Notes under the pieces: model-generated
Seen by the model: only the letters and a program-made list of their open reading frames with translations
Told to the model about the DNA's origin: nothing
The model's database searches: none
Shown: positions 1 through 64,000 of the stretch, one piece after another
Layout: the number at the start of each line of letters is the position of its first letter
How positions within the stretch are numbered: position 1 is the stretch's first letter
NCBI GenBank assembly: GCA_003484955.1
Contig: DMZH01000003.1
Span: 112,387-176,386, forward strand
Direction of reading: 5' to 3'
Source: Candidatus Woesebacteria bacterium
GTDB taxonomy: Bacteria > Patescibacteriota > Microgenomatia > UBA8517
DNA: 64,000 nucleotides
Made by a program: the position numbers and the translations under genes

Positions 1-29
1 ATGGATGAGACTTTCATTTAGTTTCAGGT

Positions 30-914
30 TTATGACCTAATAAGTTTTCTAAAACGGTAAAACTCCATGACCCTAAGACCGGTGTATTTCCCGAGGATCA
101 AGTCGGCGAGAGCAACCAAGAAAAGGGATGCTTCGGGGTTTAGAAGTACATATTGCCTTAAAGGTTGGAGAGTTAAAAATAGATAAGAAATTATGGATAA
201 TATTAATGTCTCAAAAGTCAGGCTGACGGCTGTTTTAGCACTTTTCCCAAGTTGAACTCTACTGAAATCTTCTGCCAGAAGAATCAAGACAAGTACCGCA
301 AATATCGAAACGTTGGCAAGAGCAGAGAAATTAAGCAGAGGGGCCATAAAAAGAACACCTAAAACTCCAAGCACAACCGCCCAAAGAATAAAAGACATTC
401 TGGGAAGATATTGAAGTTTAAGCTTAAGTTTACGAAGAACCAAACGAACAACTGTCGACACGGTAACAATAACTAAGAAAAGGCCTATTCCCACAATGGG
501 TCCCGTTGCTACAAAAACCACCGACAAAGCTGCAGGAAGAAAAATTCCAAATCCCCTAATTCCCACAACGTTGCGCGAAAAAGCTATAACAAAGGTTACT
601 ATTGGCAAAAGGAGAAGTAAAACCAAAGTATTTGCGGGGACACCCGAGGCGACTGCTCCACGAATGGCATGTTTGATAGGATTAAACGGCCAGGCTGAGC
701 CAAGTCTCTGATTTTCCAACAGCATTTCCAAAGGGCCAAGTGATTCAGAACTTTTTTGGGTAATATCAACTGGAGGCGCGACAGGAGTTGGTTCTAATGT
801 TGCGATCGGTGTGGGAGAAAGTATAGGACTGGGAGTCACAGCCACCACAGGCAACGAGCCCGATGCGGCCAATACCAAGACTATAGCAAATAGCAAACCA
901 ATTAGTTTTCGCAT
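30..914 (-). CDS. Polytopic integral membrane protein, function unknown. It has an N-terminal signal/TM, a Pro/Thr-rich linker, then about 7 TM helices.
   Basis: The six-frame ORF is 30..953. The likely start is the internal Met (MRKLIGLLFAIVLVLA) at 914. Hydrophobic helices run throughout and there is no recognisable catalytic motif. Confidence 0.5.
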   Translation of the reverse strand: MRKLIGLLFAIVLVLAASGSLPVVAVTPSPILSPTPIATLEPTPVAPPVDITQKSSESLGPLEMLLENQRLGSAWPFNPIKHAIRGAVASGVPANTLVLLLLLPIVTFVIAFSRNVVGIRGFGIFLPAALSVVFVATGPIVGIGLFLVIVTVSTVVRLVLRKLKLKLQYLPRMSFILWAVVLGVLGVLFMAPLLNFSALANVSIFAVLVLILLAEDFSRVQLGKSAKTAVSLTFETLILSIISYLFLTLQPLRQYVLLNPEASLFLVALADLILGKYTGLRVMEFYRFRKLIRS

Positions 915-1146
915 GGAAGTAAACTTTTTGAAAGTATGTATATTGTAGCACAAACTGACTTAAAAATCTCTATGCACAAGGCTAAGTCTTTGGTATACAT
1001 AAAGTACTTCTTGAATATAGGCTACGCACAGGCATATAATTAAGTTTCGCCGCAATCTCACTCCGCAAGGAGTGTTTTTGGCGTTCAATCCCCCTTCGCG
1101 AAACATGTTCGCTTCGGCGGGATTTCGCCCCTAGACCCACGAGGTC

Positions 1147-2910
1147 ATGGACCATTCGAGAAATTGTAGGCTCAAAAATATGTGGAAAACATTTAAGACA
1201 TTTTACGGTTTTATACTAAAGCGTCGCCTGGTTTTTGCCGGGTTTGTTTTGTTGATTTTACTCTCAGCTATTGTCAATTCAATTATCCCCTACTTTTATA
1301 AGATATTTGTAGACGCAATCCCTTCACTTGATACGGGAAGGCTCCTTTCTATTGTATATATTTATGTTGGTGTTGCTGGGGCTGGGCTTATTGTCGATAT
1401 TTTTAGTTATTTTGTTGGAGATATTATTCTTTTTAGAGCATCTGCCGATGCCAGAAAAAAAGTTTTTAAACACGTACTAGATCTTGATTTTCTTTTCCAC
1501 TCCAATAAAAGTACAGGAAGCCTGATTTCAGCTTTCAAACGAGGTGATGGTGCCTTTTTTGAGTTATTCCATGTAATACACCATAGAATTTTTGGGGTAT
1601 TTGTAGGATTTGGAGTTATGGTTTATTTCTTCACCAGACTTAGTCCAATGATAGGAATTATTACGGCGGTAACGATGACTGCCACGCTAATTGTAGCCAG
1701 ATTCCTTATCAAATATAACGTAAAAAAGAGGGGTGAATTCAATAAAGAAGAGGACAAGATCTCAGGGATTATTGGAGACAACATGATAAATTACGAAACT
1801 GTTAAGCTTTTTGCTCAGGAAAAACGTGAGGAGGCAAGGCTTTCTACAGCTTTTGTAACCTGGACCAAGGCTCTTTGGGGGTATGGAAATTCATTTAGGC
1901 TTGTTGATATTTCTGTCGGAGCACTAATTAACATAAGTATGTTTTCAATTCTATTTATTACGGCCAAATCTGCCGGTGGGGGGCACTTAAGCGTTGGGGA
2001 TTTTGTACTAATTGCATCATTCACCTCGTCACTATTCCCCCGACTTTGGGATTTGGTCTGGGGGTCCCGTGATCTAGCTAAAGCTTATTCGGATATTCAA
2101 ACATACTTTGGTCTTCTAGATAATGAGATTGAGGTAAAAGATTCCGAAAAACCAATTGATGTTGGCCATGTTTACGGAGAAATTGAACTTAATGACGTTA
2201 AATTCTCATACAAAAACAGAACAAAAAACGCCATTGACGGATTCAATCTTAAAATAGAACAAGGGCAATCGGTGGCCTTCGTCGGCAAGAGCGGATCAGG
2301 AAAGACAACTCTCGCAAAGCTACTTATGAGATTCTATGACATTAATTCAGGTGAGATTTTGATTGATGGAATAAATATTAAAGATTTTAGAAAAAGCACA
2401 TTAAGAGGGTTTATTGGCATGGTTCCTCAAGAACCAATTCTTTTTAACAATACAGTTTCATATAACATTGCCTATGGTTTTCCTAAAGCTAAGCTTTCAG
2501 AGGTAAAGACAGCGGCACGCTTGGCTAATATCGATGATTTTATTCAGAGTCTTCCCGAGAAATATAATACTGAAGTCGGCGAGCGCGGAGTTAAGCTCTC
2601 CGGAGGTCAAAAACAGAGATTGGCAATCGCAAGAATGATCCTAAGTGACCCTGATATTGTTGTTTTTGACGAGGCTACAAGTCAGCTTGATAGCGAATCC
2701 GAAAAGCTGATTCAGGATGCTTTCTGGAAGGCTCGTGCCGGAAAAACTACTATAATTGTCGCCCATAGGCTCTCAACTATTATGAGAGCAGATAAAATTG
2801 TGGTTATGGAACACGGCCAAATAAAAGAAACCGGAACTCACGAGAGTTTGTTAAACCAAAAAGACAGTCTCTACTCTCACTTCTGGAATCTACAAATAAA
2901 GCTCGACTAG
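1147..2910 (+). CDS. ABC transporter, fused permease/ATP-binding exporter (MsbA/ABCB-like).
   Basis: N-terminal 6-TM region, then Walker A (GKSGSGKTT), ABC signature (LSGGQKQR) and Walker B (IVVFDEATSQLD). An alternative start is Met12 at about 1180. Confidence 0.9.
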   Translation: MDHSRNCRLKNMWKTFKTFYGFILKRRLVFAGFVLLILLSAIVNSIIPYFYKIFVDAIPSLDTGRLLSIVYIYVGVAGAGLIVDIFSYFVGDIILFRASADARKKVFKHVLDLDFLFHSNKSTGSLISAFKRGDGAFFELFHVIHHRIFGVFVGFGVMVYFFTRLSPMIGIITAVTMTATLIVARFLIKYNVKKRGEFNKEEDKISGIIGDNMINYETVKLFAQEKREEARLSTAFVTWTKALWGYGNSFRLVDISVGALINISMFSILFITAKSAGGGHLSVGDFVLIASFTSSLFPRLWDLVWGSRDLAKAYSDIQTYFGLLDNEIEVKDSEKPIDVGHVYGEIELNDVKFSYKNRTKNAIDGFNLKIEQGQSVAFVGKSGSGKTTLAKLLMRFYDINSGEILIDGINIKDFRKSTLRGFIGMVPQEPILFNNTVSYNIAYGFPKAKLSEVKTAARLANIDDFIQSLPEKYNTEVGERGVKLSGGQKQRLAIARMILSDPDIVVFDEATSQLDSESEKLIQDAFWKARAGKTTIIVAHRLSTIMRADKIVVMEHGQIKETGTHESLLNQKDSLYSHFWNLQIKLD

Positions 2911-2968
2911 CTCGCTTTCATACCCTTCTTTCTAAGAGTTTGTGTAAACTTAATTAAAGGTGAAGTTC

Positions 2969-3187
2969 TTATTCTTCTTTGGACTGCATCCCTAGTAACC
3001 AAAGTACGGCTTCTTTTTTATAACGCCTGTCTCCCCTGGAGTTAATACGGATAGCGGGAAGTTTGCCTCTTTTTCCCCAGCGCTTGATCGTTAAAGGAGA
3101 GACTCTGAGAAGTTCACTAACTTCTCTCACTGTAAGTAAATCCGGAAGATCTTCCAACCTGATTTTCTTTTTAGTATTTTGATCCAT
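2969..3187 (-). CDS. Small HTH DNA-binding protein, excisionase/MerR-type (HTH_17-like).
   Basis: 72 aa. The motif LTVREVSELLRVSPLTIKRWGKRGKLPAIRI is typical of excisionase-family HTH proteins. Confidence 0.55.
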   Translation of the reverse strand: MDQNTKKKIRLEDLPDLLTVREVSELLRVSPLTIKRWGKRGKLPAIRINSRGDRRYKKEAVLWLLGMQSKEE

Positions 3188-3274
3188 TTTTATACGGTCA
3201 CCTGCCTAACACCTATCTATCTTAGTCAGAAGATAACAAAGTAGTTCAACAGTGTCAATAGTCAATTAATAGAA

Positions 3275-3439
3275 TTGAGGGCAAAGAAGAAACTGACTCA
3301 AAAGGCTCTGGCCAAAAAGCTTGGAACAAAACAATCTGCAATTGCCAGGCTTGAATCCGGGCGCGCCAATCCCACTTTGGAATTCATGCAGAAAACTGCT
3401 GAGGCGTTGGATAAAAAACTCGTTATTAGTTTTGAATGA
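3275..3439 (+). CDS. Small XRE-family HTH transcriptional regulator. No ATG; a TTG start is possible.
   Basis: Manual translation of this frame gives (I)ELRAKKKLTQKALAKKLGTKQSAIARLESGRANPTLEFMQKTAEALDKKLVISFE*, a classic Cro/C1-type HTH. It is absent from the ORF track because it is under 60 aa and lacks an ATG. Confidence 0.4.
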   Translation: MRAKKKLTQKALAKKLGTKQSAIARLESGRANPTLEFMQKTAEALDKKLVISFE

Positions 3440-3469
3440 TTACTTCCCCGCTACGAAAAATTTAGAATT

Positions 3470-4747
3470 TTATGCTACCCTTTCTTTAAGTGCTGAGTAA
3501 TACTTTTGGAGATAATCTTCTGCCCTCTCCCAATGTACTTCTCCCATTCCAGCAAGAGCTAAATTCTTCTCAACCCCGGCCAAAACTCTTAAATGAGCCG
3601 CTTTGGTAGCCTGGAGAAATGAAATTCTGTAAACTTCAGCAAGATGTTTACAGGCGATGTCTTCAGCCTCAGATGCTGAGGCCATACTGTCTTTTTTGAA
3701 CATTTTTCTGTTAAAATCCACCTCCATGGAGGCGACTATTTTAGGCTCAAAAGCTAGTTTTATTTCCCCTTTTATGAGTTTGTAGAATTTTTTCATTTTT
3801 TCTTCAGCTTTCTCCCACTTTTCGTCCCTTTCCTCAATAATTGCCTCAACAAAATATTTAGCCGCCTCTTTGGCTAGCTCTTTGGAAAGACTATATTGCT
3901 CTTTAAGATGTTTCATTGCATAGTCCCTGAGTCTTACACCCTCAGGAATCTTGGAAAGCCTCCACCAGGAAAGCTCAAGTCTAGCTGTAATTTTAGGATC
4001 AAAGGTAAGATGTTCGACCTTGTCATTTCCCCCAAACCTGCGTCTACGCCTTGAGTAATCAAGAATAATATCTGCAAGTTTTCTGGGGGTCATATCGGGA
4101 AGATTGGATAGCTCCCAATAATACTCCGCATAATTTAACTGCCATGGTAAAAATCCGGAAGTCCTCTGTTCTCCTGAAGTTCTCAAAAACAGATCAATAT
4201 AAGGATAAGGCTGGTCTTTTGTATCAAGGTATGATGTAAAAAGCTTTTCATTAATCTTTTTTGAAGGAATTTTGTCATCCACAATTTTTCTGACAGCACG
4301 CAAGATTTCATCATGCCCGCCATAATCCAAGGCTACGTTAAAAACATGGCTTTTGTTATTTTTGGTTTTTTCCTCAACTTCCCTGATATAGTCAACAAGT
4401 TCCGACGGCAGCCTATCCTCACGGCCCAAGTGAATAAAACGGATATCATCCTCCATTGCTTCTTTTTCAACTACGCTAACCATTTTCCTAAATAGTTTAA
4501 AAAGATATGAAATTTCATCGGGAGATCTGTCCCAATTTTCGGTAGAAAAACCCCAAACGGTAAAAGTATGAACCCCCCAACCCCTGGAAGCTTTAGCTAT
4601 TTTCATACCGGCTTCAAAACCTGCTTTGTGACCCGAAAGAGTCGGGAGACCTCTTGCTCTAGCCCAGCGGCGGTTACCATCAAGAATTATCGCAATGTGG
4701 TTGGGAACAATAGTCCCCTTTGGAAGTGTAATTTTATCCTCGGACAT
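3470..4747 (-). CDS. uppS: Undecaprenyl-diphosphate synthase (cis-prenyltransferase) with an unusual C-terminal helical extension of about 185 aa.
   Basis: N-terminal IAIILDGNRRWA...GHKAG... matches the cis-IPPS fold. The protein is 425 aa against a typical 250 aa or so. The extra C-terminal region is rich in K/E/A and has no recognisable motif. Confidence 0.8.
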   Translation of the reverse strand: MSEDKITLPKGTIVPNHIAIILDGNRRWARARGLPTLSGHKAGFEAGMKIAKASRGWGVHTFTVWGFSTENWDRSPDEISYLFKLFRKMVSVVEKEAMEDDIRFIHLGREDRLPSELVDYIREVEEKTKNNKSHVFNVALDYGGHDEILRAVRKIVDDKIPSKKINEKLFTSYLDTKDQPYPYIDLFLRTSGEQRTSGFLPWQLNYAEYYWELSNLPDMTPRKLADIILDYSRRRRRFGGNDKVEHLTFDPKITARLELSWWRLSKIPEGVRLRDYAMKHLKEQYSLSKELAKEAAKYFVEAIIEERDEKWEKAEEKMKKFYKLIKGEIKLAFEPKIVASMEVDFNRKMFKKDSMASASEAEDIACKHLAEVYRISFLQATKAAHLRVLAGVEKNLALAGMGEVHWERAEDYLQKYYSALKERVA

Positions 4748-4755
4748 AACAAGTA

Positions 4756-5277
4756 TTATACATTAATCATCTTCAAAATAATCTTAAACCAAGGAGTGTG
4801 TTTTTTAGGATCCTTTACCACGTCTTTTTTTAGTTTCCTTATTTCGACCCACTTATAACTTTCAATTTCATCAGGATTTGGTTTAATCGGTCCTTCATGG
4901 CTTCCGCTAAATACATGGTCAAGTTCATGTTCTCCCCAATCCCCACTCTCCATTTTAGCTTTGTAGATGAAGGAGAATACTTCTTTAAGCGGGGTTTTGA
5001 AGCCAAGTTCCTCATAAATCCTTCTTTCAGCTGCTTTTTGGTAGGTTTCTTTTGGATATGGATGTGTGCAAACCGCATTGCTCCAACTTCCACCCCAAGT
5101 TGGTTTTGAGGCAGCCCTTTTGGTTATGAGCATTTTAGTTCTGTCTTTGTCGAATACTACTATTGATATAGCCCTGTGAAGCGGAACCGGAATCTTGTGA
5201 GCAGCAAATTTTTCCTTAAAACCCAAAACATTATCTTTTTCGTCAACCAAAACAATAGGTTTTGCTGTTTTTCTCAT
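4756..5277 (-). CDS. idi: Isopentenyl-diphosphate delta-isomerase, type 1 (Nudix family).
   Basis: HRAISIVVFD...ITKRAASKPTWGGSWSNAVCTHPYPKETYQKAAERRIYEELG is an IDI-1 signature. Size is 173 aa. Confidence 0.8.
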   Translation of the reverse strand: MRKTAKPIVLVDEKDNVLGFKEKFAAHKIPVPLHRAISIVVFDKDRTKMLITKRAASKPTWGGSWSNAVCTHPYPKETYQKAAERRIYEELGFKTPLKEVFSFIYKAKMESGDWGEHELDHVFSGSHEGPIKPNPDEIESYKWVEIRKLKKDVVKDPKKHTPWFKIILKMINV

Positions 5278-6242
5278 TTAAGAATGTGTGTCCCTTCTGA
5301 GGCCTTGTTTACAATAACTTTTTTGACTCCCGGAATTTTTTTAAGCTTTATTCTGACCTTCTTGACGTCCTTGGACAGGCAAATGATATGCACATTGGGG
5401 CCTGCATCAATCGTAAAATAAGTTTCTAGGTCCTCCTCCCGCCAGGTAATAACAGATTGCATGATTTCTAAAGTTTTAGGTAACCAATAAAATAGTGGAG
5501 GTTTACTTGTCATCATTACTGTGTGCATATTTATAGCCTCCTCCTCTAGAATCCTGCCAAACTTTGTAAAATCCTTATTTTTCAGAGCCGATTTAATCTC
5601 TTTGACTTTTTTATTCATTCCCAAAATCCTTGCTTTATAAAAAGGACTACTGAAAGCCTTCGTATGTCCCTCGGTTGAACTAACTTTTTTGGCTTTTTCC
5701 CCTACTACCACAATTGTGTCGCAGATATCCCAATATCCCGGAGCTTGTAGCGAATAAGCATATGAATCACCACTTTTGACACCCGTCTTCCATTCAACAA
5801 AGCCATCAGGAATGGAACGGCAAGCAGAACCAGAACCAAGTCTTGCCAAAACTGAAAGCTCTTTTTCCGAAAGATTAAGACCAGCAGCCTTTGTGCCCGC
5901 GACAGTCAAAGCAGCAAAACCTGAAGCAGAAGACGCCATTCCTGCACCTTTCGGAAAATTATTCTTACTGACAACCTCCGCAAATGTATCAATTCCTGCC
6001 ATTTTTCTAATAAGATTGAGGTGATCAACAATTCTTTCTTTCTCATTGCCTTCAACACTTTTACCATCAATTACTATCAAGTCTTTACTTAACTTATTGT
6101 CAAACTCCACAAATGTTTCCGTATAAGCCTCTGAAAGGTTCATGGAAATGGAGGTATTGGCCGGAATTCTTAACTTTTCGTTTTTTTTACCCCAATACTT
6201 AATAAAGGCAATGTTTGATGGCGCGCGTGCTTTAACTTTCAT
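5274..6242 (-). CDS. mvaD: Diphosphomevalonate (or phosphomevalonate) decarboxylase, GHMP family.
   Basis: ARAPSNIAFIKYWGKKN...GAGMASSASGFAALT... matches the MDD family. There is a 4-bp overlap with the neighbouring genes. Confidence 0.8.
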   Translation of the reverse strand: MKVKARAPSNIAFIKYWGKKNEKLRIPANTSISMNLSEAYTETFVEFDNKLSKDLIVIDGKSVEGNEKERIVDHLNLIRKMAGIDTFAEVVSKNNFPKGAGMASSASGFAALTVAGTKAAGLNLSEKELSVLARLGSGSACRSIPDGFVEWKTGVKSGDSYAYSLQAPGYWDICDTIVVVGEKAKKVSSTEGHTKAFSSPFYKARILGMNKKVKEIKSALKNKDFTKFGRILEEEAINMHTVMMTSKPPLFYWLPKTLEIMQSVITWREEDLETYFTIDAGPNVHIICLSKDVKKVRIKLKKIPGVKKVIVNKASEGTHILK

Positions 6243-7213
6243 TTTTCTATTCTAACTCCTTCCGCATTAAATTTAACATCAAGAACTACTCCACCAGATT
6301 TTTCAATAGCCTTTTTAACTTTTGCAGTTTTTGATTTATCTGCCAAGGCGATCATACAGTCTCCTCCGCCGGCACCGGATAATTTGGCTCCGAAAGCCCC
6401 AGTCTGCCTTGCCGAACCGATGAGATTATCTAGTTCAGGAGTGCTCACAGATAACTTATATAAAAGTTTTTGATTTTCGTCCATAAGTTCGCCCAATTTT
6501 GGATAATCCGTATTTTCCAAGGCTATTTTGGCAGCTCTCACAAGCTTTTCTATTGAATCAAAAATCTCGTCAACTTTTTTCTTATTGTTTTTATGAAGCC
6601 CAGCTACCTTTCTGACCAGAGTCGCAGTATCTGCTTTAATGCCTGTATACCCAACAACAAGCGGCAATTCCTTTGTTTTGAGAGGCAATATTTTCTTTCC
6701 CCCACCAACAAAATATATCGTACCGCCCCAAATGGCTGCCGCTAAATCAAATCCCGATCCCACCCCCTGAACTTCCAAAACAGTTTTATAACATATATCA
6801 AACAGTAATTTATTGCCTACTTCTATGTCAAAAATCTCTGATAATGCTTTAATCGTGGAGACGGTCACTGCTGAAGAACTTCCGAATCCGAACAAACTTG
6901 AGAACCCACTTTTTGTTTCCAGGTTAAGCCCACTTTTTACTTGGTATTTTTTGAAAAAGTTCTCAACAGCTTTTAAAACAAATTTAATCTCCTTCGGATA
7001 CTCGATTTTTCCTAAGTCGGATATCTTGAGAGAATAATCCTTTACTTTGACCTCAGGAGCATTAACAGTTATTGAACTTCCGCCAATTTTTTCAACCCGG
7101 ACGCGTATTCTTTGGTCAACTGCAGTAACGATGCAGGGCTTTCCATAGATAACTGCGTGTTCACCAAAAAGCATCAATTTGCCCGGTGCCGAAACTGTAA
7201 TTTTATTTTTCAA
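6239..7213 (-). CDS. mvk: Mevalonate kinase family GHMP kinase (MVK, or PMK-like paralogue).
   Basis: SAPGKLMLFGEHAVIYG at the N-terminus, a GFGSSSA P-loop-like motif and C-terminal SGAGGGDCMIAL. Confidence 0.7.
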   Translation of the reverse strand: MKNKITVSAPGKLMLFGEHAVIYGKPCIVTAVDQRIRVRVEKIGGSSITVNAPEVKVKDYSLKISDLGKIEYPKEIKFVLKAVENFFKKYQVKSGLNLETKSGFSSLFGFGSSSAVTVSTIKALSEIFDIEVGNKLLFDICYKTVLEVQGVGSGFDLAAAIWGGTIYFVGGGKKILPLKTKELPLVVGYTGIKADTATLVRKVAGLHKNNKKKVDEIFDSIEKLVRAAKIALENTDYPKLGELMDENQKLLYKLSVSTPELDNLIGSARQTGAFGAKLSGAGGGDCMIALADKSKTAKVKKAIEKSGGVVLDVKFNAEGVRIEK

Positions 7214-8027
7214 TTCTTACACCCTCCTCTCCAATTTTAACCGAAAAAAGATCTAATTTATTGTCTTTTGCAAATTTTAATAATTTATCGGAGTCATTAT
7301 GATAAACAATAACCATACCGGAGCTTTCTTTTTTACCACCCGCACCTGTTATTTTTGCAGCACCTCCGATTTTTTCAATTTTACGAATTATATTTTTAGT
7401 TGTCGGGGAAACTACATCCAGTTTTTCCAATAGTTCTTCATTATATTTAACCAATTCATCGAAATCGGAATTACTATCATTTAACAGCAGGCCTAGAAAC
7501 TCTTTTGTTATCTTTTCAATCCCTCTAAATACTGTATCAAAATACGATTTTCTACCTCGATAGAGATCAGAAACATGGGTCACCATTTCCTTGGTTGATT
7601 CCACAGGTTTACCGGTATTAAGAAGGTATATTTTGGGAAACTTTGTTTTCGGAACTATAACTTTAAATGTTTTGAGATTCTCACTTTCTTTTCGATACCA
7701 TAGAAAGCCACCGTAAGTACAAATAGTGTTATCAACGCCACTCGGACTGCCGTGATGCTTTTTTTCCAATTTATAGGCTAACTCATTTATTTTCGGGAGA
7801 TCTATCTTTTTTATTCTTAAAGCTGACGTGGCAACGGCGAATGCCGCAGAAGAACCCATTCCCGCCCCTATCGGAATATCAGAGGTTATTTTGTCGTCTT
7901 TTCCAGATCCTTCAATAGACAGCCGTCTATCTATTGCCGTAACCAAGGCCGGATAGCCGTAGACAACTGCATGTTCCCCCGAAATTATTAATTTACCCGG
8001 CGCCGAAAACTTAAGTTTTGCTCTCAT
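7203..8027 (-). CDS. Second MVK-like GHMP kinase, a putative phosphomevalonate kinase substitute. It is short at 274 aa.
   Basis: SAPGKLIISGEHAVVYG, GAGMGSSAA and a degenerate C-terminal TGAGG motif. It sits in tandem with mvk. Confidence 0.55.
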   Translation of the reverse strand: MRAKLKFSAPGKLIISGEHAVVYGYPALVTAIDRRLSIEGSGKDDKITSDIPIGAGMGSSAAFAVATSALRIKKIDLPKINELAYKLEKKHHGSPSGVDNTICTYGGFLWYRKESENLKTFKVIVPKTKFPKIYLLNTGKPVESTKEMVTHVSDLYRGRKSYFDTVFRGIEKITKEFLGLLLNDSNSDFDELVKYNEELLEKLDVVSPTTKNIIRKIEKIGGAAKITGAGGKKESSGMVIVYHNDSDKLLKFAKDNKLDLFSVKIGEEGVRIEK

Positions 8028-8193
8028 TGATTTTTTCTAAAAGTAAATCTAAGACTTGGTTTTCCAAAACAACGGAACCCGTTGCAACCATTTCCCAATA
8101 CTCTCTACCCTCTTTTGTGTCCGGTTGCAAAGCTTCCGGCGGAACCATACTAGGCTCCTTATCGGTACCAATATTGACAAATTCTGTGCTCAT
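8011..8193 (-). CDS. Small hypothetical protein (60 aa) at the head of the mevalonate operon.
   Basis: The ORF overlaps the start of the downstream GHMP kinase gene by 17 bp, suggesting translational coupling. No motif was found. It could be spurious. Confidence 0.25.
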   Translation of the reverse strand: MSTEFVNIGTDKEPSMVPPEALQPDTKEGREYWEMVATGSVVLENQVLDLLLEKINESKT

Positions 8194-8283
8194 AAATTAA
8201 TCACCTCCCAGGTTTTTGTATTTTACACCAAAAACACACTTTAAGTAGAAATTACAAAATGATACACTCTATTAGTCTTATAA

Positions 8284-8838
8284 ATGCCAAAAAATACTCA
8301 AAAGGGCCCTGGTAAATCTTTCACCATTGCCCCATTTGAAAAAATTTACAAAGAATTTGCCTTGCCTTTGACTAAGTTTGTAATGAAAAGGATGGGGGCC
8401 AACGAAAGACAGGTTGAGGAAGTGGTGGAAGAAACGGTTGTGGCGGCGTGGAAAGGTTGGAATACCTTTAGGCACAAAAGTAGTTATTTTACCTGGCTTT
8501 GCAGGATCGCCTTAAATAAAATTGCCGATTATTACCATGACCAAATCAACCATAATTCAAAACTAATTGTTCCTTTCATCGAAGCTTTGACTGATACAGA
8601 CAACAGATCCCTGTCCCCCGAAGAATCTTTGGCACTTAAAGAACTGAGAAAATCCGTCAACAGTTGTTTGGATCTGATGTCTCCCGAAAAGCGTAAACTT
8701 CTGCAATTCAGGTACTGGTATGACCTTTCCTACACTGAAATAAGTAAAATCTTGGGTATCTCCGAGCGTGCAGTTGAGGGACAAATCTATAGGGCCAAGA
8801 CTGAGTTTGCAAAAGTGTGGACTAATAATTCTAAGTAA
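8284..8838 (+). CDS. RNA polymerase sigma-70 factor, ECF subfamily.
   Basis: Region 2 (FTWLCRIALNKIADYY) and region 4 HTH (LSYTEISKILGISERAVEGQIYRAK). It is divergent from the mevalonate operon. Confidence 0.8.
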   Translation: MPKNTQKGPGKSFTIAPFEKIYKEFALPLTKFVMKRMGANERQVEEVVEETVVAAWKGWNTFRHKSSYFTWLCRIALNKIADYYHDQINHNSKLIVPFIEALTDTDNRSLSPEESLALKELRKSVNSCLDLMSPEKRKLLQFRYWYDLSYTEISKILGISERAVEGQIYRAKTEFAKVWTNNSK

Positions 8839-9613
8839 ATAATTTGTAGACAAAGACTCTCCAAGGAAAAATTACCACCGCATTAATTACACGCGCCACT
8901 CTCCTGGGCTCACTAATGAGCCTCCAAAGCCACTCAAGACCAAATTGAACCATCCATTTTGGCGGGAGTGGAGAAAGACCTCCAACATAACGGAAAGCCC
9001 CTCCTACGGCCATTGCGCCGCCAATACTCAGCTTTGAAAGGTTCCCATGAATCCAAATCTCCTGCTTGGGATTACCAAAGGCTACAAAAAGAAACTGAGG
9101 TTTGAATTCATTAATCCGAACAATTACTTCAGCTTCTATTTTTTTATCAATATCAGATATAGCTTTTGCGTCATTATCGAGTCTGGGCCCTTTATTGTAT
9201 TCAATTTTGAGGTTTGGGTCTTGAAGTTTGAGTTTTGAGGCTGCACGGGCAGCTTCATCATTAATTCCGCCCAGTAAAAATATTTTCCAGTTTTTCTTTT
9301 CGGCAAGTCTAATAAGTTCCATAAACAGTTCCCTGCCTTTAATAATTTCTAATTTAGGATCGGCCAATTTAAGACCTATTCCGTCCGGAATTGACAGGTT
9401 GGCCGAGTTAAGCGCAATTTTTAGTTTTTTATTCCTCTGAGCCATCAAAATGAGCTCAGGATTGGGTGTAACTATATAGAACCTATCATTATGGGATATT
9501 AAGTTCTCCACTCGTGCTAGCACTGAGGAAGTTGTTGTGCTATTTACATTAATTTCCATGATTTTGCCGGTTTCACGGACTTCTTTGGTCATTGTTATAG
9601 TATCTTTTAACAT
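8831..9613 (-). CDS. WecB/TagA/CpsF-family glycosyltransferase (N-acetylmannosaminyltransferase-like).
   Basis: FLLGG...FGNPKQEIWI...VGGAFRYV...EWLWRLISEPRR are family hallmarks. Confidence 0.75.
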   Translation of the reverse strand: MLKDTITMTKEVRETGKIMEINVNSTTTSSVLARVENLISHNDRFYIVTPNPELILMAQRNKKLKIALNSANLSIPDGIGLKLADPKLEIIKGRELFMELIRLAEKKNWKIFLLGGINDEAARAASKLKLQDPNLKIEYNKGPRLDNDAKAISDIDKKIEAEVIVRINEFKPQFLFVAFGNPKQEIWIHGNLSKLSIGGAMAVGGAFRYVGGLSPLPPKWMVQFGLEWLWRLISEPRRVARVINAVVIFPWRVFVYKLFT

Positions 9614-10010
9614 CTCAGGGTGATTATATATCTTATAGATTTTGTATAAAAATTGCTTTGCCTCATTTTTACCGCAGTCTATTATATCTTATATTTAATT
9701 GCAAATTATTACTTGTCAAATACTAATTACATCAAATACTACAGGAAATATTCTAAACAATTATTCTTTTCTTTTTACTTGGAATTGTGTATATTTTTTG
9801 TTCAATTTTCGATATTCAATTTCTGTCAGTTATCCTCAATCGACTAACATTTTATTTGATCTAGGTATAATCTTATTATAAGTCTTAACTATTGAAAATT
9901 TCACTATTGGAATTTCATTAAAAATTAGTTATTAGAAATTAGAAATTTTAAGTCTTATAATACAAAATATTCCCTATTTCTCCCTATACCCTATAACTAG
10001 GTACCTGTCA

Positions 10011-11018
10011 TCACCCTTTTGTTGTAACACTTCTTTTCCAAAGCTCTATGTTTTCCAAAACAAGCCCCGTTCCCCTGACAACACAAAGGAGTGGTTCATC
10101 GGCAACATGCGCAGGAACACCGGTTTCTTCGGTCATCAGCTTATCAAATCCACGAAGAAGCGAGGTTCCCCCGCTCATAATGATGCCTTTATCGATAATA
10201 TCCGCGGCAAGTTCGGGCGGAGTATCCTCTAGAACCCCTTTTACGGCATTTATCACTTGCATTAAAATAGGCCTAATAGCCTCGGTAACCTCGTTTGAGG
10301 TAAGGATTATTGTTCTTGGAAGCCCAAAGACAAGATCTCGGCCTGAAATTTCCAGTTTTTCCACTTTCGGGGTGGTTACGGCTGAGCCTATTTTCAGTTT
10401 TATGTCTTCTGACGTTTGATCCCCGATAATTAAATTGTGCTTCTTTTTAAGATAGTTTTGGATTGCCTCATCGATTTTGTTGCCGGCAACGCGGGCCGAT
10501 TTATGAATAACAACCCCGCCAAGAGAGATAACCGCAGCCTCAGTTGAGCCTCCTCCGATATCTACAATCATATGTCCCGATGGTGCCGAGACGGGAATCT
10601 GAGCCCCAATCGCGGCAGCTAAAGGTTCATCTATAAGGTATGCATGCGATGCCCCGGCAGAGAGAGTGGCATCAAGAGCCGCACGGCGTTCTACTTGGGT
10701 ACATCCTGCAGGCACGCAAACCATGACATCGGGCTTAAAAAATTGAAATCTCCCCACAACTTTACCTATAAAATATCTGAGCATTGCCTCCGTTACCTGG
10801 TAGTCGGCAATCACCCCATCTCTCATGGGGCGGCTGGCAATAAGAGCTTCCGGAGTCCTTCCCAACATTTTTTTAGCTTCTTCTCCCACGGCTACTACTT
10901 TATTGTCGTCTGCAGAAATGGCTACAACTGTAGGTTCATTTACTACCAAACCCTCTCCGGCAACCCAAACAAGGGTATTGGCAGTTCCCAAGTCTATGGC
11001 AATATTTTTACGAAGCAT
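10011..11018 (-). CDS. mreB: Rod-shape-determining protein MreB (actin-like ATPase).
   Basis: IDLGTANTLVWV, the DIGGGSTE phosphate-2 motif and a full-length 335 aa. Confidence 0.92.
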   Translation of the reverse strand: MLRKNIAIDLGTANTLVWVAGEGLVVNEPTVVAISADDNKVVAVGEEAKKMLGRTPEALIASRPMRDGVIADYQVTEAMLRYFIGKVVGRFQFFKPDVMVCVPAGCTQVERRAALDATLSAGASHAYLIDEPLAAAIGAQIPVSAPSGHMIVDIGGGSTEAAVISLGGVVIHKSARVAGNKIDEAIQNYLKKKHNLIIGDQTSEDIKLKIGSAVTTPKVEKLEISGRDLVFGLPRTIILTSNEVTEAIRPILMQVINAVKGVLEDTPPELAADIIDKGIIMSGGTSLLRGFDKLMTEETGVPAHVADEPLLCVVRGTGLVLENIELWKRSVTTKG

Positions 11019-11093
11019 AAGTGAGTAGATTATAGCAGATTCAAGAAGGCTCTAAATTACAAGTAGTCTCGAATCCTGATATAATACACCTAC

Positions 11094-12296
11094 ATGACAA
11101 AAATAAGGGTTTTCTTTTTTATTGTCACTTTAATCATTGTCGGAAGCATTGGAATGTTTGCGACATATTACGCCAGAGGCTACAGATTTGATTTTAAGGC
11201 GCTTAAATTCCAACCGAATGGTATTCTTGTTCTGAAATCCGAGCCTGATGGCGCTTCCGTGTATATTAATGGTGAGCTCAAAACCGCCACCAATGCTAAT
11301 CTCTCAATTGCCCCGGGAACTTATGATGTCGAAGTCAAAAAAGATGGTTATTTTGGCTGGTATAAGAGGCTGACAATTGAAAAAGAGATCGTAACACAGG
11401 CTTCAATTTCACTTTTTAAAAATGTCCCCTCACTCTCGCCCGTCACTTCATCGGGAGCCATCAATACAATTATTTCTGAGGACGGATCAAAAATTGTTTA
11501 CAGCGTTCTGCCATCAAAAAATTTAAGTGATGATAAAGTCGGCCTTTGGGCACTTGATACTTTTAGTTTGCCTCTTGGTTTTGATACCGGACCAAAAAGG
11601 ATAGCTGACGGAGACATGACTGACGCAACTTATGTCTTTTCCCCCAATGGCAGACAGTTACTTTTAACAGTATCAAACGGTATATTTCTAATAGATACAG
11701 GATCATTTACATCCCAAAATCAAAGAGTAAATGTCGCTGTTCGTAAAAACGAGATTCTTACCGGATGGAGCACGGAAAAAGAAAACACCAACCAAAGTAT
11801 TATTAAAAATCTACCACTGGGCCTTATTGACATTCTTTCCAGGAAATCATCGGTTTTTATTTTTTCACCTGACGACAATATGATTCTGTACTCCGCAAGC
11901 TCCTCGGCCATACTGGCAAGCAATTTAATCAAACCCCTACCCGGAGCCTCAACTCAAACTCAGGAAAGAAACATAGAACCCGGCCGCACCTATGTTTATG
12001 ATATAAAAGAAGACCGCAACTTTCTAATAACGGATCAGCCTGTTACGATCAATAACAATGACAAAACCCAAATTCCGGCCTTAAGGTGGATGTCCACCAG
12101 CAAACATTTGCTCTGGGGAGGACAAGGCCAGGTTGTCATTATGGATTACGACGGAATGAATAGGCAAACTGTTTATTCAGGATCATATACCATGCCATCA
12201 ATTTTTCCTTTTTCAAACACGACAAAACTTTTAATCCTTACAAACCTAGGATCACCGGATTCAGCGGCAAATCTTTATACCCTGACAGTAAAATAA
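11094..12296 (+). CDS. PEGA-domain membrane-anchored protein with a C-terminal beta-rich domain.
   Basis: N-terminal TM, then the PEGA motif (PDGASVYINGELKTATNANLSIAPGTYDVEVKKDGY). Confidence 0.6.
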   Translation: MTKIRVFFFIVTLIIVGSIGMFATYYARGYRFDFKALKFQPNGILVLKSEPDGASVYINGELKTATNANLSIAPGTYDVEVKKDGYFGWYKRLTIEKEIVTQASISLFKNVPSLSPVTSSGAINTIISEDGSKIVYSVLPSKNLSDDKVGLWALDTFSLPLGFDTGPKRIADGDMTDATYVFSPNGRQLLLTVSNGIFLIDTGSFTSQNQRVNVAVRKNEILTGWSTEKENTNQSIIKNLPLGLIDILSRKSSVFIFSPDDNMILYSASSSAILASNLIKPLPGASTQTQERNIEPGRTYVYDIKEDRNFLITDQPVTINNNDKTQIPALRWMSTSKHLLWGGQGQVVIMDYDGMNRQTVYSGSYTMPSIFPFSNTTKLLILTNLGSPDSAANLYTLTVK

Positions 12297-12403
12297 CTGA
12301 CATCGTAAATACGTCCCATGCCGTATAAGAATCAAAAAAGGAGGTAATATGTTAAAATACCTCCAGGCAATAAATAATAGAGTTACGGAGCTTTACTCAA
12401 GAA

Positions 12404-12475
12404 GTCCTCATAGTTCAACGGATAGAACGGAGGTTTCCTAAACCTTAAATCCAGGTTCGATTCCTGGTGGGGACA
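12404..12475 (+). tRNA. tRNA-Arg (anticodon CCT).
   Basis: Manual fold. Acceptor GTCCTCA/TGGGGAC with one G-U pair, D-arm GTTC...GAAC, anticodon stem GAGGT/ACCTT with loop TTCCTAA, T-arm CCAGG-TTCGATT-CCTGG, discriminator A. Confidence 0.8.
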
Positions 12476-12486
12476 CAAAAAATTTA

Positions 12487-12561
12487 CGGAGTGTAGGTCA
12501 TCGGTAGACCGCCGCGTTCGGGTCGCGGAAGCAGACGGTTCAATTCCGTCCACTCCGACCA
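12487..12561 (+). tRNA. tRNA-Pro (anticodon CGG) with encoded CCA.
   Basis: Manual fold. Acceptor CGGAGTG/CACTCCG, D-arm GGTC-ATCGGTA-GACC, anticodon stem CCGCG/CGCGG with loop TTCGGGT, T-arm GACGG-TTCAATT-CCGTC, then ACCA. Confidence 0.8.
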
Positions 12562-12570
12562 AAGTCAGGT

Positions 12571-13032
12571 TTACAATTCTTCCTTGGAGTAAATCAGGAA
12601 ATCGGTTGCGCTGTCGTATTCAAAGATTTCATCACCGTTAAAGATTAAGCCTAATTCTTTCTCTGCAGACTCAGGTGAATCTGAAGCGTGAATTATATTT
12701 TGTGAACCGCTCATACCAAAGTCTCCCCTGACTGATCCGGCCTCAGCTTCTCTTGCTTTAGTAATACCAACAATTTTCCTGACGGCGGCAATTGCTTCAA
12801 TCCCCTCCCAGACCATGGCAACAACCGGAGTCCACTCCATAAAGCTTTTGAGTGTGGCAAAAAAAGGTTTATCCTTGTGGTGAGCATACCAATTATCCAA
12901 TATTTCATCCGTCAATCTGATCATCTTAATTCCCACCAGTTTCATGCCCTTTCTCTCGAAACGATGCATAATTTCCCCTACCAGTCCCCTTTGAAGCCCA
13001 TCCGGTTTAATAAGTACTACCGTTCTTTCCAT
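12571..13032 (-). CDS. ndk: Nucleoside diphosphate kinase.
   Basis: MERTVVLIKPDG...NIIHASDSPESAEKE is the NDK signature. Size is 153 aa. Confidence 0.9.
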   Translation of the reverse strand: MERTVVLIKPDGLQRGLVGEIMHRFERKGMKLVGIKMIRLTDEILDNWYAHHKDKPFFATLKSFMEWTPVVAMVWEGIEAIAAVRKIVGITKAREAEAGSVRGDFGMSGSQNIIHASDSPESAEKELGLIFNGDEIFEYDSATDFLIYSKEEL

Positions 13033-13033
13033 A

Positions 13034-14308
13034 TTATTTGATCAATTGTACAAATTTTTCTTTGTCTTTAAAAGGTCCAATTATGGCCAAATTGAGGCGT
13101 TTAGGAACAAAAAGTTTTTTGGCTTCAGAGTTAATATCGGCAATGGTGACTTCATCAACTTTTTTGTAAATTTCCTCCGGTGTGAGGCACTTACCCAAGA
13201 AAAGTTCCTGGTCACCAAAAAATCCGCTGACATCTCTCGTATCCTCAAGAGCCAAAGCCAGATTGCCTTTTAGAAAACCCTTAGCTTTGACCAATTCCTC
13301 TTTTGTGACCGGATAAATACCTTGCGCAAGACCATAACACTGATCTAAAATTACCTTAACGGCTTCGTCGGTTTTTTCTACATTCACTCCTGCATATGTA
13401 CTCATATAACCAATCTCTTGATACCTCTCAAAACCGGTTCTGACCGAATAAGCCAAACCGCGCCTCTCACGGACCTCAATAAAAAGTCTGGAGCTCATTC
13501 CCCCGCCCAAGATCACCGATAGAAGGCTTTGTGCAAATCTCTGTTTGTAATCCCTCCCCTCACCTATAAAACCCAGGATTAGGTGAGCCTGTTCGCTTTT
13601 TTTAGTTTGGAGTTTGAACCGGGGTTTTGTCTGTCCCGATCTATAGAATTTGGTTTTGAATTTTGATTTTTGTGATTTGAAATTTCCAAAATACTTTTCG
13701 ACAAGTTTTAAGACACTCTTTTCCTCAATTCCTCCGGCAACAGTTACTAGCATATTTTCGGGATAATAATGAACTTTACGGTAATTTAAAAAGTCCGATC
13801 TTTCAATTCCGCGAACGGATTTTTCGGTCCCAGCAGTATCCCTGCCCAAAGGATTTCCTTCAAAAACCAATTCCTCAAAGACATCTCCTATATGCATCAT
13901 CGGAGTATCCTCATACATTTTGATTTCCTGAACAATTGTGCCTTTTTCCCTCTCAATTTCTTCAGATTTAATAAGCGGGTTTAAAACCATGTCGGATAAT
14001 ACATCCATTGCGGTTTCGAGATTGGCCTTACCGGCTTTGATATAAAAATTTGTCCAATCTTTACTGGTTGCCGCATTAAATTCTCCTCCAATAGCATCAA
14101 CCGCTTGAGAAATATCTCGGGCACTGGGACGCTTGACACTGCCTTTGAAAACCATATGTTCCATAAAATGACTTAATCCGCTGGTTTTCGCATCCTCGTT
14201 GCGGCTTCCTGTTTTAACCCAGATTGCAACGGTTACCGATTCAAGACTTGGCATGGGCACAGTCAGAATCCTGAGACCGGAGTTTAATTTATGAAGTGTA
14301 TAGTCCAT
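13034..14308 (-). CDS. M16-family zinc metallopeptidase (insulinase/pitrilysin-like).
   Basis: Inverted zinc motif HFMEHMVFKGS (HxxEH). Size is 424 aa. Confidence 0.8.
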   Translation of the reverse strand: MDYTLHKLNSGLRILTVPMPSLESVTVAIWVKTGSRNEDAKTSGLSHFMEHMVFKGSVKRPSARDISQAVDAIGGEFNAATSKDWTNFYIKAGKANLETAMDVLSDMVLNPLIKSEEIEREKGTIVQEIKMYEDTPMMHIGDVFEELVFEGNPLGRDTAGTEKSVRGIERSDFLNYRKVHYYPENMLVTVAGGIEEKSVLKLVEKYFGNFKSQKSKFKTKFYRSGQTKPRFKLQTKKSEQAHLILGFIGEGRDYKQRFAQSLLSVILGGGMSSRLFIEVRERRGLAYSVRTGFERYQEIGYMSTYAGVNVEKTDEAVKVILDQCYGLAQGIYPVTKEELVKAKGFLKGNLALALEDTRDVSGFFGDQELFLGKCLTPEEIYKKVDEVTIADINSEAKKLFVPKRLNLAIIGPFKDKEKFVQLIK

Positions 14309-14393
14309 CTGTGACTCAAAGATTGTAATTCAGTTTTAAATAATCTTCAATACCCGACTCGCGGTTTTCTTGTATTTATTATAGAATAAATTA

Positions 14394-14948
14394 ATGCCGT
14401 TAAATCACATAAAAAGATCCCGCCATATAATAAGAAGTTTTGAGGCCCAGGAACTCAAAAAGAGGCCATTTATTGTAAAGGTTGTGGATGCACTTACAAC
14501 AAGCTTCGGTACGATTGCTTTTCTCCTGGGCAACCTCATCATCTACGGGTTTTGGATTTTGGCTAATACAGGGAAAATTCCCGGTATTCCAATAATCGAT
14601 CCTTACCCCTACTCTTTTATGAATTCATTTGTCTCCATTGAGGCCATTTTTCTTTCGATAATAGTACTTATGAGTCAAAACAGGGAGAATCAAAGAGATA
14701 CTCTGAGAAGTGAGCTTGGGCTTCAAGTCGAGCTTATATCCGAGAAAGAAATTACCAAGATACTGGATCTTCTCAGAGAAATCCTTGAAAATCAAAAGAA
14801 TCACAAGCATGATTCGGAGTTGGAAGAAATGACCGAAGAGTTGGACGCTGGCTATATTGAAAGAAAGCTCATCGAACAGCTGGAAAACTCGGAAGGACAA
14901 CCGATTGTAGAACTGAAAGAGAAAATCAAAGAAAGGATAATTAAATAA
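14394..14948 (+). CDS. DUF1003-like membrane protein.
   Basis: Two TM helices and a C-terminal charged coiled-coil tail. The pattern YPYSFMNSFVSIEAIFLSIIVLMSQNR resembles DUF1003 family proteins. This is from recollection. Confidence 0.45.
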   Translation: MPLNHIKRSRHIIRSFEAQELKKRPFIVKVVDALTTSFGTIAFLLGNLIIYGFWILANTGKIPGIPIIDPYPYSFMNSFVSIEAIFLSIIVLMSQNRENQRDTLRSELGLQVELISEKEITKILDLLREILENQKNHKHDSELEEMTEELDAGYIERKLIEQLENSEGQPIVELKEKIKERIIK

Positions 14949-14950
14949 GT

Positions 14951-16621
14951 CTACATTCTCTCCGGAGATGTAATTCCAAGAAGCTTCAGTCCGTTCTTCA
15001 GAACCTGGCCAACCCCAAAAGTTAACGCAAGCCTAAAATCTTCGTTTTCCCCACCGATAATTTTGTCCTTGTTATAAAAGCCGTTATATTTCGAGGCCAG
15101 ATCATAAATATAATTACAAATAAGGTTCGGCGCAAAAGACTCTGCAGCCTTTTCAACGGTTTCCGGAAACTTAATCAGAGTTCTCAAAATTGAAGTCTCT
15201 TCACTATCTAAATTACTATAATCGGCCTCCAAGGATAGTCCTTTAAAGTTGGCTTTTGCAAGAACACTGTTGCAACGCGCTACCGTATATTGGAGATAGG
15301 GACCACTGTTACCCTCCAGATTCATCATCTTTTCCCAGTCAAATACAACATTGCTTGTAACAGAATGCATTAAATCAAAATACTTAATTGCACCAATCCC
15401 CACATCTTTTGCCGTACCCTTATTGTTTCCAAGTTTTTCGGCTCTTTCGATAGCCTCACTAAGAACATCCTCCAATTTGATGGTTTTTCCCTTTCTTGTA
15501 GAAAACTTCTTACCATCGGGTGCCAGATAAAGCCCATGGGCGGTGTGTGCTAATTTTACAGAATCTTTAACTAGCCCTAAAAGCTTGGCTGCAGCAAAAA
15601 TTTGTTGGAAATACAGGCTTTGTTCGGCACCAACCTCATACACCATAACCGACGGGTCCCATTTTCTCACCCTGAATTTTATAGTTGCCAAATCACGAGT
15701 AGCGTAAGTTGTTGCCCCATCGCTTTTCAGAAACATTAAAGGTGTTTTTATACCTTCTTTTGACAAATCTATTACCAATGCCCCCTCATCTCCCTTGATA
15801 ACATACTTTTTTATATCTGAATCGTTTAACATTTGCTTCATTTCACTTTCATAATAAGATTCACCGAAAGCAAAATCCGTTTTTATTCCAAGCGTTTCAT
15901 AAATCCTGTCAAATTCAGCTATAGAAACATCTACGCATTTTTGCCAAATCTTTTTTGCCTCGGGATCCCCTTGTTCAAGCTTTTTAAAGCACTCTCTGGC
16001 TTTTTCTTCCAAATCGGGATCTTTCTCTGCCATCTTGTGGAATTCAACATAGAGTTTTTCCAAAGTTTCAATGGACAAATCGGCCGGTTTCTCGGTTTCA
16101 ATCATGTAGATGAGCTTTCCAAACTGCGTTCCCCAATCACCCAAGTGGTTATCCCCCACGACTTCATAACCCAAAGCTTTATAAAGGTTGTAAAGCGCTT
16201 GTCCAATTATGGTCGAGCGAAGATGCCCGATACCGAATGGTTTGGCAATATTTGGGGATGAATAATCAACTATTACAGTTTTTCCTTTACCAATGTTTGA
16301 TTTACCAAAATCAGATTTTGCTATATCAATTTGTTTCAAAGTATTAATTAATATATCTTTTTTCAGCCAAAAGTTTATAAATCCAGGGCCGGCTATTTCA
16401 ATTTTTTCAATAATTTCTGAGAGATCTTTATTTTTTTGAAGTTTAGACAGAATTTCTTCTGCCAGTTTTCTGGGGCTTTCTTCTTTTTCTTTTGCTAATA
16501 CCAAAGCAGAGTTTGTGGAGTAATCTCCGAAGGCTTCATTTTCCGGAGACTCGATATCAACTTCCTCGAGTCCGGTAACTTCATGTAAAGTTTTTAAAAT
16601 TCGATCCTTTATATCGGCCAT
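14951..16621 (-). CDS. argS: Arginyl-tRNA synthetase.
   Basis: 556 aa class-I aaRS with P(F)GIGHLRS (HIGH-type) and an ArgS C-terminal anticodon-binding region. It ends 2 bp from the neighbouring gene. Confidence 0.85.
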   Translation of the reverse strand: MADIKDRILKTLHEVTGLEEVDIESPENEAFGDYSTNSALVLAKEKEESPRKLAEEILSKLQKNKDLSEIIEKIEIAGPGFINFWLKKDILINTLKQIDIAKSDFGKSNIGKGKTVIVDYSSPNIAKPFGIGHLRSTIIGQALYNLYKALGYEVVGDNHLGDWGTQFGKLIYMIETEKPADLSIETLEKLYVEFHKMAEKDPDLEEKARECFKKLEQGDPEAKKIWQKCVDVSIAEFDRIYETLGIKTDFAFGESYYESEMKQMLNDSDIKKYVIKGDEGALVIDLSKEGIKTPLMFLKSDGATTYATRDLATIKFRVRKWDPSVMVYEVGAEQSLYFQQIFAAAKLLGLVKDSVKLAHTAHGLYLAPDGKKFSTRKGKTIKLEDVLSEAIERAEKLGNNKGTAKDVGIGAIKYFDLMHSVTSNVVFDWEKMMNLEGNSGPYLQYTVARCNSVLAKANFKGLSLEADYSNLDSEETSILRTLIKFPETVEKAAESFAPNLICNYIYDLASKYNGFYNKDKIIGGENEDFRLALTFGVGQVLKNGLKLLGITSPERM

Positions 16622-16693
16622 AGTTTATTTTAACAGTATTTTCCCAAACTTGTTAAATTAAAATATAATTTAAAAGTATAACTGGCCTGAAAT

Positions 16694-17572
16694 TTACTCC
16701 ACCCAATACTTATCTCCGTCTGTTACTATTTCAATATCCCCCATTTGGTCGGTCTTTAAAATTTTAACATTATATTTAGCCAACATCTCCAAAATCTCGG
16801 GTCTGGGAAATCCCCATGGATTTTTACCCAGCGAGATTACCGCAACTTTAGGCATAACCACCTTGAGGAGATTCTCTGTAAGCCCATTGACGCTACCATG
16901 ATGAGGTATTTTGATGTAGTTAACGGTTCCTATACCTGGGTCTCCTGCCAACCTGTCGGAAACTTCAGGAGGCATATCCCCCGAGAATAGCCCGGTAAAA
17001 TTTTTGAAGCTAAGTTTATAAACAACCGAGTATAAATTCGTTTCCTTTTCGATGCTGTATTTGGCAAGTTTATCATTATCATTCTCAATAGTCAGCTGAC
17101 TCAATAATATATCTGTTGGGTTAAAGATATCTAAATGTATCAAACCAATACCTAGTTCCATGCCTGCAACGGGATTCACGACAGGTATACTCCTACCCCC
17201 CACCTCCTTTTTTAGCGCTTTATATACTTGAGTGCCAGGATTGATTGGATTTATGAGTATTTCATCTACATCATAATTTTGAAGTACATCGACAAGTCCG
17301 GTTGAGTGATCGGAGTCGGGATGGCTCGAAATAACCAATTCAATTTCCCTATCCCAAAATGGCATATACCGTCCAAGGCAAGTCATGACACTTTTATCAG
17401 GTCCGCCATCATTCAATATCTGCGTTTCGCCATAAGTAATTAAAATTGCATCCCCTTGTCCCACATTGCAGGCGATTATGTGCAGGTTTCTGTCCGGACT
17501 TTGAATTATGGCAAGGACAATACCCGTTAAAATCAAAAGCAGAATGGTAAATGTGTACTTCCAAAGCTTCAT
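16694..17572 (-). CDS. ComEC/Rec2-related metallo-beta-lactamase-fold protein with its own N-terminal TM.
   Basis: ILITYGETQILNDGGPDKS...SSHPDSDHSTG is an MBL motif (HxHxDH variant). The start MKLWKY lies 1 nt after the upstream gene's stop. Confidence 0.7.
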   Translation of the reverse strand: MKLWKYTFTILLLILTGIVLAIIQSPDRNLHIIACNVGQGDAILITYGETQILNDGGPDKSVMTCLGRYMPFWDREIELVISSHPDSDHSTGLVDVLQNYDVDEILINPINPGTQVYKALKKEVGGRSIPVVNPVAGMELGIGLIHLDIFNPTDILLSQLTIENDNDKLAKYSIEKETNLYSVVYKLSFKNFTGLFSGDMPPEVSDRLAGDPGIGTVNYIKIPHHGSVNGLTENLLKVVMPKVAVISLGKNPWGFPRPEILEMLAKYNVKILKTDQMGDIEIVTDGDKYWVE

Positions 17573-17573
17573 A

Positions 17574-18629
17574 TCAGAAAATCTCAACTATTTTGGCAAA
17601 CCACCAAGTCAGAGGATAGCATACATATAGTATTAGTTTACCGAGGGCCGGCAAAACGAGTCCCAACATTCCCCCTAAAACACCAAAAATCATAATATAT
17701 GGCACCGTCCAAAGAACAAGCGCATTAATTATTGGCGAAAGTATGTTAAATTGTCCAAAAGTAACAAAAAGTATCGGCGCAACCCCGATTTGAGCCGCAA
17801 ATGAGGTTGAAAAGCCTTCCTTCAATACTTTAGGTATAAATTTTAGCCGTTTGGCAATCCTTTTTTCAAAAACCATGATTGAAGCGGTGGAAACAAAAGA
17901 CAAAATGAAGCCGATGTCCCCTATCCAGGAAGGTTCCACTGCAAGCATAATACCTGCGGCAAAAAACAGGTTTCTCCAAGCACTAAGAAGTCTGCCGGAG
18001 CTTTCTGCCCAAAAAGCCAAGAAGGCCATGATTGCTGCCCTTATTAAAGGTGCTTCAAAACCTGAAAGAAACAGATACAAAATAATACTTAATATAACAA
18101 TAGGTTTCGCCTTTTTTCTGGACAGGAAAATATTTGTTACTCCGAAAATAAACGAAATAACAAAAGTAACATTAGTTCCCGATGCAACAATTACATGAGC
18201 AACCCCCGTACTTTTTACTTTGTTCCAAAAATCGCCGGTCAGGGTTCCTTTACTTCCCAAAGTTATACCGGCAACAAGCCCCGACATTGGTTGGGGTAAA
18301 ACTTTTTGGTAAAAATCGATAATCTTAGCTCTTACCCGAGATCCAAACCCCACAAAAGAATTAACCGAAAGCAGTTTTGCATTTTTTAGTTTTCCGCCGT
18401 CAACTGTTCCTTCAACCACAACTATACTTCCGTAATACACCTCGGGGAAATTTGGTAAGGAAACTTTTAATCCCGCAACGGTAAAAGTTTGATAATTGCC
18501 GTAAACCAAGGGATCCGAAAAGACTGTTGCTGTTATCCGAATGGTATCACCATTTTTATAAGCCGGACGGGTCGTAAAGTAACGGAAAATTATTAGTAAA
18601 ATCAATAAAAGCCAAACAAAGTACTTCAT
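17574..18629 (-). CDS. comEC: ComEC/Rec2 competence channel, membrane portion (DUF4131 plus competence domain).
   Basis: N-terminal TM and OB-like region followed by a polytopic 'Competence' membrane domain. The MBL part is in the adjacent, separate ORF. Confidence 0.7.
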   Translation of the reverse strand: MKYFVWLLLILLIIFRYFTTRPAYKNGDTIRITATVFSDPLVYGNYQTFTVAGLKVSLPNFPEVYYGSIVVVEGTVDGGKLKNAKLLSVNSFVGFGSRVRAKIIDFYQKVLPQPMSGLVAGITLGSKGTLTGDFWNKVKSTGVAHVIVASGTNVTFVISFIFGVTNIFLSRKKAKPIVILSIILYLFLSGFEAPLIRAAIMAFLAFWAESSGRLLSAWRNLFFAAGIMLAVEPSWIGDIGFILSFVSTASIMVFEKRIAKRLKFIPKVLKEGFSTSFAAQIGVAPILFVTFGQFNILSPIINALVLWTVPYIMIFGVLGGMLGLVLPALGKLILYVCYPLTWWFAKIVEIF

Positions 18630-18681
18630 GAATTACTAATATGAGCATTGGTTATTCATTAGATAATTTTAAAATTAGAAA

Positions 18682-19323
18682 TTAATAGACCGTTATGTTG
18701 TTTTTAATCTTTTCGTATAATGTTTGGGTGATTGCCCCACTAGTTACCAGATCTTCCGGTTTTGAGTACGGACGGTGTTCAGTAATCTTTTGGGCGTAAG
18801 TAGGGCCAATTCCGGGCAACGAATCAAGGTCTTGAAGGGTCGCTGTATTGATGTTTACTAATGCATTACTATCGGTTGAAAAACTTGATGATACACTTTG
18901 ATCCCCTACTGTGGTTTTAGCACTTAAGACATTTGAGTGCTCACTAACCGACGGTATATAAATCTTTTGTCCATCAGTGAGTTTTGCTGCCCTGTTTAAA
19001 TATTTGTCTGCCCAAACCCTATCGGCATCAACAGAAAAACCGCCGGAGGCAATTAATAAATCGTCTATCCGACTTCCAGGAGAAAGTTTATAAACTCCGG
19101 GAATTATCACCTCCCCTGAAATTTCCGCGGTAATTTCAGATGTTGCTCCCCCCTCCGAAGAAGTCTGTAAAATTTCCACTTTTGTTGATGAAAAATTCAA
19201 TGATTTTTTAAAAAATAAAAAGCCGGCACTAATCAAAATAATTCCTATCAGAGCAATTAATAGGTGATAGCGATATTTTAGAAGAAACCCGTCAAAATAA
19301 AACTTTTGGGGCAAGTTCTCCAT
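18682..19323 (-). CDS. comEA: Competence protein ComEA (membrane-anchored helix-hairpin-helix DNA-binding protein).
   Basis: N-terminal TM, an SLBB-like region and a C-terminal HhH (NINTATLQDLDSLPGIGPTYAQKITEHR). Confidence 0.85.
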   Translation of the reverse strand: MENLPQKFYFDGFLLKYRYHLLIALIGIILISAGFLFFKKSLNFSSTKVEILQTSSEGGATSEITAEISGEVIIPGVYKLSPGSRIDDLLIASGGFSVDADRVWADKYLNRAAKLTDGQKIYIPSVSEHSNVLSAKTTVGDQSVSSSFSTDSNALVNINTATLQDLDSLPGIGPTYAQKITEHRPYSKPEDLVTSGAITQTLYEKIKNNITVY

Positions 19324-19340
19324 TTTTTATAAAGTAGTTA

Positions 19341-21674
19341 TTAAACAACAAAGTTAACAAGTTTTCCCGGAACAAAAATTACTTTTTTAATGTCATGGCC
19401 TTTCAACCACTTTGCAGCATTTTCGTCTTTCCTTGACAACGTCTCAATATCTCCCTGAATAGTTGATTGTTTATTACCAACTACCAACTGAGATCTTACT
19501 TTTCCATTGATCTGAATAACAATCGTTACTGTATCACTCGCGATCTTACTATCATCATATTTTGGCCAACTAGCCTTGTGAATACTAAAGGGTTGACCCA
19601 GTACTTCCACCCAGACCTCTTCGGCAAGATGAGGTGCAAAAGGAGCGACCAAAAGACAAAGGCTTCTTAAAACTTCCTCATTACTGCCTTTGTCAGAAAT
19701 GGTGTTAACAAGCTCCATAATCGATGCTATAGCTGTATTATATTTGAAATTATACATATCCTCCGTCACCTTTTTTATAGTTTGATTGAGCTTGGAAACT
19801 ACCCCTTTTGATGGTTGACCATCTATAGTATTCGGTTGGTTAAACAGTTTCCAAAGCCTTGTCACAAATCTCTGCATCCCCTCAATTCCCGAGTCTCTGA
19901 AGTCCGGTGAGGCATCCATTGGACCTAAAAACATGACATAAAGCCTAAGGGTGTCTGCGCCAAACTTGGACACATATTGATCCGGATTGACCACGTTTCC
20001 CCGGCTTTTGCTCATCTTGGCGCCATCCTTAATCATCAACCCGTGCGCAAAAAACTTAGGAAAAGGCTCATCAAAACTTAAAAGCTTTAAATCGAAAAGT
20101 ACTTTTGTCACAAATCTGGCATACATGAGGTGAAGTACCGAATGCTCTGCACCACCGAAATAAAGATCAACCGGAAGCCAATTCCTGGTTACCTCCCCAT
20201 CAAAAGGCACGGATTCCCTGTCCGATGATGGGTATCTCAAAAAATACCAGCTTGAATCCACAAAGGTATCCATGACGTCAGTCTCACGGGTGGCATCTCC
20301 ACCGCATTTCGGACACTTAACCTGATAAAACTCCTTATGATTGGCAAGGGGTCCTTTCCCTGTACCTTCAGGTTTATAGTCTGATATATTCGGTAGTATT
20401 ACCGGAAGATCTTTTTCAGGAACAGGGACCCAACCACATTCCGGGCAATCAACCATTGGAATTGGTGCACCCCAATAGCGCTGGCGGCTTACCAACCAAT
20501 CCCTTAAATGATAATTGGTATGTTTTTTACCAAAACCTTTTTCGGAAATCTCCTGCCAAAGGTTTTTATCGGGATCCTTCTGGACTATATCCAAATGGTA
20601 TTTTTCAGCAAACTCCATATCACGCTCGTCGTGTGCAGGCACCCCCATGATAGCTCCGGTCCCATATCCTGGTGCCACATAATTCGTCTTCCAAACGGGA
20701 AGGCGCCTTTTACTGAAAGGTTCCAGTGCATATTTCCCGGTAAACTCCCCTACTTTTTCAGAGCTTTCCTGGTTATACAAACCTTCATCGGCTATAGCTA
20801 TAAAAGTAGCCGCATTTAGCGTGTCCGGCCTTGTAGTAAAAACCTCAATCTCTCCATCTCCATTCTCCGTCTCAAACTTGATGAGCATTCCCTGGCTTTT
20901 ACCGATCCAGTTTTTCTGAGCAAGCTTCACTCGAGTACTCCAGTCAATTTTCTCTAAACCTTCTAGAAGTCTGTCAGCATACTTAGTAATCTTAAAAAAC
21001 CACTGGTCAAGGTCCTTTTTTTCGACAACCGTTCCACATCTTTCACAAACTTTAAGTTCCTCACTATTGGTTATTGATTTTCCGGCCGCATCTTTAGGCT
21101 CCTTTCCGGCAGCTGCAGGTGTTACAACCTGCTCATCCGCAAGCACGGTTTTGCAGGAAGGGCAAAAATTAACGGTAGCTTTCTTCTTATAAGCCAAACC
21201 GGCCTCCCACATCTTTAGAAACAACCACTGTGTCCATCTATAATAATCAGGATCGGAAGTGGTCACTGTGTGCGTCCAATCATATCCATGCCCCAAAGAT
21301 CTCATCTGTTCTTCATAATGCTTGGTTGTTCTTCTGACCACTTTGTGGGGGTCTTCCCCGATTTTAATTGCGTAGTTCTCCGAATGAATTCCAAAAGAAT
21401 CATACCCGATTGGCTGAAAAACATCTTTGCCATGCATTCTCATAAAACGCCCAAAGACATCGCTCCCCGTCGAGGCAAAAGCGTGTCCTGCATGAAGACC
21501 TTCAGCCGAAGGATACGGAAACATCCACAGGTTGTAGTATTTATTATCCGGCCTTGAGAGATCCGGAAAATATATTTTTTCCTTTTCCCATTTTTCCTGC
21601 CACTTCTTTTCAATTTTAGCGTGGTCGTATTTGATGCCGTTCATATTTGTCAATTTTATCACTTTAGCGTACAC
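19341..21674 (-). CDS. leuS: Leucyl-tRNA synthetase.
   Basis: 777 aa. HAGHAF (HIGH), KMSKS and an editing-domain insertion. The true start is possibly Met11. Confidence 0.9.
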   Translation of the reverse strand: MYAKVIKLTNMNGIKYDHAKIEKKWQEKWEKEKIYFPDLSRPDNKYYNLWMFPYPSAEGLHAGHAFASTGSDVFGRFMRMHGKDVFQPIGYDSFGIHSENYAIKIGEDPHKVVRRTTKHYEEQMRSLGHGYDWTHTVTTSDPDYYRWTQWLFLKMWEAGLAYKKKATVNFCPSCKTVLADEQVVTPAAAGKEPKDAAGKSITNSEELKVCERCGTVVEKKDLDQWFFKITKYADRLLEGLEKIDWSTRVKLAQKNWIGKSQGMLIKFETENGDGEIEVFTTRPDTLNAATFIAIADEGLYNQESSEKVGEFTGKYALEPFSKRRLPVWKTNYVAPGYGTGAIMGVPAHDERDMEFAEKYHLDIVQKDPDKNLWQEISEKGFGKKHTNYHLRDWLVSRQRYWGAPIPMVDCPECGWVPVPEKDLPVILPNISDYKPEGTGKGPLANHKEFYQVKCPKCGGDATRETDVMDTFVDSSWYFLRYPSSDRESVPFDGEVTRNWLPVDLYFGGAEHSVLHLMYARFVTKVLFDLKLLSFDEPFPKFFAHGLMIKDGAKMSKSRGNVVNPDQYVSKFGADTLRLYVMFLGPMDASPDFRDSGIEGMQRFVTRLWKLFNQPNTIDGQPSKGVVSKLNQTIKKVTEDMYNFKYNTAIASIMELVNTISDKGSNEEVLRSLCLLVAPFAPHLAEEVWVEVLGQPFSIHKASWPKYDDSKIASDTVTIVIQINGKVRSQLVVGNKQSTIQGDIETLSRKDENAAKWLKGHDIKKVIFVPGKLVNFVV

Positions 21675-21700
21675 TTTTTTAAGACATACTGTCTAATTTC

Positions 21701-22426
21701 ATGCTATCTGTATCTAAAAAAGTGTTTGTCCACAGTATACTGGTTGCTCTCGCCTTGGGACTTTCTTATTTTATTGCAAAAACTCCCCTTGCGGAATATA
21801 GCCTTCAAATCTCGGGTCTTCTTGTCGCACTCTATATGTTAATCTCATTTCTGATCAGAAAAAAGTTCCTAACAGCCGGTTCCAGAGTAGTTTTTGATAT
21901 TTTTATTTTTTCCTTTGCTGTTTCATTTCTTCTTTTTACAACGGGTGGGTTCACCTCACCCATATTTTTTCTGACTTACTTTCTTCTTTTCGGAATGGCA
22001 CTTCTTTCGGCACCTGTAACATCAGTTGTTGCCGCCCTGGTCTTTGCGATTTTATTTGTTCTTACACCCAGAAGTGACTTTTGGACAGAAATCCTGCAAA
22101 TAGTTTCCCTTATAGCAATCGCACCGATTTCAACAATGTTTGGCAAACAGTACATTCAAATTTTAAGAGACAGTCAAAAAATTCAGGTTTTGAAAAATGT
22201 CAGTCAGGATTTTATGGAGGAAATTAAATCACAAGAAGAAGAGGTAAAAAACTGGGCAGAGGGAGATTTTAGACTAAAACTGGTTAACGTCCAAAAATAT
22301 CTCGACGAGCTTTTGAAAGACCCAAACCTGGATAATGATAGGAAAGGTAGAATCAAAGATCTTTATCAACAAATTTACGAGCTCTTTTTAAGCGGAATGG
22401 AGATGAAAAAAGAGGTCGGTAAATAA
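21701..22426 (+). CDS. Hypothetical polytopic membrane protein with a C-terminal coiled coil.
   Basis: About 6 TM helices, then a charged helical tail. No motif was found. Confidence 0.45.
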   Translation: MLSVSKKVFVHSILVALALGLSYFIAKTPLAEYSLQISGLLVALYMLISFLIRKKFLTAGSRVVFDIFIFSFAVSFLLFTTGGFTSPIFFLTYFLLFGMALLSAPVTSVVAALVFAILFVLTPRSDFWTEILQIVSLIAIAPISTMFGKQYIQILRDSQKIQVLKNVSQDFMEEIKSQEEEVKNWAEGDFRLKLVNVQKYLDELLKDPNLDNDRKGRIKDLYQQIYELFLSGMEMKKEVGK

Positions 22427-22427
22427 C

Positions 22428-23165
22428 ATGGCATCCTCAAAAATTTTAGTTTTTTTGACAGCATTACTTTTACCTTTTAGTTTTTACCTTTCACCGCCCG
22501 GTATCCATGCCCAGGCAAAAATCACATCCCCCAATTACATAATCCAGATGCCAAATTTGAACTCAGGTGCCGGAATCCCCTCCTCGGCAGGTTATAAACT
22601 CGATACAACCATTGGTCAAACCGCACCCGGGCTTTACTCATCCACAGGCTACCTGGTTCGGTCCGGTTTCCAATATATCCACTCCATAATTCCCTTTTCT
22701 TTTTCCATGAGTAATTTTTTAATTAATTTTGGCACCCTCATGCCGGGTACCCCAGTAACCCGCACAAGTACTCTTGTGGTTTCTGCGGGAGGGGCTGGTG
22801 GTTACAGGGTTACGGCCAGAGAGGCAGGCTATCTTCAGACATCAACCGGTAAAACTATTCCTGATTCAACCTGTGATGCCGGAACTTGTTCAGAAACGGC
22901 AGCGGGGGTTTGGTCACTCGCGACTACTTACGGATTTGGCTACAACATGTCAGGCAACGATGCCCCTTCGGATTTCATAGACGGAACTTATTTCCGCCAG
23001 TTTGCCAATGCGGCTCTCAGCGAAGGAGATCAGTCGGTCATGTCAAGTGTAAATGTCGGAAGAGATAGAACTGCCACAATTACATATAAAGTAAATGTTT
23101 CGGCGGTTCAGGCGGCAGGAAGTTATCAAAACAGGGTTCTATTTACAGCCATACCATCCTTTTAA
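22428..23165 (+). CDS. Secreted cell-surface protein, a WxL-like C-terminal-domain candidate (CscB-like).
   Basis: Signal peptide. The C-terminal module TCDAGTCSET..GVWSLAT..GFGY...AGSYQNRVLFTAIPSF is shared with ORF 24230..25726. Confidence 0.5.
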   Translation: MASSKILVFLTALLLPFSFYLSPPGIHAQAKITSPNYIIQMPNLNSGAGIPSSAGYKLDTTIGQTAPGLYSSTGYLVRSGFQYIHSIIPFSFSMSNFLINFGTLMPGTPVTRTSTLVVSAGGAGGYRVTAREAGYLQTSTGKTIPDSTCDAGTCSETAAGVWSLATTYGFGYNMSGNDAPSDFIDGTYFRQFANAALSEGDQSVMSSVNVGRDRTATITYKVNVSAVQAAGSYQNRVLFTAIPSF

Positions 23166-23183
23166 ATTTCCAGTCAAATACTA

Positions 23184-24173
23184 ATGAATAAATTATTAAA
23201 ATTCAAAAATAAAAAAATAAAGGGCAGGTTTTTTGTTTTCTTGATTACTCTTATTTCATTGTTCATTATTCATAATTCTGTTGCTGAGGCCCAAACTCTA
23301 GGTCTTTCCATCACTCCCCCGATTGCTGAGGTAATGATTATTCCGGGCAAAATTGTTACTCAAACGTTCACTATTACAAATGACGGCAACGATGGCATGG
23401 CGAGCATTTATATCATACCTTTTAAGGCGCAGGGTGAGTCGGGAAACGTCGCACTTGATGAAAAAAATGCCGTCACTGCAACATCTCCCTATGCCTCATG
23501 GTTTAGTATAATCTCTCCTGTAAGTGTTTTCGGAGAAAAGTTTTACATGGCTGGCGGGCAACGCCAGGAAATAACCGTTAAAATTACTCCCCCGGAATCT
23601 GCCACAGAGAAAGATTATTACTTTACACTATTATACGAACTGGATAACAATATCCCCGGAGGCACTCTCTCCATGGGTCCAACAAACCAAGCTAGAATTG
23701 GTTCCAACCTCATTCTTTCCGTCTCCAGCGACGGCAATCCGCCAAAGACTGCTGAAATTGTCGAATTCAAGGCTCCAAAAATCATCGATTCGCTTGAAAA
23801 ACTTACCTTTAATACAAGAATCGGCAATTTTGGCTCATATGTTTTCAAACCCGATGGTGAAATAACAATTAAACCCACATTCGGCAGTGTAGAAACTCTA
23901 AGTCTTGCCCCTCTTAATATAATTTCCGACTCGGTAAGGAATATTCCCTGCCTGAAAGGTGAAGAAATTATCGTTTGCCAATCCAATCGCAAGGTCTTGG
24001 TCGGAGTTTACAAATCAACCTTGGAGATAACCCCCAACGGAAGCGGTGAAACTCAAAGTAAAACTGTTACCACCGTTGCCTTTCCTTTTTCGATAATATT
24101 TGGGCTTCTTTTAATCTTCATAACCTACAGAATTATCAAAAAATCCCAAAAGGTTGGCAAAGAATCCTCTTGA
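23184..24173 (+). CDS. Cell-surface protein with signal peptide and a C-terminal TM anchor plus basic tail (DUF916/CscA-like).
   Basis: Signal peptide, beta-rich ectodomain (LGLSITPPIAEV...TFTITNDG) and C-terminal TM plus RIIKKSQKVGK. Confidence 0.5.
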   Translation: MNKLLKFKNKKIKGRFFVFLITLISLFIIHNSVAEAQTLGLSITPPIAEVMIIPGKIVTQTFTITNDGNDGMASIYIIPFKAQGESGNVALDEKNAVTATSPYASWFSIISPVSVFGEKFYMAGGQRQEITVKITPPESATEKDYYFTLLYELDNNIPGGTLSMGPTNQARIGSNLILSVSSDGNPPKTAEIVEFKAPKIIDSLEKLTFNTRIGNFGSYVFKPDGEITIKPTFGSVETLSLAPLNIISDSVRNIPCLKGEEIIVCQSNRKVLVGVYKSTLEITPNGSGETQSKTVTTVAFPFSIIFGLLLIFITYRIIKKSQKVGKESS

Positions 24174-24229
24174 CAATGTTTTTTATGGGTTTAATAATGA
24201 TCCTTAGCACATATCTTAACTAAGATAGA

Positions 24230-25726
24230 TTGTTTTGTATGCAAAGCGTAAACACAAAAAAATATCTAGCTACTTTTTCAGTGTTTCTTCTATCGTTATC
24301 ATTCTCCCTGGCGCTTTCTTTTTTCGCCATCAAATCTTTTAATCCAACCAAGATAGAGGCGTCCACTCTCACAAATTCATCGGCTACCTTAAGCAATCCC
24401 CGGCTTTCCTATAGGGCACAAACAACTGCCGGCACGTCAGGAACATCAACGGTCACAATCAACGGCGCCGGAAGTTATCCGGATCTTAATACCAACCACC
24501 TCTTTCCAAGCGACAACGTTTGTTTCTTAAATCAAGGTATAACCGGGTGCATCGGCAGTGTTAACTACACGGTTGCAAACGTATCCAGTGCCACAACTTT
24601 CAGCCTTTCCTCCCCACTCACTGCCAATGTTGATACAAGCGGCTATGTTACGGCGACACAATCGGGAAGCCTGACAATGACTTTCACTTTGGTTAATACA
24701 ATTCCTGTCGGGGGCAACATTTTTGTTACCATACCGGTTGCCAGCACCGGAAATGTCAATGATGGAATTCCGGACACAGGGAGTAGTAATACAACTGACG
24801 GCTTTGATTTTAACAAGCTCGAACCGACAAGTGTCAATGTCAGCTCAACAGGCGGGACCTGCACCGGCGGCTGGGATACTCCGGTAGTTGCCTCCGCAAG
24901 CGGAACAATAACCATTACAAAAGCAACCAGTTCTTGTGCGGGTGCAACCGTTACGGTAATAGTTCCCAACTTGGTCAACCCCACCCCATTTACCACCGGA
25001 CACACACAAGGAGCTGCCGACAATTACAAAATCGCAATAGTTACGAGGGACGGCAGCAACAACACCCTTGATTCTGTAAGTGTGGGGGTGGCTCCCGTTG
25101 AGGGAGTTTTGGTCTCAGCAACAGTTGATCAGACTCTTGCCTTTACAGTTGCCGGGGTTTCTGCAGATTCAGGTTCGTATTGTGGAGTAACCAGAACTGC
25201 TTCGACAACGGATTCAACGGCCACATCTGTTCCTTGGGGAACAATTGCCACCGCCAACAGTTTCCTAAATGCCAACCAGGTATTAACCGTATCAACAAAC
25301 GCCGGCGGTGGCTACACCGTCAAGATTGAAGAAAACGACCAAATGGGCATGAACGGGGTTACCTGTACGGGAGCAACTGCGGGTGAGGCAAACGATTGTA
25401 TCAAGGATACTACTTGCGATTCGGGAACCTGTTCGGAAACAACATCCGGCGAATGGGTTACCGCGACCAATAACGGTTTTGGATATTCGCTTGCAAACGT
25501 GTCAGGAACCGATGCTGGATTCCTCTATAACGAAACCTCAAGGACGTTTTCCTCAAAACAAATTCCGGATCAGGAAGCTTCTGAGGCAAAACAAACCGTG
25601 ATGTCAAACGCGGCCCCGGTTTCCGCTAACCAAGTGTATGCCTGTTATAGAATTTCAGTTTCAGGAACCCAACCTGCTGGTTACTACTACAATAAAGTCA
25701 AATACACGGCAACAGCCACATTCTAA
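24230..25726 (+). CDS. Large Thr/Ser/Gly-rich secreted surface protein with a WxL-like C-terminal domain (CscC-like).
   Basis: Signal peptide and low-complexity T/S/G-rich ectodomain. The C-terminal TCDSGTCSET..GEWVTAT..GFGY...AGYYYNKVKYTATATF is paralogous to the 22428 ORF C-terminus. Confidence 0.5.
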   Translation: MFCMQSVNTKKYLATFSVFLLSLSFSLALSFFAIKSFNPTKIEASTLTNSSATLSNPRLSYRAQTTAGTSGTSTVTINGAGSYPDLNTNHLFPSDNVCFLNQGITGCIGSVNYTVANVSSATTFSLSSPLTANVDTSGYVTATQSGSLTMTFTLVNTIPVGGNIFVTIPVASTGNVNDGIPDTGSSNTTDGFDFNKLEPTSVNVSSTGGTCTGGWDTPVVASASGTITITKATSSCAGATVTVIVPNLVNPTPFTTGHTQGAADNYKIAIVTRDGSNNTLDSVSVGVAPVEGVLVSATVDQTLAFTVAGVSADSGSYCGVTRTASTTDSTATSVPWGTIATANSFLNANQVLTVSTNAGGGYTVKIEENDQMGMNGVTCTGATAGEANDCIKDTTCDSGTCSETTSGEWVTATNNGFGYSLANVSGTDAGFLYNETSRTFSSKQIPDQEASEAKQTVMSNAAPVSANQVYACYRISVSGTQPAGYYYNKVKYTATATF

Positions 25727-25728
25727 CT

Positions 25729-26817
25729 ATGAAAAATCTGCTCACAAAACATACTAAACACAAATTTGTTTATTTGGTTGCCGGCCTAGTAATTTTTATC
25801 GCCTTATTTGTTTCAGATAAAGCATCAGCACAATCAATCATTCCCCTGGTGGTTGCCCCCGCAAGACAAACAATTGAAGTCGATCCAGGCAAGACCACGA
25901 GTTTTGTCGTCAGATTTTACAACACAGGGATAGAACCTATCTCCGGAACGTTTAAGGTGGCTGATTTTATTGTGGACAACAACGAGGGTTCTCCAAACTT
26001 TCTTGAAGGCCCCACTACTCTGTCCAAACGCTTTGCGGCAGCCCAATGGGTGACCCTAAGCACCGAAAAAGGAACAATCCCCTCAAAAGATATGGTTATA
26101 ATTGACGGCAAAATTCGTGTTCCGGCTGACGCAAACCCCGGCGGAAAATATTTCGCGGTATTTTTTGAGCCCACTTCCGAGATTCCTGAAGCCACCGGGT
26201 CAAAACAAGAGGAAGCCGCAAGCGTATCAATGAGAATTGCAGGACTTGTCTATCTGAAAGTGTCGGGCCCTATTGCCGAAGGCGCCAATATCGTAAGCTT
26301 TAGTGCCCCCAACTTCTCCGAATACGGCCCTGTCGCAATCACAACCGAAATCAAAAATAGCGGAGACTATCACATCACTCCTAAGGGGCAAATTGTTGTT
26401 AAGAATATGTTTGGCCGTGAAGTTGCCAGAGAAAGCTTGCAGGAAACCAACATTTTTCCGGATGCCTCAAGGGTAATTGTTTCCAAACTCGGAACAAAAT
26501 GGATGGTTGGTAAGTTCACCGCGTCTCTTGATGCCACCTATGGGGAATCGGGAAAAGTTCTCGCCTCCGCTCTCGGCTTCTGGGTATTTCCCTGGAAGCT
26601 TGCTGTAGTTATAACCTTGGCAATTATCATAATTGTACTTATCATAATCATTATCTTTAACAGATTTGTTAAAAAGGAAAAGAAGCTCGAAGAGGAGCTT
26701 TCCGAGGAGAAAGAAGAACTTGAAAAACTCAAAGAGTCTTTGAAAGATAAGATCAGCGGAATAATTCCGGAGTCCAAAGTTGAAACTCCATCAACTGAAG
26801 AAAAAAAGACTGAATAA
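25729..26817 (+). CDS. Cell-surface protein with signal peptide, C-terminal TM anchor and K/E-rich cytoplasmic tail (DUF916/DUF3324-like).
   Basis: Start is 2 bp after the preceding stop. Ectodomain PLVVAPARQTIEVDPGKTTSFVVRFYNTG. C-terminal TM plus KKEKKLEEELSEEKEELEKLKE. Confidence 0.5.
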   Translation: MKNLLTKHTKHKFVYLVAGLVIFIALFVSDKASAQSIIPLVVAPARQTIEVDPGKTTSFVVRFYNTGIEPISGTFKVADFIVDNNEGSPNFLEGPTTLSKRFAAAQWVTLSTEKGTIPSKDMVIIDGKIRVPADANPGGKYFAVFFEPTSEIPEATGSKQEEAASVSMRIAGLVYLKVSGPIAEGANIVSFSAPNFSEYGPVAITTEIKNSGDYHITPKGQIVVKNMFGREVARESLQETNIFPDASRVIVSKLGTKWMVGKFTASLDATYGESGKVLASALGFWVFPWKLAVVITLAIIIIVLIIIIIFNRFVKKEKKLEEELSEEKEELEKLKESLKDKISGIIPESKVETPSTEEKKTE

Positions 26818-26834
26818 CGTAATATAATTAATCA

Positions 26835-27773
26835 GTGAAACTTAAATTTGCCCTGCTGTTTTCAGTATTATTTCTTTTGCTTGAGACTAGGATCGTACAT
26901 GCTGATGTTCTACCCTCAGAAAAGGTCATTGTGAAACCCAATGTAATCGTTTCTGCGACCATCGGAACCCCAAGGATGACTCTCTGGGGGTATGGCGCTC
27001 CTTCCAGTGTTATAGAGCTTTCAGGTATTGGTGTAGACCAATCTGTAGTCTCCGGAGCAAACGGATACTATTCTTTTGACTTGGTATATTTAAACACTTC
27101 TTTCCCCGAGCTTTGCGTTACGGCAATTGACCAGGGAAAAAGGATAACTCCCCCAACCTGCATTCCCCCGATCGGTCACGGAAATTACTTTTATAACGTC
27201 GGCCCTGTAATACTCCCTCCTACAATAAGCCTGGGAACACCCCAAACCAATGAGAACGGTCAGGTCTCAGCCCAAGGCGAAACAATTCCTAATTCAAATG
27301 TTGAAGTTAAACTGGGCAGACCGGATGCAAAGCCGGGAATTTTTGGTTTTCAGCCGATTAGAAGTGTTCTTGCCTACTATATACCATCGTATAGCGTCCT
27401 TTCGGATGCCGAAGGAAACTTTAGTTTCAATATGCCTACCAATGGAGGCAATTCCTGGAGAGTTTTTGCCATAACCGACTACGAAGGAGGAAATAAATCC
27501 CCAAAAAGTAATACCCTTAAGTTTAAAACCCTTACGCCGGCTGCTTACGCGTGGAGTAATTTTTTGGCATTTCTTGCAACTTTCCTCGTCTGGCCGAGAA
27601 TTATAATCCTGGAGATTTTGGTAATACTAATTTTGATAGGTATCGTCCTGACAATTATCAAAAGGAAAAAGGGAAAAAACAAAAAAATGGAAACTAATAA
27701 AAAGGATCAAAAGTATTCAGAGCTTGTCGAAAGATATCAGGAGTTTCTAAAAAAGACAAAACCTATTCAATAA
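26835..27773 (+). CDS. Membrane-anchored surface protein (signal peptide, Ig-like beta ectodomain, C-terminal TM plus basic tail).
   Basis: Signal MKLKFALLFSVLFLLLETRIVHA. C-terminal TM plus KRKKGKNKK. Confidence 0.45.
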   Translation: MKLKFALLFSVLFLLLETRIVHADVLPSEKVIVKPNVIVSATIGTPRMTLWGYGAPSSVIELSGIGVDQSVVSGANGYYSFDLVYLNTSFPELCVTAIDQGKRITPPTCIPPIGHGNYFYNVGPVILPPTISLGTPQTNENGQVSAQGETIPNSNVEVKLGRPDAKPGIFGFQPIRSVLAYYIPSYSVLSDAEGNFSFNMPTNGGNSWRVFAITDYEGGNKSPKSNTLKFKTLTPAAYAWSNFLAFLATFLVWPRIIILEILVILILIGIVLTIIKRKKGKNKKMETNKKDQKYSELVERYQEFLKKTKPIQ

Positions 27774-28277
27774 TTAGTTGAATGAAACAGTCACCTTTTG
27801 ACTTAATTTTTTGCTACCCACAGATGCCTCAATTGTAAAAAGACCTGCCTCTGTACTTGAAACATCAAAGGTTGCCCTACCGGAATCATCGGTCACCGGG
27901 GAAATCGGATATATCTGCAGGCTTGTATTACCGTTTCCGAGGATAACCTGCTTTCCGGATACCCCCATTCCCTGTCCGTCCAGAATATAAGCAGTAATTC
28001 TAATACGCTCAACCTTTGCTGCCGCCCTCAGAGGCGAAGCGAAAAGGTAGGAATTGTCAAACGATACACTTTGTGGTGTAATGACTTCGGAGTCGGTGGG
28101 CTCAGAAGTGAAATTCTCACTTTGAGCAAAGCTCCCAAAAAACGCAGGCCGGCGGACTAAATAAAGGAAGAGAATAAGGATCAAAACAAAAATAATCAAA
28201 AGAATCAAGGCTATTATGACTGTACGGGAATTTTTGCTACGCTCTTCCATATAGTAATTATATACACCGGATGTCAA
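27774..28277 (-). CDS. N-terminally membrane-anchored protein with a Big/Ig-like domain.
   Basis: N-terminal TM (IIALILLIIFVLILILFLYLV). The C-terminus resembles a bacterial Ig-like fold (GQGMGVSGKQV...FTIEASVG). Confidence 0.4.
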   Translation of the reverse strand: MTSGVYNYYMEERSKNSRTVIIALILLIIFVLILILFLYLVRRPAFFGSFAQSENFTSEPTDSEVITPQSVSFDNSYLFASPLRAAAKVERIRITAYILDGQGMGVSGKQVILGNGNTSLQIYPISPVTDDSGRATFDVSSTEAGLFTIEASVGSKKLSQKVTVSFN

Positions 28278-28719
28278 TAATTGGTAGTCAAATCGCTTCT
28301 TCAGAAAGCTTCAAATTTAAATTCCGAAAGATCGGACAAAAGTGCCCATATATATTTTTGGCAATCCAAATTAGTGATCGCCAATTATTAACCTTATAGT
28401 CTTAAAGATTCAAAAAATAAAAATAGATATATATTGATATATTAAAGTAAATCTATAGTATATCAATTTAGCGTTATTTCCCGAAAGAGTTTTAAGCATA
28501 AGTTATTTACCGCAATTTCCCGCAACTGGTACTTCGAGGCTAAATTTTGAGTTAAAAATACGCCTAAATTTGAGTTATAGGCCATATGATTTTGGTGTGT
28601 AAAATATCATTTATGCGTAATATACGTGCGGTAAATATGTTATATAGTCTGTGAAAAGAGTAATTTAAAATTCATAATTTATAATTCGCTATTACCTCAA
28701 TACTCTATATAAAAGGCTA

Positions 28720-28755
28720 TTGACAGGCCAATCCCCCTTTACAATAATGTATAAT
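28720..28755 (+). promoter_or_regulatory. Promoter-like element upstream of the fibre operon (TTGACA ... TGTATAAT).
   Basis: TTGACA at 28720-28725 and TATAAT at 28750-28755 preceded by TG, about 35 nt before the ATG at 28790. The -35/-10 spacing of 24 nt is non-canonical, so likely only the extended -10 is functional. Confidence 0.3.
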
Positions 28756-28789
28756 AAATATAATTCGTATAATCTAGCCTTAAATTAAA

Positions 28790-29308
28790 ATGCAATTAAT
28801 CAGCGATAATACAATAAAAAAATTTCTTAATAATCTTCAGGATCAGGGAAAGTCTTTAGTTTCAATTAAAAATTACAAATCCGATATTAACCACTTTTTA
28901 GCCTGGGCAATACTTAAACTTAAATCTCTCGGATCCTACGCGGATAATGTTATCGAGCTTACTCCATTCATCAACCGGGATTTTTTCAATGAATACAAAA
29001 GCTATATGGTTGAGAACAACATCAAGGTAAAAACAATCAACAGACGCCTGTCTTCACTTAGAAACTTATCCAATTTTCTTTACTCCTCCCAAGCTCTGGA
29101 CAGGGATTACATGCAGGGAATTCAAAATGTCGGCATCGGAACATTGACTCCTATGCGGGTAAAAGATCGGGATATTGTTGAGAGGTTCAGGGAATCTCTT
29201 ATCAAGGACGAAAATGTTTCTTCTAATACAGTCAAGAATTATGTTTCCGATGTAAGAGGCTTTCTAGCCTGGATTGAAAAGAAAGGAGAACTGCCCAATG
29301 GGATTTAG
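28790..29308 (+). CDS. Protein made of 1.5 tandem phage-integrase N-terminal SAM-like (core-binding) domains with no catalytic domain. Probably the frameshifted 5' part of the downstream giant gene.
   Basis: Half-domains 'SLVSIKNYKSDINHFLAWA' + 'KVKTINRRLSSLRNLSNFLY' and 'SSNTVKNYVSDVRGFLAWIEKKG' match the Phage_int_SAM_1 pattern (S.nT...Y..d...Fl.w / s..Tinrrlsalr.f..fl). Confidence 0.6.
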   Translation: MQLISDNTIKKFLNNLQDQGKSLVSIKNYKSDINHFLAWAILKLKSLGSYADNVIELTPFINRDFFNEYKSYMVENNIKVKTINRRLSSLRNLSNFLYSSQALDRDYMQGIQNVGIGTLTPMRVKDRDIVERFRESLIKDENVSSNTVKNYVSDVRGFLAWIEKKGELPNGI

Positions 29309-32300
29309 GAAAGTAGTATCAGACCACATCAAAAAGTATCGAAGTGAAGTATTAAAGGATTCTTCAGCCTCAACTTTCGATAGGAAAATGTTCTCACTCA
29401 AGAAATTCTTTGAATGGACAGTTAAAGAAGGATATCTGGATGAAAATCCGGTGGAATCATTCTTACGGGAAGAGCAGGAAACAGTCAAAACAAAGCTCGG
29501 AAAAATTGAGAGACAAAAAAAGCTAAATCCTCCATCCTACGGCTCAGCTCAATCTAGAATTGTCGCAAAATTTGCGGGAAAACCCAAGCTTCAGAAGCTT
29601 GCCTACAATCTTTTTTATGCCAGACCTAAATGGTATAAATCATATCACAATCTACCAATTGCCAGTTATTTCAACTATGCAATTCTTGTTCTTTTGATGT
29701 CCAGCCTTGGTTTTGGAGTATATAATCAATTCTTCAAAACCACCTCCGGTTCCCTTGCCTACCCAACCTCCCTAACCCGTGCCGGAAGGTATTTATCTTT
29801 TCAGGGAAGATTAACCAACAATCTAGGGAATCCCATCACAACTGCAACCAACCTGGTTTTCAAACTCTACAGCGTTGATACGGGTGGGGCGGCCCTTTGG
29901 AACTCCGGAACTTGTTCGATTACACCCGACACCGACGGAATCTTCTCTACTCTTTTAGGAAGCTCCTGCGGAACTGAAATTGCATCATCTGTATTTAGCG
30001 AAAACTCTGCCATTTGGCTTGGAGTGACTGTGGGAGTAGACGCCGAGGCTACTCCAAGAGTGCAAATCGCAACAGTTGCCTATGCTATTAATTCCGAAAC
30101 ACTTCAGGGTTATCCGGCCAGTTCCTCCGCAACAGCCAATACGGTTCCCGTGATGAATAACCTGGGACAAATTGTCTTGGCAGCCGCTTCCCCCAAAATG
30201 CAGTCTACAAGCGGCACTTTTGCTATTGAGGGACAGGCACTAACCATCACGACACCGGATGCTTCCAACGGATCAATCGCTATCAATCCGGATGGAACCG
30301 GCACACTTAATCTTATTTTCGAAGGAGCCGCCCCGGGAGGGGGCGCTGGAGGTTTTGTCAATGCAACCAATGCCAATATAACATCGGGAGCTCTTTATTT
30401 CGGACAGGTTGCCAGTAATGCCACAGGGTATAATCTTTTGCAACTTAAAAGCGGTGCAACCCCAACAGATAAATTTGTAGTTGACTCAGGAGGAAACGTA
30501 ACCGCGGCAGGAACATTTAACGGATTAACGGTTTCCAGCGGAACAATTTCAAGCGGTACCTGGAACGGAACCGCCATTTCAACGACATACGGCGGAACAG
30601 GACAAAATTGGTCGGGAGTGGCTCAAGGATCTCTTCCCTATTTCTCAGCAACAGGAACAATGTCTACCCTCTCTCCCGGAACTTCAGGCTACGTTCTTAC
30701 AACCCAAGGAGCTTCAGCCGATCCAACCTGGACAAGTGCTTCCTCAGTTGGAACAAATTACTGGAATCTTGGAACAGGAACAATATACCCGGGTAACACC
30801 ACGCTTGATTTACTTTTGGGTGCCAGTGCCACAACCAGTGCCAAGTTTGCATTCAAAAATGTTTTAACAGGAACTCCAACGGCCAGTATCTCCGGTTCCA
30901 CCGCTAATGTAGCGACATTCATTGACGGGAATGGCAATATTTCAACAACCAACAGAGCTGATTTAGTGCTTGGCAACTCCGCTACCTACAACTCAACAGG
31001 AAATATTCTTCTTAATCCAAACGGGATTGGATATGTTGGAATTGGGACAACAACACCCTTATATCCTTTAAGCATAGTCGGAACAGCCCCCAATGTTGCT
31101 ACGGGGCGTGTAGTTGATATCGATGGTACTTTATCTTCTACAACGAATGACCAAATTGGTTTAAAAGTATCTCCAAGTGTTTTACCAACTGCTTCAACCA
31201 GCAGGACCTACTCCGGTTTACAACTGTCGCTTTCCGGAAACAGCACAACCAGGCTTACCAATGCTGAATTTCGAGGCATTGAAGGATATGTCAGTTTCAG
31301 CGGAGCATCAGGTTCTTTGGGTACAGGAATTGGTATAAGATCTAGGGTTAATAATACCTCTACAGGTACAATTACTAACGCATATTCTACATATATTGCC
31401 ACCCCAACAAATACGGGAACAATAACCAATACTTATGGTTTATATGTTGATACCCAAACCGTAGGAACTCAAACAAATGCGCCTTTTGCAATATATCAAG
31501 CAGGAACAACAAACAAAAACTACTTTGCAGGCAATGTTGGTATCGGTACCACCTCCCCCACTGTCGAACTTGATGTAGCAGGAGCTGCTTCAATATCAGG
31601 ATCTTTAACTTTCAGAACGGGTGCAGGATCAATCCAAACTACAGCCTTTAATCCACTAACAGTTGGGGGGTCAACTACAGGAAATATCACACTTAATCCA
31701 AGTAACGCCGTATCGGATGGGTATGTGGCACCTGCAGCAAATGGCGTAACCAATCTTGGTACAGCTTCTCTACTTTGGAAAGATGTATACGCATCAGTTC
31801 TTCATCAAGGAGCAAATCTAGTTTGTGATTCAAGCGGTGCCAACTGTCCGGCAGGAGCAGTTTCTTATTGGGGACAGGCTGCGGGAGCCATATATACACT
31901 CAATAATACCGCCGATGTACTCATCGGAGCCACCGCAACGACTTCTGCAAAGTTTGCATTTAAGAATGTGTTAACAGGTACCCCAACCGCTTCAATATCC
32001 GGTTCAACCGCTAATGTTGCTTTGTTTATGGACGGTAATGGCAACATTTCTACAACAAACAGACAAAATTTAGTACTTGGAAATTCAACAACATATGACA
32101 CAACAGGAAACATTCTCCTAAACTCCAATGGAACCGGAAATGTTGGTATCGGCACCACTTCCCCCACCGCACTTTTAGATGTTGCAGGGGCTGCTTCCGT
32201 ATCGGGATCGCTCACATTTAGAACTGGGGCAGGTTCGATCCAAACAACAACATTCTCCCCGATTGCAATCGGCGGTTCAACAACAGGAAATATCACACTT

Positions 32301-35300
32301 AATCCAAGCAATGCGATAGCAGGGGGTTATGTCGCCCCCAATACAACCAATATGTCAGATTTTGGAACCGCTTCCCTACTTTGGAGAAATATATATGGAA
32401 CAACCCTATACCAAGGAGCTAACCAGGTTTGTGATACAAGCGGTAACTGTTCGGCAGCTACTGATATCTGGAGTATTGCCGATGGAGCACTTTATCCGAA
32501 AAATACTTCCGTAGATCTATTACTTGGATCAACCGCAACCACAAGTGCTAAATTTGCACTTAAAAATGTTTTATCTGGTGTTCCTACCGCCTCAATTTCA
32601 GGAAGCACGACAAATGTAGCCACATTCATTGACGGAAATGGCAACATTTCTACAACCAATAGAGCTAACTTGGTGCTTGGAAACTCCGCAACTTACAACA
32701 CAACAGGCAACGTTTTGATTAATCCAAACGGAACCGGAAGAGTCGGTGTAGGAACAACCACACCCAACTCTGCACTTGAAATATATAGTGCTGCTGGTGG
32801 AATTAATGATTATATAGGCCTTAAAAGAGGTGGTACAGATTGGAGAATCTGGGTAAGTGATGGAACCACAGGAACAGCATCGTTAAGAATAGGTGGAAAT
32901 GCGGTGGATAGTTATGCCTGGCAATTTGATTGGACCGGAGCAGCCGCAAATCTTTTTAAGTCTCCCAATGGTGAGGCGGGCCAAATCCCATTGGCTGTAA
33001 GGGCTGCCGGTGCTCAAACAGCAAATATATTTGAAGCCCAAAACTCTGGCGGCACTGCTCTGTTTTCTGTGGGTAGTACCGGAAATATCACAGCAGCCGG
33101 TGTAATTAATGCAGGTGGACTTAGTGGCGTTGCATACAATGCCCTTGCCGGAGGTGGCGATACTCCCGCTGCCACGGCTGCTATCACCACTTCAAACGAT
33201 TTATTTATAGGCGGAGATGCTGAAATTAAAGGCGGACTCTATTTAACCGGCAAAAATATTTTTAATGTTGTCAGCGGAGTTGCAACATCGACAATTTCTC
33301 TGGCCCAAAATCCGGCTACTATAAACAATTACAATGCTTTAAGTTACGGAAGCTGGCTTGTAAACAATAGTACAAATAACGGTATAGCAGCTCTCATGGT
33401 AAACCAAAGCAAAGGTGGAGATATTTTTACTGCCAGTGCTTCAGGATCACCAAAATTTGTAATTGATAACTCCGGTAATGTTGGAATAGGTACAACAGGG
33501 CCAAGAAATGGGCTGGAACTAGCCAAGCTTGACAGCAACTACATAACGAGTTTAAGGGTTGGAGGGATTTTGCAAGGAACTACAGCTGTTGCTATTGGAG
33601 CTGAGACATCCAGACATCAAATTCTATTCTCAAGCTGGAGAGATGTTCAAACGAATACTGTTGGCGCTAAAATAGCAGCTATAAATTGGAATAATTATGC
33701 ATTAAATAATCCTTTAGTTCAAAATACTGATTTGGCATTCTTTACCCTTGGAACTACTCCGGGATCAACTGACGCTACTACTGAAAAAATGCGCATTACT
33801 GCAGCGGGCAACGTCGGTATTGGTACAACTAGTCCAGTATCTAAATTAGATGTGATAGGTGCTCAAAATAACACAATAACTTCTACTAATTCCATCGTTA
33901 AGTTTTTAGGTGATGACGCGGGCATTCATATTGGTAATTTAGCTGGAACTCCAAGTTATGGTGCTTGGTTACAGGCGATGAGAGCCGATAATTTTGCATT
34001 CCCATTATTATTAAACCCACTTGGCGGCAACGTCGGCATCGGGACAACGAGCCCGAGTTACCGGCTCACTTTGGGAGGTACCAGCACTGTGTTTGGGATA
34101 GAAAATGCAACTGCATTCGCAGCCAAAAATTCTGTTGGAGGCTACGAAAATTACCTCTGGCCTCGCTGGTCTGACAATGTTACATATCTAAATTTTGGGT
34201 CAGCTGGATTTAATATCCGAAACAACGGATCTTCGTCAGTGATGGTTATGCAGAATACCGGCAATGTTGGAATTGGGACGACAAGTCCGGATACAAAACT
34301 TGAAATCAACGGATATGCAGATACTTTAAGCGCATTGACTCTTGATGTTGCCCATGGTACATATTTCGTTGAACTTGATCGAAATGGAACCAAAGTTGCA
34401 GATATTTATAAGAATACAAGCGGACCGCTTATTTTTGAGTCTTTTGCGGCTGGGAGTACAACGGCAGAGTTTTCGTTTTCTGGCGGCAAAGTGAATGTCA
34501 CCGGAACAACTACTTACTCAATAACCGGACCTTTTTCGGGAGCCACTGCCAATGCTGCTTGGACAACCGGTTTTGCAACCCAAAATATAAGCACCAGTAT
34601 CCTTGCCAGTGGGGCTTTAGTAGCCAATGGTGTTTTCTCTGCGTCAGACCAACGACTAAAAGAAAATATTGATCAGATCAATCCGGAGATGGTGAATGAC
34701 TTCATGCAAAACATCATTCCTGTTGGCTTTAACTGGAAAAGGGATGGTCTTTACAATACAGGTTTTGTCGCTCAGGATCTTATTCGTAAAGGTTTTGGTT
34801 ATTTAGTAAAAGCCACACCGGATGACAGCATCAGTCAAAGCATTGATGAGGATGGTTTTATAAGTCCGGCAGGGTTCCAATATAACGTTGACTATCAAGC
34901 AGTTGTTCCTATTTTAACCTACGCTTTACAGCAGCAACAAGCTCAAATTGCCTCTCATTCTTCCCAACTGGCTAATCTAGCTCTTACTTCCGATGGAGAT
35001 TTATTGATAGAAGAATCAACTAATGACGGATATTTGGTCCAAAAGACAGATGGAAGTGTTATTTCACAAATTGCTGCTTTAGCCGAAATGGTTATTGCCA
35101 ACATCAAAGCAGGAGCAATTGTCACGGAAGATCTGGCTACCAGTTCCTTTACTGCTTTCCAGGGAACGGTTGATAATATGCTTGTAAAGTCCGGGCTTGT
35201 CTCACCAATTGTCCAAACTGCCCTCATCTCTCCTCTTCCCGGTGACACTGATGTAACTGTCCAAATCGGATCGGTAGCTACCCCTTCCGGACAATTTGCT

Positions 35301-36218
35301 ATTCAAAATACGGAGGGTGTGGATGTTGCAACTATTGATAACCAAGGAAATGCCACTTTCTCCGGCACTCTTTTTGCCGAGGATATCAAGTCTAAATCTC
35401 TTGATGAGATACAGGCTCTTTTGACCCAAGTTCAGGTAGACCAAAATTTACTATCTCAAAGCGCCGGCTGGAATGTAAACACTGCTACAGATTCGGCCTC
35501 ATTAATTGCCGTGGCTAACATCGCTGACCTTTATGTCACGAACCAGGCTGCTATTAACTCCCTATCCGTCACCAATTCTTTAACAATCGGAGCTGATATG
35601 GTTATTCAATCGGCAATCGGTGGTGATCAATTGGTAATGAATAGTATTGATTCACTAACTGCCCCATTAAGAATTCAGAGTCTTGCCATGGCCCCTGTTG
35701 AAATAATGGCCGGCCTTATCAGAATAGATACTGAGGGAAATGTTCAAATCTCGGGTAATCTTGCGGTCGCGGGGAGAATCAAATCTTCCGGACTGACATT
35801 ACAAGAAGAGAACCTGCAAGGTATGGCCCAAAACACAGTCTTTAATGTACAGGACGCTTTGGGTAGTGCGGTAGCAACAATCGACGCCTCCGGTTCCGCC
35901 AGCTTTGGATCGATTTCAACACCCCAACTTGTCATCGCCGGAGCCGATGCAACAGAGTCAGGTACTATTATAGATGGCGTGATTACAACCAATTCTACAA
36001 TCGGGCAGGCGGTTATTCCCGCTGGGGTCTCCGAAATTACGATAAAAAATCCAAAAGTTACCGATTACACTCTTGTATACGTTACCCCAACTTCAACAAC
36101 TGAAAATTATGTACTATATGTAAAGAGCAAAAAAGCGGGAGAATTTGTAGTCGGATTCACAAACCCGATTTCAATTGACGTTAACTTTAACTGGTGGATA
36201 GTGCGTGTGACCCAATAA
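29274..36218 (+). CDS. Giant (2314 aa) single-pass membrane-anchored fibre protein: a tail-fibre-like repetitive ectodomain with an internal peptidase-S74-type intramolecular chaperone domain.
   Basis: The N-terminus completes the second SAM-like domain (SASTFDRKMFSLKKFFEWTVKEGYLDENP). TM helix at about aa 125-150. Three near-identical ~140-aa repeats (..TTSAKFAFKNVLTGTPTASISGSTANVATFIDGNGNISTTNR..). Eight or more GNVGIGTTSP..L.V.G motifs. SDQRLKENI...GFVAQDL at aa 1791 onward, then about 420 further aa. Confidence 0.8.
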   Translation: MKRKENCPMGFRKVVSDHIKKYRSEVLKDSSASTFDRKMFSLKKFFEWTVKEGYLDENPVESFLREEQETVKTKLGKIERQKKLNPPSYGSAQSRIVAKFAGKPKLQKLAYNLFYARPKWYKSYHNLPIASYFNYAILVLLMSSLGFGVYNQFFKTTSGSLAYPTSLTRAGRYLSFQGRLTNNLGNPITTATNLVFKLYSVDTGGAALWNSGTCSITPDTDGIFSTLLGSSCGTEIASSVFSENSAIWLGVTVGVDAEATPRVQIATVAYAINSETLQGYPASSSATANTVPVMNNLGQIVLAAASPKMQSTSGTFAIEGQALTITTPDASNGSIAINPDGTGTLNLIFEGAAPGGGAGGFVNATNANITSGALYFGQVASNATGYNLLQLKSGATPTDKFVVDSGGNVTAAGTFNGLTVSSGTISSGTWNGTAISTTYGGTGQNWSGVAQGSLPYFSATGTMSTLSPGTSGYVLTTQGASADPTWTSASSVGTNYWNLGTGTIYPGNTTLDLLLGASATTSAKFAFKNVLTGTPTASISGSTANVATFIDGNGNISTTNRADLVLGNSATYNSTGNILLNPNGIGYVGIGTTTPLYPLSIVGTAPNVATGRVVDIDGTLSSTTNDQIGLKVSPSVLPTASTSRTYSGLQLSLSGNSTTRLTNAEFRGIEGYVSFSGASGSLGTGIGIRSRVNNTSTGTITNAYSTYIATPTNTGTITNTYGLYVDTQTVGTQTNAPFAIYQAGTTNKNYFAGNVGIGTTSPTVELDVAGAASISGSLTFRTGAGSIQTTAFNPLTVGGSTTGNITLNPSNAVSDGYVAPAANGVTNLGTASLLWKDVYASVLHQGANLVCDSSGANCPAGAVSYWGQAAGAIYTLNNTADVLIGATATTSAKFAFKNVLTGTPTASISGSTANVALFMDGNGNISTTNRQNLVLGNSTTYDTTGNILLNSNGTGNVGIGTTSPTALLDVAGAASVSGSLTFRTGAGSIQTTTFSPIAIGGSTTGNITLNPSNAIAGGYVAPNTTNMSDFGTASLLWRNIYGTTLYQGANQVCDTSGNCSAATDIWSIADGALYPKNTSVDLLLGSTATTSAKFALKNVLSGVPTASISGSTTNVATFIDGNGNISTTNRANLVLGNSATYNTTGNVLINPNGTGRVGVGTTTPNSALEIYSAAGGINDYIGLKRGGTDWRIWVSDGTTGTASLRIGGNAVDSYAWQFDWTGAAANLFKSPNGEAGQIPLAVRAAGAQTANIFEAQNSGGTALFSVGSTGNITAAGVINAGGLSGVAYNALAGGGDTPAATAAITTSNDLFIGGDAEIKGGLYLTGKNIFNVVSGVATSTISLAQNPATINNYNALSYGSWLVNNSTNNGIAALMVNQSKGGDIFTASASGSPKFVIDNSGNVGIGTTGPRNGLELAKLDSNYITSLRVGGILQGTTAVAIGAETSRHQILFSSWRDVQTNTVGAKIAAINWNNYALNNPLVQNTDLAFFTLGTTPGSTDATTEKMRITAAGNVGIGTTSPVSKLDVIGAQNNTITSTNSIVKFLGDDAGIHIGNLAGTPSYGAWLQAMRADNFAFPLLLNPLGGNVGIGTTSPSYRLTLGGTSTVFGIENATAFAAKNSVGGYENYLWPRWSDNVTYLNFGSAGFNIRNNGSSSVMVMQNTGNVGIGTTSPDTKLEINGYADTLSALTLDVAHGTYFVELDRNGTKVADIYKNTSGPLIFESFAAGSTTAEFSFSGGKVNVTGTTTYSITGPFSGATANAAWTTGFATQNISTSILASGALVANGVFSASDQRLKENIDQINPEMVNDFMQNIIPVGFNWKRDGLYNTGFVAQDLIRKGFGYLVKATPDDSISQSIDEDGFISPAGFQYNVDYQAVVPILTYALQQQQAQIASHSSQLANLALTSDGDLLIEESTNDGYLVQKTDGSVISQIAALAEMVIANIKAGAIVTEDLATSSFTAFQGTVDNMLVKSGLVSPIVQTALISPLPGDTDVTVQIGSVATPSGQFAIQNTEGVDVATIDNQGNATFSGTLFAEDIKSKSLDEIQALLTQVQVDQNLLSQSAGWNVNTATDSASLIAVANIADLYVTNQAAINSLSVTNSLTIGADMVIQSAIGGDQLVMNSIDSLTAPLRIQSLAMAPVEIMAGLIRIDTEGNVQISGNLAVAGRIKSSGLTLQEENLQGMAQNTVFNVQDALGSAVATIDASGSASFGSISTPQLVIAGADATESGTIIDGVITTNSTIGQAVIPAGVSEITIKNPKVTDYTLVYVTPTSTTENYVLYVKSKKAGEFVVGFTNPISIDVNFNWWIVRVTQ

Positions 36219-36285
36219 ATGACAAAAACCATATATAAAACCACATCAAACATTATCTCTATATATAAAGTAACGATGATATGGA

Positions 36286-38259
36286 ATGATGCCGTTGACA
36301 CTAAAATTTTCACAATCAATACTTATAGGTACCCTGTCTATGGAAAAATTGCTTAATTCAATTCAAAAATATTTGGTGGTTGCCGGTGCGGCGCTTTTTG
36401 TAGTTTTTGTCCTCCCCGGTTTCCCCTCTCCTTATCATGTTCCAAAGGAAATTTTTGCAGCAGTTATTATCTCTCTGGCTCTTATTGCTTCACTAATAAA
36501 ATCTATTATTAAAGGGGAGTCAAAATTCTTCAGGGGTAAATTTGATATCGGAATTATCCTTTTGGTAATCGCCTATCTGGCTACCACCATTTTTAGGACA
36601 CCTAATAAAATGGAGGCATTTTTCTATCCGGGAACAACCACTTTTGTTCTTCTTTCCGCACTTTTTTATCTGATTGTCAACCAATTTACCAGAAGGGGTA
36701 AAAACGCTGTTCTTTTAGCTCTTTTTACGTCAGGAATTTTTCTCTCTGTCTCGATTCTTTTCACCCAGCTTGGTGTTTTTGCAAAAATCCCTCAGCTTCC
36801 CACTTTTATGAAAGATCCTGCTTTCAATCCGATGGGTGCCAGTTTACAATCTGTCATTTATCTTTTTGCTCTTTTGCCTATCGGCGTTGCCCAAATTATT
36901 AAAGAAAAGGAAATTGTTAAACGAATCTTTTTTGGAGTTGCGTCGGCAGTAATTATTTTTGGAATTGCTCTGTCCGGAATCAATATGCTTCCCGGTAAGC
37001 CACAAGCCCCGGTTCTTCCCTCCTGGCAAACATCGTGGGAAGTAGTTGCCGAAGCGTTAAAGCAAAGTCCCCTTTTGGGTGTGGGTTCCGCCAACTATCT
37101 TTCCGCTTTCAATGTCTACAGACCTGTTTCCTACAACGGAACGAATCTTTGGCAAGTCAGATTCTACTCGGCAAACAATTATTACTTCACTTTAATGACC
37201 GAGCTTGGATTTATTGGAATTGCCGCCATCACCATACTATTAATAAGCATTTACAAAAAACTCTCCCTCGACTATAAAAGTAAAGCCTGGGAAGAAATTT
37301 CTATAGCCATTCTGGTTCTTGCATTTGCCGTTTTTCCAGCCGCCCCTGCTCTGATATTCCTGTTTATGGTTCTTCTGGCTGTATTCTCAGGATCCGAGGA
37401 TAAACCGATTACCATTGCCACAAATAAAGTTCCTGCAATAATTGTCGCCTCTCCTATATTTTTGGCAATAGTTGCTCTTGCAATTTTCGGAACAAGGGCT
37501 GTTATGGCTGAGGCTAACTACAAGAAATCGCTTGATGCCCTGACTGCCAATGATGCCAAAAATACTTACAACTATATGGTTCAGGCGGTAAAATTAAATC
37601 CCTATGTCGACAGGTATCATGCCTCTCTTGCTCAAGTCGATATGGCTCTTGCCAACTCTCTTGCCGGGAAGAAAGATTTAACGGAGGAGGATCGCACTGC
37701 GGTCACCCAACTTGTTCAGGAGGCTATTTCCGAGGGTAAGGCAACAGTTACACTTAACTCGAGTCGAAGCAGTAATTGGGAGGTTTTGGCACAAATCTAT
37801 AGAAGCATAATGTCTTTTGCCGAAGGAAGCGACCAGTATGCAATCCAAACCTATTCTCAGGCAGTGGCACTTGATCCCATTAACCCCGACTTAAGAATTT
37901 CTCTTGGTGGAGTTTATTACGCTCTGGGAGATTATGACAATGCGATAGGAGCCTTTCAATTAGCGGTTGTTGCAAAAGGCAACTCTGCCAATGCCCACTA
38001 CAATCTTGCTGCAGCATATGCCGCCAAGAAGGACTATGACAAAGCAATTGCTGAAGTAAACACCGTAATTTCTCTTGTACCCCAGGGTTCTGACGACTAT
38101 AAAACTGCTCAGGCAACCCTGGAACAGCTTAAAAAGCAAAAACCGGCCACTACTGATACCACATCTCAAAACTTAACCTCACCGGAAACCGTTACAGAGT
38201 CCAATATTAAGCCCCCGATTACGCTTCCTTCTGATTCTACCCCACCCGCTACTCAGTAA
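36286..38259 (+). CDS. Wzy_C-type (O-antigen ligase / O-oligosaccharyltransferase family) polytopic membrane protein with C-terminal TPR repeats.
   Basis: About 10 TM helices with the Wzy_C-like loop (YYFTLMTELGFIGIAAITILL). C-terminal TPRs (YNLAAAYAAKKDYDKAIAEV). Confidence 0.65.
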   Translation: MMPLTLKFSQSILIGTLSMEKLLNSIQKYLVVAGAALFVVFVLPGFPSPYHVPKEIFAAVIISLALIASLIKSIIKGESKFFRGKFDIGIILLVIAYLATTIFRTPNKMEAFFYPGTTTFVLLSALFYLIVNQFTRRGKNAVLLALFTSGIFLSVSILFTQLGVFAKIPQLPTFMKDPAFNPMGASLQSVIYLFALLPIGVAQIIKEKEIVKRIFFGVASAVIIFGIALSGINMLPGKPQAPVLPSWQTSWEVVAEALKQSPLLGVGSANYLSAFNVYRPVSYNGTNLWQVRFYSANNYYFTLMTELGFIGIAAITILLISIYKKLSLDYKSKAWEEISIAILVLAFAVFPAAPALIFLFMVLLAVFSGSEDKPITIATNKVPAIIVASPIFLAIVALAIFGTRAVMAEANYKKSLDALTANDAKNTYNYMVQAVKLNPYVDRYHASLAQVDMALANSLAGKKDLTEEDRTAVTQLVQEAISEGKATVTLNSSRSSNWEVLAQIYRSIMSFAEGSDQYAIQTYSQAVALDPINPDLRISLGGVYYALGDYDNAIGAFQLAVVAKGNSANAHYNLAAAYAAKKDYDKAIAEVNTVISLVPQGSDDYKTAQATLEQLKKQKPATTDTTSQNLTSPETVTESNIKPPITLPSDSTPPATQ

Positions 38260-38671
38260 CAGCTAAAAGGTCAATAAGGTCTGCTTCGTCAATTAGAAGT
38301 TGTAATGATTCATTTGATTTCAAAATGGCTACCCCTTCTTCATACGATTTTGTAGCAAAAACTTTAACCAGAATTTCATTTTGCTTCTCAAAAATACGTT
38401 TTTCTTCATTATTTAGAGGTTTTTCAAGTCCCTTGGCGTTAGTTACCTTAATAATATCTATCAAGTTTGATTTTTGACTGTCAAAACTAGGATCCTTGGA
38501 ATTTAGCTTGGCCAAACCAACATAGGCTGTCCTATTTTGGACCAGATTGGAATAGTGTATAGAAACTTCTCTATTTTTTGCCTGGTGGGGTAAAAAATAA
38601 ATAAAGTAATATCCCGCTGAAATGAGTACAAGAATAATTAAAGTCTTGACTGTAAAGATTAAATATTTCAC
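38249..38671 (-). CDS. Hypothetical N-terminally anchored membrane protein.
   Basis: 140 aa with one N-terminal TM. No motif was found. Confidence 0.35.
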   Translation of the reverse strand: MKYLIFTVKTLIILVLISAGYYFIYFLPHQAKNREVSIHYSNLVQNRTAYVGLAKLNSKDPSFDSQKSNLIDIIKVTNAKGLEKPLNNEEKRIFEKQNEILVKVFATKSYEEGVAILKSNESLQLLIDEADLIDLLAVTE

Positions 38672-38734
38672 CCCTGATAATTATATCGTTTGTTACTTGC
38701 AAAATGAAATTTAGGGTGTTATATATTTACTACC

Positions 38735-39247
38735 ATGGAAGAAGGCTCAACAGGGACTCAAACGGAAGCTAAAAAGAAAGGTTCTAAATGGCTTTTCAAG
38801 TCAATCCCCTACATTATTATCCTCGCAATTGGTATATACGGCGGAACATACCTTGTCAGACAAAAACCCACCTGGTTCGGTCTTCCCCAGGGAACGGCAC
38901 AGGCCCAGGCAGAAGCAAACGCACTGGTTGCTAAAGTTTCAAAGCTTATGACTCTCCCCACCGACGAAACACCAACCATTGCAACGGTCACCGATGTCTC
39001 AATTGTCGCCGATCAACCGTTTTTCAAAAACGCCCAAAATGGAGATAAAGTTTTGATTTATCAAAAAGCCGGAAAAGCAATTCTTTACCGTGAGAGTGAA
39101 AACAAAATCATAGAAGTCGGGGCAGTTAATTTTAATCAGGCCGCCGCCAGTCCGGAAGTTTCTGCTATTGCTACACCAACTGCGAAACCAACCGTTGCAC
39201 CAACAGCTTCTCCGGTAGCCTCGCCGGTTTCAACTCCTACCCAGTAA
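38735..39247 (+). CDS. Hypothetical membrane-anchored protein with a Pro/Thr/Ala-rich C-terminal tail.
   Basis: TM (IPYIIILAIGIYGGTYLV). The C-terminus is ATPTAKPTVAPTASPVASPVSTPTQ. Confidence 0.4.
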   Translation: MEEGSTGTQTEAKKKGSKWLFKSIPYIIILAIGIYGGTYLVRQKPTWFGLPQGTAQAQAEANALVAKVSKLMTLPTDETPTIATVTDVSIVADQPFFKNAQNGDKVLIYQKAGKAILYRESENKIIEVGAVNFNQAAASPEVSAIATPTAKPTVAPTASPVASPVSTPTQ

Positions 39248-39248
39248 A

Positions 39249-39321
39249 TTTACAAGTTTCTACAACACGCAAGGAAACCCAAAGTTGTAAATTTGGGCAT
39301 GTTTTTACAAGTTGTTACAAC
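39249..39321. promoter_or_regulatory. Repeated TTTACAAGT(N4)TACAAC motifs (two copies plus an internal inverted copy) at the 3' boundary of the minus-strand fibre operon.
   Basis: TTTACAAGTTTCTACAAC at 39249-39266. TTTTTACAAGTTGTTACAAC at 39302-39321. Inverted AGTTGTAAATTT at 39283-39294. The same motifs occur at 54746-54832. Confidence 0.4.
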
Positions 39322-40136
39322 GTACTCCCCGATTCTGTCGCTATTGGTATTTCCACTACCCCGCTTGGCGTGGCACTTAGTTCGTCAAGAATTGTATTTA
39401 CAGATTGAGTATCTGCCGACTCTGTACTTTCCGAAAGTGGCGCCAGATTTAATAAAAACAAATCGTCAACCGATAGAGAAAACTTTTCCTCTGCAAGACT
39501 TTCTGCGGCTAAGTAAATATCTCCATTTTTTATTTTAGGATTCCTGGCCTTTTCCCCGGTTGTAACATCAACCGATTTATTGTCGTTAATGGAATAGACA
39601 ACCGCTCTCCAGGTGTCTGTTATGTCACGTCTTCCATAACTAATGTAGTCGTCGGAAAAATCAGGATTTAGAGAAGTATCCCCTGTTGTTAATTGTTTGG
39701 TCGATAACCCGTCAAAGAAAAATATTTGCCAAGTATTCCCATCCCACCCTTCCCAAACAACCCTTCCTTTATAATCAACCCTAGGATTAAGGTTGGTCCC
39801 CAAAAAAGTAAGCTGAGTTTTTGAATCCGAAATTGTATCATAAAGAAAAATCTGCCCTGCCTCGTTGTAATCGGAAACATATGCCACATATCTGCCATTC
39901 GTGAACGGGCTGCGGCTATTCCGACTTTCGTTCGTGATAAAGTGTTTGCTTCCCTGATAGGTATAAAAAACTTGTTGATACCCGCTAACCACTTCAGTGC
40001 CAACTTGCAAATCGTTTGCCTTTATATAGTCAGATAAACCTGCGTCTAGCTGTTGGGCAAGAATTGGTCTAACTCCAATAAAAAGCAATCCCGCAATTAA
40101 TAATGAAGCTGACCACGAAACAAATATTTTTCGCAT
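39315..40136 (-). CDS. Secreted PD40/TolB-like beta-propeller repeat protein.
   Basis: Signal peptide. Repeats such as GRYVAYVSDYNEAGQIFLYD and GRVVWEGWDGNTWQIFFFD. Confidence 0.45.
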   Translation of the reverse strand: MRKIFVSWSASLLIAGLLFIGVRPILAQQLDAGLSDYIKANDLQVGTEVVSGYQQVFYTYQGSKHFITNESRNSRSPFTNGRYVAYVSDYNEAGQIFLYDTISDSKTQLTFLGTNLNPRVDYKGRVVWEGWDGNTWQIFFFDGLSTKQLTTGDTSLNPDFSDDYISYGRRDITDTWRAVVYSINDNKSVDVTTGEKARNPKIKNGDIYLAAESLAEEKFSLSVDDLFLLNLAPLSESTESADTQSVNTILDELSATPSGVVEIPIATESGSTL

Positions 40137-40144
40137 ACAAAAAC

Positions 40145-42925
40145 TTAAAACTGTGTTATACCTTGCAAGATGTTTATTAAATTAACCGCAAAGGCGTGGA
40201 GACTGTCAGCCTGACTTTGGGTCAATTTATTACCTCTTTGACCCTCAACTTCATTAATAAAAGCGTTTAGGGCATTTGTTGCTTCTGTATTTGAATTATT
40301 ACTCGCTGCTGACAGAGCATCTAAAGCTCTCTGTAATTTTACATCTAAACTGTTCTCTATCCCCTGTTGTAGATTTAAATCTTCTACGGCATTAACTAAA
40401 TCTAGAACGGTTGGCTCTGTCATTACTGCAAAATCAGAAAAGCTTGTTGTAACCCCACAGATTATGTCATCAGTTGTGTCCAGTGAAGTTGTTATATTAG
40501 CCCAATTTTGTCCATTAAAGTGCATCAACTTTAGCTTGGATTCACTTCCTTGAAACGCCGTATCATCATAACTAAAACAAATAGTTATATTTCCAGTAAA
40601 CGTCGCTGTCGTAGAAATATTATAGTAAGTCGCCGGATTACCCAGCCTAAAACCGCTTGGAGGTTGGGTTCCAGAAGTACTTGTTGTTACTGTTGTCACT
40701 CCACTGGTATTAACTTGAGAAAAAGCCAGTGTTGTTCCATCGAGAGCAACTGACACACCATCTCCCACGGGAGTATTTGTAAAACTTAATTTTGACAAAA
40801 AGGCATCACCTAGACCAAGGCGATTAATTTGGATTGCGCCAGGGGTAATCGGGAAGTCTGGTGAGGAAGCACCACCGACAACATAGGCATTCAAGGAATT
40901 ATCTAAAACTATGCCATTGGCAAAATCACCCAAAAAACCACCCAAATAAGTTGAGAAGAGTAAACTCGAACCAGATTCATTAAGTTTTACAACAATAGCA
41001 TCACTATTGCCTTTATAGGCGCTTTGGATTGAATCCAAAAGTGGAAAATTTGATGAAGAACTTTGCCCAGCAAGATACAAATTACTTTGGGAATCTATTG
41101 CTATACTTCTCACTATATCGGAGCCATTTCCTCCTAAATAGGTTGAATAACCAAAGTTGCTTCCATCTGGGATAATTTTTGCTACAAATGCATCAGTATC
41201 ACCTCCGGCAAAAAGAGGCTGAAAGGAGCTACTTGTTGTAGGAAAGTCTAAAGAAGTTGTAACTCCCACCAAATACGCATTGTCACTCGAATCAACTTTA
41301 ATGCTCCTGACTTCGTCTCCTCCAGTCCCCCCTATAAGGGTAGAATATACAAATTGAGAATTGGGAATATCTATTACACTTATAAAACCATCTCTGTCAC
41401 CACGGTAAGTTTGCAGAGGATTTCTAACGGGATAGTTAGAAGATGCGGTGTAGCCAGCTACGTAAACCAGACCCGATTGACTTACATCAATCCCATATCC
41501 AATTTCATGCCCACTCCCCCCTAAATAGGTGGAATATTCAAGGTTGGAACCATCACTACTAATCTTCGCCATAAACGCATCTGTATCGCCCCCAGGGTTT
41601 GTCTGAAGGGCATTTTGTGTGATGGGAAGGTAATATGCAGAACCTGTGATGTAAACATTATTATAGCTATCTAGAGCAATAGCATAAGCACCAGACTGGG
41701 AATAGCCAAAAAATGTTGAGTAAATCAGCCCTGTCCCACTACTGTTTATTTTAGTTACAAAAACATTGCCAGCACCCCCAAGAAGGATTGGCTGGATTGC
41801 GTTAAAAGTGGGATAGTCAGGTGAGTTTGTCTCTCCAGCTATGTAGGCATTGCCACTTGTGTCAACGGCTATTGTCCTGCTTTGATCAGCCCCAGAACCA
41901 AGACTGCCGCCAATGTAAGTCGAATACAACAAAGATGACCCATCCGAACTAATCTTTGAGACAAAAGCATCAAAATTACTACCGGCAGAATGTGCAACTT
42001 GATAGGAACCCGGTGTTACCGGAAAATCGGAGGAGGTGGTCAACCCTGTAAGATAAATATTGCCCGCAGGATCAATCGCTACTGCATTGGATGAATCCAG
42101 ATTGGAACCCCCTCCCAAAAAAGTACTATACGTCAAAACAGGATCGATGTAGAGGGTGCTATTTAAGTCATAATCTCCAATTTGAAAACCAACATTTCCT
42201 CCACTGACAACATACCCTACATCCACCTGTTTACGATGCCCATCAATGACTTGCCAAGCCACTGGTGACTGTTCTGTCAAGACATACCCCATACCAGGAA
42301 CTTCGATTTCCAAACTTTCATTTTCCTGGTTTACTCGCTCACTAGTCGATCCATCATATTTCCACCGTATGGAATTTGGAGAGGCCCCTGGATCTACTTG
42401 ATAGGTACCCTTGAAAATCCCTTTGTCCCCACTATAATAAAGGTTTATACCTGGATATAGTTGCTTATACTCGATTATTCTATATGTAGGGATTCCTGTT
42501 CTCCAATCCTTGGATTCATTCCCTATAAAGAAATTAGCTGTCCCAGGTAAAAGGTCTTTTCCTGTTATTTCAGGGGCCGGATTAGCTCCCAAAAAAAACA
42601 TACTTAAAACAGTACTGTTTGTCTCCGTTAAGTCTGAAGCTTTAACACCCAAACTAGAAGTTCCCCTGTTACCTTTTCCTTTAGATATTAGGGATAGTGT
42701 TATTCCACTCTTGGTCACAAATATTGTTCCACCAGGTAGCTGGGTACGAAAAACAACACCCGAACTGAACTCGCCTTGATTTGGAATAAACGACAGTGGT
42801 AATTTTTCGAAGCTTTTTGTTTCCTTAAAAGAGCTTCCCGATCTCAAATTTAGAAATATCCAACCCAGAAACGCCAAAGAAAACGCTAATATAAGCACGG
42901 AGTAGACTTTATATTTTGTTTTCAT
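40145..42925 (-). CDS. Large secreted SBBP (beta-propeller repeat) protein with a C-terminal beta-sandwich and helical tail.
   Basis: Multiple repeats of the type 'YSTYLGG.G.D....IA.D..GN.Y..G.T.S.DFP.T...Q......DAFV.K....GS.L.YST'. Confidence 0.6.
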   Translation of the reverse strand: MKTKYKVYSVLILAFSLAFLGWIFLNLRSGSSFKETKSFEKLPLSFIPNQGEFSSGVVFRTQLPGGTIFVTKSGITLSLISKGKGNRGTSSLGVKASDLTETNSTVLSMFFLGANPAPEITGKDLLPGTANFFIGNESKDWRTGIPTYRIIEYKQLYPGINLYYSGDKGIFKGTYQVDPGASPNSIRWKYDGSTSERVNQENESLEIEVPGMGYVLTEQSPVAWQVIDGHRKQVDVGYVVSGGNVGFQIGDYDLNSTLYIDPVLTYSTFLGGGSNLDSSNAVAIDPAGNIYLTGLTTSSDFPVTPGSYQVAHSAGSNFDAFVSKISSDGSSLLYSTYIGGSLGSGADQSRTIAVDTSGNAYIAGETNSPDYPTFNAIQPILLGGAGNVFVTKINSSGTGLIYSTFFGYSQSGAYAIALDSYNNVYITGSAYYLPITQNALQTNPGGDTDAFMAKISSDGSNLEYSTYLGGSGHEIGYGIDVSQSGLVYVAGYTASSNYPVRNPLQTYRGDRDGFISVIDIPNSQFVYSTLIGGTGGDEVRSIKVDSSDNAYLVGVTTSLDFPTTSSSFQPLFAGGDTDAFVAKIIPDGSNFGYSTYLGGNGSDIVRSIAIDSQSNLYLAGQSSSSNFPLLDSIQSAYKGNSDAIVVKLNESGSSLLFSTYLGGFLGDFANGIVLDNSLNAYVVGGASSPDFPITPGAIQINRLGLGDAFLSKLSFTNTPVGDGVSVALDGTTLAFSQVNTSGVTTVTTSTSGTQPPSGFRLGNPATYYNISTTATFTGNITICFSYDDTAFQGSESKLKLMHFNGQNWANITTSLDTTDDIICGVTTSFSDFAVMTEPTVLDLVNAVEDLNLQQGIENSLDVKLQRALDALSAASNNSNTEATNALNAFINEVEGQRGNKLTQSQADSLHAFAVNLINILQGITQF

Positions 42926-42969
42926 TCTCCTATATTATTATAGCCCCTTGGTAACATCTTTCAAACAAA

Positions 42970-44766
42970 TCAATTTGTCCAATAAAAACCCTGTTTAATT
43001 CCCGATGAGAATGTACTGCCGTGACGAAGCAAGTCTCCTGTCCCCGGCTCAGTTGTCAGTGCTGGACAGTTATTCCATCCTGCAAGGCTAGTCGTTCCGG
43101 TACCATCAGCTGTTGTCTCCACTAATCTGAACAAATATCGAGTTGATGACACCGAACTTGTCCCAACAATATGGAAGTCAAATTCAATATCTTGCCCCGT
43201 TGCAGAAGTACCAGTTGGGGTATTGGCGGGCTTTACCTTTGAATATGTCTCAAGCATGTCGGTTCCTGTCAATTTTGCAACCGTTAAAGTCGTATCGTCA
43301 GCAACCGACGATGAAGCGTATTCCCAGGTGGCACTAGGAGCTACATCTGTCCACGAACCAGCAGAACAGTCAGAATCGGTACCAGCCCGAAACTGAAGTT
43401 TAAAGTATTTAGAACCTCCCGTAATAGTTGCAGTATTTACAGTTATATTTGTCCTTAATCTAAGTTCCTGGGCGGTGTCGGGCGGATCGTTTGCAATGGG
43501 TATGATCGTAATTCCTGTATTCTCAGCTAGATCTATTACTGAGACTGCGGACCAAGGATCGGTTACGTTTTCTGTGTCATTATCAACATACCACCTGTAA
43601 ACATTTTGAGTAAAAGTAGCAGATGCTGACTGAAGCGTTGTCGTTCCCGAAATCGCTACTGCGGTTCCCGGAGTTACCGTTCCGGACGACACAGTCATCT
43701 CTGTTGATGGGTTGGCAATTTGAATTTCTATCGTCTGTGTAGCTGAAGCTCCAGCACCTACATCCAAGACAACATATACACAAACCTCTGTTGTACCGAC
43801 TGACATTGAACCGGTTATCGTAGATTTTTCGGAAGCGTTGAAAGTGGCTCCGGTACCAAAAAGTGTCTCCGTACCGCCGTATGTTTCACTGGAACAGGTA
43901 GTGGCAGCTGTTTCATAATAAATATCAGCATTGGAAAGATTGCTGTTGGCGTTTACGGTTCCTGTATCGGTAATTATGACTTGAGTGACCGTTGCCGTGT
44001 TGATATCTGTCGCGAAGGTAAACGCGCCACCAACATAATTATTGGTAGAACCTATATTCATGGTAGAGGTTTGTGTACCTGTCGTACCAACTGTCATTAT
44101 TGGAAGAGTGTAAGTAATAGTAATTCTTACAGAATCCACATAGGCAGTAGTTGCCGCACCACCCCCTGAAACTTTAACGTTTTTGGCCGAAATCGCCGCA
44201 CCAAAAGTTGAGCCATTTATATCCGCTGCCGTCCAAGTATCTCCCCAGAGATTGGCAGCTCCGCCGTATGACACAAAAGTGTCCGTTGTTGTCCAATTAC
44301 TAATATTTGAAAGATCTGTGGCGCCAATAGCGTCAGTTTTAACTATCCTCACTGCATTATCCTGAGTTTCTCCAGTCCCGCCGTCAAGGCTGTCGCTTTT
44401 TTCCCATTCAACCGTAATACCGTCTATTCTGGCGTTTGAGGGAACAGAAAAGTTAAAACCGGTTGCTTTTATGTAATTGCTTACTCCTGTATTTTTTGTA
44501 AGAACTACGGATGCCTTGCTGTCATTGGTGGTAGTAGCATTCCCAGGAGTAGTCCAAGCAAGTGTGCCGATTCCTGCGTCGTTAACAGCCGTCGAAGCAT
44601 AACTTGGTCCGGCAGTAGCTGCCATTGCTTCCTGAATTTTTGGGGGGAAAATTCCGAACCCCGGAATTGAAATTGCAGGATAGCCGGTTAGAAGCCAGGA
44701 GAGAACCAAAAAAGTTACAAAAAAACTCTTGGTTATTCGAATAGTTTTTTTGTTCAATCTAATCAT
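42970..44766 (-). CDS. Secreted Thr-rich protein (598 aa), function unknown.
   Basis: Signal peptide with AMAA cleavage-like site. T/S/G-rich beta-type sequence. Sits 8 bp downstream of the giant gene. Confidence 0.45.
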   Translation of the reverse strand: MIRLNKKTIRITKSFFVTFLVLSWLLTGYPAISIPGFGIFPPKIQEAMAATAGPSYASTAVNDAGIGTLAWTTPGNATTTNDSKASVVLTKNTGVSNYIKATGFNFSVPSNARIDGITVEWEKSDSLDGGTGETQDNAVRIVKTDAIGATDLSNISNWTTTDTFVSYGGAANLWGDTWTAADINGSTFGAAISAKNVKVSGGGAATTAYVDSVRITITYTLPIMTVGTTGTQTSTMNIGSTNNYVGGAFTFATDINTATVTQVIITDTGTVNANSNLSNADIYYETAATTCSSETYGGTETLFGTGATFNASEKSTITGSMSVGTTEVCVYVVLDVGAGASATQTIEIQIANPSTEMTVSSGTVTPGTAVAISGTTTLQSASATFTQNVYRWYVDNDTENVTDPWSAVSVIDLAENTGITIIPIANDPPDTAQELRLRTNITVNTATITGGSKYFKLQFRAGTDSDCSAGSWTDVAPSATWEYASSSVADDTTLTVAKLTGTDMLETYSKVKPANTPTGTSATGQDIEFDFHIVGTSSVSSTRYLFRLVETTADGTGTTSLAGWNNCPALTTEPGTGDLLRHGSTFSSGIKQGFYWTN

Positions 44767-44774
44767 TTCAAAGC

Positions 44775-47700
44775 TTAGTTGCTTGTAAAGTAGTTAAGGC
44801 TAATTTCACCAACATCTGTTATTCCACCCGTTGCTGCAGCCGTTACATCAATCTGAATTGTCATATAGCTTCCTGCTGTCCAAGTACCTCCCGAGATATT
44901 TATTCCGTTCTGAATCCAGGTATTGGCGGCGCCCGCAATTTCCGTTCCCCCGGCATTATTTAATGCATTAGCGGTATCATAGACTTTTATATTGACATGT
45001 CCGTTTGTTGCATCGGATCTTTTCGCATAAGCTTGGATGGAATTACTCGTATCCCAAGCCGAGAAATTATCCGGAACTCTCCATTTTAGATATACTGTAT
45101 ATGTTTGAGGGGTTCCCTGGGTAGTTGTCCAGTTATAATAGTTATGAGTATCTCCCGAAGTGTTACAAACCGTTGTATTCGTTGCGGTTAAGCCCCCAAC
45201 ACCGGCTGATGCTGCACAGAAATCTGATGTCATTGTTCCCGTCCCGCTCCCTGTGAGAACAGCACCGGGAAATTCCGGAACAAGTTCTTCTCTTCTGTCA
45301 GGACGTGCAGTTCCGGCAAGGGCTGGGGCAGCTGCAGGATTAAATGTATATGTATTTCCCCCGCTTCCGATTGTTACTGTACTGGACGCTCCCAGTGTGG
45401 TTACACCCGAAACCGCCCCTGAGTTAATTATCATACCGTTGATTGTATTAGTTGCCGTTGCGCCACTAATTGCACCTGAAAGACCAAGTGTCGAGACACC
45501 AGAAACGGCTCCTGAGTTAATAATGATCCCGTTAATTGTGTTTGTGGCTGTTGCAGCAGTGATAGCTCCGGAAAGACCTAAAGTTGTAGCCCCACTAAGT
45601 GCGCCTGAATTAATAATAAGTCCGTTAATAGTATTGGTTGCAGTTGCGCCGGTTATGGCTCCGGACAGACCAAGTGTTGAAACGTTTGAAACCGCACCCG
45701 AATTTATTATTACTCCATTAATGGTATTTGTAGCGGTCGCGCCGGTTATCGCTCCCGTTGCAGAAAGAGTTGTGAATGCTCCACTTCCTGGAGTTGTGCT
45801 TCCGATTGAGCCGGGAGCAGCAAAAGTTGCTCCGTTAAGGGATGAGGCGTTAAGATTGGCAACATTGGTTGTTGAGGCAACCACAAATGGAGCTGTTCCT
45901 GTAACAAGAGTTGAAGTAATTTGACCAGAAGCATTGATTGTCGTAATTCCGGATAGAGCTCCTGAGTTAATAATCAAGCCGTTAATTGTGTTTGTTGCCG
46001 TTGCTCCGGTAATTGCTCCCGAAAGACCGAGCGTGGATACATTCGAAACTGCACCGGAGTTAATGATGATTCCATTAATAGTGTTAGTGGCTGTTGCGCC
46101 CGTGATAGCGCCTGTAGCCGAGAGTGTTGTGAATGCTCCGGTTGAAGGGGTTGAAGCTCCAAGTGTTGTCCCATTAATTGATCCGCCGCTAATTAAAACT
46201 CCTCCTGCAGCAAGAGTACCGTTAACTGTCGTCGTAACAGTTGCTCTACCAATTGCAAGGTTTGAGGCATTGGTTCCACCAATGGTAATTGCCCCATTTG
46301 AAGTTACTCCTGCCCCCGTATCAATTGTCACAGAACCCGAGGTACCGGACACGGAAGTTCCACCTGTTTGAATTGTAATTGCACCTGAATTTCCGGAAGC
46401 CCCGGTTGCTGTATTGATAGTAACTCCATTCAAATTACCGGTAGTACTAAAGGTGGCTCCGGCATCAAATGTAACTGCTGAATCGGACTTTCTAATTATT
46501 TTTGAGTTCGCATAATCAATTGTGATTCCTGCTACTCCTGCAGTTTCATCCGTGATAATAAAATCAGCCGCTACATAATTAAGAGCAACGGCAGAAGTTA
46601 CAATATTGGTACCACCTTCTTTAATTGTTGAAACTCCTCCCCCGGCACCAGTGTTGTCTGCTGAACATCCCCAGGTGTCTGCAGTTTCATTCCACTTTAA
46701 GAGTTGTCCATCGGAACATCCCTGAAGAAGGGTTACTCCGGAGACAAGAAGTTCCAGTCCGGAACCTGATGATGTGGTTACTGAAAGAGCATCTGTTGCG
46801 GCCGGAAGATCAATCCCCAGGCTTCCACCTTCCGTGCCGGTCATTGTTAGCCCCCCGTTTGAGGTGGCCGAGGCAATGTAATTACCCGTTGTGTCGGTTC
46901 CCAAAGCTACAGAATTTGCAGCAATTGTCAATCCTCCCGAAAAAGAACCAGATATATCTCCTCCCGTTGGACTTTCTCCAACGTTTACATATATTGAATC
47001 AAGGGTTGTGGAATAGTTGGAAGTTGTCAGATCGTCCGAGGCAGTTTGATCCCAAGCTGAGAGTTGAGCTGCTGCATTTGATGATGTGACGACAGTCCCG
47101 GAAGAGCCGCTAAATGTAAACGTTGAGTCGGAGGTGGAAAGATCCCCAATATCTAATATTCCATAGAGTGTTGGTGTTACGCCCGATTCCAACATTTTAA
47201 GTTCACTTGAGGTATTGACCAAAACAATGTCAAAGGCTCCCGTTTGATTCCAATCGGCGGTAAGGGCCGCCAGAGAAATTGTCGGAGCGGATCCTTCTCC
47301 CGTCGCGGCTGCGCTGATACCGTTTCCCGATGTCAAAGTCGCAACATAATCGCCTGTTGTATCAGTTGTTAAGGCTACAGAATTTCCAGCAATAGTTGTT
47401 GCAAAACTACCTGTTCCCGAACCCGTTACATCCCCTGTTAAAGTAATTGTCTGGTCTCCCGTGTTGGAACCTGAAACATTGGAGGCAGAGAGCGCTCCGA
47501 CAATGGTTAAGGCTCCTGCACTTGTGATTTTGTTGCTTGCACTGAAGAATTGTATATCTCCTTTGGTAATATTACTCGTTGAAACAAGTGTTAAAGTCTC
47601 ACTCGCAGCTGTCCCGCCTGTGATGGTAAAACTACCGGTTCCTGATAAAGCAGTGCCTGAATAAGTTCCACCTGAAAGGGATCCTCCTGATAGAGTTCCG

Positions 47701-50700
47701 CCTGAAAGAGTGGCACCGTTAATTGTTGATGAGGCTGATATTGTTGTAATACCACTTAATGCGCCTGAATTAATAATTAAACCGTTTATTGTATTTGTGG
47801 AGGTGGGTGCAGATATTGCACTCGTGGCGGATAAACCGGTAAATGCGCCACTTGCAGGTGTTACCGCTCCAATTGTTGCACCGTTAATTGTTCCCCCTGT
47901 AATTTGTCCTCCGGTGATAAAAACGTTACCCGCAGATTGAGTAGCAATTGTTCCTAAGCCTGATATATCGGTTGTTGAAATACTCAATAATGTTTTAACT
48001 TGAGCGGCAGTTAAAGCAATCGGAGTTGCGGAACTTCCAGTGTTGTTTCCGATAATTGAGTTGGCTGCGAGATTAGCCATCTTTCCCAAAGTTACTGCTC
48101 CATTGGCAATTGTTACAGCAAAAGATCCCGTACCAGAACCTGTTACATCACTTGTTAGACTAATTGTCTGATCTCCTGTGTTTGTTCCGGATGAACTGCC
48201 TGAAAAGTTTGATCCCAACAAAGTTCCAGTAACTGACAAATTCCCTGTTGTTCCCGCATCAGTTAAGGTAAGAAGAGTGTTGGGTGTAGCATTACTGTCT
48301 TTGATAGTTAACACCCCCGCGGCATCGCCTGCCCCCAAAGTCAATACCGGAACCGAGCTCGAGAAAAGTAATGGTGAGGCAGATGATAATGTAATTCCAT
48401 TTGATGTTGTTGCTCCCCTGCCCGTAACTGACAATAGAGTATCGGCTTCGGTAGTAGATAAATTAAGAGTTCCACCAAGAGAAAGGGAGCCTCCGCCTGA
48501 GAGAATTCCACTGGTGTTAATAGTAACCGAGGAGTTGGTCAAGCTGGAGTTGCCGATATTGGATAGTGTGTTGGTAGAACCCGATATAGAAAGACCCGTT
48601 GCGGTTCCTCCAATCGTCACACCACTAACTTGCCCCCCTGTTATGAATACATTACTTGCACTCTGAGTGGCTATTGTACCTAAGCCCGACACATCAGACG
48701 TTGAAATTCCAAGTAAAGTTTTGACCTGAGAAGCAGTTAAAGCAATCGGAGTTGTGGAACTTCCCGTATTATTTCCAATTATCGAATTGGCAGCCAAGTT
48801 TGCCATTTTACCTAAAGTAACTGCTCCTGAAGCAATAGTTGTAGCAAAAGATCCGGTACCGGTTCCGGTCACATCACTGGTTAATGTGATTGTCTGGTCT
48901 CCTGTGTTGGTACCGCTTGATGTTCCTGAGAAATTGGATGCACCAATTGTCCCTTCAACAGAAAAGTTGGCAAGTCCTGTACTACTGTTGGTAATGGTTA
49001 AAGTTCTATCAAGAGCATTATTAAAGTCAAATGTCAGGGAGGCTCCGCTTAATGGAATATTTGTGTCTGAGATAGTCAAGTCACTGAAAGTCCAAGCCCC
49101 TGATATTGATTGTATTTGGTCAGTCCTTGTAATTTTTGAATTGGTGTAATCAATTGCTATGTTTCCCTCTCCTGCCGGGGAATTTGTCGCATCAAAATCG
49201 GCTGCAAGAAAATCAACTGTTGTAGCGCTTGTAACCACATCAGCATCACCAATTTGGATGGTTGATATTCCTCCTCCTGCACCTGTGTCATCAGTACCGC
49301 AAGTTAAGACTCCTGCCACTGTCTCCAGAGCAGAACAGTTTGCAAATGAGCTATCGTACAATGTTATGCCAGCTCCACTACTACCCGCTTTGATTGTCAA
49401 AGTATCTGTATTAGTATCACCCAGGGTGGTATTTCCATTAGAATCAAGGATTGTGAAGTTACCACCTGCTCGGGTTGTACCACCAATGGTGATATTGTTA
49501 ATAGTTCCACCCACAAGTTGACCTCCTGTTATATAAACGTTGCTGGCAGACTGTGTTGCGATGGTGCCAAGGCCTGAGATATCGTTTGTTGAGATACCTA
49601 GTAAGGTCTTAACTTGGGAAGCTGTAAGTGCGATTGGTGTGGCAGCAGAACCAGTATTATTACCGATTATTGAATTTGCTGCCAGGTTGGTCATCTTACT
49701 TAGAGATACTGCTCCGTTTCCGATCGCGGTTAAGCCGGTATTATTTATTGATATATCTCCCGTAACGGCAACACCTGTTGCAATGTTTGATCCATTACCC
49801 ACAAAGATGTTGGCGCTTGTTAAGGTTTTTGAAAGCTTTCCCGAAAGAGAGGCTGTAAGATCTGTTTGATCATCAAGTAAGCCCGTGATTGCTCCCCAGG
49901 CAACTCCGGATGAGTTGGTAATCCAGGAAAGAGCAGAGCCGTTTGTACCCAGAACCTTGCCACTGTTGCCTGTTTGATCGGGCAGAACTTTGGTTGGGGA
50001 AAGGGATGTAATCCAGCCGGGATCAGCGTATGAACCGGTTGAAAGAATTATATTTCCCGTTGTCACTCCGTTGACGGCTACCGTTGATAATGATCCTCCG
50101 GAAATGGAACCACCCGAAATTGTGGCACCATTAATCGATACTAAACCACTAAGCTGTCCACCGGTAATAAACACATTGCTGGCAGATTGAGTAGCAATTG
50201 TTCCCAATCCCGAAACATCTGAGGTTGAAATCCCCAATAAAGTTTTAACTTGGGATCCGGTCAATGCGATTGGGGTGGCGGAGGATCCAGTGTTGTTTCC
50301 GATAATTGAGTTGGCTGCGAGATTGGCCATTTTTCCTAAAGTTACAGCTCCACCGGCAATTGTGGTAGCAAATGATCCTGTGCCAGATCCCGTAACATCA
50401 CTGGTTAAGGTAATCGTTTGGTCTCCTGTGTTGGTACCGCTTGATGTTCCTGAGAAATTGGATGCGGATATTGTCCCGTCGACTATGACATTGGCAACCT
50501 GGGAAGTCGTTGAATTAAGAATATTAAGTGTCCTCGTGGTGGCCCCGGTTAAATCAAATATCGTATTCCCGCCCGAGAAAGTAATTGTGGGGGTCGTTCC
50601 TGAAAAAGTAATCGGGGTGGCGGATGATAAAGTCAATGCTGTTGCAGTTGAAGCTCCGCGACCGGTGACCGATGAAAATGTATCCGCCTCAGTTGCCAAA

Positions 50701-52913
50701 AGATTTAATGTTCCCCCAAGAGATAAACTTCCGCCGCCCGAGAGAATTCCACTGCTATTAATGGTAACTGAAGAATTACTAAGACTGGAATTGCCAATGT
50801 TGGATAAAGTGTTTGATGCCCCCGAAATTGTTAAACCGGAGGCTGTACCGGCAATTGTTACCCCACTAATTTGCCCTCCTATTACATATATATTGCTGGC
50901 AGATTGAGTAGCTATTGTTCCCAATCCAGAAATGTCCGATGTTGAAATGCCCAGCAAGGTTTTTACCTGAGCTCCTGTTAGGGCAATTGGAGTCGCGGAA
51001 CTTCCTGTATTATTTCCGATTATTGAGTTAGCCACAAGGTTGGCCATCTTGGAAAGGGATATTGCACCATTTCCGATAGTTGTACTAATTGTGGTTGCCC
51101 CGCTTCCTGAAACGTCCCCACTTAAAGTAATTGTTTGGTTACCGGTTAAATAATTTGAATTATTGGTCCATTGAGAAATATTTCCTGACGTAAAGTTGGC
51201 AACTGAAAGACCGGATATGGTGTTACTTGCTCCCGAGATAGTTTTATTGGTTAAAGTGTCGCTTGTTGCCCGACCGATAAGAGTGTCTGTAGATATCGGC
51301 AAGGTTAGAGTTCCGGTATTACTAATTGTTGAAATAATAGGAGATGTACTAAACGTCCAAGTCCCGGTAACCGACTGAGTTTGATCACTTCTGACTATTT
51401 TTGAGTTGGTGTAATCAATCGATAAATTCCCCTCGCCTGCGGGAGAATTCGTCAGATCAAAATCAGCTCCCAAAAAATCAATTGTAGTTGCAGATGAAAC
51501 TACTGTTACATCATCTGCTTGAAGTGTTGAAATTCCCCCTCCCGTTCCTCCTGCATCAGTTGCACAGTCCCAGGAGGAGGTACTATCCGTCCACTTTAAA
51601 AGTTCGCCGTCGCCGCAAGTCCGGATTAAAGAAAGTCCTGACGAAGTGGCCACAAGCCCTCCCCCCGATTGAATATTCAAAGCCAAACTAGTAGCACCCG
51701 AGGTTCCTCCTCCGGTCAAACCATTTCCCGCGGTTACACCGGTAATTGTCCCTGATCCTCCGGATGTTCCACAGGACCCCCAAGTAAAGCCCCCGGTACT
51801 ATTGTTGTAAGTTAAACATTGTCCGCCGGTTGGATCATTCGAAGATGCCAAATCGGATTCATTTATGGAGCTATCGGAAACGCCTACCGCTGTAATTCCA
51901 GAAAGATCAACTGAAAGCGTTGCAATGTTATCAAGTGTGGCAACTGTTAATTTAGAACTATCGCTTTTTATGTCGGTTATTCCCTGAATTATCTCGCCTA
52001 CCGTCTGTTGATAAACACTATTGCCGCTTGAGATTGATTGGGCAACACTCTGAATATAATTCACAACTCCTTGAATTGGAGATGTCAAAATGGCACCGCC
52101 TGACGTTCCACCAGCAAAAGCCCATGTTCCCGTACTCTCGTCAAAGATCGGCTTATTGAATCCCGTTGGCTGATAATCAGAAATTCCCAAAACATCAATA
52201 TTCGCAGAAAGCTCATAAATTGAATTGAAAAGGGAGATTGCGTTCTTGGCAACCGTACTTTCTACTTCGGTTGTTTTCTGAGCGCCGGTTTTTATGACGA
52301 CATTTAAGATTTTACCGTTCTTATCAACCGTTCCTGCAACTACAAATCCGGTATCATATGTCTGTCCCACAAAGTCACCAATCAGCCTTCCCTCTTCAAC
52401 CTTTCCTTGAAGAATCTTAATTGCATAGGAGGTGTTGCTATCTAAAACCAAATTGGCAATCATTCTATCCATAATTTGGCCCACAGCTCTTGTGCCGTCT
52501 TTCAAATAAAAAGTGGTTATGATCCCATCACTAAAACTATCAAGCGCTTGGTCACCTGATAAGAATAAAATTCTTGCTCTATTAACAAATTGGTTGCCGT
52601 CCCCTTTTACCTCTCCGCTGATAACTTTATATACAGAAAATGAACCGTTTGATAAAAGTGCTGTCCCGACAACCTTATCATCAAAAAATGAATTTTCTAC
52701 TCTTTCTTCGTCAAGATAGCCTGATCTGGTCTCGACATCTTTGACCATTTGAGAGATGTTCGATGTCAAAAATCCCTTTTGTCCAGCAAGGTTTAGAAAA
52801 TATCCCCCTCCAACAGCCACCGCTGAAGTAATCGCAAGAACCAATACAACGACTAAGGGTATTACCCCGTCGTTATACTTTTTCTGAGACTGATATTTTG
52901 TTATCCGTAACAA
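44775..52913 (-). CDS. Giant (2712 aa) N-terminally membrane-anchored repetitive fibre protein.
   Basis: TM at aa 17-40. Five or more ~150-aa repeats (..AISLSKMANLAANSIIGNNTGSSATPIALT..QVKTLLGISTSD.SGLGTIATQSASN..). Four Cys-pair 'C.DG.LLKW....W.C..D.GG.GGG.ST' motifs. Many 'GAITGATATNTINGIIINSGA' repeats. Unique beta-rich C-terminal domain. Confidence 0.8.
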   Translation of the reverse strand: MLRITKYQSQKKYNDGVIPLVVVLVLAITSAVAVGGGYFLNLAGQKGFLTSNISQMVKDVETRSGYLDEERVENSFFDDKVVGTALLSNGSFSVYKVISGEVKGDGNQFVNRARILFLSGDQALDSFSDGIITTFYLKDGTRAVGQIMDRMIANLVLDSNTSYAIKILQGKVEEGRLIGDFVGQTYDTGFVVAGTVDKNGKILNVVIKTGAQKTTEVESTVAKNAISLFNSIYELSANIDVLGISDYQPTGFNKPIFDESTGTWAFAGGTSGGAILTSPIQGVVNYIQSVAQSISSGNSVYQQTVGEIIQGITDIKSDSSKLTVATLDNIATLSVDLSGITAVGVSDSSINESDLASSNDPTGGQCLTYNNSTGGFTWGSCGTSGGSGTITGVTAGNGLTGGGTSGATSLALNIQSGGGLVATSSGLSLIRTCGDGELLKWTDSTSSWDCATDAGGTGGGISTLQADDVTVVSSATTIDFLGADFDLTNSPAGEGNLSIDYTNSKIVRSDQTQSVTGTWTFSTSPIISTISNTGTLTLPISTDTLIGRATSDTLTNKTISGASNTISGLSVANFTSGNISQWTNNSNYLTGNQTITLSGDVSGSGATTISTTIGNGAISLSKMANLVANSIIGNNTGSSATPIALTGAQVKTLLGISTSDISGLGTIATQSASNIYVIGGQISGVTIAGTASGLTISGASNTLSNIGNSSLSNSSVTINSSGILSGGGSLSLGGTLNLLATEADTFSSVTGRGASTATALTLSSATPITFSGTTPTITFSGGNTIFDLTGATTRTLNILNSTTSQVANVIVDGTISASNFSGTSSGTNTGDQTITLTSDVTGSGTGSFATTIAGGAVTLGKMANLAANSIIGNNTGSSATPIALTGSQVKTLLGISTSDVSGLGTIATQSASNVFITGGQLSGLVSINGATISGGSISGGSLSTVAVNGVTTGNIILSTGSYADPGWITSLSPTKVLPDQTGNSGKVLGTNGSALSWITNSSGVAWGAITGLLDDQTDLTASLSGKLSKTLTSANIFVGNGSNIATGVAVTGDISINNTGLTAIGNGAVSLSKMTNLAANSIIGNNTGSAATPIALTASQVKTLLGISTNDISGLGTIATQSASNVYITGGQLVGGTINNITIGGTTRAGGNFTILDSNGNTTLGDTNTDTLTIKAGSSGAGITLYDSSFANCSALETVAGVLTCGTDDTGAGGGISTIQIGDADVVTSATTVDFLAADFDATNSPAGEGNIAIDYTNSKITRTDQIQSISGAWTFSDLTISDTNIPLSGASLTFDFNNALDRTLTITNSSTGLANFSVEGTIGASNFSGTSSGTNTGDQTITLTSDVTGTGTGSFATTIASGAVTLGKMANLAANSIIGNNTGSSTTPIALTASQVKTLLGISTSDVSGLGTIATQSASNVFITGGQVSGVTIGGTATGLSISGSTNTLSNIGNSSLTNSSVTINTSGILSGGGSLSLGGTLNLSTTEADTLLSVTGRGATTSNGITLSSASPLLFSSSVPVLTLGAGDAAGVLTIKDSNATPNTLLTLTDAGTTGNLSVTGTLLGSNFSGSSSGTNTGDQTISLTSDVTGSGTGSFAVTIANGAVTLGKMANLAANSIIGNNTGSSATPIALTAAQVKTLLSISTTDISGLGTIATQSAGNVFITGGQITGGTINGATIGAVTPASGAFTGLSATSAISAPTSTNTINGLIINSGALSGITTISASSTINGATLSGGTLSGGSLSGGTYSGTALSGTGSFTITGGTAASETLTLVSTSNITKGDIQFFSASNKITSAGALTIVGALSASNVSGSNTGDQTITLTGDVTGSGTGSFATTIAGNSVALTTDTTGDYVATLTSGNGISAAATGEGSAPTISLAALTADWNQTGAFDIVLVNTSSELKMLESGVTPTLYGILDIGDLSTSDSTFTFSGSSGTVVTSSNAAAQLSAWDQTASDDLTTSNYSTTLDSIYVNVGESPTGGDISGSFSGGLTIAANSVALGTDTTGNYIASATSNGGLTMTGTEGGSLGIDLPAATDALSVTTSSGSGLELLVSGVTLLQGCSDGQLLKWNETADTWGCSADNTGAGGGVSTIKEGGTNIVTSAVALNYVAADFIITDETAGVAGITIDYANSKIIRKSDSAVTFDAGATFSTTGNLNGVTINTATGASGNSGAITIQTGGTSVSGTSGSVTIDTGAGVTSNGAITIGGTNASNLAIGRATVTTTVNGTLAAGGVLISGGSINGTTLGASTPSTGAFTTLSATGAITGATATNTINGIIINSGAVSNVSTLGLSGAITGATATNTINGLIINSGALSGITTINASGQITSTLVTGTAPFVVASTTNVANLNASSLNGATFAAPGSIGSTTPGSGAFTTLSATGAITGATATNTINGVIINSGAVSNVSTLGLSGAITGATATNTINGLIINSGALSGATTLGLSGAITAATATNTINGIIINSGAVSGVSTLGLSGAISGATATNTINGMIINSGAVSGVTTLGASSTVTIGSGGNTYTFNPAAAPALAGTARPDRREELVPEFPGAVLTGSGTGTMTSDFCAASAGVGGLTATNTTVCNTSGDTHNYYNWTTTQGTPQTYTVYLKWRVPDNFSAWDTSNSIQAYAKRSDATNGHVNIKVYDTANALNNAGGTEIAGAANTWIQNGINISGGTWTAGSYMTIQIDVTAAATGGITDVGEISLNYFTSN

Positions 52914-52914
52914 C

Positions 52915-54738
52915 TTATTTATTTTTCCTTAAGAATGTAACGAGTGTTAAACTTCCGATAGTGGTTATAATAAAAAATAGAAATGTTGCAAAACCCATCA
53001 AACTATATATCCTTATAGCGGCTGACTGGGATTGTGCAGCCACAACTCCCCAATTGTAATCGTCAACATTTTTATAAGCCTCAAGCTTCAAGACTCCTTC
53101 ATAATCATAAGTAACCAATGATCCGCTCGTTCCCGAAACGGCTTTCATTACCAAACTATCAGAGGGTGCCTTTATTATTGTATCTTGAGGGTCGGGATTT
53201 AGAATATAATTTCCACTGGAATCTGCTACCGTAAATGAACTTGTTCCAGTGTGGTCAATTTGTCCTAATTGTCTTTGAAGTTCAAAGATATCAACCGAGC
53301 CTAAAATCACGCCCAAAAATTTGCCGTCTGTACCAATTATAGGAAGTGAGATTAAGATCGAGGGTTCAATTCCCGGAGAGTTGGGTTTGATAAAACCCGT
53401 CACAAAAACTCTGCCTGTCTTCGCTGGTTCACTAAAATAATCCCTATTGGAAATGTCTACATTCTGACTTTGAAAATAAAACGGATAAGTATCAACAATC
53501 TTACCGTTTCCGTCTGTAACAACCATACGGACAAAAGAATTATTTGAAGACAGATAGATTTGTTTAAGTTCACTATCTAAATCAGCAGTAGACCCTTCGA
53601 TCAACAATTTGGACAAATTGTTGTCGCTTAGAAAAGCTGAAAGGGTTAGTGTGTTTCTGTCCATGAAATTTTTAGTCACCTCGGATGCTAACTCAACCCT
53701 TCCGTTCATCTCGTCTAAGATGATAGTTTGAAAAGAACGATATGCCATCCGAAGCATAAATGATCCGATAAAGAAAACACCCAAGATCCACAAGAAACAA
53801 ACCAGAGCCTCTTTTTTAGTCTTTGTTTTAAAAGTATCAAATTCACTGGCGAAGGGATAGACAAACGAAAATGTTCCTAGGGTTATTCCAAAAATAGATC
53901 TACCCCAGTACCCACCTGTAAAAGACATTGCGGAGTAAATAAGCGCTATTGTTCCGGCTATAAAGGAGGTTATTATCATGAAATATTTACTTCCTTTTAA
54001 AGCTTTAAGGCTCAAGAATAAAAGTAAACAAAAAAATGCAAACCAAACCGCAGCAAACACGTCCCGGGAGACTATTCCGGTACGAAAAAGAATGGAGAAT
54101 GTAGAAGAACCTGGCCAAATAAGAAATCCTAGACCAATCAAAACAAACAAAAGGTTTATAAAAATTAGATATTGCAAGCGATAATTTATCCTTTTTATAG
54201 CCGAGAGTATAAGAACAACCGACAGCGATAAATATCCTACCGAAGAAACAGATTTTTGAGACAAAAATATTCCCGCTAGAACCAATGACAAAACGCCAAT
54301 GTAAAGATATAAGGCTGTATGTTTGTGGCCTTTATTAATCATGAAAGTATCAAAACCAAGTAAAAGTGCCCCCCCAATAAAAAGAAGAATATTTACAACG
54401 TTCAAATATGGCGCAATTTCCATTAATGGCTGTTGGGCATTTGCATAAACTGGATTTGTGAATTGGGAAAAACCGAGACCAATTGCAAGAAATCCTATAA
54501 ACCAATCAAAAATACTGAGTGATTTTTTAGGATCAGGCGCCGAAGATGGTGTCTCCTGAAGACTTTTACCTCTTTCCTGAAGAAGTCTGTTCACTTCGCT
54601 CGCCGGTATTCTAAACCTCCCCTCGGCACCCAACCTGACAGCTTTAATGCTGCCGTTTTCCAAATATTTATAGACCGTGTTTGTAGAAAAACCAAGAAGA
54701 TTTGCTACCTCTTTTACTGTGTAGGTCGATTTGGGCAT
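52915..54738 (-). CDS. Membrane-bound one-component regulator: N-terminal HTH (excisionase/HTH_17-type), about 8 TM helices, an extracytoplasmic Cache-like sensor domain and a C-terminal TM.
   Basis: YTVKEVANLLGFSTNTVYKYLENGSIKAVRLG...RFRIPASEV is the HTH. A long polytopic region follows. The Cache-like stretch is (..VTDGNGKIVDTYPFY..DISNRDYF..GVILGSVDIFELQ..). Its stop overlaps the giant gene start by 1 bp. Confidence 0.65.
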   Translation of the reverse strand: MPKSTYTVKEVANLLGFSTNTVYKYLENGSIKAVRLGAEGRFRIPASEVNRLLQERGKSLQETPSSAPDPKKSLSIFDWFIGFLAIGLGFSQFTNPVYANAQQPLMEIAPYLNVVNILLFIGGALLLGFDTFMINKGHKHTALYLYIGVLSLVLAGIFLSQKSVSSVGYLSLSVVLILSAIKRINYRLQYLIFINLLFVLIGLGFLIWPGSSTFSILFRTGIVSRDVFAAVWFAFFCLLLFLSLKALKGSKYFMIITSFIAGTIALIYSAMSFTGGYWGRSIFGITLGTFSFVYPFASEFDTFKTKTKKEALVCFLWILGVFFIGSFMLRMAYRSFQTIILDEMNGRVELASEVTKNFMDRNTLTLSAFLSDNNLSKLLIEGSTADLDSELKQIYLSSNNSFVRMVVTDGNGKIVDTYPFYFQSQNVDISNRDYFSEPAKTGRVFVTGFIKPNSPGIEPSILISLPIIGTDGKFLGVILGSVDIFELQRQLGQIDHTGTSSFTVADSSGNYILNPDPQDTIIKAPSDSLVMKAVSGTSGSLVTYDYEGVLKLEAYKNVDDYNWGVVAAQSQSAAIRIYSLMGFATFLFFIITTIGSLTLVTFLRKNK

Positions 54739-54745
54739 TTTGGCA

Positions 54746-54832
54746 GTTTTTACAAGTACTTCTAGGGTTGTTTTTACAAGTTTTTGTAAGTATTCACAAC
54801 TCCAATACTATATATAAAAGTTTTCACAACTC
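54746..54832. promoter_or_regulatory. Promoter/operator region of the fibre operon with direct repeats: GTTTTTACAAGT x2 and TTCACAACTC x2.
   Basis: GTTTTTACAAGT at 54746-54757 and 54770-54781. The 14-mer TGTTTTTACAAGTT at 54769-54782 is identical to 39300-39313. (A/T)TTCACAACTC at 54792-54802 and 54822-54832. A TATATA box lies between them. Confidence 0.4.
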
Positions 54833-54909
54833 TTGTCAAGCCTGAATTTGTAAAAACATGAGGCTAAAAATGATATAATATTTGAGGTTCCTGAAAAACA
54901 GTGAAAACT

Positions 54910-54980
54910 GGGCTCGTAGGCAAACGGTATACCGTATCATTCGCATTGATAAGTTCCGGGTTCAATTCCCGGCGAGTCCA
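54910..54980 (+). tRNA. tRNA-Ala (anticodon CGC).
   Basis: Manual fold. Acceptor GGGCTCG/CGAGTCC including the diagnostic G3:U70 pair. Discriminator A73. Anticodon stem TATCA/TGATA with loop TTCGCAT. T-arm CCGGG-TTCAATT-CCCGG. The D-stem has one C:A mismatch. Confidence 0.7.
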
Positions 54981-55007
54981 CAACTGGAGAGAAAAATCAA
55001 AAGGTAC

Positions 55008-56099
55008 TTACTTCAGGTAATTGAAGGGGTTCACTGCAGCCCCATTTAAATAGATTCTGAGGTCCAAATGGGGACCTGTTGAACGGCCTGTAGAGCCCAT
55101 TCTTCCAATTACCGACCCCCTTGCAACATTCTGTCCGGTGGTAACCATAATCTGACTTAAGTGAGAATAGCGGGTCTTAAAACCGTTTCCGTGATCGATA
55201 AACACCATGTTTCCATACCCACTTGAATCCCAACCCGCATAAATAACACGCCCACTGTCGGCGGCAACTATCGGCGGCAAGCTTGGATTGGCAACGTCAA
55301 TTGCGGGGTGATACCAGGAAAATCTTTGCGTAATAATTCCTTGCGTGGGCCAGACAAATTGCCCGGAAGCTGCTACCGTTCCCGCATCGGGAGTCATCTG
55401 CCTTGCTTTCGGGGTTGCAGCTGTAGCCAATCTGACACCCTCAGGAACAATTATTGTTTGTCCTATTGCTAACTCAAAAGTTTCATCATTTGTAAAAGTG
55501 TTAAACGGAAAATCAACCATTCCCTGCGGACCTGTGTCATATTTTTTTGCAATCGAATAGACTGTATCTCCTTTGACAACGGTATGAGCAACTCCTGTTA
55601 CCGGCAGGATTTTAAGCGTCTGACCGATTTTTATTCTGTCTTTAACTAGATTATTTTCCCAACGAATGGTGTCCTCTGAAACACCAAATTTATCAGCAAT
55701 CGACTTTACCGTATCTCCGCTTTGAACTTGATAATCAATGATACTATCCCTTACCTTATTAGATATTTGTGTATCAATTCCCAGATCATCGGTAGACGCG
55801 GAAAGCACTGACGGCGCTGCCGAAATTGACCAAGGGTTAACTGATTTACCGGGAAATTCTTGTGCAATTAAGGGGGCCAGCATTACACCAAGTGTGGCAA
55901 TTGCCGCCATACCTGAATGACTTAAAGTTCGCGACAACTTTCCCCTCTTCCGATAAAGTGCGGTAACAACAATTCCTTTCCTTTCCTCAAGTTTCAAAAA
56001 ACTGATGTGTAGACTTTTCAGAATAAAATTCGTCAGCTCAAAAAAGAAAGTTCTTATCTCCTCCCATATTTCTAAAGGCACCTCAAAATTTTTTTCCAT
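55008..56099 (-). CDS. LysM-domain / M23-family peptidoglycan endopeptidase.
   Basis: Two LysM motifs (YQVQSGDTVKSIADKFGVS, HTVVKGDTVYSIAKKYD) and an M23 C-terminus (FIDHGNGFKTRYSHLSQ...GSTGRSTGPHLDL). The true start is probably an internal Met, so the predicted N-terminus is uncertain. Confidence 0.8.
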   Translation of the reverse strand: MEKNFEVPLEIWEEIRTFFFELTNFILKSLHISFLKLEERKGIVVTALYRKRGKLSRTLSHSGMAAIATLGVMLAPLIAQEFPGKSVNPWSISAAPSVLSASTDDLGIDTQISNKVRDSIIDYQVQSGDTVKSIADKFGVSEDTIRWENNLVKDRIKIGQTLKILPVTGVAHTVVKGDTVYSIAKKYDTGPQGMVDFPFNTFTNDETFELAIGQTIIVPEGVRLATAATPKARQMTPDAGTVAASGQFVWPTQGIITQRFSWYHPAIDVANPSLPPIVAADSGRVIYAGWDSSGYGNMVFIDHGNGFKTRYSHLSQIMVTTGQNVARGSVIGRMGSTGRSTGPHLDLRIYLNGAAVNPFNYLK

Positions 56100-56191
56100 A
56101 CAATACCCCGGATGAAAATCCTAGGTGGATTGATAATACATTATAAAAATACCTGAAGCAAATTTAACCGGAGAGTAAAAAAGTAGCTCAA

Positions 56192-57535
56192 TTAAACAGT
56201 TTTGAGACTGTCAAGAAACTCATCGTTGGTTTCTGTCTTGGCAAGCCTATCAATCAAGGTTAAAGTCTTTTCGTCATCATTCATCAAGTCAATCATTCTT
56301 CTTAATGTATTAACTTTTCTGAGTTTTTCCATTCCAAAAAGGAGTTCGTCCTGACGGGTCCCTGATCTGGCAACATCAATTGCGGGGAATACTCTCCTAT
56401 CGGAAAGTTTTCTATCAAGATGAAGCTCCATGTTTCCTGTACCCTTAAATTCTTCATAAATAAGATCATCCATTCTGGATCCCGTGTCGACCAAACAAGT
56501 TCCGATTATGGTTAGGGATCCCCCGTTTTCAATATTCCTTGCAGCACCAAAGAATTTTTTGGCCGGGAAAAGCGCCATTGGATCAAATCCTCCTGAGAGA
56601 GTTCTGCCGGAGGTTGGAAGAGCTAAATTGTAAGCTCTCGCCATTCTGGTAATCGAATCAAGAACTATGACAACGTCGTGTCCCATTTCGACAAGGCGGC
56701 GGGCACGCTCGAGAGCCAACTCTCCTACTCTGGTCTGGTCTTGTGGTGCTTCATCAAAATTACTGGCAGCAACTTCTCCCATCTTATTGGTAACCGTGTC
56801 CATTGTTCTTATAATGTCAGTTACCTCCTCGGGGCGTTCCCCGATTAAAACCGCCATAATATGAACTTTTTTGCTTTTTCCTTTACCATCTTCAGCATAA
56901 TTACCGGCAATGCCTTTAATTATATCTTTTACAAGCCAGGTTTTTCCTGCTTTCGGAGGAGAAACAATAAGTGCACGCTGTCCGAAACCAATCGGAGCAA
57001 TCAGGTCTATCATTCTGGTCGTTAATGTATCTTTATCTGTCGAAAGTATAATTTGTGCATCAGGATAGACCGCTGTCATATCATCAAAATTTGGCCTCTG
57101 GCCAACGGATTCGACAGGTTCACCATTTATTTTTTCAACTTTCAAAAGACCCCAATATCTTTCGTTTTCCTTGGGGCGCCTGGCCTGCCCGGCGATAACA
57201 TCCCCTACTCTGAGATTAAACCTTCTTATTTGAGATGCTGAAATATAGATATCATGATCGCTTGGAGCAAATCTGACAGGCCTTAAAAGACCCGACCCTT
57301 CATTGGCAATGTCAAGTACTCCGATAACGGTTTCTGTCGGGAGTCCAGCGTCGGGAATCAATCTGTCGTCAACCACCAAAGGATTGGGCGTAGACTCGGT
57401 TATTGCAACTCCGCTTGAGGCATCTGACGAACTCTCTGCCACAGCAGAAATCTCCTCTTCTTTTTGAGGAGCGCCAACCAAAGACTGCAAGTCCTTATTT
57501 TCTTCCTGAATTTTACTGACTGATTTTCTTGGCAT
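56192..57535 (-). CDS. rho: Transcription termination factor Rho.
   Basis: RNA-binding CSD-like region and an ATPase domain (LIVSPPKAGKT Walker A, LIGERPEEVTD). The N-terminus has a low-complexity acidic/Ser-rich extension. Confidence 0.85.
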   Translation of the reverse strand: MPRKSVSKIQEENKDLQSLVGAPQKEEEISAVAESSSDASSGVAITESTPNPLVVDDRLIPDAGLPTETVIGVLDIANEGSGLLRPVRFAPSDHDIYISASQIRRFNLRVGDVIAGQARRPKENERYWGLLKVEKINGEPVESVGQRPNFDDMTAVYPDAQIILSTDKDTLTTRMIDLIAPIGFGQRALIVSPPKAGKTWLVKDIIKGIAGNYAEDGKGKSKKVHIMAVLIGERPEEVTDIIRTMDTVTNKMGEVAASNFDEAPQDQTRVGELALERARRLVEMGHDVVIVLDSITRMARAYNLALPTSGRTLSGGFDPMALFPAKKFFGAARNIENGGSLTIIGTCLVDTGSRMDDLIYEEFKGTGNMELHLDRKLSDRRVFPAIDVARSGTRQDELLFGMEKLRKVNTLRRMIDLMNDDEKTLTLIDRLAKTETNDEFLDSLKTV

Positions 57536-57606
57536 GTATTTAGAATTTAGAATCTAAAGCTTTGAATCATGAATTACGGAATCCGGGCAAACTCGAAGTT
57601 CAATCA

Positions 57607-60207
57607 CTAGTATAGCCCAATAATGAGCCATGTCAAGATGATCACCCCTAGAGCCAACCCTCCCCACTCGAGAACTTGGGGCCAGTAAAGTAAATAAACA
57701 GTAATAGGTGAGGCTGAATCAGATTGAACCTGCCACCCGTTGGCCCAAGAGTTGACTTTTACATGCTCCGCAACCTTTAATCTATAATCCTTGATTTCAA
57801 ATCCGATCCAACCGTTCTCATAGCCCTGACCAAGCTGCAGTAAACCTGAACCTTCAAGATTGACTTTATAGGCCCAAGTTCCGTATTTTTGTACACCATC
57901 GATCTGTAAATTATTTGAAACTGTCCCCGGCTGAGTACGCATTGCATTCAACTCGTAAAACGTTATTCCACTAACCAAATTTTCAGACTTCATCTTTCCG
58001 AACGATCGTGTTTCAACATTTAAAGTGTAGCCATATCCCAAATCCTCTGAACTTCCCGTGGGTAAAACTACGTAAGTTTTATCAAAGGAACCTTCCGGAA
58101 GAAGTTCATCCATGTAAATTTTTTCTTCTTTTACGTTATAAAGGTAAAGTCTTAAAGACCTGCCGCTAAGATTTATCCCGGAAATATGCATTGCATAGGC
58201 CTTAGAGTAATCCAAAGTCGGATAGTAAAAATAATCACAAGAAACACCGTCGCCGTCTGCGGCATAATAATTCCCTCCGTTTTGTTTTCTTTTGACAACG
58301 TTTCCTCTTTTATCAAGATTGCAGTTTTTCGCTTCTTTGTAGCCTTGATTTTCAGGAAAAGTTTCGTTTACGACTAAAGTGCCCGTTTGTCCAATTTGAT
58401 AAACCGGTTCACTGTAGTTGATTTGAGGAGCACCAATAAAATTATTGATTTCAGGAAGGTTCACCTTGTAAATTGTTATCTTACCAAAAGTTCTATCTTT
58501 TGAAATTAAACTTGAAGACTCCAAAAAGGCCTTTTGTTTTTGCAGGTCGGTGGTGGAGCTCGAATCACCCAGTTTAAATATTGATTCATCAAAAACCAGG
58601 TAACTAACCTGGTACTTACCCAAGACCCCCTCTAAATCGGATACACTGCCCCAGGAGATAACGTAGTTGGCCTCGTCATAAAACTGTTCATTATAGGGAC
58701 TCCAAACATCAAATGCCCTATCAAGTACTGGTTGGGACACGCCATACCACAAAAAACCACTACCCCGGTATCCCCAATCGTTAAATTTCCAACCCCAGAA
58801 ATCCGTCAAAGGAAAATTTGCAATTCTTTTTGTAGAATCCTGTGACTTAAAATAATTTACTGTTTCCAGGTAGTAGGATGGTAAAATTACCTTCATGTTT
58901 TGGGCAATTAGTTTCCCCTGAAAAACAGGCAGTACGGTAAAGACGCTTCCTCCAATTAGCAACCCTGAAATAACCACTCCCGAGATGTATTTAAGTTTAT
59001 TTTTGATAATTCCGGAAACCACATAAACAAAAAATCCAAGTCCGGTGGCGTAAATTAAAGCAGCCGCATTTGCCCATTTTGTGAACACATTTCTAAATAT
59101 TTCGGAGAAAAATGGAATCCAAGGTATGGCTCCCCCTGAAAGCATAAAGTATGAAATTCCCAAAAGAACAATAAACGAAACTCCGAAAGCATTTTTGGAT
59201 TTAAATAAAATTATAGCCAAGCCCACGGCCGAAACAACAAATAAAGCAATGGAGATTTTATCAACGTTCAAGTTTTGACCGTAAGAAATCCAGTCCTTGT
59301 ACAAATAATCGTATTCACCCGATAAATCCCAATCATAGTAATCAAACCAATACCCTTTTAAAGTTGCTATGTCGGAAAAACTTGATCTTGCCTGGTTCAT
59401 CAACTGTGTTTCGGGAGTGGCAATTGAGTTAATATGCGATCCCACAGAAATTTGCGGACTTGTAACGGTAAAGTAAAGTGCCGGGGCAAGCCAAAAGGCA
59501 TTTATAAAAATCGTAACCAGAGCCAATTTTATCGACCGCGAAATCCCCGCTTTCCCATTCCTGATTATTCCCTCAAGGGCAAAAATCAGAAGAAAAATCG
59601 CGTAAACAATAAACATTGTTTGGACATAAAAAGCACCGGTAGCAAGGAGTGAGATAGCGGAAAAAATAACAAGGTCACGCTTCCTTCCGTTTTTTAGGAA
59701 AAGGGTTGCAAAGAAAAGTAACCAAGGGAAAAAACCATAAAAGCAAATAAATGTTTCGAAAGGAGTAAAAAAGGTCTGAACTGTGGCTAAATTAAAGATG
59801 TAGAAAATTGCAGAAACAAAGCCTGAAAGGTTTGCCAAAAACCTATTCTTTTTTCCGATTAAACCTCTGGATACCAAAAAATATACACCCAGAGGGCCAA
59901 CCAAAAACATTAAAAACGTCCAGAAATATCTCAAAAAAGACGTCGGCAAAATTAGCGACGCCACCCCCAAAATCAGTTGTCTGGGCAAGTCCGCCGCATG
60001 TGCCATTCCACCAAGGAGTCCAAGCCCCTGATATTCCTGCCAGACTGCTGACAAGGATCTGGTAATGTTAAGTTTTAAATTAAGCTCCGGCACCAGGTTG
60101 TCCCAACCCAAAAGCCAGGTACCCGGCGTGTAGTTTCGGAAAGCGATAAAAAGGGTCAACCCAAGGATAAGAAGCGGAAAAAACCAATTCTTAAAAAGCT
60201 TGCGCAT
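57607..60207 (-). CDS. Large polytopic membrane protein, YfhO-like (putative surface-polymer glycosyl-transfer/assembly protein).
   Basis: 866 aa with 12 or more N-terminal TM helices, a large extracytoplasmic C-terminal region and a terminal TM. The topology resembles the YfhO family. This is from recollection. Confidence 0.4.
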   Translation of the reverse strand: MRKLFKNWFFPLLILGLTLFIAFRNYTPGTWLLGWDNLVPELNLKLNITRSLSAVWQEYQGLGLLGGMAHAADLPRQLILGVASLILPTSFLRYFWTFLMFLVGPLGVYFLVSRGLIGKKNRFLANLSGFVSAIFYIFNLATVQTFFTPFETFICFYGFFPWLLFFATLFLKNGRKRDLVIFSAISLLATGAFYVQTMFIVYAIFLLIFALEGIIRNGKAGISRSIKLALVTIFINAFWLAPALYFTVTSPQISVGSHINSIATPETQLMNQARSSFSDIATLKGYWFDYYDWDLSGEYDYLYKDWISYGQNLNVDKISIALFVVSAVGLAIILFKSKNAFGVSFIVLLGISYFMLSGGAIPWIPFFSEIFRNVFTKWANAAALIYATGLGFFVYVVSGIIKNKLKYISGVVISGLLIGGSVFTVLPVFQGKLIAQNMKVILPSYYLETVNYFKSQDSTKRIANFPLTDFWGWKFNDWGYRGSGFLWYGVSQPVLDRAFDVWSPYNEQFYDEANYVISWGSVSDLEGVLGKYQVSYLVFDESIFKLGDSSSTTDLQKQKAFLESSSLISKDRTFGKITIYKVNLPEINNFIGAPQINYSEPVYQIGQTGTLVVNETFPENQGYKEAKNCNLDKRGNVVKRKQNGGNYYAADGDGVSCDYFYYPTLDYSKAYAMHISGINLSGRSLRLYLYNVKEEKIYMDELLPEGSFDKTYVVLPTGSSEDLGYGYTLNVETRSFGKMKSENLVSGITFYELNAMRTQPGTVSNNLQIDGVQKYGTWAYKVNLEGSGLLQLGQGYENGWIGFEIKDYRLKVAEHVKVNSWANGWQVQSDSASPITVYLLYWPQVLEWGGLALGVIILTWLIIGLY

Positions 60208-61450
60208 AACTAAGTTTAGGATTGATTGAGGTTTCTGGCAAGCTTTCTGCTAAATACATTGCTGCTGCGTTCTTCCAGGATCTTCCCTGAACTTGAGGCG
60301 ACATTGTCGCATTAAAGGCTAAATTTTTTCTCAAAGAATAGCGAAAATTTTTGTAGTTCAATAAAAAGGTTCTACCCTCTGCTTCGTTTTTACTAATATT
60401 TTCCGAAAAAGCTTTTGAGACCAGATAGGGTTTGTCATATCCAAGACATAATGAGAAAGCTCCTGAGGCAGACATCTTTGTTCTGTATGGAAAAACAAAC
60501 AGATCCGCAGCGGCAAAAACTTTCCTCACATCATTTTCCGGTACAAAACCCGTACAAATGATGTTTCCATTCGCCTCTTTTATTACTTTTTGAAGCTTCC
60601 TGTGGTATTTTTGATAAGCCAAAGTTCCCTTTAAAGTCGGACTTTCCCCACCCGCTACCAGAAGTCTTACATTCGAAGTTGGGTTCTCTCTTGCAAATTT
60701 GGCAAAATTTTCAATTAGCCAATCAGTACCTTTGTACCAGGAACAATATCCGAAAATACTCACAAGTTTAGTTCCGTGTTTTACCCCAAAATATCTCCTG
60801 GAACTTTTGGTAAAATTGCTGCTGATTTTCTTCTCCATAGTTATCCCGTGAGGAATGATTTTAACCTTTCTTTCGTCAACAAACTCTGAAATTCTTTTAG
60901 CTAAAATGTCATCGTGGACAAAAATCTTATCGGCTAAAACTCCGCATGATTTGTAAAAAACCCTAAGTAACAAGTTCAATATTTTGACTTTGATTCCATT
61001 TTTCTTAATTGCCAAGTGCCCCGAAAGAACATTTATGTTGGTTACAACCTGATGAAACATGATTTTTGTGCTTTTACCCATAATCCTAAAGGATAAAATA
61101 AGTGCCATAATCTGTGGAATAATAATTTTTCCCCCAAAAATACTAAACTCAAACTGGATCATAATATTGCTAATTGCATCAAAATCGAGGGTTTTTTGTA
61201 AAATATTTTTAAAAAATACAGGCGAATCTAGCCTGTATGTAGGCATAACAAGAATATTGGGAGCTTCCAAATATGGCTTTTTAAATTTCCCAATTTCACA
61301 AAAAACTACAATCTTTTGAGTTTTGGGGAAATTCTTTGTAAGAAGATAGGTGTATCTGGAAATTGCATTTCCACTGGCGACCTCCCCGCCATGAGCGGGG
61401 TATGACGAAATAATCCCAAGTGTGTTGGGCGAATTAAAAGATTTATACAT
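60191..61450 (-). CDS. Glycosyltransferase, family 1/GT4-like.
   Basis: C-terminal GT-B motif region (RLLVAGG...GFVPENDVRKVFAAADLFVFPY). Overlaps the YfhO-like gene by 17 bp. Confidence 0.55.
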   Translation of the reverse strand: MYKSFNSPNTLGIISSYPAHGGEVASGNAISRYTYLLTKNFPKTQKIVVFCEIGKFKKPYLEAPNILVMPTYRLDSPVFFKNILQKTLDFDAISNIMIQFEFSIFGGKIIIPQIMALILSFRIMGKSTKIMFHQVVTNINVLSGHLAIKKNGIKVKILNLLLRVFYKSCGVLADKIFVHDDILAKRISEFVDERKVKIIPHGITMEKKISSNFTKSSRRYFGVKHGTKLVSIFGYCSWYKGTDWLIENFAKFARENPTSNVRLLVAGGESPTLKGTLAYQKYHRKLQKVIKEANGNIICTGFVPENDVRKVFAAADLFVFPYRTKMSASGAFSLCLGYDKPYLVSKAFSENISKNEAEGRTFLLNYKNFRYSLRKNLAFNATMSPQVQGRSWKNAAAMYLAESLPETSINPKLSYAQAF

Positions 61451-61567
61451 TTAAATGATTGATAAATCCCAAAAATATTAACTTTGGGGACTTAAAAAAT
61501 CTGGCAAGCTCTTGCTTTGATAACCCGAAGGTTAAAAAAGTAGTGTGCTTGCCGATTGTAATCGAGG

Positions 61568-62587
61568 CTATTGCTTGGCAACCCAGGCATCAATTTGAGC
61601 CTGATTCCAGGTAGCAGGCATAAGCCAGGCTTCGATCACCTTAAAGGTGACGTTATCCTTAGCATCCTGCCATTTAGCCCAAGATCCATCGATCTTGGCT
61701 GCAGTCCAACACTTCTCGGCGCCAATAGAAGCGTCGAAAGTTTTATTACCGGAATCGTAAATTCCAGTAACATTGATCCGCGACGGATCAGTAAAATTGC
61801 AGTTGTTTGGCAAGACCGCGCCAACCTTGTCACCAGACTTAAACTCAAGCATATTGCCCGAGCTCAGATGAACGAAGATCGGCCAGTCATAACCGTTTTG
61901 CTGCATATTCTGACGCTTGGCGTCAACGAACTCTCCAGCAATAGGCGCTTTTGCGGTTGAGAAATCTTCCATATTCCAGTTGCTTGGGTATGCCCATGCA
62001 CTGAATTCTTTCGCGCGGAAGACCCCATCGGCATCTAAATATAGCTTATCGCCGGGTATTAAAATCCAGATGTGATGCTCTTGATTAAGAATCTTGCGAC
62101 CCTCGACAAGCACCGGGCATCCGGAAAGGTCTACGTCGGCTTTCAACTCCGGATGAGTTACATCACCGGCGACGCGCGACGCGTGACTGGGATCGAATTC
62201 CCAATCGGTTCCTGTTAACTGCTTAACCGTAAGCTGCACGCCGAAGCGGGCATTCTCGGGAAAGCTGTCCAGGATACAAGTTGCAGCGACTACTGATACA
62301 GATGTTCCCGCAGTTGCAGGAACAGGTTGTACTGCTGACTGAGCCTGGGCAATTTGATTCGCCACAGCCTTGTCGACAACCGCTTTGAAAGCGGGATCGG
62401 CCGGATCCATTGCTGGACCAGTGTCACCCTTTGGGCCTTGCGGACCAGCCACTGCTGCCTGGTTTTTAATTTCAGAAAGCGTGCTCATCGCATTCGCGAT
62501 CTGAGGACCGGGCCACACAAACCATACAAACGCAAACACTGCCAATACAACTATTACAGACAAGATTAACCACAAAATTTTTTTCAT
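61568..62587 (-). CDS. Hypothetical N-terminally anchored or secreted protein.
   Basis: N-terminal TM/signal and a short collagen-like GPQGPKGDTGP stretch. Otherwise no motif. Confidence 0.35.
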   Translation of the reverse strand: MKKILWLILSVIVVLAVFAFVWFVWPGPQIANAMSTLSEIKNQAAVAGPQGPKGDTGPAMDPADPAFKAVVDKAVANQIAQAQSAVQPVPATAGTSVSVVAATCILDSFPENARFGVQLTVKQLTGTDWEFDPSHASRVAGDVTHPELKADVDLSGCPVLVEGRKILNQEHHIWILIPGDKLYLDADGVFRAKEFSAWAYPSNWNMEDFSTAKAPIAGEFVDAKRQNMQQNGYDWPIFVHLSSGNMLEFKSGDKVGAVLPNNCNFTDPSRINVTGIYDSGNKTFDASIGAEKCWTAAKIDGSWAKWQDAKDNVTFKVIEAWLMPATWNQAQIDAWVAKQ

Positions 62588-62876
62588 TTCACACCTCCTA
62601 TGTGTGATTTTTGAAAAAATACAGATTATTCTCTGGCCAGAGAACCCGTCTAGCGACGAGGGTCTGAAAACTAATGAAGGAAAAACAAAAAACTTACGCC
62701 TTTAATTTTCAGAATCTCGCCGCCATGAATTTCTAACCAGAATTTGCCTCGATTTGTTAAAGAACCCTTCGATTCTACCCGAGGTTAAACCTCGCAAAAG
62801 AGGTTGCCCGAGTTTCGAAGATTGAAAATAGTTAGCTGTCTCGAAAAGTGTTTGCGGAACAGTTAACTACCCTCAA

Positions 62877-63113
62877 TTACTCAGTTTTTTTGAGTTTTCT
62901 TGAAAAATATGTAATAACGCCTGAGGCGCCAAGAAAACCTGAAGCAATAAGAGGAATGTTATCGGCAATACCTGTTTCAACCGGAGTGTGAACTCCACAA
63001 ACAACTCCGCCCCCGTAGGATTGGGTGCAGATGGTTTCCTGCCCCTCCGCCAAGACTTTACCCGGCAGAAAGACAAACGCTAAAGCAATTAAACCTAAAA
63101 TTAGCTTTTTCAT
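62877..63113 (-). CDS. Small (78 aa) putative sortase substrate: signal peptide, a Cys-pair core, then a motif + hydrophobic segment + basic tail.
   Basis: Start at internal Met (MKKLILGLIALAFVFLPGKVLA). C-terminal ...HTPVETG-IADNIPLIASGFLGASGVITYF-SRKLKK has the tripartite cell-wall-sorting-signal architecture with a non-LPXTG motif. Confidence 0.4.
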   Translation of the reverse strand: MKKLILGLIALAFVFLPGKVLAEGQETICTQSYGGGVVCGVHTPVETGIADNIPLIASGFLGASGVITYFSRKLKKTE

Positions 63114-63171
63114 TAGGGTTGAAGTGTATATCATAATTTCCCATTTGTCAACATTATAGGTATTCTTCATG

Positions 63172-63954
63172 TTAGGAAATGAGTCTGGCATATACAAATA
63201 TTCTCTCCGGCCCACTCAGATTGATACAGGTATAAAGGATGAGATCGGCCGAGTAGTCAGTAATTTCCTCACCATTTTCTGTTTTATAAACGCCGTATTT
63301 GTACTCCCTTTGTTGCCAATCGATCGTAATTATATCCCCCACTTTGACTTTAGGAAGATTGTAAAAAGAGTTCTTACGCCTGAATGTGTTGGTCCAGGCT
63401 AAGTATCCATATCTGTGAGCAGCCAAAATAATAGGTGCCCCCGTTTCGTCCGGTTCACCAAAATTGGAAACCCTCCAAACTCCCTTTTTAAGAGCCGCCT
63501 CATAATTGTCATAGGTTGCTTCCTCGATATCCGTATCCACCCCAATTGAAGGAATGAATATACGGTTGGTTTTGGGAAGAGCTGGGTCAAACGCCGGCAA
63601 AGGTCGCACTGTAGCACCCTGACCCTCATTGGTAAGTTCCTGGACTTCGTTTCCGGAAAGTTTATAGTTGCTGGCTCCCCAACTCCAAACAGATTTGGCT
63701 AAGGAGGCAGCACCGGGAGTGAAATAAATTGCCAAAATAGCGATTCCGATTACGGCCAAAATTTTTGCCAATTTTAAAGAAAAACGGCCGGGACGTGATA
63801 CAGTCCGACTTTCTTCAGCCACAAAAGAAGAAACCTTTTCCAAGGCTAGACCATCAAGGAAATTGATTTTCACGCTTTCTTTCAATCCACCGTCTTCGTT
63901 TGGATTGTGGTCCAGACCTGCGTTATAGACCTGATAAATGATTACTTCTGTCAT
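63172..63954 (-). CDS. Sortase-family transpeptidase.
   Basis: N-terminal TM. GAPIILAAHR (sortase His motif), LILYTC (TLxTC catalytic Cys) and conserved Arg in VYARL. Confidence 0.75.
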   Translation of the reverse strand: MTEVIIYQVYNAGLDHNPNEDGGLKESVKINFLDGLALEKVSSFVAEESRTVSRPGRFSLKLAKILAVIGIAILAIYFTPGAASLAKSVWSWGASNYKLSGNEVQELTNEGQGATVRPLPAFDPALPKTNRIFIPSIGVDTDIEEATYDNYEAALKKGVWRVSNFGEPDETGAPIILAAHRYGYLAWTNTFRRKNSFYNLPKVKVGDIITIDWQQREYKYGVYKTENGEEITDYSADLILYTCINLSGPERIFVYARLIS

Positions 63955-64000
63955 ATTGTGACAATATTATAGGCTTATTGGAGGTAAAAAACAAGTTTTC

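What the first reader, a model, noticed from the sequence alone, without database searches (positions are those of the whole stretch)
22428..27773. Five-gene cell-surface cluster resembling a csc/WxL-type surface complex locus
Five consecutive plus-strand genes, with gaps of 2 to 56 bp between them, encode secreted proteins. Two (22428..23165 and 24230..25726) share a conserved C-terminal module: TCD(A/S)GTCSET..G.W...T..GFGY ... VMS ... AG.Y.N.V.(F/Y)TA...F-COOH. Three (23184.., 25729.., 26835..) have a signal peptide, a beta-rich ectodomain, then a C-terminal TM and a Lys-rich tail. This layout matches Gram-positive csc clusters. There, CscB/CscC carry a C-terminal WxL wall-binding domain (one copy here has GVWSLAT) and CscA (DUF916) is C-terminally membrane-anchored. 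Such a locus has not, to my knowledge, been highlighted in small-genome lineages, and the shared C-terminal domain may be a divergent wall-binding module.
Basis: inference. Interest (0 to 1): 0.6.

Follow-up and report, generated by a model that had tools for sequence, protein, structure and literature searches.

The report
Pam-type pilus operon in Woesebacteria

Summary
Five tightly spaced plus-strand genes (22428-27773) encode secreted proteins. g1 and g3 share a C-terminal domain of about 150 aa (BLAST E=1e-20; profile-profile 99.6%). g2 and g4 are paralogues. g2, g4 and g5 have C-terminal TM anchors.

The best fit is the Pam pilus operon of Candidate Phyla Radiation bacteria (Troman et al., bioRxiv 2026), not a WxL/Csc locus:
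- g1 matches NCBIfam PamT over its full length (E=1.7e-11, below the naming cut-off) and also Pam_pilin_C.
- 43/80 g3 relatives hit Pam_pilin_C.
- The g4 model is a two-Ig fold plus a TM helix, matching chaperone-usher chaperones.
- g5 fits the PamR anchor by sequence features only; it was not modelled.
- The set co-occurs in 91-97% of related Microgenomatia loci.

The WxL domain and the dual WxL motif are absent (0/134 family members). However, g4's top solved-structure match is E. faecium WxLIP (DUF916 protein), and 40/81 g4 relatives weakly hit the DUF916 model. The Pam paper does not draw this link.

ComEA/ComEC genes are linked to the cluster in 53/57 loci. Filament formation and donor-strand exchange are inferred, not shown. 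Verdict: new member of a known kind, moderate interest.

The parts
21701..22426 (+). g0: membrane protein with about 5 TM segments and a C-terminal cytoplasmic helical region. It ends 1 nt before g1. Possible accessory or regulatory part; role unknown.
   Evidence: ORF. Hydropathy shows 5 TM-like segments. No significant Pfam or NCBIfam family. A homologue lies directly upstream of g1 in 38/57 loci with enough flank.
22428..23165 (+). g1: PamT-like tip subunit. It has a signal peptide, a conserved N-terminal segment of about 65 aa and the shared C-terminal domain (residues about 98-245). It has no linker-type strand motif.
   Evidence: NCBIfam NF058579 CPR_pilus_PamT, E=1.7e-11, aligned 11-245 to 8-241/241 (44 bits, cut-off 240). 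NF058581 Pam_pilin_C, E=1.6e-7. CTD homologous to the g3 CTD. The V-x-V-S-A-T motif is absent. Present upstream of g3 in 52/57 loci. The superfamily has 1,939 clusters at 50% identity.
23184..24173 (+). g2: membrane-anchored chaperone-like protein 1, paralogue of g4, with a C-terminal TM and a basic tail. Probably partners g1. An alternative start gives 310 aa.
   Evidence: Paralogy to g4. TM at residues 295-313. The conserved strand 'ARIGSNLILSVSSDG' sits at the equivalent of g4's G1-like position. Present in 52/57 loci. Fold is inferred from g4; g2 was not modelled.
24170..24198 (+). Promoter-like site TTGACA-17-AATAAT (11/12) in the only sizeable intergenic gap, just upstream of the major pilin gene.
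   Evidence: The total number of promoter-like sites in the region is not above chance, so only the position is suggestive.
24230..25726 (+). g3: PamA-like two-domain major pilin. The true start is probably ATG at 24239, giving 495 aa. Layout: signal peptide, N-terminal beta domain (residues about 45-286), linker (287-302), C-terminal domain (303-498).
   Evidence: AF2 model pLDDT 88.6, all-beta, with a confidence dip at residues 291-300. 43/80 relatives hit NF058581 Pam_pilin_C. 10 conserved Cys. 54% identical to a Ca. Roizmanbacteria protein, the lineage from which the Pam paper took its structurally confirmed PamA homologue. Weak fold hits to CfaE, CupB6 and TasA fibre.
25088..25135 (+). 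g3 inter-domain linker 'VAPVEGVLVSATVDQT' (residues 287-302), the inferred donor strand.
   Evidence: Conservation 0.83, against 0.67 for the NTD and 0.70 for the CTD. E291 and V293 are invariant in 80/80. Low pLDDT and no assigned strand in the monomer model. The paper states that the donated linker is among the most conserved parts of PamA/B.
25729..26817 (+). g4: membrane-anchored chaperone-like protein 2. Layout: signal peptide, two Ig-like beta-sandwiches (40-148, 170-286), TM plus a long cytoplasmic helix (289-345). A disordered loop (154-166) precedes the conserved strand 'IAGLVYLKV' (170-178).
   Evidence: AF2 pLDDT 82.4. Foldseek PDB: WxLIP 9i1y/9i25 E=3e-12, CfaA 4y2o 2.6e-10, then CsuC, YadV, DraB, Caf1M, EcpB and CupB2. 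PF06030 sub-threshold in 40/81 relatives. Conservation. Present in 58/60 loci.
26835..27773 (+). g5: PamR-like terminator/anchor (inferred). Layout: signal peptide, N-terminal extension carrying 'NVIVSATIG' (residues 36-44; window 26940-26966), two prealbumin/Ig-like beta-sandwich domains, C-terminal TM and a Lys-rich tail.
   Evidence: Weak CarboxypepD_reg, Big_6 and Big_1 hits in 27, 10 and 6 of 52 relatives. TM at 241-278. The motif [VI]x[VI]SA[ST][IV] occurs only twice in all six frames of the window, here and at the g3 linker. Family motif. Present in 56/60 loci. No structure model was made.
27774..28277 (-). g6: N-terminally anchored Big_1 (invasin/intimin-type Ig) protein, convergent with g5. 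A conserved neighbour; its membership of the system is unproven.
   Evidence: Pfam Big_1, E=6.5e-12. TM at 20-38. Present in 56/60 loci.
28790..36218 (+). g7 (28790-29308, SAM-like integrase N-domain only) and g8 (29274-36218, 2314 aa): a giant tail-fibre-like surface protein with a Peptidase_S74 endosialidase-chaperone domain. Conserved neighbours.
   Evidence: g8 is present in 43/48 loci and g7 in 38/48. The Pam paper reports a tail-fibre-like protein as a consistent neighbour of pam operons.
16694..19323 (-). ComEC MBL domain (16694-17587), ComEC membrane domain (17574-18629) and ComEA (18682-19323). These DNA-uptake genes are linked to the cluster across Microgenomatia.
   Evidence: Pfam Competence, Lactamase_B and HHH_3/SLBB. 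Orthologues sit inside the cluster, between g2 and g3 on the same strand, in 28/57 loci, and upstream on the opposite strand in 22/57.

Best explanation
This is a Microgenomatia (Ca. Woesebacteria) version of the CPR-specific Pam pilus operon. It would build a surface filament by chaperone-assisted donor-strand exchange, without an usher or an outer membrane.

**Proposed mechanism**
1. All five proteins are exported by Sec (shown: signal segments).
2. The two-Ig chaperones g2 and g4 stay tethered in the membrane by their C-terminal TM (shown: fold and TM). Each lends its last domain-1 strand (IGSNLILSV / IAGLVYLKV, which follows a flexible loop) to complete the incomplete Ig-like C-terminal domain of a subunit (inferred).
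3. g1, which has that domain but no linker strand, starts the fibre as the tip (inferred).
4. Copies of g3 are added. The conserved inter-domain linker (VLVSATV) of each incoming g3 displaces the chaperone strand in the C-terminal domain of the previous subunit (inferred).
5. g5 inserts its similar N-terminal strand (VIVSATI) into the last g3. Because g5 has no acceptor domain but does have a TM anchor, it ends growth and ties the fibre to the membrane (inferred).

Gene order and the split seen in related loci suggest two modules: tip (g0-g1-g2) and shaft/anchor (g3-g4-g5). The likely role is contact with a host cell or a surface.
For: **Sequence link to Pam**
- g1 hits NF058579 PamT at E=1.7e-11 over the full length, and NF058581 Pam_pilin_C at E=1.6e-7.
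- A Roizmanbacteria orthologue gives the same hits.
- 43/80 g3 relatives hit Pam_pilin_C.

**Match to the published operon parts**
- A single-domain tip plus a two-domain pilin sharing the CTD.
- Two paralogous PapD-like chaperones with a C-terminal TM.
- A C-terminally anchored protein of tandem beta-sandwiches with an N-terminal extension.
- A tail-fibre-like neighbour.

**Lineage**
- The window is from Woesebacteria. The paper reports PamA homologues in Microgenomatia, structurally confirmed in Roizmanbacteria. g3 is 54% identical to a Roizmanbacteria protein.

**Donor-strand signature**
- The linker and the C-terminal strand are among the three most conserved stretches of g3.
- The linker is the low-confidence part of the monomer model.
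- The strand motif occurs only at the g3 linker and the g5 N-terminus in the whole window.
- The chaperone strand after the disordered loop is a conservation peak in both chaperone families.

**Co-occurrence**
- g1 and g2 in 52/57 loci, g4 in 58/60, g5 in 56/60.
Against: - NCBIfam scores are far below the curated naming cut-offs (44 vs 240 bits; 31.5 vs 55). The window's own g3 does not reach E<=1 against Pam_pilin_C.
- No direct comparison with M. amalyticus PamA/B/C/D/R was possible. Entries 25PZ/25QA are not in the PDB copies searched, and the supplement has no sequences.
- g2, g4 and g5 hit no Pam-specific model.
- g5 was not modelled, so its 'PamR-like' status rests on topology, weak domain hits and a short motif. 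That motif also resembles the N-terminal strand of the g3 NTD, so it could be an ordinary first strand.
- There is only one two-domain pilin here, against PamA, PamB and PamE in M. amalyticus.
- No ATP-synthase neighbours, unlike the published neighbourhood.
- No filament has been observed in any Microgenomatia organism.
Confidence: 0.78

Rival explanations
1. A WxL/Csc-type cell-surface complex. The small (g1) and large (g3) subunits would be held at the cell surface by WxLIP-like membrane proteins (g2, g4) as a non-filamentous adhesion or substrate-binding complex. The chaperone-like strand would stay permanently inserted and there would be no polymerisation.
For: - g4's best PDB match is WxLIP, including the entry with bound long WxL.
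- PF06030/DUF916 is hit by 40/81 g4 relatives in a consistent register.
- The small + large + two-Ig-TM architecture equals the published definition of a WxL cluster.
- WxLIP is predicted to complete the WxL sandwich with a strand.
Against: - No WxL domain hit in 134 relatives and no dual WxL motif.
- No DUF3324 and no LPXTG partner.
- The A2 profile does not reach WxLIP or WxL sequences in the PDB.
- The CTD matches the Pam pilin model instead.
- The very strongly conserved inter-domain linker, and its look-alike on g5, are explained by polymerisation but not by a static complex.
Confidence: 0.12
2. A set of unrelated or loosely related secreted Ig-fold surface proteins (adhesins or envelope/S-layer-like components). 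They would be conserved together by genome synteny, with no chaperone-subunit relationship, and g2/g4/g5 would simply be membrane-anchored adhesins.
For: - Ig-like two-domain models match many adhesins (FnBPA, SdrG, RbmA) at similar E-values.
- CPR genomes keep long syntenic blocks, and even leuS and comEC are conserved nearby.
- No assembly step was demonstrated.
Against: - g1 gives a specific, full-length hit to the PamT model.
- g4's ranked hits are dominated by pilus chaperones and WxLIP with the best TM-scores (0.47-0.57), against 0.34 for RbmA.
- The paired layout is subunit-chaperone, subunit-chaperone, anchor.
- A duplication of the pilin gene within the cluster is seen in L049.
Confidence: 0.07
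3. A sortase-dependent (Gram-positive type), type V or TasA-like fibre.
For: A weak TasA-fibre fold hit (8aur, TMt 0.35). A weak GBS104 tip-pilin Ig hit in 6/54 g1 relatives.
Against: - No LPXTG-like sorting signal at any C-terminus; g1 and g3 end in ...SF / ...TF.
- No Pfam or NCBIfam family, sortase included, was detected for any of the five cluster genes or the three adjacent ORFs scanned.
- No lipobox.
- The two chaperone-like genes are not part of those systems.
Confidence: 0.03

Closest known systems
Pam pilus system of Ca. Mycosynbacter amalyticus (Saccharimonadia): PamT, PamA/B/E, PamC/D, PamR (Troman et al., bioRxiv 10.64898/2026.03.03.709456; NCBIfam NF058579, NF058581)
   Same: - CPR host.
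- A Sec-exported single-domain tip, and a two-domain pilin sharing a C-terminal truncated-Ig domain.
- A conserved linker strand and disulfide-rich pilins.
- Two PapD-like chaperones with a C-terminal TM helix.
- A C-terminally anchored tandem-beta-sandwich protein with an N-terminal strand.
- No usher, and a tail-fibre-like neighbour.
- g3 (about 50 kDa) is in the size class of PamA (55.3 kDa).
   Different: - Sequence similarity is remote and sub-threshold for the NCBIfam cut-offs.
- Only one two-domain pilin, with no PamB or PamE equivalent in the window.
- The genes are arranged as alternating subunit and chaperone genes (g1-g2-g3-g4) followed by g5.
- The neighbourhood has ComEA/ComEC, leuS, a Big_1 protein and g0, not ATP synthase, CorB or MFS.
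- No experimental filament data exist for this lineage.
WxL / Csc cell-surface clusters of Lactobacillales and Listeria: small WxL, large WxL, WxLIP = DUF916-DUF3324-TM (PMC1534035, PMC9772566, PMC10599100; PDB 9i1y, 9i25)
   Same: - Monoderm envelope.
- One small protein that is only the shared C-terminal domain, and one large protein with N-terminal domain(s) plus the same C-terminal domain.
- A two-Ig protein with a C-terminal TM, whose flexible loop is predicted to become a strand completing the partner's sandwich.
- g4 has its best PDB fold match here, plus weak PF06030 signal.
   Different: - No WxL domain or WxL motifs.
- No DUF3324 signal and no LPXTG partner.
- Two WxLIP-like genes rather than one, plus a dedicated anchor (g5).
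- WxL proteins are thought to bind peptidoglycan and are not known to polymerise.
- Different phylum.
Chaperone-usher pili of Gram-negative bacteria (Pap/Fim, CFA/I, Csu, Caf1)
   Same: - Two-Ig chaperone fold: CfaA, CsuC, Caf1M and others at E=1e-7 to 1e-10.
- Tip-shaft-terminator logic.
- The inferred donor-strand complementation and exchange.
- The C-terminal strand pattern of the subunits.
   Different: - No usher and no outer membrane.
- Chaperones are membrane-tethered rather than soluble.
- The donor strand is an inter-domain linker rather than an N-terminal extension.
- Pilins have two domains.
- No Pfam PapD_N, PapD_C or Fimbrial hits, apart from 1/51 weak.

Membership tests
CPR Pam pilus system (broad sense, as used by Troman et al. 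2026 for Saccharimonadia and Microgenomatia) | A single-domain tip subunit (PamT) homologous to the C-terminal domain of the pilins | tested here: met
   g1 vs NF058579 PamT: E=1.7e-11, aligned 8-241 of 241. g1 CTD vs g3 CTD: hhalign 99.6%.
CPR Pam pilus system (broad sense, as used by Troman et al. 2026 for Saccharimonadia and Microgenomatia) | [quoted passage not shown] | tested here: met
   AF2 gives an all-beta two-domain model with a low-confidence linker. 43/80 relatives hit NF058581, best 1.3e-5. The linker is highly conserved. The open groove of the CTD was not inspected directly.
CPR Pam pilus system (broad sense, as used by Troman et al. 2026 for Saccharimonadia and Microgenomatia) | PapD/FimC-like chaperones carrying a C-terminal transmembrane helix (PamC, PamD) | tested here: met
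   The g4 model has two Ig domains plus helix 289-345. It matches CU chaperones and WxLIP. g2 is a full-length paralogue with a TM.
CPR Pam pilus system (broad sense, as used by Troman et al. 2026 for Saccharimonadia and Microgenomatia) | RbmA-like tandem beta-sandwich protein with an N-terminal strand and a C-terminal TM (PamR) | tested here: inconclusive
   g5 has a signal peptide, a C-terminal TM, weak CarboxypepD_reg/Big hits and an N-terminal motif like the g3 linker. No structure model and no comparison with PamR or RbmA was possible.
CPR Pam pilus system (broad sense, as used by Troman et al. 2026 for Saccharimonadia and Microgenomatia) | Assembly into helical filaments by donor-strand exchange | not testable with these tools
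   Needs multimer prediction or cryo-EM.
NCBIfam equivalog/domain naming (NF058579 PamT; NF058581 Pam_pilin_C) | Score at or above the curated cut-off (240 bits; 55 bits) | tested here: not met
   g1 scores 44 and 31.5 bits. g3 gives no hit at E<=1. The proteins would therefore not be auto-named PamT or Pam pilin; they are distant relatives.
WxL / Csc cluster | At least two proteins with a C-terminal WxL domain (PF13731) carrying two conserved WxL motifs | tested here: not met
   0/80 and 0/54 family members hit PF13731 at E<=10. 0/134 have two WxL motifs.
WxL / Csc cluster | WxLIP: DUF916 (PF06030) + DUF3324 (PF11797) + a C-terminal TM helix | tested here: inconclusive
   The fold is the top PDB hit: 9i1y/9i25, E=3e-12. 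PF06030 appears in 40/81 g4 relatives at 13-22 bits, below the 27.3 cut-off, and maps residues about 46-146 to model positions 21-120. It appears in 0/51 g2 relatives. DUF3324 was never detected. The A2 profile does not hit WxLIP sequences in the PDB. The TM helix is present.
WxL / Csc cluster | An accompanying small LPXTG protein (CscD; frequent, not obligatory) | tested here: not met
   No C-terminal LPXTG-type signal in any cluster protein.
Chaperone-usher pili | An outer-membrane usher, with soluble periplasmic PapD-family chaperones detectable by PF00345/PF02753 | tested here: not met
   No Pfam or NCBIfam family, usher included, was detected for any of the five cluster genes or the three adjacent ORFs scanned. 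PapD_N is hit by only 1/51 g2 relatives. The chaperones are membrane-anchored.
Sortase-dependent pili | An LPXTG sorting signal on the pilins and a cognate sortase | tested here: not met
   No C-terminal sorting signal. No Pfam or NCBIfam family, sortase included, was detected for any of the five cluster genes or the three adjacent ORFs scanned.

The most novel reading that the evidence does not exclude
The CPR Pam operons and the Firmicutes WxL/Csc clusters are two branches of one ancient monoderm 'tethered-chaperone/subunit' system. PamC/D-type chaperones and WxLIP (DUF916) would be homologues, and the small and large subunits of both systems would be completed by a chaperone strand. This would imply that WxL proteins are handled, and perhaps polymerised, by donor-strand complementation rather than simply sticking to peptidoglycan.

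A second, less likely novel reading concerns ComEA/ComEC. Their near-universal linkage to the cluster, and their embedding inside it in 28/57 loci, could mean that the Microgenomatia Pam-like fibre works together with the DNA-uptake channel.
Probability: 0.3. Interest if true: 0.65.

Novelty: new member of a known kind. Interest (0 to 1): 0.42.

Why it matters
**Basic value.** Pam pili were identified only in 2026, in one cultured Saccharimonadia parasite. They are thought to make first contact with the host. This locus gives a compact, explicit gene-by-gene inventory of the system in Woesebacteria/Microgenomatia, a large uncultured class in which only remote PamA homologues had been flagged. 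The inventory is tip, chaperone, shaft, chaperone and anchor, with one shaft pilin only. It also assigns candidate donor strands that can be tested with peptides or multimer models.

**Two leads not made in the published description.**
- The tethered chaperone is closest in solved structures to WxLIP/DUF916 of Gram-positive WxL clusters. This could connect two poorly understood surface systems and suggests a mechanism for WxL loci.
- The DNA-uptake genes comEA and comEC travel with, or inside, the cluster in about 93% of related loci.

Neither lead is proven. Without them the finding is an ordinary, though recently defined, pilus operon.

Tried and rejected
- **Sequence search of g1 and g3 against PDB chains:** nothing relevant. 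Profiles A1 and A2 against the PDB gave no WxL, WxLIP, Pam or pilin hit.
- **Foldseek of the whole g3 model against the PDB:** only weak multi-domain matches (CfaE, MSCRAMMs, TasA). PamA/B (25PZ/25QA) are not in the library.
- **Bridging to M. amalyticus proteins:** the paper's supplement has no sequences. The homologue searches returned only unnamed proteins. A cluster look-up of 10 distant representatives gave no names or accessions.
- **ATP-synthase neighbours** (reported for pam operons): no F1 alpha/beta Walker signatures in the window.
- **More Pam-like subunits or chaperones in the window:** family HMMs find none.
- **Sortase, type V and TasA-type fibres:** considered and rejected.
- **g5 related to the pilin or to the chaperones:** no. 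The only matches are a short N-terminal strand and the TM/tail.
- **g7 related to the N-terminus of the giant protein:** not significant by BLAST.

Full report
**1. Observation**

The source contig's own gene calls agree.

- g1 and g3 share a C-terminal module of about 150 aa (38% identity, E=1e-20; family profiles 99.6%, E=1e-23).
- g2 and g4 are full-length paralogues (E=7e-14; profiles 99.9%).
- All five have N-terminal signal-like segments. g2, g4 and g5 end in a TM segment plus a basic tail. Mature cysteines come in pairs, and there is no LPXTG-type signal.
- The window is from a Ca. Woesebacteria (Microgenomatia, CPR) genome. A 100%-identical protein is so labelled, and the contig is a 750-kb assembly from a sediment metagenome.

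**2.

Pfam finds no WxL, DUF916 or DUF3324 in the window proteins at E<=1. NCBIfam instead matches g1 to 'CPR-type pilus protein PamT' (NF058579, E=1.7e-11, aligned over 8-241 of 241 model positions) and to 'Pam pilus system pilin subunit' (NF058581, E=1.6e-7). Both scores are below the curated cut-offs.

These models derive from a 2026 preprint (10.64898/2026.03.03.709456). That work solved cryo-EM structures of two pilins, PamA and PamB, from the Saccharimonadia parasite Ca. Mycosynbacter amalyticus. [quoted passage not shown] The operon also encodes:

- a single-domain tip (PamT);
- PapD-like chaperones that, unusually, carry a C-terminal TM helix (PamC/D);
- an RbmA-like, C-terminally anchored protein with an extra N-terminal strand (PamR).

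A tail-fibre-like protein is a consistent neighbour. Homologues were reported in Saccharimonadia and Microgenomatia, the latter found by language-model search and structurally checked in a Roizmanbacteria protein.

**3. Gene-by-gene fit**

- **g1** is PamT-like (above). It lacks the linker motif.
- **g3.** The family (622 clusters, none with a Pfam domain, all 'hypothetical') hits Pam_pilin_C in 43 of 80 members scanned. One member, 54% identical to g3, is from Roizmanbacteria. The AF2 model (pLDDT 88.6) is all-beta with two domains, and its confidence dips at residues 291-300.
- **g4.** The model (pLDDT 82.4) has two Ig-like sandwiches, a disordered loop at 154-166 before the last strand of domain 1, and a long TM/cytoplasmic helix. 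Its PDB matches are E. faecium WxLIP (E=3e-12), then a run of chaperone-usher chaperones: CfaA, CsuC, YadV, DraB, Caf1M, EcpB and CupB2. RbmA matches less well.
- **g2** is g4's paralogue.
- **g5** could not be modelled. Its family shows weak prealbumin/Ig-like domain hits (27/52 CarboxypepD_reg) between a signal peptide and a TM anchor.
- **The downstream 2314-aa protein** has the endosialidase-chaperone domain typical of tail fibres.

Family HMMs find no further subunit or chaperone in the window. The system here is one tip, one shaft pilin, two chaperones and one anchor.

**4. Signatures of the mechanism (inferred, not shown)**

- In g3, the three most conserved 15-residue windows are the C-terminal strand (0.93), the first strand of the NTD (0.87) and the inter-domain linker EGVLVSATVDQTLAF (0.84). 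Domain means are 0.67-0.70, and E291 and V293 are invariant in 80/80. The paper says the donated linker and its binding site are the most conserved parts of PamA/B.
- The motif [VI]x[VI]SA[ST][IV] occurs exactly twice in all six reading frames of the 64-kb window: at the g3 linker and in the N-terminal extension of mature g5. This fits the proposed role of PamR, which is to insert an N-terminal strand into the last pilin and anchor the fibre. As a caveat, the g5 motif also resembles the first NTD strand of g3.
- In both chaperone families, a conservation peak is the alternating-hydrophobic strand directly after the flexible loop at the end of domain 1 (g4 IAGLVYLKV, g2 IGSNLILSV). This is the position of the donor G1 strand in PapD-type chaperones (established knowledge of chaperone-usher systems).
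- The strongest promoter-like site (11/12) lies in the 56-bp gap upstream of g3. g3 probably starts at ATG 24239.

**5. Conservation of the set**

In 80 loci from species-representative genomes (Woesebacteria, Roizmanbacteria and other Microgenomatia), I counted only loci with enough flanking sequence. g1 and g2 are upstream of g3 in 52/57. g4 follows in 58/60, g5 in 56/60, a convergent Big_1 protein in 56/60 and the giant protein in 43/48.

Two layouts exist. One is compact, as in the window. The other is expanded, with a 3-5 kb insert between g2 and g3. This splits the cluster into a g0-g1-g2 module and a g3-g4-g5 module. One Woesebacteria chromosome carries a second g3-like pilin gene, giving the order g1-g2-g3'-g4-g3-g5.

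An exhaustive profile search with the g1 family finds 1,939 clusters at 50% identity (E<=1e-3), so the domain is very widespread.

**6. The WxL question**

The WxL domain fails every test. No PF13731 hit appears in 134 relatives, none has the defining pair of WxL motifs, and the window's 'WSL' is shared by only 9/54 relatives. DUF3324 and an LPXTG partner are also absent.

The membrane-anchored component tells a different story:

- WxLIP is g4's best solved-structure match.
- PF06030 (WxLIP_PGBD, formerly DUF916) is hit by 40/81 g4 relatives (best 2e-5).
- In 8 of 10 relatives inspected there was a hit. In six of these the N-terminal sandwich maps onto model positions 21-120 of 121. The scores are 13-22 bits, below the 27.3 cut-off.
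- g2's family shows no such signal, and the g4 profile does not reach WxLIP sequences in the PDB.

The literature defines a WxL cluster as a small WxL protein (domain only), a large WxL protein (N-terminal domains plus a C-terminal WxL domain) and WxLIP (two Ig domains plus a TM). It also predicts that a disordered WxLIP loop becomes a strand completing the WxL sandwich. This is the same logic as a tethered chaperone-subunit pair.

The Pam preprint never mentions WxL. The family assignment for the shared domain and its wall-binding role is wrong. The architecture is right, and the DUF916-like protein is plausibly right.

**7. Filing and novelty**

The locus meets the structural and architectural features of the Pam system in the broad sense used by its authors. 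It fails the NCBIfam naming cut-offs, and it cannot be tested here for filament formation. It is a new, divergent member of a known kind: a minimal single-shaft-pilin version.

It differs from the M. amalyticus operon in three ways. It has only one two-domain pilin. It has no ATP-synthase neighbours. And it has a different conserved neighbourhood.

The most notable neighbourhood feature is ComEA plus a split ComEC. In the window they sit at 16694-19323 on the minus strand, separated from the cluster by leuS. Their orthologues are present in 53/57 loci: inside the cluster on the same strand in 28, and upstream on the opposite strand in 22. The preprint does not mention competence genes. This may be mere synteny or a functional coupling, and I could not distinguish the two.

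**8. Limits**

- Only two structure jobs were available, so g1, g2 and g5 were not modelled.
- Donor-strand exchange, the pairing of chaperones with subunits, and the terminator role of g5 are inferences from sequence, one monomer model each for g3 and g4, and analogy with the published system.

Noticed in passing
window 16694-19323 (-); L012:6893-9181 (+): ComEA and a split ComEC (membrane domain plus MBL domain) are linked to the Pam-like cluster in 53/57 Microgenomatia loci. They lie inside the cluster, between g2 and g3 on the same strand, in 28 loci, and just upstream on the opposite strand in 22 (as in the window). The Pam preprint does not mention this.
   Followed up: partly
window 28790-29308 (+) and 29274-36218 (+): A 172-aa protein consists only of integrase SAM-like (core-binding) domains with no catalytic domain. 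It overlaps the start of a 2314-aa giant protein that has one TM near residue 130 and a Peptidase_S74 endosialidase-chaperone domain at 1791-1837. Both are conserved next to the cluster (38/48 and 43/48 loci). BLAST found no significant similarity between g7 and the giant's N-terminus.
   Followed up: partly
window 27774-28277 (-): A small N-terminally anchored Big_1 (invasin/intimin-type Ig) protein is convergent with g5; its stop codon abuts g5's stop codon. It is conserved at this position in 56/60 loci, so it may belong functionally to the surface module.
   Followed up: partly
window 21701-22426 (+): A membrane protein with about 5 TM segments and a helical cytoplasmic tail ends 1 nt before g1. 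It is conserved directly upstream of g1 in 38/57 loci and matches no known family. It could be a membrane platform or a regulator for the pilus.
   Followed up: partly
window 24170-24198 and 28720-28748 (+): The two best sigma-70-like sites in the region (both TTGACA-17-AATAAT, 11/12) lie immediately upstream of the major pilin gene g3 and of g7. The total number of such sites is not above chance.
   Followed up: no
L049:5669-12419 (Ca. Woesebacteria chromosome OY970314.1): A related locus carries an extra pilin gene, giving the order g1-g2-g3'-g4-g3-g5. This shows that shaft-pilin number varies within the class.
   Followed up: partly
protein P0507 (representative library; 2559 aa): A giant protein carries a full PamT-like module at its extreme C-terminus (residues 2343-2556, E=3.6e-38). 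Some lineages may therefore fuse a very large adhesin to the tip-subunit domain.
   Followed up: no
window 40145-42925 (-), 42970-44766 (-), 44775-52913 (-): A second surface-protein block lies here: a DUF7948 plus SBBP beta-propeller-repeat protein (926 aa), a 598-aa protein with no family, and a 2712-aa giant ORF.
   Followed up: no
window 22515-22718 (g1 residues 30-97): The conserved N-terminal segment of the PamT-like protein contains three short repeats of S-x-[NG]-Y-x-[ILV] (SPNYII, SAGYKL, STGYLV) and invariant G63, Q64, F81 and Y83. Its structural role, for example self-capping of the tip, is unknown.
   Followed up: no
loci L002, L008, L013-L015 and many others (record titles): Many loci that carry this clearly CPR-type cluster are titled 'uncultured Gammaproteobacteria bacterium' (or Omnitrophota, Nevskiaceae, Pseudomonadales) in their public records. 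These are probably mislabelled MAG taxonomy.
   Followed up: no

What the first reader, a model, noticed from the sequence alone, without database searches (positions are those of the whole stretch)
28790..54738. 26-kb accessory block built around two giant membrane-anchored tail-fibre-like proteins, each coupled to a DNA-binding module
Two genes of 6.9 and 8.1 kb encode 2314- and 2712-aa single-TM-anchored proteins. Their ectodomains are huge and Ser/Thr/Gly/Asn-rich, built from long near-identical internal repeats. Each is the centre of a tight operon. The plus-strand operon runs integrase-SAM-like ORF, giant 1, then a Wzy_C/TPR membrane protein. The minus-strand operon runs the HTH-polytopic-Cache regulator, giant 2, a 598-aa secreted protein, a 926-aa SBBP beta-propeller protein, then a PD40-like protein. 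The spacings between genes are 1, 8, 44 and 8 bp. Both fibres carry motifs known from phage tail fibres and bacterial 'tail fiber domain' surface proteins. Yet there are no phage structural genes, and both fibres are plainly membrane-tethered. Pairing a giant fibre with a cytoplasmic DNA-binding domain (fused in one locus, an adjacent membrane-bound regulator in the other) is not a described system. It would suit a contact or attachment apparatus of a surface-attached or episymbiotic small-genome bacterium. One possibility is surface sensing coupled to gene regulation.
Basis: partly seen in the sequence, partly recalled or inferred. Interest (0 to 1): 0.85.

Follow-up and report, generated by a model that had tools for sequence, protein, structure and literature searches.

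The report
Giant surface fibres wired to DNA-binders
Two huge membrane-anchored surface fibres of an ultra-small groundwater bacterium (Microgenomates, CPR) each belong to a lineage-wide family tied to a membrane-tethered DNA-binding module, which suggests, but does not prove, that contact or host sensing is wired directly to gene control.

Summary
All ORFs, sizes, spacings and most domain calls are as described. The block lies among housekeeping genes of a Microgenomates (CPR) genome. It is not a prophage, and it is syntenic in relatives, so it is not an accessory island.

G1 is a tail-fibre-like fibre with a Peptidase_S74 domain (SDQRLK). It resembles the Bdellovibrio MAT fibre Bd2133. Its family carries two cytoplasmic integrase core-binding-like domains, then a TM helix, then a conserved base domain. 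Homologues are either fused or split at the same helix boundary. The split form is seen here and in three divergent genomes, so it is not a frameshift artefact.

In 25 of 25 related loci, the HTH_17–10TM–dCache gene is followed at once by a giant TM-anchored gene. Most pairs overlap or abut. Tandem ACTTGTAAAAAC repeats sit in its leader in the window and 20 of those loci.

The most likely reading is ToxR/ToxS-like membrane one-component control of mosaic adhesin fibres. DNA binding, sensing and adhesion are inferred, not shown.

SBBP926 is a lineage-specific insertion. "Near-identical repeats", "PD40-like" and the tail-fibre label for G2 are overstated. No published description was found.

The parts
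28506..28634 (+). Candidate operator region upstream of the G1 module. Tandem TTTACCGCAA/TTTCCCGCAA lies at 28506-28525 and an inverted TGCGGTAA at 28627-28634. A conserved -35 TTGACA lies at 28720-28725.
   Evidence: The intergenic alignment of 7 loci shows these conserved blocks. The motif TT[AT][AC]CGCA occurs at 3.3 per kb in these intergenic regions and 0.12 per kb elsewhere. Plus-strand copies sit at -255 to -311 and minus-strand copies at -127 to -163. The pattern was defined after seeing the data, and its binding protein is unknown.
27774..28277 (-). Big_1 (Ig-like) TM-anchored protein, transcribed divergently from the G1 module.
   Evidence: Pfam Big_1, E=6.5e-12. It is in the same position and orientation in L045-L050.
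28790..29308 (+). ORF A, a soluble 172-aa protein. It holds one complete integrase core-binding (SAM-like) domain plus the first two helices of a second.
   Evidence: Pfam Phage_int_SAM_1, E=7e-16. The AF2 model and Foldseek match XerD, lambda Int and Cre core-binding domains. An identical ORF is on record in 64 blocks of the assembly collection and was read on 21 contigs from several samples. Separate orthologous ORFs of 154-171 aa occur in L048-L050.
29298..36218 (+). Giant 1 (G1), 2306 aa from the ATG start. It runs from a cytoplasmic half SAM-like domain through a TM helix and a conserved base domain to a repeat shaft, a beta-helix-like region, an S74 domain and a 524-aa C-terminal region.
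29313..29432 (+). G1 residues 6-45, which form helices 3-4 of the second SAM-like domain. They complete the half domain that ends ORF A.
   Evidence: They match Pfam profile positions 43-83 of 83. The fused homologues are continuous across this junction. AF2 folds residues 124-212 of the joined sequence into one 4-helix unit with pLDDT 84-97.
29658..29723 (+). G1 transmembrane helix.
   Evidence: Hydropathy. AF2 places a helix at residues 291-315 of the joined model. The segment is conserved in the alignment.
29793..30110 (+). Conserved membrane-proximal ecto-domain of the G1 family, with the motif LSFQGRLT...TPDxDGIF...PRxQIATVAYAxNSETLQG.
   Evidence: It holds the invariant columns of A1 and A3. 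AF2 predicts a beta domain with pLDDT 86-97. The same domain follows a signal peptide in non-CPR S74 proteins P0097-P0109.
30495..32972 (+). G1 shaft repeats: three copies of about 200-370 aa, 55-84% identical at protein level.
34644..34784 (+). Peptidase_S74 intramolecular chaperone and autoprotease domain. The catalytic motif S-D-Q-R-L-K begins at residue 1783 (ATG numbering).
   Evidence: Pfam gives 24.5 bits against a cut-off of 22. The SDxxxK motif is described in PMC10769870.
36286..38259 (+). Polytopic membrane protein with a C-terminal TPR domain and a weak Wzy_C-like region.
   Evidence: TPR hits are strong, and Wzy_C scores 23.9 bits, below the cut-off of 31.7. About 12 TM segments are predicted. 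Orthologues at 30-32% identity lie downstream of the giant in L046 and L047.
38735..39247 (+). u170, a small TM-anchored protein of unknown function that recurs next to these giants.
   Evidence: A homologue lies downstream of the HTH-Cache-linked giant in L034 and L035. In L051 it is convergent with the bp273 homologue.
39250..39320 (-). Second operator-like array at the 3' end of the minus-strand cluster, with four degenerate CTTGTAA-type copies. It includes the exact 12-mer ACTTGTAAAAAC followed by ATGCCCAAA.
   Evidence: An equivalent array lies at the same position in L051.
39315..40136 (-). bp273, a secreted protein with beta-propeller-like repeats.
   Evidence: TIGR04275 repeat, E=8e-10, below its cut-off. 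The L051 orthologue is 54% identical. It was not detected in the more distant loci.
40145..42925 (-). SBBP926, a DUF7948 + SBBP beta-propeller protein. It is a lineage-specific insertion, not part of the conserved module.
   Evidence: Pfam DUF7948, E=2e-55, and SBBP, E=7e-46. It is absent from L051 and from L013-L044. A promoter-like TTGAAA-16-TATAAT lies at 42964-42937.
42970..44766 (-). u598, a secreted Thr-rich protein of unknown family.
   Evidence: It matches no family. Its C-terminal 235 aa are 32% identical to the 760-aa protein that follows the giant in L051.
44775..52913 (-). Giant 2 (G2), 2712 aa. It has a TM helix (52794-52865), a conserved base domain (about 51834-52781), five repeats of about 240 aa (about 47574-51266), 31-aa repeats (about 45324-46466) and a C-terminal tip (about 44778-45296).
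52915..54738 (-). HTH-Cache protein. An excisionase-type HTH_17 (54571-54723) is followed by about 9 TM helices, an extracytoplasmic dCache_1 (53038-53718) and a final TM helix.
   Evidence: Pfam and NCBIfam hits. The HTH resembles the chain 4J2N (deposited as 'Gp37'), E=1.7e-3. The TM count is from hydropathy plus my reading of the sequence. The family has 87 homologues, and its invariant columns cluster in the HTH.
54746..54839 (-). Promoter-like -35 TTGACA (54834-54839) and a leader array of tandem ACTTGTAAAAAC-type repeats (54746-54791) that ends 7 nt before the HTH-Cache start codon.
   Evidence: A cluster of at least 2 copies lies directly upstream of the HTH-Cache start in 19 of 24 related loci and in L051. 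The background is 0.43 copies per kb. No conserved RNA structure was predicted.

Best explanation
The block holds two conserved Microgenomates (CPR) surface-fibre modules. It is neither a phage remnant nor an accessory island.

Module 1 comprises the Big_1 gene, ORF A, G1 and the TPR membrane protein.
- Shown: G1 is a tail-fibre-like mosaic fibre anchored by an N-terminal TM helix. It has a conserved base domain, a variable shaft and tip, and a Peptidase_S74 domain.
- Inferred: G1 is trimeric.
- Shown: the cytoplasmic end of the G1 family is a tandem pair of tyrosine-recombinase core-binding-like domains. They are either fused to the fibre or, as here, split. In the split form a soluble 172-aa protein carries one and a half domains, and the fibre's first 45 residues supply the missing two helices.
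- Inferred: the two polypeptides dock by completing the shared domain.

Module 2 comprises HTH-Cache, G2, u598 and bp273.
- Shown: a 10-TM protein has a cytoplasmic excisionase-type HTH and an external dCache sensor. Its gene is followed at once, with the two ORFs abutting or overlapping in most loci, by a giant TM-anchored fibre gene in every related locus examined. The fibre has a family-specific base domain.
- Shown: tandem ACTTGTAAAAAC repeats lie in the leader of this operon.
- Inferred: the HTH binds these repeats and autoregulates the operon. The Cache domain senses an external ligand, the fibre base, or both. This would resemble ToxR with its co-transcribed partner ToxS, or CadC.

Inferred for both modules: the fibres are host- or surface-attachment adhesins of an episymbiont, and their state is relayed to DNA through a membrane-tethered DNA-binding domain.
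For: Organism and context:
- The same sequence occurs in Rifle sediment and groundwater assemblies and in GCA_003518415.1.
- The neighbours are housekeeping genes.

G1 module:
- The S74 domain passes the Pfam cut-off and has the motif SDQRLK.
- G1 residues 1379-1532 match the solved Bdellovibrio MAT fibre Bd2133 (8OND), E=2e-5. MAT fibres are surface-displayed fibres with mosaic tips; one of them binds a prey surface glycan (PMC10769870).
- Fused homologues cover 95-100% of the joined ORF A + G1 N-terminus.
- About a third of the homologues start exactly at the half domain.
- Separate SAM-like ORFs lie upstream of such giants in L048 (with a gene inserted between them), L049 (11-nt overlap) and L050 (113-nt spacer).
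- AF2 folds the junction-spanning domain with pLDDT 84-97, and Foldseek matches XerD (rmsd 1.9 A) and the lambda Int and Cre core-binding domains.
- Synteny with the Big_1 gene and with the TPR protein is conserved.
- A strain with an identical ORF A has a 3113-aa giant whose distal part is only 49% identical, which points to tip or shaft swapping.

G2 module:
- HTH-Cache is followed directly by a giant gene in all 24 full-length loci and in L051 (25 of 25).
- The N-terminal base domains of these giants form one family, with two subfamilies bridged by L019.
- One such giant is collagen repeats (E=7e-200) with a C-terminal H-type lectin, that is, a trimeric lectin-tipped fibre.
- The motif array lies upstream of HTH-Cache in the window, in 19 of 24 loci and in L051.
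- The invariant residues of the family cluster in the HTH.
- The HTH resembles the PDB chain 4J2N, which I take to be a phage excisionase; excisionases bind tandem direct repeats (own knowledge).
Against: - There is no experimental or expression evidence. DNA binding, ligand sensing, trimerisation, surface exposure and adhesion are all inferred.
- The SAM-like domains lack any recombinase catalytic domain and could be protein-interaction modules.
- Translational coupling of a regulator to a 2712-aa structural gene is unusual for a pure regulator. It fits a stoichiometric complex at least as well.
- The leader repeat could act at RNA level. It replaces an obvious Shine-Dalgarno sequence, and a conserved CTGCC sits just before the ATG.
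- A second array at the 3' end of the operon is not explained by simple autoregulation.
- The G2 base domain gave only a low-confidence model (pLDDT 54) with no fold match.
- The candidate G1 operator motif was defined after seeing the data, and as a 9-mer it is not enriched across the whole window.
- In G1, 524 residues follow the S74 cleavage motif. In my understanding of classical S74 proteins the chaperone domain is far shorter, and the Bdellovibrio S74 MATs end in it.
Confidence: 0.55

Rival explanations
1. The giants are plain adhesins with unrelated neighbours. They are surface fibres whose DNA-binding-like partners have no sensory link to them. HTH-Cache would be an ordinary chemosensing autoregulator that happens to head the operon. 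The SAM-like helices would be a cytoplasmic assembly or anchoring adaptor that does not bind DNA.
For: - All functional links are inferred.
- SAM-like four-helix domains without a catalytic domain could serve protein-protein contacts.
- Known dCache_1 ligands are small molecules (own knowledge).
- The distal parts of the fibres are mosaic and variable, as expected of simple adhesins.
Against: - HTH-Cache and the giant are adjacent in 25 of 25 loci, and in most the two ORFs overlap or abut, across HTH-Cache identities down to about 23%.
- The giant base domain is conserved together with the regulator.
- The SAM-like module is retained in both fused and split forms over wide divergence.
- Conserved cis motifs lie upstream of both modules.
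Confidence: 0.25
2. Regulated release, as in Notch or MyRF. Fibre engagement frees the DNA-binding module from the membrane. This could happen by proteolysis of the fused forms or by undocking of the split 172-aa protein. The freed module then acts as a soluble transcription factor.
For: - The split architecture shows that the DNA-binding part can exist as a separate soluble polypeptide docked through a shared domain.
- G1 carries an autoproteolytic S74 domain.
- MyRF carries an S74 domain (PMC10769870). It is a membrane-bound transcription factor released by S74 self-cleavage (own knowledge).
Against: - In G1 the S74 domain is extracellular and about 1640 residues from the membrane, so its cleavage cannot release the cytoplasmic domain.
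- No site-2 protease or similar gene is in the locus.
- Nothing suggests cleavage of the HTH-Cache protein.
Confidence: 0.1
3. Membrane-DNA tethering or DNA handling. The cytoplasmic integrase- and excisionase-type domains would anchor the chromosome (or incoming DNA) to the fibre base. Possible purposes are coupling transcription and translation of these genes to membrane insertion (transertion), mechanical anchoring, or DNA uptake.
For: - Both DNA-binding modules are of recombination-accessory types, not classical regulator types.
- ComEA and ComEC lie nearby in the window, L047 and L049.
Against: - The ComEA/ComEC proximity looks like ordinary lineage synteny together with LeuRS.
- Sequence-specific arrays positioned at the operon's own leader fit regulation better.
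- No recombinase catalytic domain is present.
Confidence: 0.05
4. Phage-derived element. The block would be a prophage, tailocin or phage-remnant island carrying tail-fibre genes.
For: - An S74 domain, an integrase-type SAM-like domain and an excisionase-type HTH occur together.
- The PHROGs integrase family hits ORF A.
Against: - There are no capsid, terminase, portal, tail-tube or baseplate genes.
- Neither family has a relative in IMG/VR viral contigs.
- The G1 C-terminus has no match in 50,697 phage genomes.
- Chromosomal synteny is conserved in many genomes.
- No recombinase catalytic domain is present.
Confidence: 0.02
5. The ORF A / G1 split is a frameshift error or a recent pseudogene of a fused gene.
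For: - Fused homologues exist.
- The two frames differ by +1 within an A-rich stretch.
Against: - The identical split is on record in 64 blocks of the assembly collection, and was read on contigs from several samples.
- The downstream gene has its own AAGGAG + ATG.
- The same break point, between helices 2 and 3 of the second domain, occurs in L048 with a whole gene inserted, in L049 with a different overlapping sequence, and in L050 with a 113-nt spacer that holds a hairpin.
- About 35 of 109 homologues start at that point.
Confidence: 0.03

Closest known systems
Bdellovibrio bacteriovorus MAT (mosaic adhesive trimeric) fibres, such as Bd2133 and Bd3182 (PMC10769870)
   Same: - Both are cell-encoded, tail-fibre-like surface fibres of a bacterium that lives on other bacteria.
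- Both have an S74 chaperone/protease with an SDxxxK motif.
- Both have a conserved membrane-proximal N-terminal beta domain and mosaic, swappable distal tips.
- G1 residues 1379-1532 match the Bd2133 fibre directly, E=2e-5.
   Different: - MATs are about 1000 aa. They have a signal peptide and an unidentified surface anchor, and no cytoplasmic part.
- G1 is 2306 aa and is anchored by a TM helix.
- G1 carries or recruits cytoplasmic integrase core-binding-like domains.
- G1 has 524 residues after the S74 motif.
ToxR/ToxS, TcpP/TcpH and CadC membrane-bound one-component regulators (own knowledge)
   Same: - The DNA-binding domain is cytoplasmic and N-terminal, and the sensor domain lies outside the membrane.
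- There is no phosphorelay.
- The regulator is co-transcribed with a single-pass membrane partner.
- Binding sites are direct repeats close to the regulator's own gene.
   Different: - The HTH is excisionase/MerR-type HTH_17, not an OmpR-type winged helix.
- The protein has 10 TM helices instead of one.
- The sensor is a dCache_1 domain.
- The partner is a giant fibre of 1,700-3,300 aa where complete, not a small periplasmic protein.
Tyrosine recombinase core-binding (SAM-like) domains of XerD, lambda Int and Cre
   Same: They share the four-helix fold (Pfam E=7e-16; Foldseek rmsd 1.7-1.9 A to XerD 1a0p and to 3nrw).
   Different: - There is no catalytic domain.
- The domains are in tandem.
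- They are attached to a TM helix and a giant ectodomain.
- One domain is naturally split between two polypeptides.
MyRF (myelin regulatory factor)
   Same: One protein family combines a DNA-binding domain, a TM segment and a phage-type S74 domain (and own knowledge).
   Different: In MyRF the S74 domain lies on the same side of the membrane as the DNA-binding domain and releases it. In G1 it lies far out on the extracellular side. The DNA-binding folds are unrelated.
Phage excisionases (Xis), such as the mycobacteriophage protein in PDB 4J2N
   Same: The HTH_17 / TIGR01764 fold is shared. The target looks like tandem direct repeats spaced about 10 bp apart.
   Different: Here the HTH is the N-terminus of a 607-aa polytopic sensor protein, with no integrase partner and no mobile element.

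Membership tests
Peptidase_S74 / intramolecular-chaperone tail-fibre proteins (G1) | Pfam PF13884 match at or above the gathering score | tested here: met
   24.5 bits against a cut-off of 22; residues 1791-1837 of the 2314-aa ORF.
Peptidase_S74 / intramolecular-chaperone tail-fibre proteins (G1) | Catalytic Ser-Lys motif SDxxxK | tested here: met
   S-D-Q-R-L-K at residue 1783, ATG numbering. The motif is defined in PMC10769870.
Peptidase_S74 / intramolecular-chaperone tail-fibre proteins (G1) | The chaperone domain is the C-terminal end of the protein (a short terminal domain, by my understanding about 150 aa) | tested here: not met
   524 residues follow the cleavage motif. The last 370 are conserved in L045 at 54% identity.
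Peptidase_S74 / intramolecular-chaperone tail-fibre proteins (G1) | Trimerisation and autoproteolysis | not testable with these tools
   This needs expression of G1 residues about 1600-2306 and of an S1783A mutant.
Bdellovibrio-type MAT fibres (G1) | Fibre or beta-helix region homologous to a solved MAT | tested here: met
   phmmer against PDB: Bd2133 8OND, E=2.2e-5, G1 residues 1379-1532.
Bdellovibrio-type MAT fibres (G1) | Signal peptide followed by the conserved MAT N-terminal beta domain of about 130 aa | tested here: inconclusive
   G1 has a TM helix followed by its own conserved beta domain of about 105 residues. Homology to the MAT N-terminal domain could not be tested, because no MAT N-terminal sequence or structure was available and afdb50 was unavailable.
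Tyrosine recombinase / phage integrase (ORF A + G1; NCBI names homologues 'site-specific integrase, partial') | N-terminal SAM-like core-binding domain | tested here: met
   Pfam E=7e-16. Fold matches to XerD, lambda Int and Cre.
Tyrosine recombinase / phage integrase (ORF A + G1; NCBI names homologues 'site-specific integrase, partial') | C-terminal catalytic domain (Phage_integrase, R-H-R-Y) | tested here: not met
   No Phage_integrase hit in ORF A, in G1 or among the precomputed Pfam domains of the homologues. The chain continues into a TM helix and a fibre. These proteins are not integrases.
Membrane-bound one-component regulators (ToxR/CadC-like) (HTH-Cache) | Cytoplasmic DNA-binding domain, a membrane span, an extracytoplasmic sensor, and no kinase or receiver domain | tested here: met
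   HTH_17 at residues 6-56. About 9 TM helices, then dCache_1 at residues 341-567, then a final TM helix. No other domain is found.
Membrane-bound one-component regulators (ToxR/CadC-like) (HTH-Cache) | OmpR-type winged-helix DNA-binding domain and a single TM helix | tested here: not met
   The HTH is excisionase/MerR-type and the protein has 10 TM helices. It works like ToxR but is not a member of that family.
Membrane-bound one-component regulators (ToxR/CadC-like) (HTH-Cache) | Sequence-specific binding to sites at the target promoter | not testable with these tools
   Conserved tandem repeats are present in the leader, but binding was not shown.
Prophage or phage-derived island | Phage structural or packaging genes, relatives in viral genomes, and att-flanked integration | tested here: not met
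Wzy_C O-antigen ligase / PglL-type enzymes (657-aa protein) | Pfam PF04932 match at or above the gathering score | tested here: inconclusive
   23.9 bits against a cut-off of 31.7. The PDB sequence search returned only TPR matches.
DUF5907 repeat proteins (G2) | Pfam PF19264 match at or above the gathering score | tested here: inconclusive
   25.6 bits against a cut-off of 27 on G2 residues 501-900. There is a faint hit on the L051 orthologue.
SBBP beta-propeller / DUF7948 proteins (926-aa protein) | Pfam matches above the gathering scores | tested here: met
   DUF7948 at 188.6 bits and SBBP at 154.3 bits.

The most novel reading that the evidence does not exclude
In Microgenomates, giant surface fibres would themselves be the sensory input of membrane-tethered transcription factors. 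Engagement of the fibre with a host cell or surface would be passed through the conserved fibre base to one of two receivers. One is a covalently or non-covalently docked integrase-core-binding-type DNA binder (the G1 family). The other is a Cache-bearing excisionase-type HTH protein (the G2 family). This would give ultra-small episymbionts a direct route from contact to transcription, built from domains borrowed from phage recombination and phage tail fibres. The naturally split SAM-like domain would act as a releasable latch.
Probability: 0.2. Interest if true: 0.85.

Novelty: new variant of a known kind. Interest (0 to 1): 0.66.

Why it matters
CPR/Patescibacteria make up a large share of bacterial diversity. 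How most of them find, hold and respond to hosts is unknown, and Microgenomates have no cultured model.

This work defines two lineage-wide gene modules with clear, testable parts:
- a fibre family with a recombinase-type DNA-binding tail, now misannotated in public databases as 'site-specific integrase, partial';
- an obligate pair of a sensor-HTH gene and a giant fibre gene, with a conserved operator-like repeat.

If the DNA-binding modules do read out the state of the fibres, this would be a new contact-sensing design. The recurrent natural split of one four-helix domain across two polypeptides is also an unusually clean case for inferring a protein-protein interaction.

Even under the conservative reading, the analysis gives candidate host-attachment adhesins, their likely regulator and its likely operator for a major uncultured group.

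Tried and rejected
- Prophage or tailocin origin: rejected. There are no phage genes, no relatives in viral contigs and no phage match.
- Frameshift artefact for ORF A / G1: rejected.
- Known RNA element: Rfam found only three tRNAs.
- Structured RNA in the HTH-Cache leader: RNAalifold predicted 0 pairs.
- Family assignment of G2, u598, bp273, u170 and u140: nothing usable from Pfam, PHROGs, NCBIfam or PDB sequences.
- AF2 model of the G2 base domain: pLDDT 54, and Foldseek against PDB gave only noise (prob at most 0.35, rmsd about 19 A).
- Word-indexed homologue search with the G2 N-terminus: only 8 hits, and no hit in any of the three such searches exceeded about 950 aa. The exhaustive search was dominated by a widespread short repeat at G2 residues 523-570.
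- TTWMCGCAA as a window-wide motif: not enriched, 4 found against 3.3 expected. Only its positional conservation in the G1-upstream intergenic region stands.
- Promoter and terminator scan: counts were no better than shuffled sequence.
- afdb50 fold library: unavailable.
- Literature: four full-text searches found no description of either architecture.
- Possible DGR link (23S_rRNA_IVP/bAvd genes near giants in L045, L048 and L049): not followed.
- Wzy_C/TPR protein as a PglL-like O-glycosyltransferase for the Ser/Thr-rich fibre: considered, but the evidence is sub-threshold.

Full report
**1. What is in the sequence**

- Plus strand: a 172-aa ORF A (28790-29308), a giant ORF G1 (29274-36218, 2314 aa from the first TTG) and a 657-aa protein (36286-38259).
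- Minus strand: a 607-aa protein (52915-54738), G2 (44775-52913, 2712 aa), and proteins of 598, 926 and 273 aa.
- The minus-strand gaps are 1, 8, 44 and 8 nt.

Pfam confirms most of the domain calls.
- Confirmed: Phage_int_SAM_1 in ORF A (E=7e-16), Peptidase_S74 in G1 (24.5 bits against a cut-off of 22), TPR in the 657-aa protein, DUF7948+SBBP in the 926-aa protein, and HTH_17 plus dCache_1 in the 607-aa protein.
- Weak: Wzy_C scores 23.9 bits, below its cut-off of 31.7.

Each giant has one N-terminal hydrophobic segment and is rich in Ser, Thr, Gly and Asn.

Internal repeats are real but not near-identical. They are 65-79% identical at DNA level. At protein level G1 reaches 55-84% and G2 58-92%.

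The 273-aa protein gives no PD40 hit. G2 matches no family above threshold. Its repeats resemble DUF5907 at 25.6 bits, below the cut-off of 27.

**2. Organism and context**

Identical genes occur on a 750-kb contig from Rifle sediment, in several Rifle groundwater assemblies and in GCA_003518415.1. Homologues are named Woesebacteria, Gottesmanbacteria, Roizmanbacteria, Shapirobacteria and similar, which places the organism in the Microgenomates of the CPR/Patescibacteria.

The rest of the window is housekeeping: mevalonate pathway, UppS, MreB, NDK, ArgRS, ComEC/ComEA, LeuRS, Rho, an M23 peptidase, a sortase and three tRNAs. GC content is unremarkable.

Nothing points to a phage.
- There are no phage structural genes.
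- PHROGs hits only the SAM-like domain and one family of unknown function.
- Neither family has relatives in IMG/VR.
- The G1 C-terminus has no match in 50,697 phage genomes.

The block is also syntenic in related genomes. It is therefore a conserved chromosomal locus, not an accessory island.

**3. The G1 module**

*A fused family.* I joined ORF A to the G1 N-terminus and searched with the result. Many single proteins cover 95-100% of this query. They have two tandem SAM-like domains, a linker, a TM helix and a strongly conserved ecto-domain (LSFQGRLT...TPDxDGIF...PRxQIATVAYAxNSETLQG). NCBI names them 'site-specific integrase, partial'. None has a recombinase catalytic domain, so that name is wrong.

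*A real split.* In the window, the boundary between ORF A and G1 falls between helices 2 and 3 of the second SAM-like domain. Four results show that the split is genuine.
- The same 172-aa ORF followed by an overlapping giant is on record in 64 blocks of the assembly collection. It was read on 21 contigs from several samples.
- G1 has its own AAGGAG + ATG at 29298.
- About 35 of 109 homologues start at the same half-domain.
- Three divergent genomes have a separate SAM-like ORF of 154-171 aa upstream of such a giant. L048 has a whole gene inserted between the two. L049 has an unrelated 11-nt overlap. L050 has a 113-nt spacer with a hairpin.

*Structure.* AlphaFold2 on the joined sequence gives mean pLDDT 83. 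The junction-spanning domain (residues 124-212) scores 84-97. A TM helix and a beta ecto-domain follow. Foldseek matches the helical domains to the core-binding domains of XerD (rmsd 1.9 A), a Haloarcula integrase N-domain (target TM-score 0.79), lambda Int and Cre, and to phage integrases.

Fused and split forms of the same domain are Rosetta-stone evidence that the 172-aa protein docks on the fibre's cytoplasmic tail. This is an inference.

*The distal fibre.*
- G1 has the S74 motif SDQRLK at residue 1783.
- Residues 1379-1532 match the solved Bdellovibrio MAT fibre Bd2133, E=2e-5.
- MAT fibres are surface-displayed trimeric fibres with mosaic tips, either S74 or non-S74; one was shown to bind a prey surface glycan (PMC10769870).
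- Unlike the S74 MATs, which end in the S74 domain, G1 has 524 residues after the cleavage motif.

*Variation between strains.* A co-occurring strain has an identical ORF A but a 3113-aa giant. Its first 632 residues are 93% identical to G1, and its distal part is only 49% identical. That is a conserved base with a swapped shaft and tip.

*Neighbours.* Two conserved neighbours are part of the module. A divergently transcribed Big_1 protein is present in all 7 loci. The TPR membrane protein lies downstream in L046 and L047.

*Possible regulatory sites.* The 510-nt intergenic region holds a conserved TTGACA and a positionally conserved motif TT[AT][AC]CGCA. Tandem direct copies lie at about -260 to -310 and an inverted copy at about -130 to -160. 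Its density is 26 times the background in these loci. The pattern was defined after seeing the data.

**4. The G2 module**

*The regulator.* The 607-aa protein has an N-terminal HTH_17 (also TIGR01764 'excisionase family'). The closest solved chain by sequence is 4J2N, deposited as 'Gp37', E=1.7e-3; I take it to be a mycobacteriophage excisionase (own knowledge). About nine TM helices follow, then an external dCache_1 and a last TM helix. It has no other output domain, so the HTH must be the output. The family has at least 87 clustered homologues of 600-660 aa in Patescibacteria. The invariant residues concentrate in the HTH.

*The pairing.* A profile scan of one genome per GTDB species gave 32 loci. 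In all 24 with a full-length match, the next gene on the same strand is a very large ORF with an N-terminal TM segment. In most loci the two ORFs overlap or abut.
- Complete examples are 1694-3248 aa.
- In three loci the giant region is broken into two to four consecutive ORFs.
- The others run off the contig end.
- L051 adds a 25th case.

*One family of bases.* The first 250-600 residues of these giants form one family. Its two subfamilies are bridged by L019.

*Mosaic distal parts.* The L028 giant is collagen repeats (E=7e-200) with a C-terminal H-type lectin, that is, a trimeric lectin-tipped fibre. G2 instead has five DUF5907-like units of about 240 aa, then 31-aa repeats, then a C-terminal domain that is 65% identical in L051.

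*The downstream genes.*
- None of u598, SBBP926 or bp273 is detected in the distant loci.
- In the 57%-identity relative L051, the order is HTH-Cache, giant, a 760-aa protein (its C-terminus resembles u598), a bp273 orthologue, and a convergent u170.
- SBBP926 is absent there. It also has a promoter-like TTGAAA-16-TATAAT in the 44-nt gap upstream.

The conserved core is therefore the HTH-Cache + giant pair. The five-gene operon is specific to this lineage.

**5. An operator-like repeat**

Upstream of HTH-Cache the alignments show a conserved TTGACA. After it comes a leader with 2-4 tandem copies of ACTTGTAAAAAC (core T[TGA]GTAAN[AT]A), spaced about 10-24 bp apart. The last copy ends 7 nt before the ATG.

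Clusters of at least 2 copies on the sense strand lie directly upstream of the HTH-Cache start in the window, in 19 of 24 related loci and in L051. The background is 0.43 copies per kb. This holds in loci whose regulator is only about 24% identical. No conserved RNA structure is predicted.

Excisionase-type HTH proteins bind tandem direct repeats (own knowledge). The simplest inference is autoregulation by the HTH.

The window holds only three exact copies of the 12-mer. Two are in this leader. The third is at 39301-39312, in a second array just past the bp273 stop, where it is followed by ATGCCCAAA, the conserved start of HTH-Cache genes. L051 has an array at the equivalent place. This second array is unexplained. 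It may be a relic of a lost second module or a functional 3' site.

**6. Mechanism**

Shown:
- the architectures of both modules;
- their conservation across the lineage;
- the fused and split forms of the SAM-like module;
- the strict pairing of HTH-Cache with a giant gene;
- the conserved cis motifs;
- the MAT-like and S74 character of G1.

Inferred:
- The fibres are trimeric surface adhesins for host or surface attachment.
- HTH-Cache is a membrane one-component regulator that binds its own leader. Its activity would be set by the Cache ligand, by the co-produced fibre base, or by both, much as ToxR works with ToxS.
- The G1 family achieves the same logic with a DNA-binding tail on the fibre itself.

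The main rival reading keeps the adhesin role but denies any sensory link. A regulated-release (Notch/MyRF-like) version and a DNA-tethering version remain possible at low probability. The phage and frameshift-artefact explanations are effectively excluded.

**7. Novelty**

Four full-text searches found no description of either architecture. The closest known systems are the MAT fibres and the ToxR-type regulators. Each shares the general design, but each fails at least one defining feature (see the membership table).

I rate the finding a new variant of known kinds, conserved across a major uncultured lineage, with interest 0.66. The most novel reading not excluded is that the fibres themselves are the sensory input of membrane-tethered transcription factors. 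I give that about 20% probability.

Noticed in passing
window 21701-27773 (+): Six consecutive genes of unknown family encode secreted or TM-anchored proteins (241, 245, 329, 498, 362 and 312 aa). u245 and u498 share a C-terminal region, and u329 and u362 are paralogous with C-terminal TM anchors. Most of them (u498, u362 and u312 in all three) lie upstream of the Big_1 / SAM-fibre module in L045-L047, and L048-L050 carry ORFs of matching sizes that were not compared. They may be a further cell-surface complex belonging to the same locus.
   Followed up: partly
window 39250-39320 (-): A second ACTTGTAAAAAC-type array lies at the 3' end of the minus-strand cluster. It includes ATGCCCAAA, the conserved start of HTH-Cache genes. 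It may be a relic of a lost second HTH-Cache/giant module or a functional downstream operator. L051 has an equivalent array. Gottesmanbacteria-type loci have a second array at the 3' end of the divergent upstream gene.
   Followed up: partly
L009:6894-16235 (ERZ28564383), compared with window 29298-36218: A co-occurring strain has an identical 172-aa ORF A but a 3113-aa giant. Its first 632 aa are 93% identical to G1 and its distal 970 aa only 49% identical. This is population-level swapping of the fibre shaft and tip.
   Followed up: partly
L002:11826-19890 (GCA_003518415.1), compared with window 44775-52913: In the public MAG, G2 is called as two ORFs (1689 + 1032 aa). A 76-nt deletion inside the repeat region causes this, and the rest is 99.8-100% identical. 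It is probably repeat collapse in the assembly, or a real variant.
   Followed up: partly
L045:19858-20427, L048:1777-2133 and 4616-5116, L049:1510-1887: Small genes of the 23S_rRNA_IVP / bAvd four-helix-bundle type lie beside SAM-fibre genes in three related loci. In L048 one sits between the SAM-like ORF and the giant. A link to diversity-generating retroelements was not checked. No such gene was seen in the window.
   Followed up: no
Public annotations of P0003, P0004, P0008, P0014 and others: NCBI names the SAM-like-TM-fibre proteins 'site-specific integrase, partial'. They lack a recombinase catalytic domain and continue into a TM helix and a fibre, so the name is misleading.
   Followed up: yes
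window 53362-53381 and 54958-54977: A 20-nt stretch inside the HTH-Cache coding region (it encodes NSPGIEP) is 19/20 identical to the 3' end of the adjacent tRNA-Ala, on the same strand and 1.6 kb away. It resembles an att-type duplication, but it would bracket only part of one gene. It is probably chance.
   Followed up: no
window 16694-19323 (-): The DNA-uptake genes are ComEA (SLBB+HHH_3) and a ComEC split into separate Competence and Lactamase_B ORFs. They lie next to LeuRS and the surface-protein cluster. ComEA lies upstream in L005-L008, L011, L012 (same genome) and L049, and ComEA with ComEC in L047.
   Followed up: no
window 57607-60207 (-): An 866-aa polytopic membrane protein has no Pfam hit and overlaps a GT4 glycosyltransferase gene. 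It is conserved in relatives (75% identity in L051, 33-36% in L013-L015). It may be a large membrane glycosyltransferase of unknown family.
   Followed up: no
G2 residues 523-570 (window about 51204-51347): The short motif ...ISQWTNNSNYLTGNQTITLSGDVSGSG... is the best-matching stretch for most of the 150 best hits, out of 2995 representatives with E<1e-3 to G2 residues 1-650, many of them giants. It is a very widespread fibre repeat, covered at best weakly by the Pfam model DUF5907.
   Followed up: partly

What the first reader, a model, noticed from the sequence alone, without database searches (positions are those of the whole stretch)
28790..29330. Tandem integrase-N-terminal SAM-like (core-binding) domains, lacking any catalytic domain, joined to the giant fibre by a +1 frame change
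ORF 28790..29308 and the first about 65 aa of ORF 29274..36218 together form two complete Phage_int_SAM_1-like domains (half-motifs S.NT.KNY.SD...FLAW / ..T.NRRLSSLRN.SNFL). The second domain is split exactly at the frame change. FLAWIEKKG ends in frame 2 at about 29287, and HIKKYRSEVLKDSSASTFDRKMFSLKKFFEWTVKEGYLDENP continues in frame 0 from about 29322. The intervening sequence gaaaagaaaggagaactgcc is A-rich. This indicates either a 1-nt indel error, a recent pseudogenising mutation, or programmed +1 frameshifting. If read through, the giant fibre has a cytoplasmic DNA-binding-type N-terminus ahead of its TM helix, which is an undescribed architecture. No tyrosine-recombinase catalytic domain exists anywhere in the window.
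Basis: seen in the sequence. Interest (0 to 1): 0.75.

Follow-up and report, generated by a model that had tools for sequence, protein, structure and literature searches.

The report
Integrase-like domain split between two genes
A small DNA-binding-type domain borrowed from integrases sits on the cytoplasmic end of a giant membrane-anchored surface fibre of an uncultured Microgenomates bacterium, and here it is divided between two overlapping, separately translated genes; this is a conserved gene split, not a sequencing error or a programmed frameshift.

Summary
ORF1 (28790..29308, 172 aa) holds one complete integrase N-terminal SAM-like (core-binding) domain plus the first two helices of a second. 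The giant ORF supplies the last two helices. The interpretation offered (indel error, fresh pseudogene or programmed +1 frameshift) is not supported.

- The giant has its own ATG at 29298, 9 nt after an AAGGAG, and overlaps the ORF1 stop by 11 nt.
- The junction is identical in 10 independent assemblies, and its geometry is kept in 48 protein clusters.
- In 86 related loci, 34 are split in the same loop. These include junctions with a 0-226 nt spacer or with a whole inserted gene (23S_rRNA_IVP, NYN, PDDEXK_3), where frameshifting is impossible. Another 33 loci carry both domains in one ORF, and 13 carry one domain.
- Both halves are under purifying selection.

Most likely the two products are made by coupled translation and the half-domains reassemble. 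That would hang ORF1 on the cytoplasmic tail of a tail-fibre-like giant (TM helix at aa 121-142, Peptidase_S74 domain). Reassembly and DNA binding are inferred, not shown.

The family is large (at least 534 clusters at 50% identity). I found no description of it in the searchable literature.

The parts
28720..28748 (+). Sigma-70-like promoter (TTGACA-17-AATAAT) upstream of ORF1; probable operon promoter
   Evidence: Best match in the region, 11 of 12 positions. The same block is visible upstream of ORF1 in L001 and L002. No promoter-like or terminator-like site lies on the + strand between ORF1's last 270 nt and the giant's start.
28790..29308 (+). ORF1, 172 aa, cytoplasmic: one complete core-binding-like domain plus the first half of a second
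   Evidence: It is 100% identical to P0014, which is seen on 41 contigs. 87 of 93 related clusters have the same 'full domain + N-half' make-up, with a median length of 172 aa.
28814..29086 (+). SAM-like (core-binding-like) domain 1, complete (ORF1 aa 9-99)
   Evidence: Pfam PF02899 profile positions 1-81 of 83. The AF2 model has four helices at 6-18, 23-46, 63-75 and 80-99.
29168..29287 (+). N-terminal half (helices A and B) of SAM-like domain 2, encoded at the end of ORF1 (aa 127-166)
   Evidence: Own HMM positions 3-41, 44.1 bits. AF2 helices at 127-139 and 145-165. dN/dS 0.09-0.24 against four relatives.
29282..29288 (+). Shine-Dalgarno-like AAAGGAG for the giant gene, lying inside ORF1's coding sequence
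   Evidence: It ends 9 nt before the ATG at 29298. AAAGGA is kept in L001, L002, L006 and L007.
29298..29308 (+). 11-nt overlap ATGGGATTTAG: the giant's start codon through ORF1's stop codon
   Evidence: Identical in 10 independent assemblies. The geometry is invariant in 48 clusters. Source gene callers start the giant here, giving 2306 aa.
29298..36218 (+). Giant gene, 2306 aa: type II membrane protein with a tail-fibre-like extracellular part
29307..29471 (+). C-terminal half (helices C and D) of SAM-like domain 2, at the giant's N-terminus (aa 4-58)
   Evidence: Pfam profile positions 43-83. Own HMM positions 45-98, 48.7 bits. dN/dS 0.05-0.14. It aligns with the second half of the membrane-proximal domain of the continuous homologues.
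29658..29723 (+). Single TM helix (giant aa 121-142), preceded by a K/R-rich segment, so the N-terminus is cytoplasmic
   Evidence: Sequence and charge distribution. The region is conserved across the family.
33747..34121 (+). Region similar to phage tail fibre proteins (giant aa 1484-1608)
   Evidence: phrog_9942 E=1.2e-14 and phrog_18345 E=5.7e-11.
34644..34784 (+). Peptidase_S74 intramolecular chaperone domain (giant aa 1783-1829; SDQRLKENI motif)
   Evidence: PF13884, 26.7 bits against a cut-off of 22.
27774..28277 (-). Divergently transcribed TM + Big_1 protein; a conserved neighbour of the ORF1-giant pair
   Evidence: Pfam Big_1. The same neighbour is present in L001, L003, L005, L086-L099.

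Best explanation
This is a fixed gene fission inside a small four-helix domain. In an uncultured Microgenomates (OP11) bacterium, the cytoplasmic N-terminal module of a giant membrane-anchored, tail-fibre-like surface protein consists of two tyrosine-recombinase core-binding-like (SAM-like) domains with no catalytic domain. In this lineage the module is encoded by two genes that break in the loop between helices B and C of the membrane-proximal domain. ORF1 and the giant are co-transcribed from a promoter upstream of ORF1. They are translated separately. The giant starts at its own ATG (29298), 9 nt after an AAGGAG, and that ATG lies 8 nt before ORF1's stop, an arrangement that favours coupled, roughly equimolar synthesis. 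The two half-domains then most likely reassemble non-covalently. This would attach ORF1, with its complete first domain, to the fibre's cytoplasmic tail and recreate the two-domain module that relatives make as one chain. By homology and basic charge, the module most likely binds DNA or another nucleic acid at the inner face of the membrane. Shown: the anatomy, the separate start, the conservation, the existence of fused and split relatives, and selection on both halves. Inferred: translational coupling, reassembly, and DNA binding.
For: Anatomy and domain completion on joining.

Own start signal: AAGGAG, 9 nt, then ATG. The mRNA downstream is unstructured (z=+1.83), as is usual at start sites. 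Public gene calls start the giant at this ATG.

Not an error: 10 assemblies from at least 9 samples have the identical junction, and strain variants differ elsewhere in the 4.5 kb.

Conserved: L001, L002, L006 and L007 (62-83% identity) have the same 11-nt overlap. In all 48 clusters whose ORF1 ends in LPN, the next residue is G, E or A. All three have codons that start with G, so AATG is preserved, and exactly one more residue precedes the stop.

Split without any possible frameshift: in 34 of 86 loci the break lies in the same loop, with overlaps of 4-16 nt, spacers of 0-226 nt in all relative frames, or 0.5-1 kb holding an inserted gene.

Fused relatives exist: 33 of 86 loci have both domains in one ORF, including L008 at 75% identity and P0002. 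The same three classes appear among cluster representatives.

Selection: pN is 0.08-0.20 against a saturated pS of 0.5-0.8 in both halves.

Fold: AF2 on the concatenated chain gives two four-helix units, the second built from both gene products (pLDDT about 63-87). The top Foldseek PDB hits are all recombinase N-terminal/core-binding domains: 3nrw (TM 0.71), XerD, XerA, lambda Int CB and IntI.

Topology and fibre nature. Basic pI of 9.2-9.7 for both domains.
Against: No experiment or expression data were available, so start-site usage, coupling and reassembly are all inferred.

- The AF2 model was made from a single sequence joined artificially (mean pLDDT 73), and the Foldseek E-values are weak (0.15-1).
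- The strict invariance of the 11-nt overlap across 48 clusters is more than simple coupling requires, and the giant's frame is open for at least 30 nt upstream of the ATG in all five close relatives. A minor frameshifted fusion product therefore cannot be excluded.
- Four loci (L038, L044, L049, L076) have a giant that starts with the C-half and no ORF1 within 4 kb, so the C-half may not always need a partner.
- DNA binding rests only on homology and charge. A core-binding domain without its catalytic partner could equally be a protein-interaction module.
Confidence: 0.8

Rival explanations
1. Programmed +1 ribosomal frameshifting near the ORF1 stop produces a fused ORF1-giant protein, either alone or alongside the separate products.
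For: The +1 offset would restore a complete domain. The overlap geometry is strictly conserved in 48 clusters. The giant's frame is open at least 30 nt upstream of the ATG in five relatives. NNT-TAR precedes the stop in most of them: ATT TAG, CTT TAG, ATT TAA.
Against: - The candidate slip codon is not conserved for re-pairing: ATT, CTT and GGT before the stop, and CCC versus CCT at the Pro codon.
- The SD-like element lies 14 nt from the stop-proximal codon, not about 3 nt as in prfB, and sits at the ideal distance for initiation at the ATG.
- There is no downstream structure.
- The AATG start is preserved in 48 of 48 clusters, which a frameshift site would not need.
- The same split works in other clades with spacers, with same-frame stop-ATG junctions, or with an inserted gene, where frameshifting cannot join the halves.
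Confidence: 0.06
2. The two genes are separate and both functional, but the half-domains do not reassemble. ORF1 acts on its own, for example as a small DNA-binding protein, and the halves are tolerated remnants or have acquired other roles.
For: Four giants with a C-half have no adjacent ORF1. 13 of 86 relatives manage with a single domain. No interaction data exist.
Against: - ORF1 and the giant stay adjacent and co-oriented in 34 of 34 split loci, even when a foreign gene is inserted between them.
- Both halves are as constrained as the complete domain 1: dN/dS 0.05-0.24 against about 0.08.
- Two isolated helices of a four-helix bundle are unlikely to be stable alone (inference).
- Fused and split forms alternate among close relatives, for example L008 against the window clade.
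Confidence: 0.12
3. Sequencing or assembly indel error, or a recent inactivating mutation (pseudogene).
For: A single +1 offset inside a domain is the classic signature of either.
Against: The junction is identical in 10 independent assemblies and the protein is listed in 65 index blocks. The same arrangement occurs in relatives at 57-83% identity. There is purifying selection on both sides. A start codon and SD are present.
Confidence: 0.02

Closest known systems
N-terminal core-binding (SAM-like) domain of tyrosine recombinases (XerC/XerD, XerA, lambda Int, IntI; Pfam PF02899/PF13495/PF13102)
   Same: Same sequence family and four-helix fold. Pfam scores are above the gathering cut-off, NCBIfam XerD/XerC models match their first 100 or so positions, and the top structural hits are 3nrw, 1a0p, 4a8e, 2oxo and 2a3v. 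In recombinases this domain clamps the DNA major groove opposite the catalytic domain (established knowledge).
   Different: There is no catalytic domain here or anywhere in the scanned window. The domain is duplicated in tandem, sits ahead of a TM helix on a 2306-aa extracellular fibre, and one copy is divided between two polypeptides. Public databases nevertheless name these proteins 'site-specific integrase' or 'recombinase XerD'.
Genes in pieces: Aeromonas phage Aeh1 nrdA split by the mobE endonuclease gene, with the two products reassembling (PMC3045599); 'fractured genes' with a free-standing endonuclease between the halves (PMC2677866)
   Same: A conserved gene is broken into two separately translated ORFs that stay adjacent. 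In 10 related loci a small selfish-type gene (23S_rRNA_IVP, NYN, PDDEXK_3) sits exactly in the break. Function presumably depends on non-covalent reassembly.
   Different: This case is cellular, not phage. The break is inside a small domain of about 90 aa rather than a large enzyme. No split intein is possible, because the tails are only 3-6 aa. Endonuclease activity or homing was not tested for the inserted genes. In the window itself nothing is inserted and the genes overlap.
Translationally coupled overlapping genes (start codon of the downstream gene inside the end of the upstream gene)
   Same: The ATG lies 8 nt before the upstream stop, the SD is inside the upstream coding sequence, and there is no intervening promoter or terminator.
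   Different: The two genes encode parts of one protein domain. The overlap is 11 nt rather than the commoner 1 or 4 nt. Coupling itself was not measured.
prfB-type programmed +1 frameshifting
   Same: There is a +1 offset, a stop codon in the zero frame at the junction, and an SD-like element upstream.
   Different: The SD spacing is wrong (14 nt rather than about 3), the re-pairing codon is not conserved, an independent ATG is present, and orthologues are split by spacers.
ToxR/CadC-type bitopic regulators (cytoplasmic N-terminal DNA-binding domain, one TM helix, extracytoplasmic domain)
   Same: Same topology: a DNA-binding-type domain at the cytoplasmic N-terminus, a single TM helix, and a large outside part.
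   Different: The domain families are unrelated (winged HTH versus recombinase core-binding fold). The outside part here is a fibre of more than 2100 aa, not a sensor domain. No regulatory role has been shown. The resemblance is an analogy only.

Membership tests
Phage_int_SAM_1 / core-binding domain family (PF02899) | Sequence match above Pfam's gathering score | tested here: met
   ORF1 scores 58.7 bits against a cut-off of 22.3. The joined sequence scores 74.8 bits with two full copies. The giant's N-terminus alone scores 15.4 bits and fails, as expected for half a domain.
Phage_int_SAM_1 / core-binding domain family (PF02899) | Four-helix core-binding fold | tested here: met
   The AF2 model has two four-helix units. 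The best PDB matches are recombinase N-terminal domains (3nrw TM 0.71, 2oxo TM 0.68), though the Foldseek E-values are only 0.15-1.3.
Phage_int_SAM_1 / core-binding domain family (PF02899) | Binds core-type DNA sites | not testable with these tools
   Only indirect support: pI 9.2-9.7 and conserved K/R-rich motifs such as KTINRRLSSLR.
Tyrosine recombinase / integrase (the database name for these proteins) | C-terminal catalytic domain (PF00589) with the R-H-R-Y active site | tested here: not met
   There is no PF00589 hit in ORF1, in the giant, or in any other scanned window ORF of 90 aa or more. NCBIfam Xer models match only their N-terminal 100 or so positions, at 47 bits against cut-offs of 279-335. 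It should not be filed as an integrase.
Programmed +1 frameshift site (prfB-like) | P-site codon that can re-pair in the +1 frame, conserved in orthologues | tested here: not met
   The codons before the stop are ATT, ATT, ATT, CTT and GGT. The Pro codon is CCC in four relatives and CCT in one.
Programmed +1 frameshift site (prfB-like) | SD-like stimulator about 3 nt upstream of the shift codon, or a stimulatory downstream structure | tested here: not met
   GGAG ends 14 nt before the last sense codon. The downstream 121 nt are less structured than shuffled sequences, z=+1.83.
Programmed +1 frameshift site (prfB-like) | No independent initiation signal for the downstream frame; orthologues keep the two frames contiguous | tested here: not met
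   ATG and SD are present and conserved. Orthologues have spacers of up to 1 kb or an inserted gene.
Translationally coupled overlapping gene pair | Downstream start codon with an RBS within or next to the upstream gene's end, on the same strand, with no terminator or promoter between | tested here: met
Translationally coupled overlapping gene pair | Downstream translation depends on upstream translation | not testable with these tools
   This needs reporter assays.
Split gene whose products reassemble (genes in pieces) | Continuous orthologues exist and the break falls inside one domain | tested here: met
   33 of 86 loci are continuous, and the break lies in the helix B-C loop.
Split gene whose products reassemble (genes in pieces) | Both fragments maintained by selection and kept together | tested here: met
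   dN/dS 0.05-0.24. ORF1 is adjacent in 34 of 34 split loci. However, 4 giants that start with the C-half have no nearby ORF1.
Split gene whose products reassemble (genes in pieces) | Physical reassembly of the fragments | not testable with these tools
   Only a single-chain AF2 model of the concatenated sequences is available.
Split intein / protein trans-splicing | Intein halves (about 100 aa and about 35 aa) at the break | tested here: not met
   ORF1 ends a median of 6 aa after the half-domain, and the giant's half-domain starts at aa 4.
Peptidase_S74-bearing tail-fibre-like proteins (the giant) | Intramolecular chaperone domain above the Pfam cut-off, plus similarity to tail fibres | tested here: met
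   PF13884 scores 26.7 bits against a cut-off of 22. phrog_9942 E=1.2e-14. Trimerisation and autocleavage were not tested.

The most novel reading that the evidence does not exclude
The split, two-chain core-binding module is a cytoplasmic nucleic-acid clamp attached to a giant tail-fibre-like surface filament. It would physically couple DNA at the inner membrane face with cell-surface contact in these episymbiotic, nucleotide-scavenging bacteria, for example in contact-dependent DNA handling or ToxR-like signalling. The break in the domain may persist because the loop is a landing site for small IVS-type selfish genes and hairpin elements. That would make it a cellular 'gene in pieces' whose hairpin spacers keep termination and re-initiation coupled.
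Probability: 0.12. Interest if true: 0.8.

Novelty: new variant of a known kind. Interest (0 to 1): 0.5.

Why it matters
The practical point is a recurrent mis-annotation. Hundreds of Microgenomates proteins named 'site-specific integrase' or 'XerD' are not recombinases. They are the cytoplasmic ends, or detached pieces of the cytoplasmic ends, of giant surface fibres. They should not be used as markers of mobile elements.

For protein evolution, this is a well-populated natural example of a break inside a four-helix domain that has been kept for a long time. Fused, split-overlapping, split-spaced and split-with-insert versions occur side by side in related genomes. This makes fragment complementation and the routes between fusion and fission directly testable.

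For CPR biology, it defines a large uncharacterised family: at least 534 clusters at 50% identity with E of 1e-30 or better, and 356 species-level genomes. In this family a recombinase DNA-binding module has been recruited to a cell-envelope fibre, which hints at a link between the cell surface and nucleic acids.

Tried and rejected
- **Sequencing error.** Rejected: the junction is identical in 10 independent assemblies.
- **Pseudogene.** Rejected: dN/dS is low and the arrangement is conserved in 48 clusters.
- **prfB-like +1 frameshift, Pro-codon slip, AAA-G slip.** The slip codon, the spacing and a stimulatory structure are all missing or not conserved. I keep this only as a 6% rival.
- **Transcriptional slippage.** The A-runs are only 3-4 nt long.
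- **Translational bypassing** across the 72-nt element in L096/L099. The take-off and landing codons would not restore the giant's frame (reasoning from the sequence).
- **Split intein.** The tails are too short.
- **Intron or a known RNA** in the spacers of relatives. No Rfam family matched, and the window holds only three tRNAs.
- **Spacer element as a dispersed repeat.** A covariance model of the Shapirobacteria-type spacer element found only its 8 seed copies in 661 kb and nothing in the window.
- **PDB search.** A single-sequence search gave one weak hit to a recombinase-like chain.
- **Literature.** Six full-text searches found no description of this architecture or family. One search supplied the split-gene analogues cited here. 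One search failed on a term-length error.
- **Other.** A first Pfam call failed on the residue limit. The MAFFT/RNAalifold run on untrimmed spacers missed the outer stem, which was recovered after trimming.
Full report
**1. What is in the window**

ORF1 (28790..29308, 172 aa) and a giant ORF lie on the + strand in frames 2 and 0.
- Pfam finds a complete Phage_int_SAM_1 domain in ORF1 (aa 9-99) and the start of a second copy.
- The first 200 aa of the giant match only the second half of the profile (positions 43-83, E=0.023).
- When the two translations are joined, a complete second copy appears (profile 1-83 of 83) and the score rises from 58.7 to 74.8 bits.
- NCBIfam's XerD and XerC models match only their N-terminal 100 or so positions.

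The claim that the window has no tyrosine-recombinase catalytic domain also holds: no PF00589 hit appeared in any scanned ORF of 90 aa or more. LeuRS and the second giant were not scanned.

It holds AAAGGAG (29282-29288) and, 9 nt later, an ATG (29298) in the giant's frame. That ATG lies 8 nt before ORF1's TAG, so the two genes overlap by 11 nt (ATGGGATTTAG).

**2. Not an artefact and not recent**

ORF1 is 100% identical to a protein seen on 41 contigs and listed in 65 index blocks; NCBI names it ACD_13C00031G0004, 'uncultured bacterium'.
- Ten independent assemblies from JGI, ENA and Logan carry an 81-nt junction identical to the window. Some of them differ elsewhere in the 4.5 kb by 9 to 315 positions.
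- The source gene callers start the giant at the same ATG, giving 2306 aa.
- Relatives at 62-83% identity (L001, L002, L006, L007) have the same 11-nt overlap, with a conserved block GAAAGGA-N3-CTGCC(C/T)AATG.
- Of 93 ORF1-like clusters, 87 have the same 'full domain + N-half' make-up and end a median of 6 aa after the half-domain.
- In 48 clusters the tail is LPN-x-x-stop. The residue after N is always G, E or A, whose codons start with G, so AATG is preserved. Exactly one more residue follows.
- Against four relatives, synonymous sites are saturated (pS 0.5-0.8) while pN is 0.14-0.20 in the ORF1 half and 0.08-0.13 in the giant's half (dN/dS 0.05-0.24).

**3. The same split elsewhere, in forms that exclude frameshifting**

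A scan of species-representative genomes found 356 loci encoding relatives of the giant's N-terminal region, and the best 80 were fetched. They are Microgenomates: Woesebacteria, Shapirobacteria, Collierbacteria, Roizmanbacteria and Pacebacteria.

An HMM of the domain built here was run over stop-to-stop translations. It sorts 86 loci as follows:

| Class | Loci |
|---|---|
| Split in the same helix B-C loop | 34 |
| Both domains in one ORF | 33 |
| One domain in one ORF | 13 |
| Other | 6 |

The 34 split junctions are very diverse:
- overlaps of 4, 11 or 16 nt;
- a stop immediately followed by an in-frame ATG (L013, L026);
- spacers of 3-18 nt;
- spacers of 74-226 nt;
- gaps of 0.5-1 kb.

An ATG stands at the start of the C-half in 32 of the 34; the other two (L043, L078) have a GTG. 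The long gaps hold whole genes of the 23S_rRNA_IVP, NYN or PDDEXK_3 families. Frameshifting cannot join the halves at junctions with spacers or inserted genes. The split form therefore functions as two polypeptides.

Continuous proteins such as P0002 cover 100% of the joined window sequence at 39% identity. L008, at 75% identity, is continuous as well.

An exhaustive search of 1.84 billion cluster representatives found 534 proteins with E of 1e-30 or better and 2393 with E of 1e-10 or better. Lengths reach 6346 aa, and the same three architectures occur in similar proportions.

**4. How this particular junction arose (inference)**

In the sister Woesebacteria-type clade the giant starts M-x-x-L-P-N-I-T-P-D-L-I-R-K-Y. 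In the window, LPN is the tail of ORF1 (…KKGELPNGI*) and the giant reads MGFRK-VVSDHIKKY. The window junction equals the sister's continuous CTG CCC AAT | GTA… with 13 nt (GGGATTTAGGAAA) inserted. That insertion shifts the frame and supplies both the TAG and, together with AAT, the ATG.

L008, which is continuous, branches at the base of or inside the window subclade in two neighbour-joining trees. These trees are rough and have no support values. The loop has evidently been broken, re-joined or remodelled more than once.

Within the window subclade, three lineages (P0053, P0060, P0063) carry a 65-72-nt element in place of the direct overlap. It has a 12-bp outer stem and CCAAT direct repeats, and lies between CTGCCCAAT and the giant's ATG.

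**5. Tests of the frameshift idea in the window itself**

- The codon before the stop is ATT, ATT, ATT, CTT or GGT in the five relatives.
- The Pro codon is CCC, or CCT in one relative.
- The SD-like element is 14 nt from the last sense codon, not the 3 nt or so of prfB.
- It sits at the usual distance for initiation at the ATG.
- The 121 nt downstream are less structured than shuffled sequences (z=+1.83).
- No promoter-like or terminator-like site separates the genes. The best promoter match lies upstream of ORF1 at 28720-28748.

I therefore read the pair as one operon with coupled but separate translation. A low-level frameshifted product cannot be formally excluded.

**6. What the proteins are**

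An AF2 model of the concatenated chains (single sequence, mean pLDDT 73) has two four-helix units. The second is built from helices 127-139 and 145-165 of ORF1 and helices 171-193 and 196-215 of the giant. Its best PDB matches are all N-terminal/core-binding domains of tyrosine recombinases: 3nrw, XerD 1a0p, XerA 4a8e, lambda Int 2oxo and IntI 2a3v. The E-values are weak, 0.15-1.3. Both domains are basic, with pI 9.2-9.7.

The giant has a K/R-rich segment, then one TM helix (aa 121-142), then about 2160 extracellular residues. These begin with a highly conserved domain that contains an invariant LSFQGRLT motif. They also include a stretch similar to phage tail fibres (phrog_9942, E=1.2e-14) and a Peptidase_S74 intramolecular chaperone domain at aa 1783-1829.

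The giant is thus a type II membrane protein with a cytoplasmic N-terminus and a tail-fibre-like exterior. The surrounding genes encode other envelope proteins.

**7. Most likely mechanism**

*Shown:* two genes, a separate start, a conserved split, fused relatives, and selection on both halves.

*Inferred:*
- Translation of the giant is coupled to termination of ORF1.
- The two half-domains complement each other and form the membrane-proximal four-helix domain.
- ORF1's complete domain is thereby held on the fibre's cytoplasmic tail, reproducing the two-domain module of the fused relatives.
- The module binds nucleic acid at the membrane.

The main functional rival is that the halves do not reassemble. 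Four giants that start with a C-half have no ORF1 within 4 kb.

**8. Comparison with what is known**

- The domains belong to the core-binding/SAM-like family. The proteins are not tyrosine recombinases, because the defining catalytic domain is absent. Database names such as 'site-specific integrase' or 'XerD' are misleading.
- The closest mechanistic analogues are phage 'genes in pieces', such as Aeh1 nrdA split by mobE with reassembly of the products (PMC3045599), and 'fractured genes' (PMC2677866).
- Six full-text searches found no description of a core-binding domain joined to a TM helix and a giant fibre, or of this split. The library is incomplete, so this is absence of evidence only.

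**9. Verdict**

The flagged frame change is an ordinary overlapping gene boundary in mechanistic terms, and the frameshift and error readings fail. What lies behind it is less ordinary. It is a large undescribed family in which recombinase core-binding domains have been recruited to the cytoplasmic end of giant surface fibres. In about a third of members one domain is divided between two genes, at a loop that repeatedly hosts small selfish genes and hairpin elements.

I rate it a new variant of known kinds (domain-splitting gene fission; exapted recombinase domain), with interest 0.5.

Noticed in passing
window 52915-54738 (-) and 44775-52913 (-): A 607-aa protein with an N-terminal HTH_17 (excisionase/MerR-type) DNA-binding domain, several TM helices and a dCache_1 sensor lies immediately upstream of a second giant ORF (2712 aa). 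This is a second case in the window of a mobile-element-type DNA-binding domain on a membrane protein next to a giant surface protein.
   Followed up: no
L004 1569-1633, L042 3907-3981, L043 3881-3958, L028 3740-3831, L048 920-998, L039 3341-3411, L036 3283-3343, L023 2063-2136: In Shapirobacteria-like relatives a 60-90-nt element follows the ORF1 stop. It has a 9-10-bp G+C outer stem enclosing a conserved GGGGGGA motif, then a T-rich stretch and ATTATA(T)AAC. Six of 10 stem pairs change on both sides, and 87% of cells are paired against 29-41% in slid controls. There is no Rfam match. A covariance model found no further copies in 661 kb. Where a gene is inserted, it lies after this element.
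   Followed up: partly
L096 4012-4088, L099 1948-2024, L101 about 975-1075: Three lineages inside the window's own subclade carry a 65-72-nt element with a 12-bp outer stem (CGCGTTAGAAAA/TTTTCTAACGCG; two compensatory pairs among three sequences). In L096 and L101 it is flanked by CCAAT direct repeats; L099 has CCAAT on the left flank only. It is inserted exactly at the window-type junction. ORF1 then ends ...AAQSR*, with its stop inside the 5' arm, and the giant's ATG lies 5 nt after the 3' arm. A mini-ORF starting MLPN[RH]VRKN is conserved over its first 16 or so codons. The stem would bring the ORF1 stop and the giant's start together, which could be hairpin-bridged coupling, or the element could be a MITE-like insertion.
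   Followed up: partly
L003 3743-4189; L029, L034, L039, L047, L050; L023, L032, L036: Small genes of families typical of rRNA intervening sequences sit exactly between ORF1 and the giant in 9 loci: 23S_rRNA_IVP above Pfam's cut-off only in L050, sub-threshold in L029 and L039, and assigned by sequence resemblance alone in L034 and L047; NYN in 3 loci; PDDEXK_3 in 1. A tenth long gap (L072) has no recognisable gene. I did not test whether this junction is hit more often than other intergenic regions.
   Followed up: partly
L087, L092, L093, L094 (strain variants of the window locus): The giant's length differs between strains of the same organism: 2306, 2299 and 3113 aa. This suggests repeat expansion or contraction in the fibre.
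   Followed up: no
window 34644-36218: The Peptidase_S74 chaperone domain is not at the C-terminus, and about 480 residues follow it. In phage fibres this domain is normally terminal and is cleaved off (own knowledge), so processing here may release or expose a large C-terminal piece.
   Followed up: no
window 22428-27773 (+): Five consecutive genes encode proteins with N-terminal signal or anchor sequences, and some have C-terminal TM anchors. None has a Pfam hit at E of 1e-5 or better. They lie just upstream of the Big_1 gene and the ORF1-giant pair, and the whole region looks like a cell-surface gene cluster.
   Followed up: no
window 4756-8027 (-) and 16694-19323 (-): The first block holds mevalonate-pathway genes: a NUDIX protein that may be IDI (Pfam NUDIX only), diphosphomevalonate decarboxylase and two GHMP kinases. 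The second holds competence-related genes: a protein with the Pfam Competence domain (ComEC-type), a ComEA-like protein (HHH_3, SLBB), and an unannotated ORF I suspect is the ComEC metallo-beta-lactamase part (no Pfam hit). The presence of DNA-uptake genes bears on the speculative DNA-handling role of the fibre module.
   Followed up: no
L001 2484-2550; L052 704-1437: In one metagenome contig the orthologous giant is cut after 284 aa. In a Collierbacteria genome the first domain and most of the second lie in different frames at a different position (HMM positions 20-97). These could be assembly errors or further, different breaks.
   Followed up: no
L038, L044, L049, L076: These giants begin with only the C-terminal half-domain, and no ORF1-like gene lies on either strand within the 2.6-4 kb of upstream sequence held for each locus. 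The partner may be encoded elsewhere or may have been lost.
   Followed up: partly
record titles: Many of the related contigs are deposited as 'uncultured Gammaproteobacteria/Pseudomonadales', 'Bathyarchaeia', 'Spirochaetia' or 'Melioribacter' MAGs, although the locus is otherwise confined to Microgenomates. These are probably placeholder or wrong taxonomic labels, or bin contamination.
   Followed up: no
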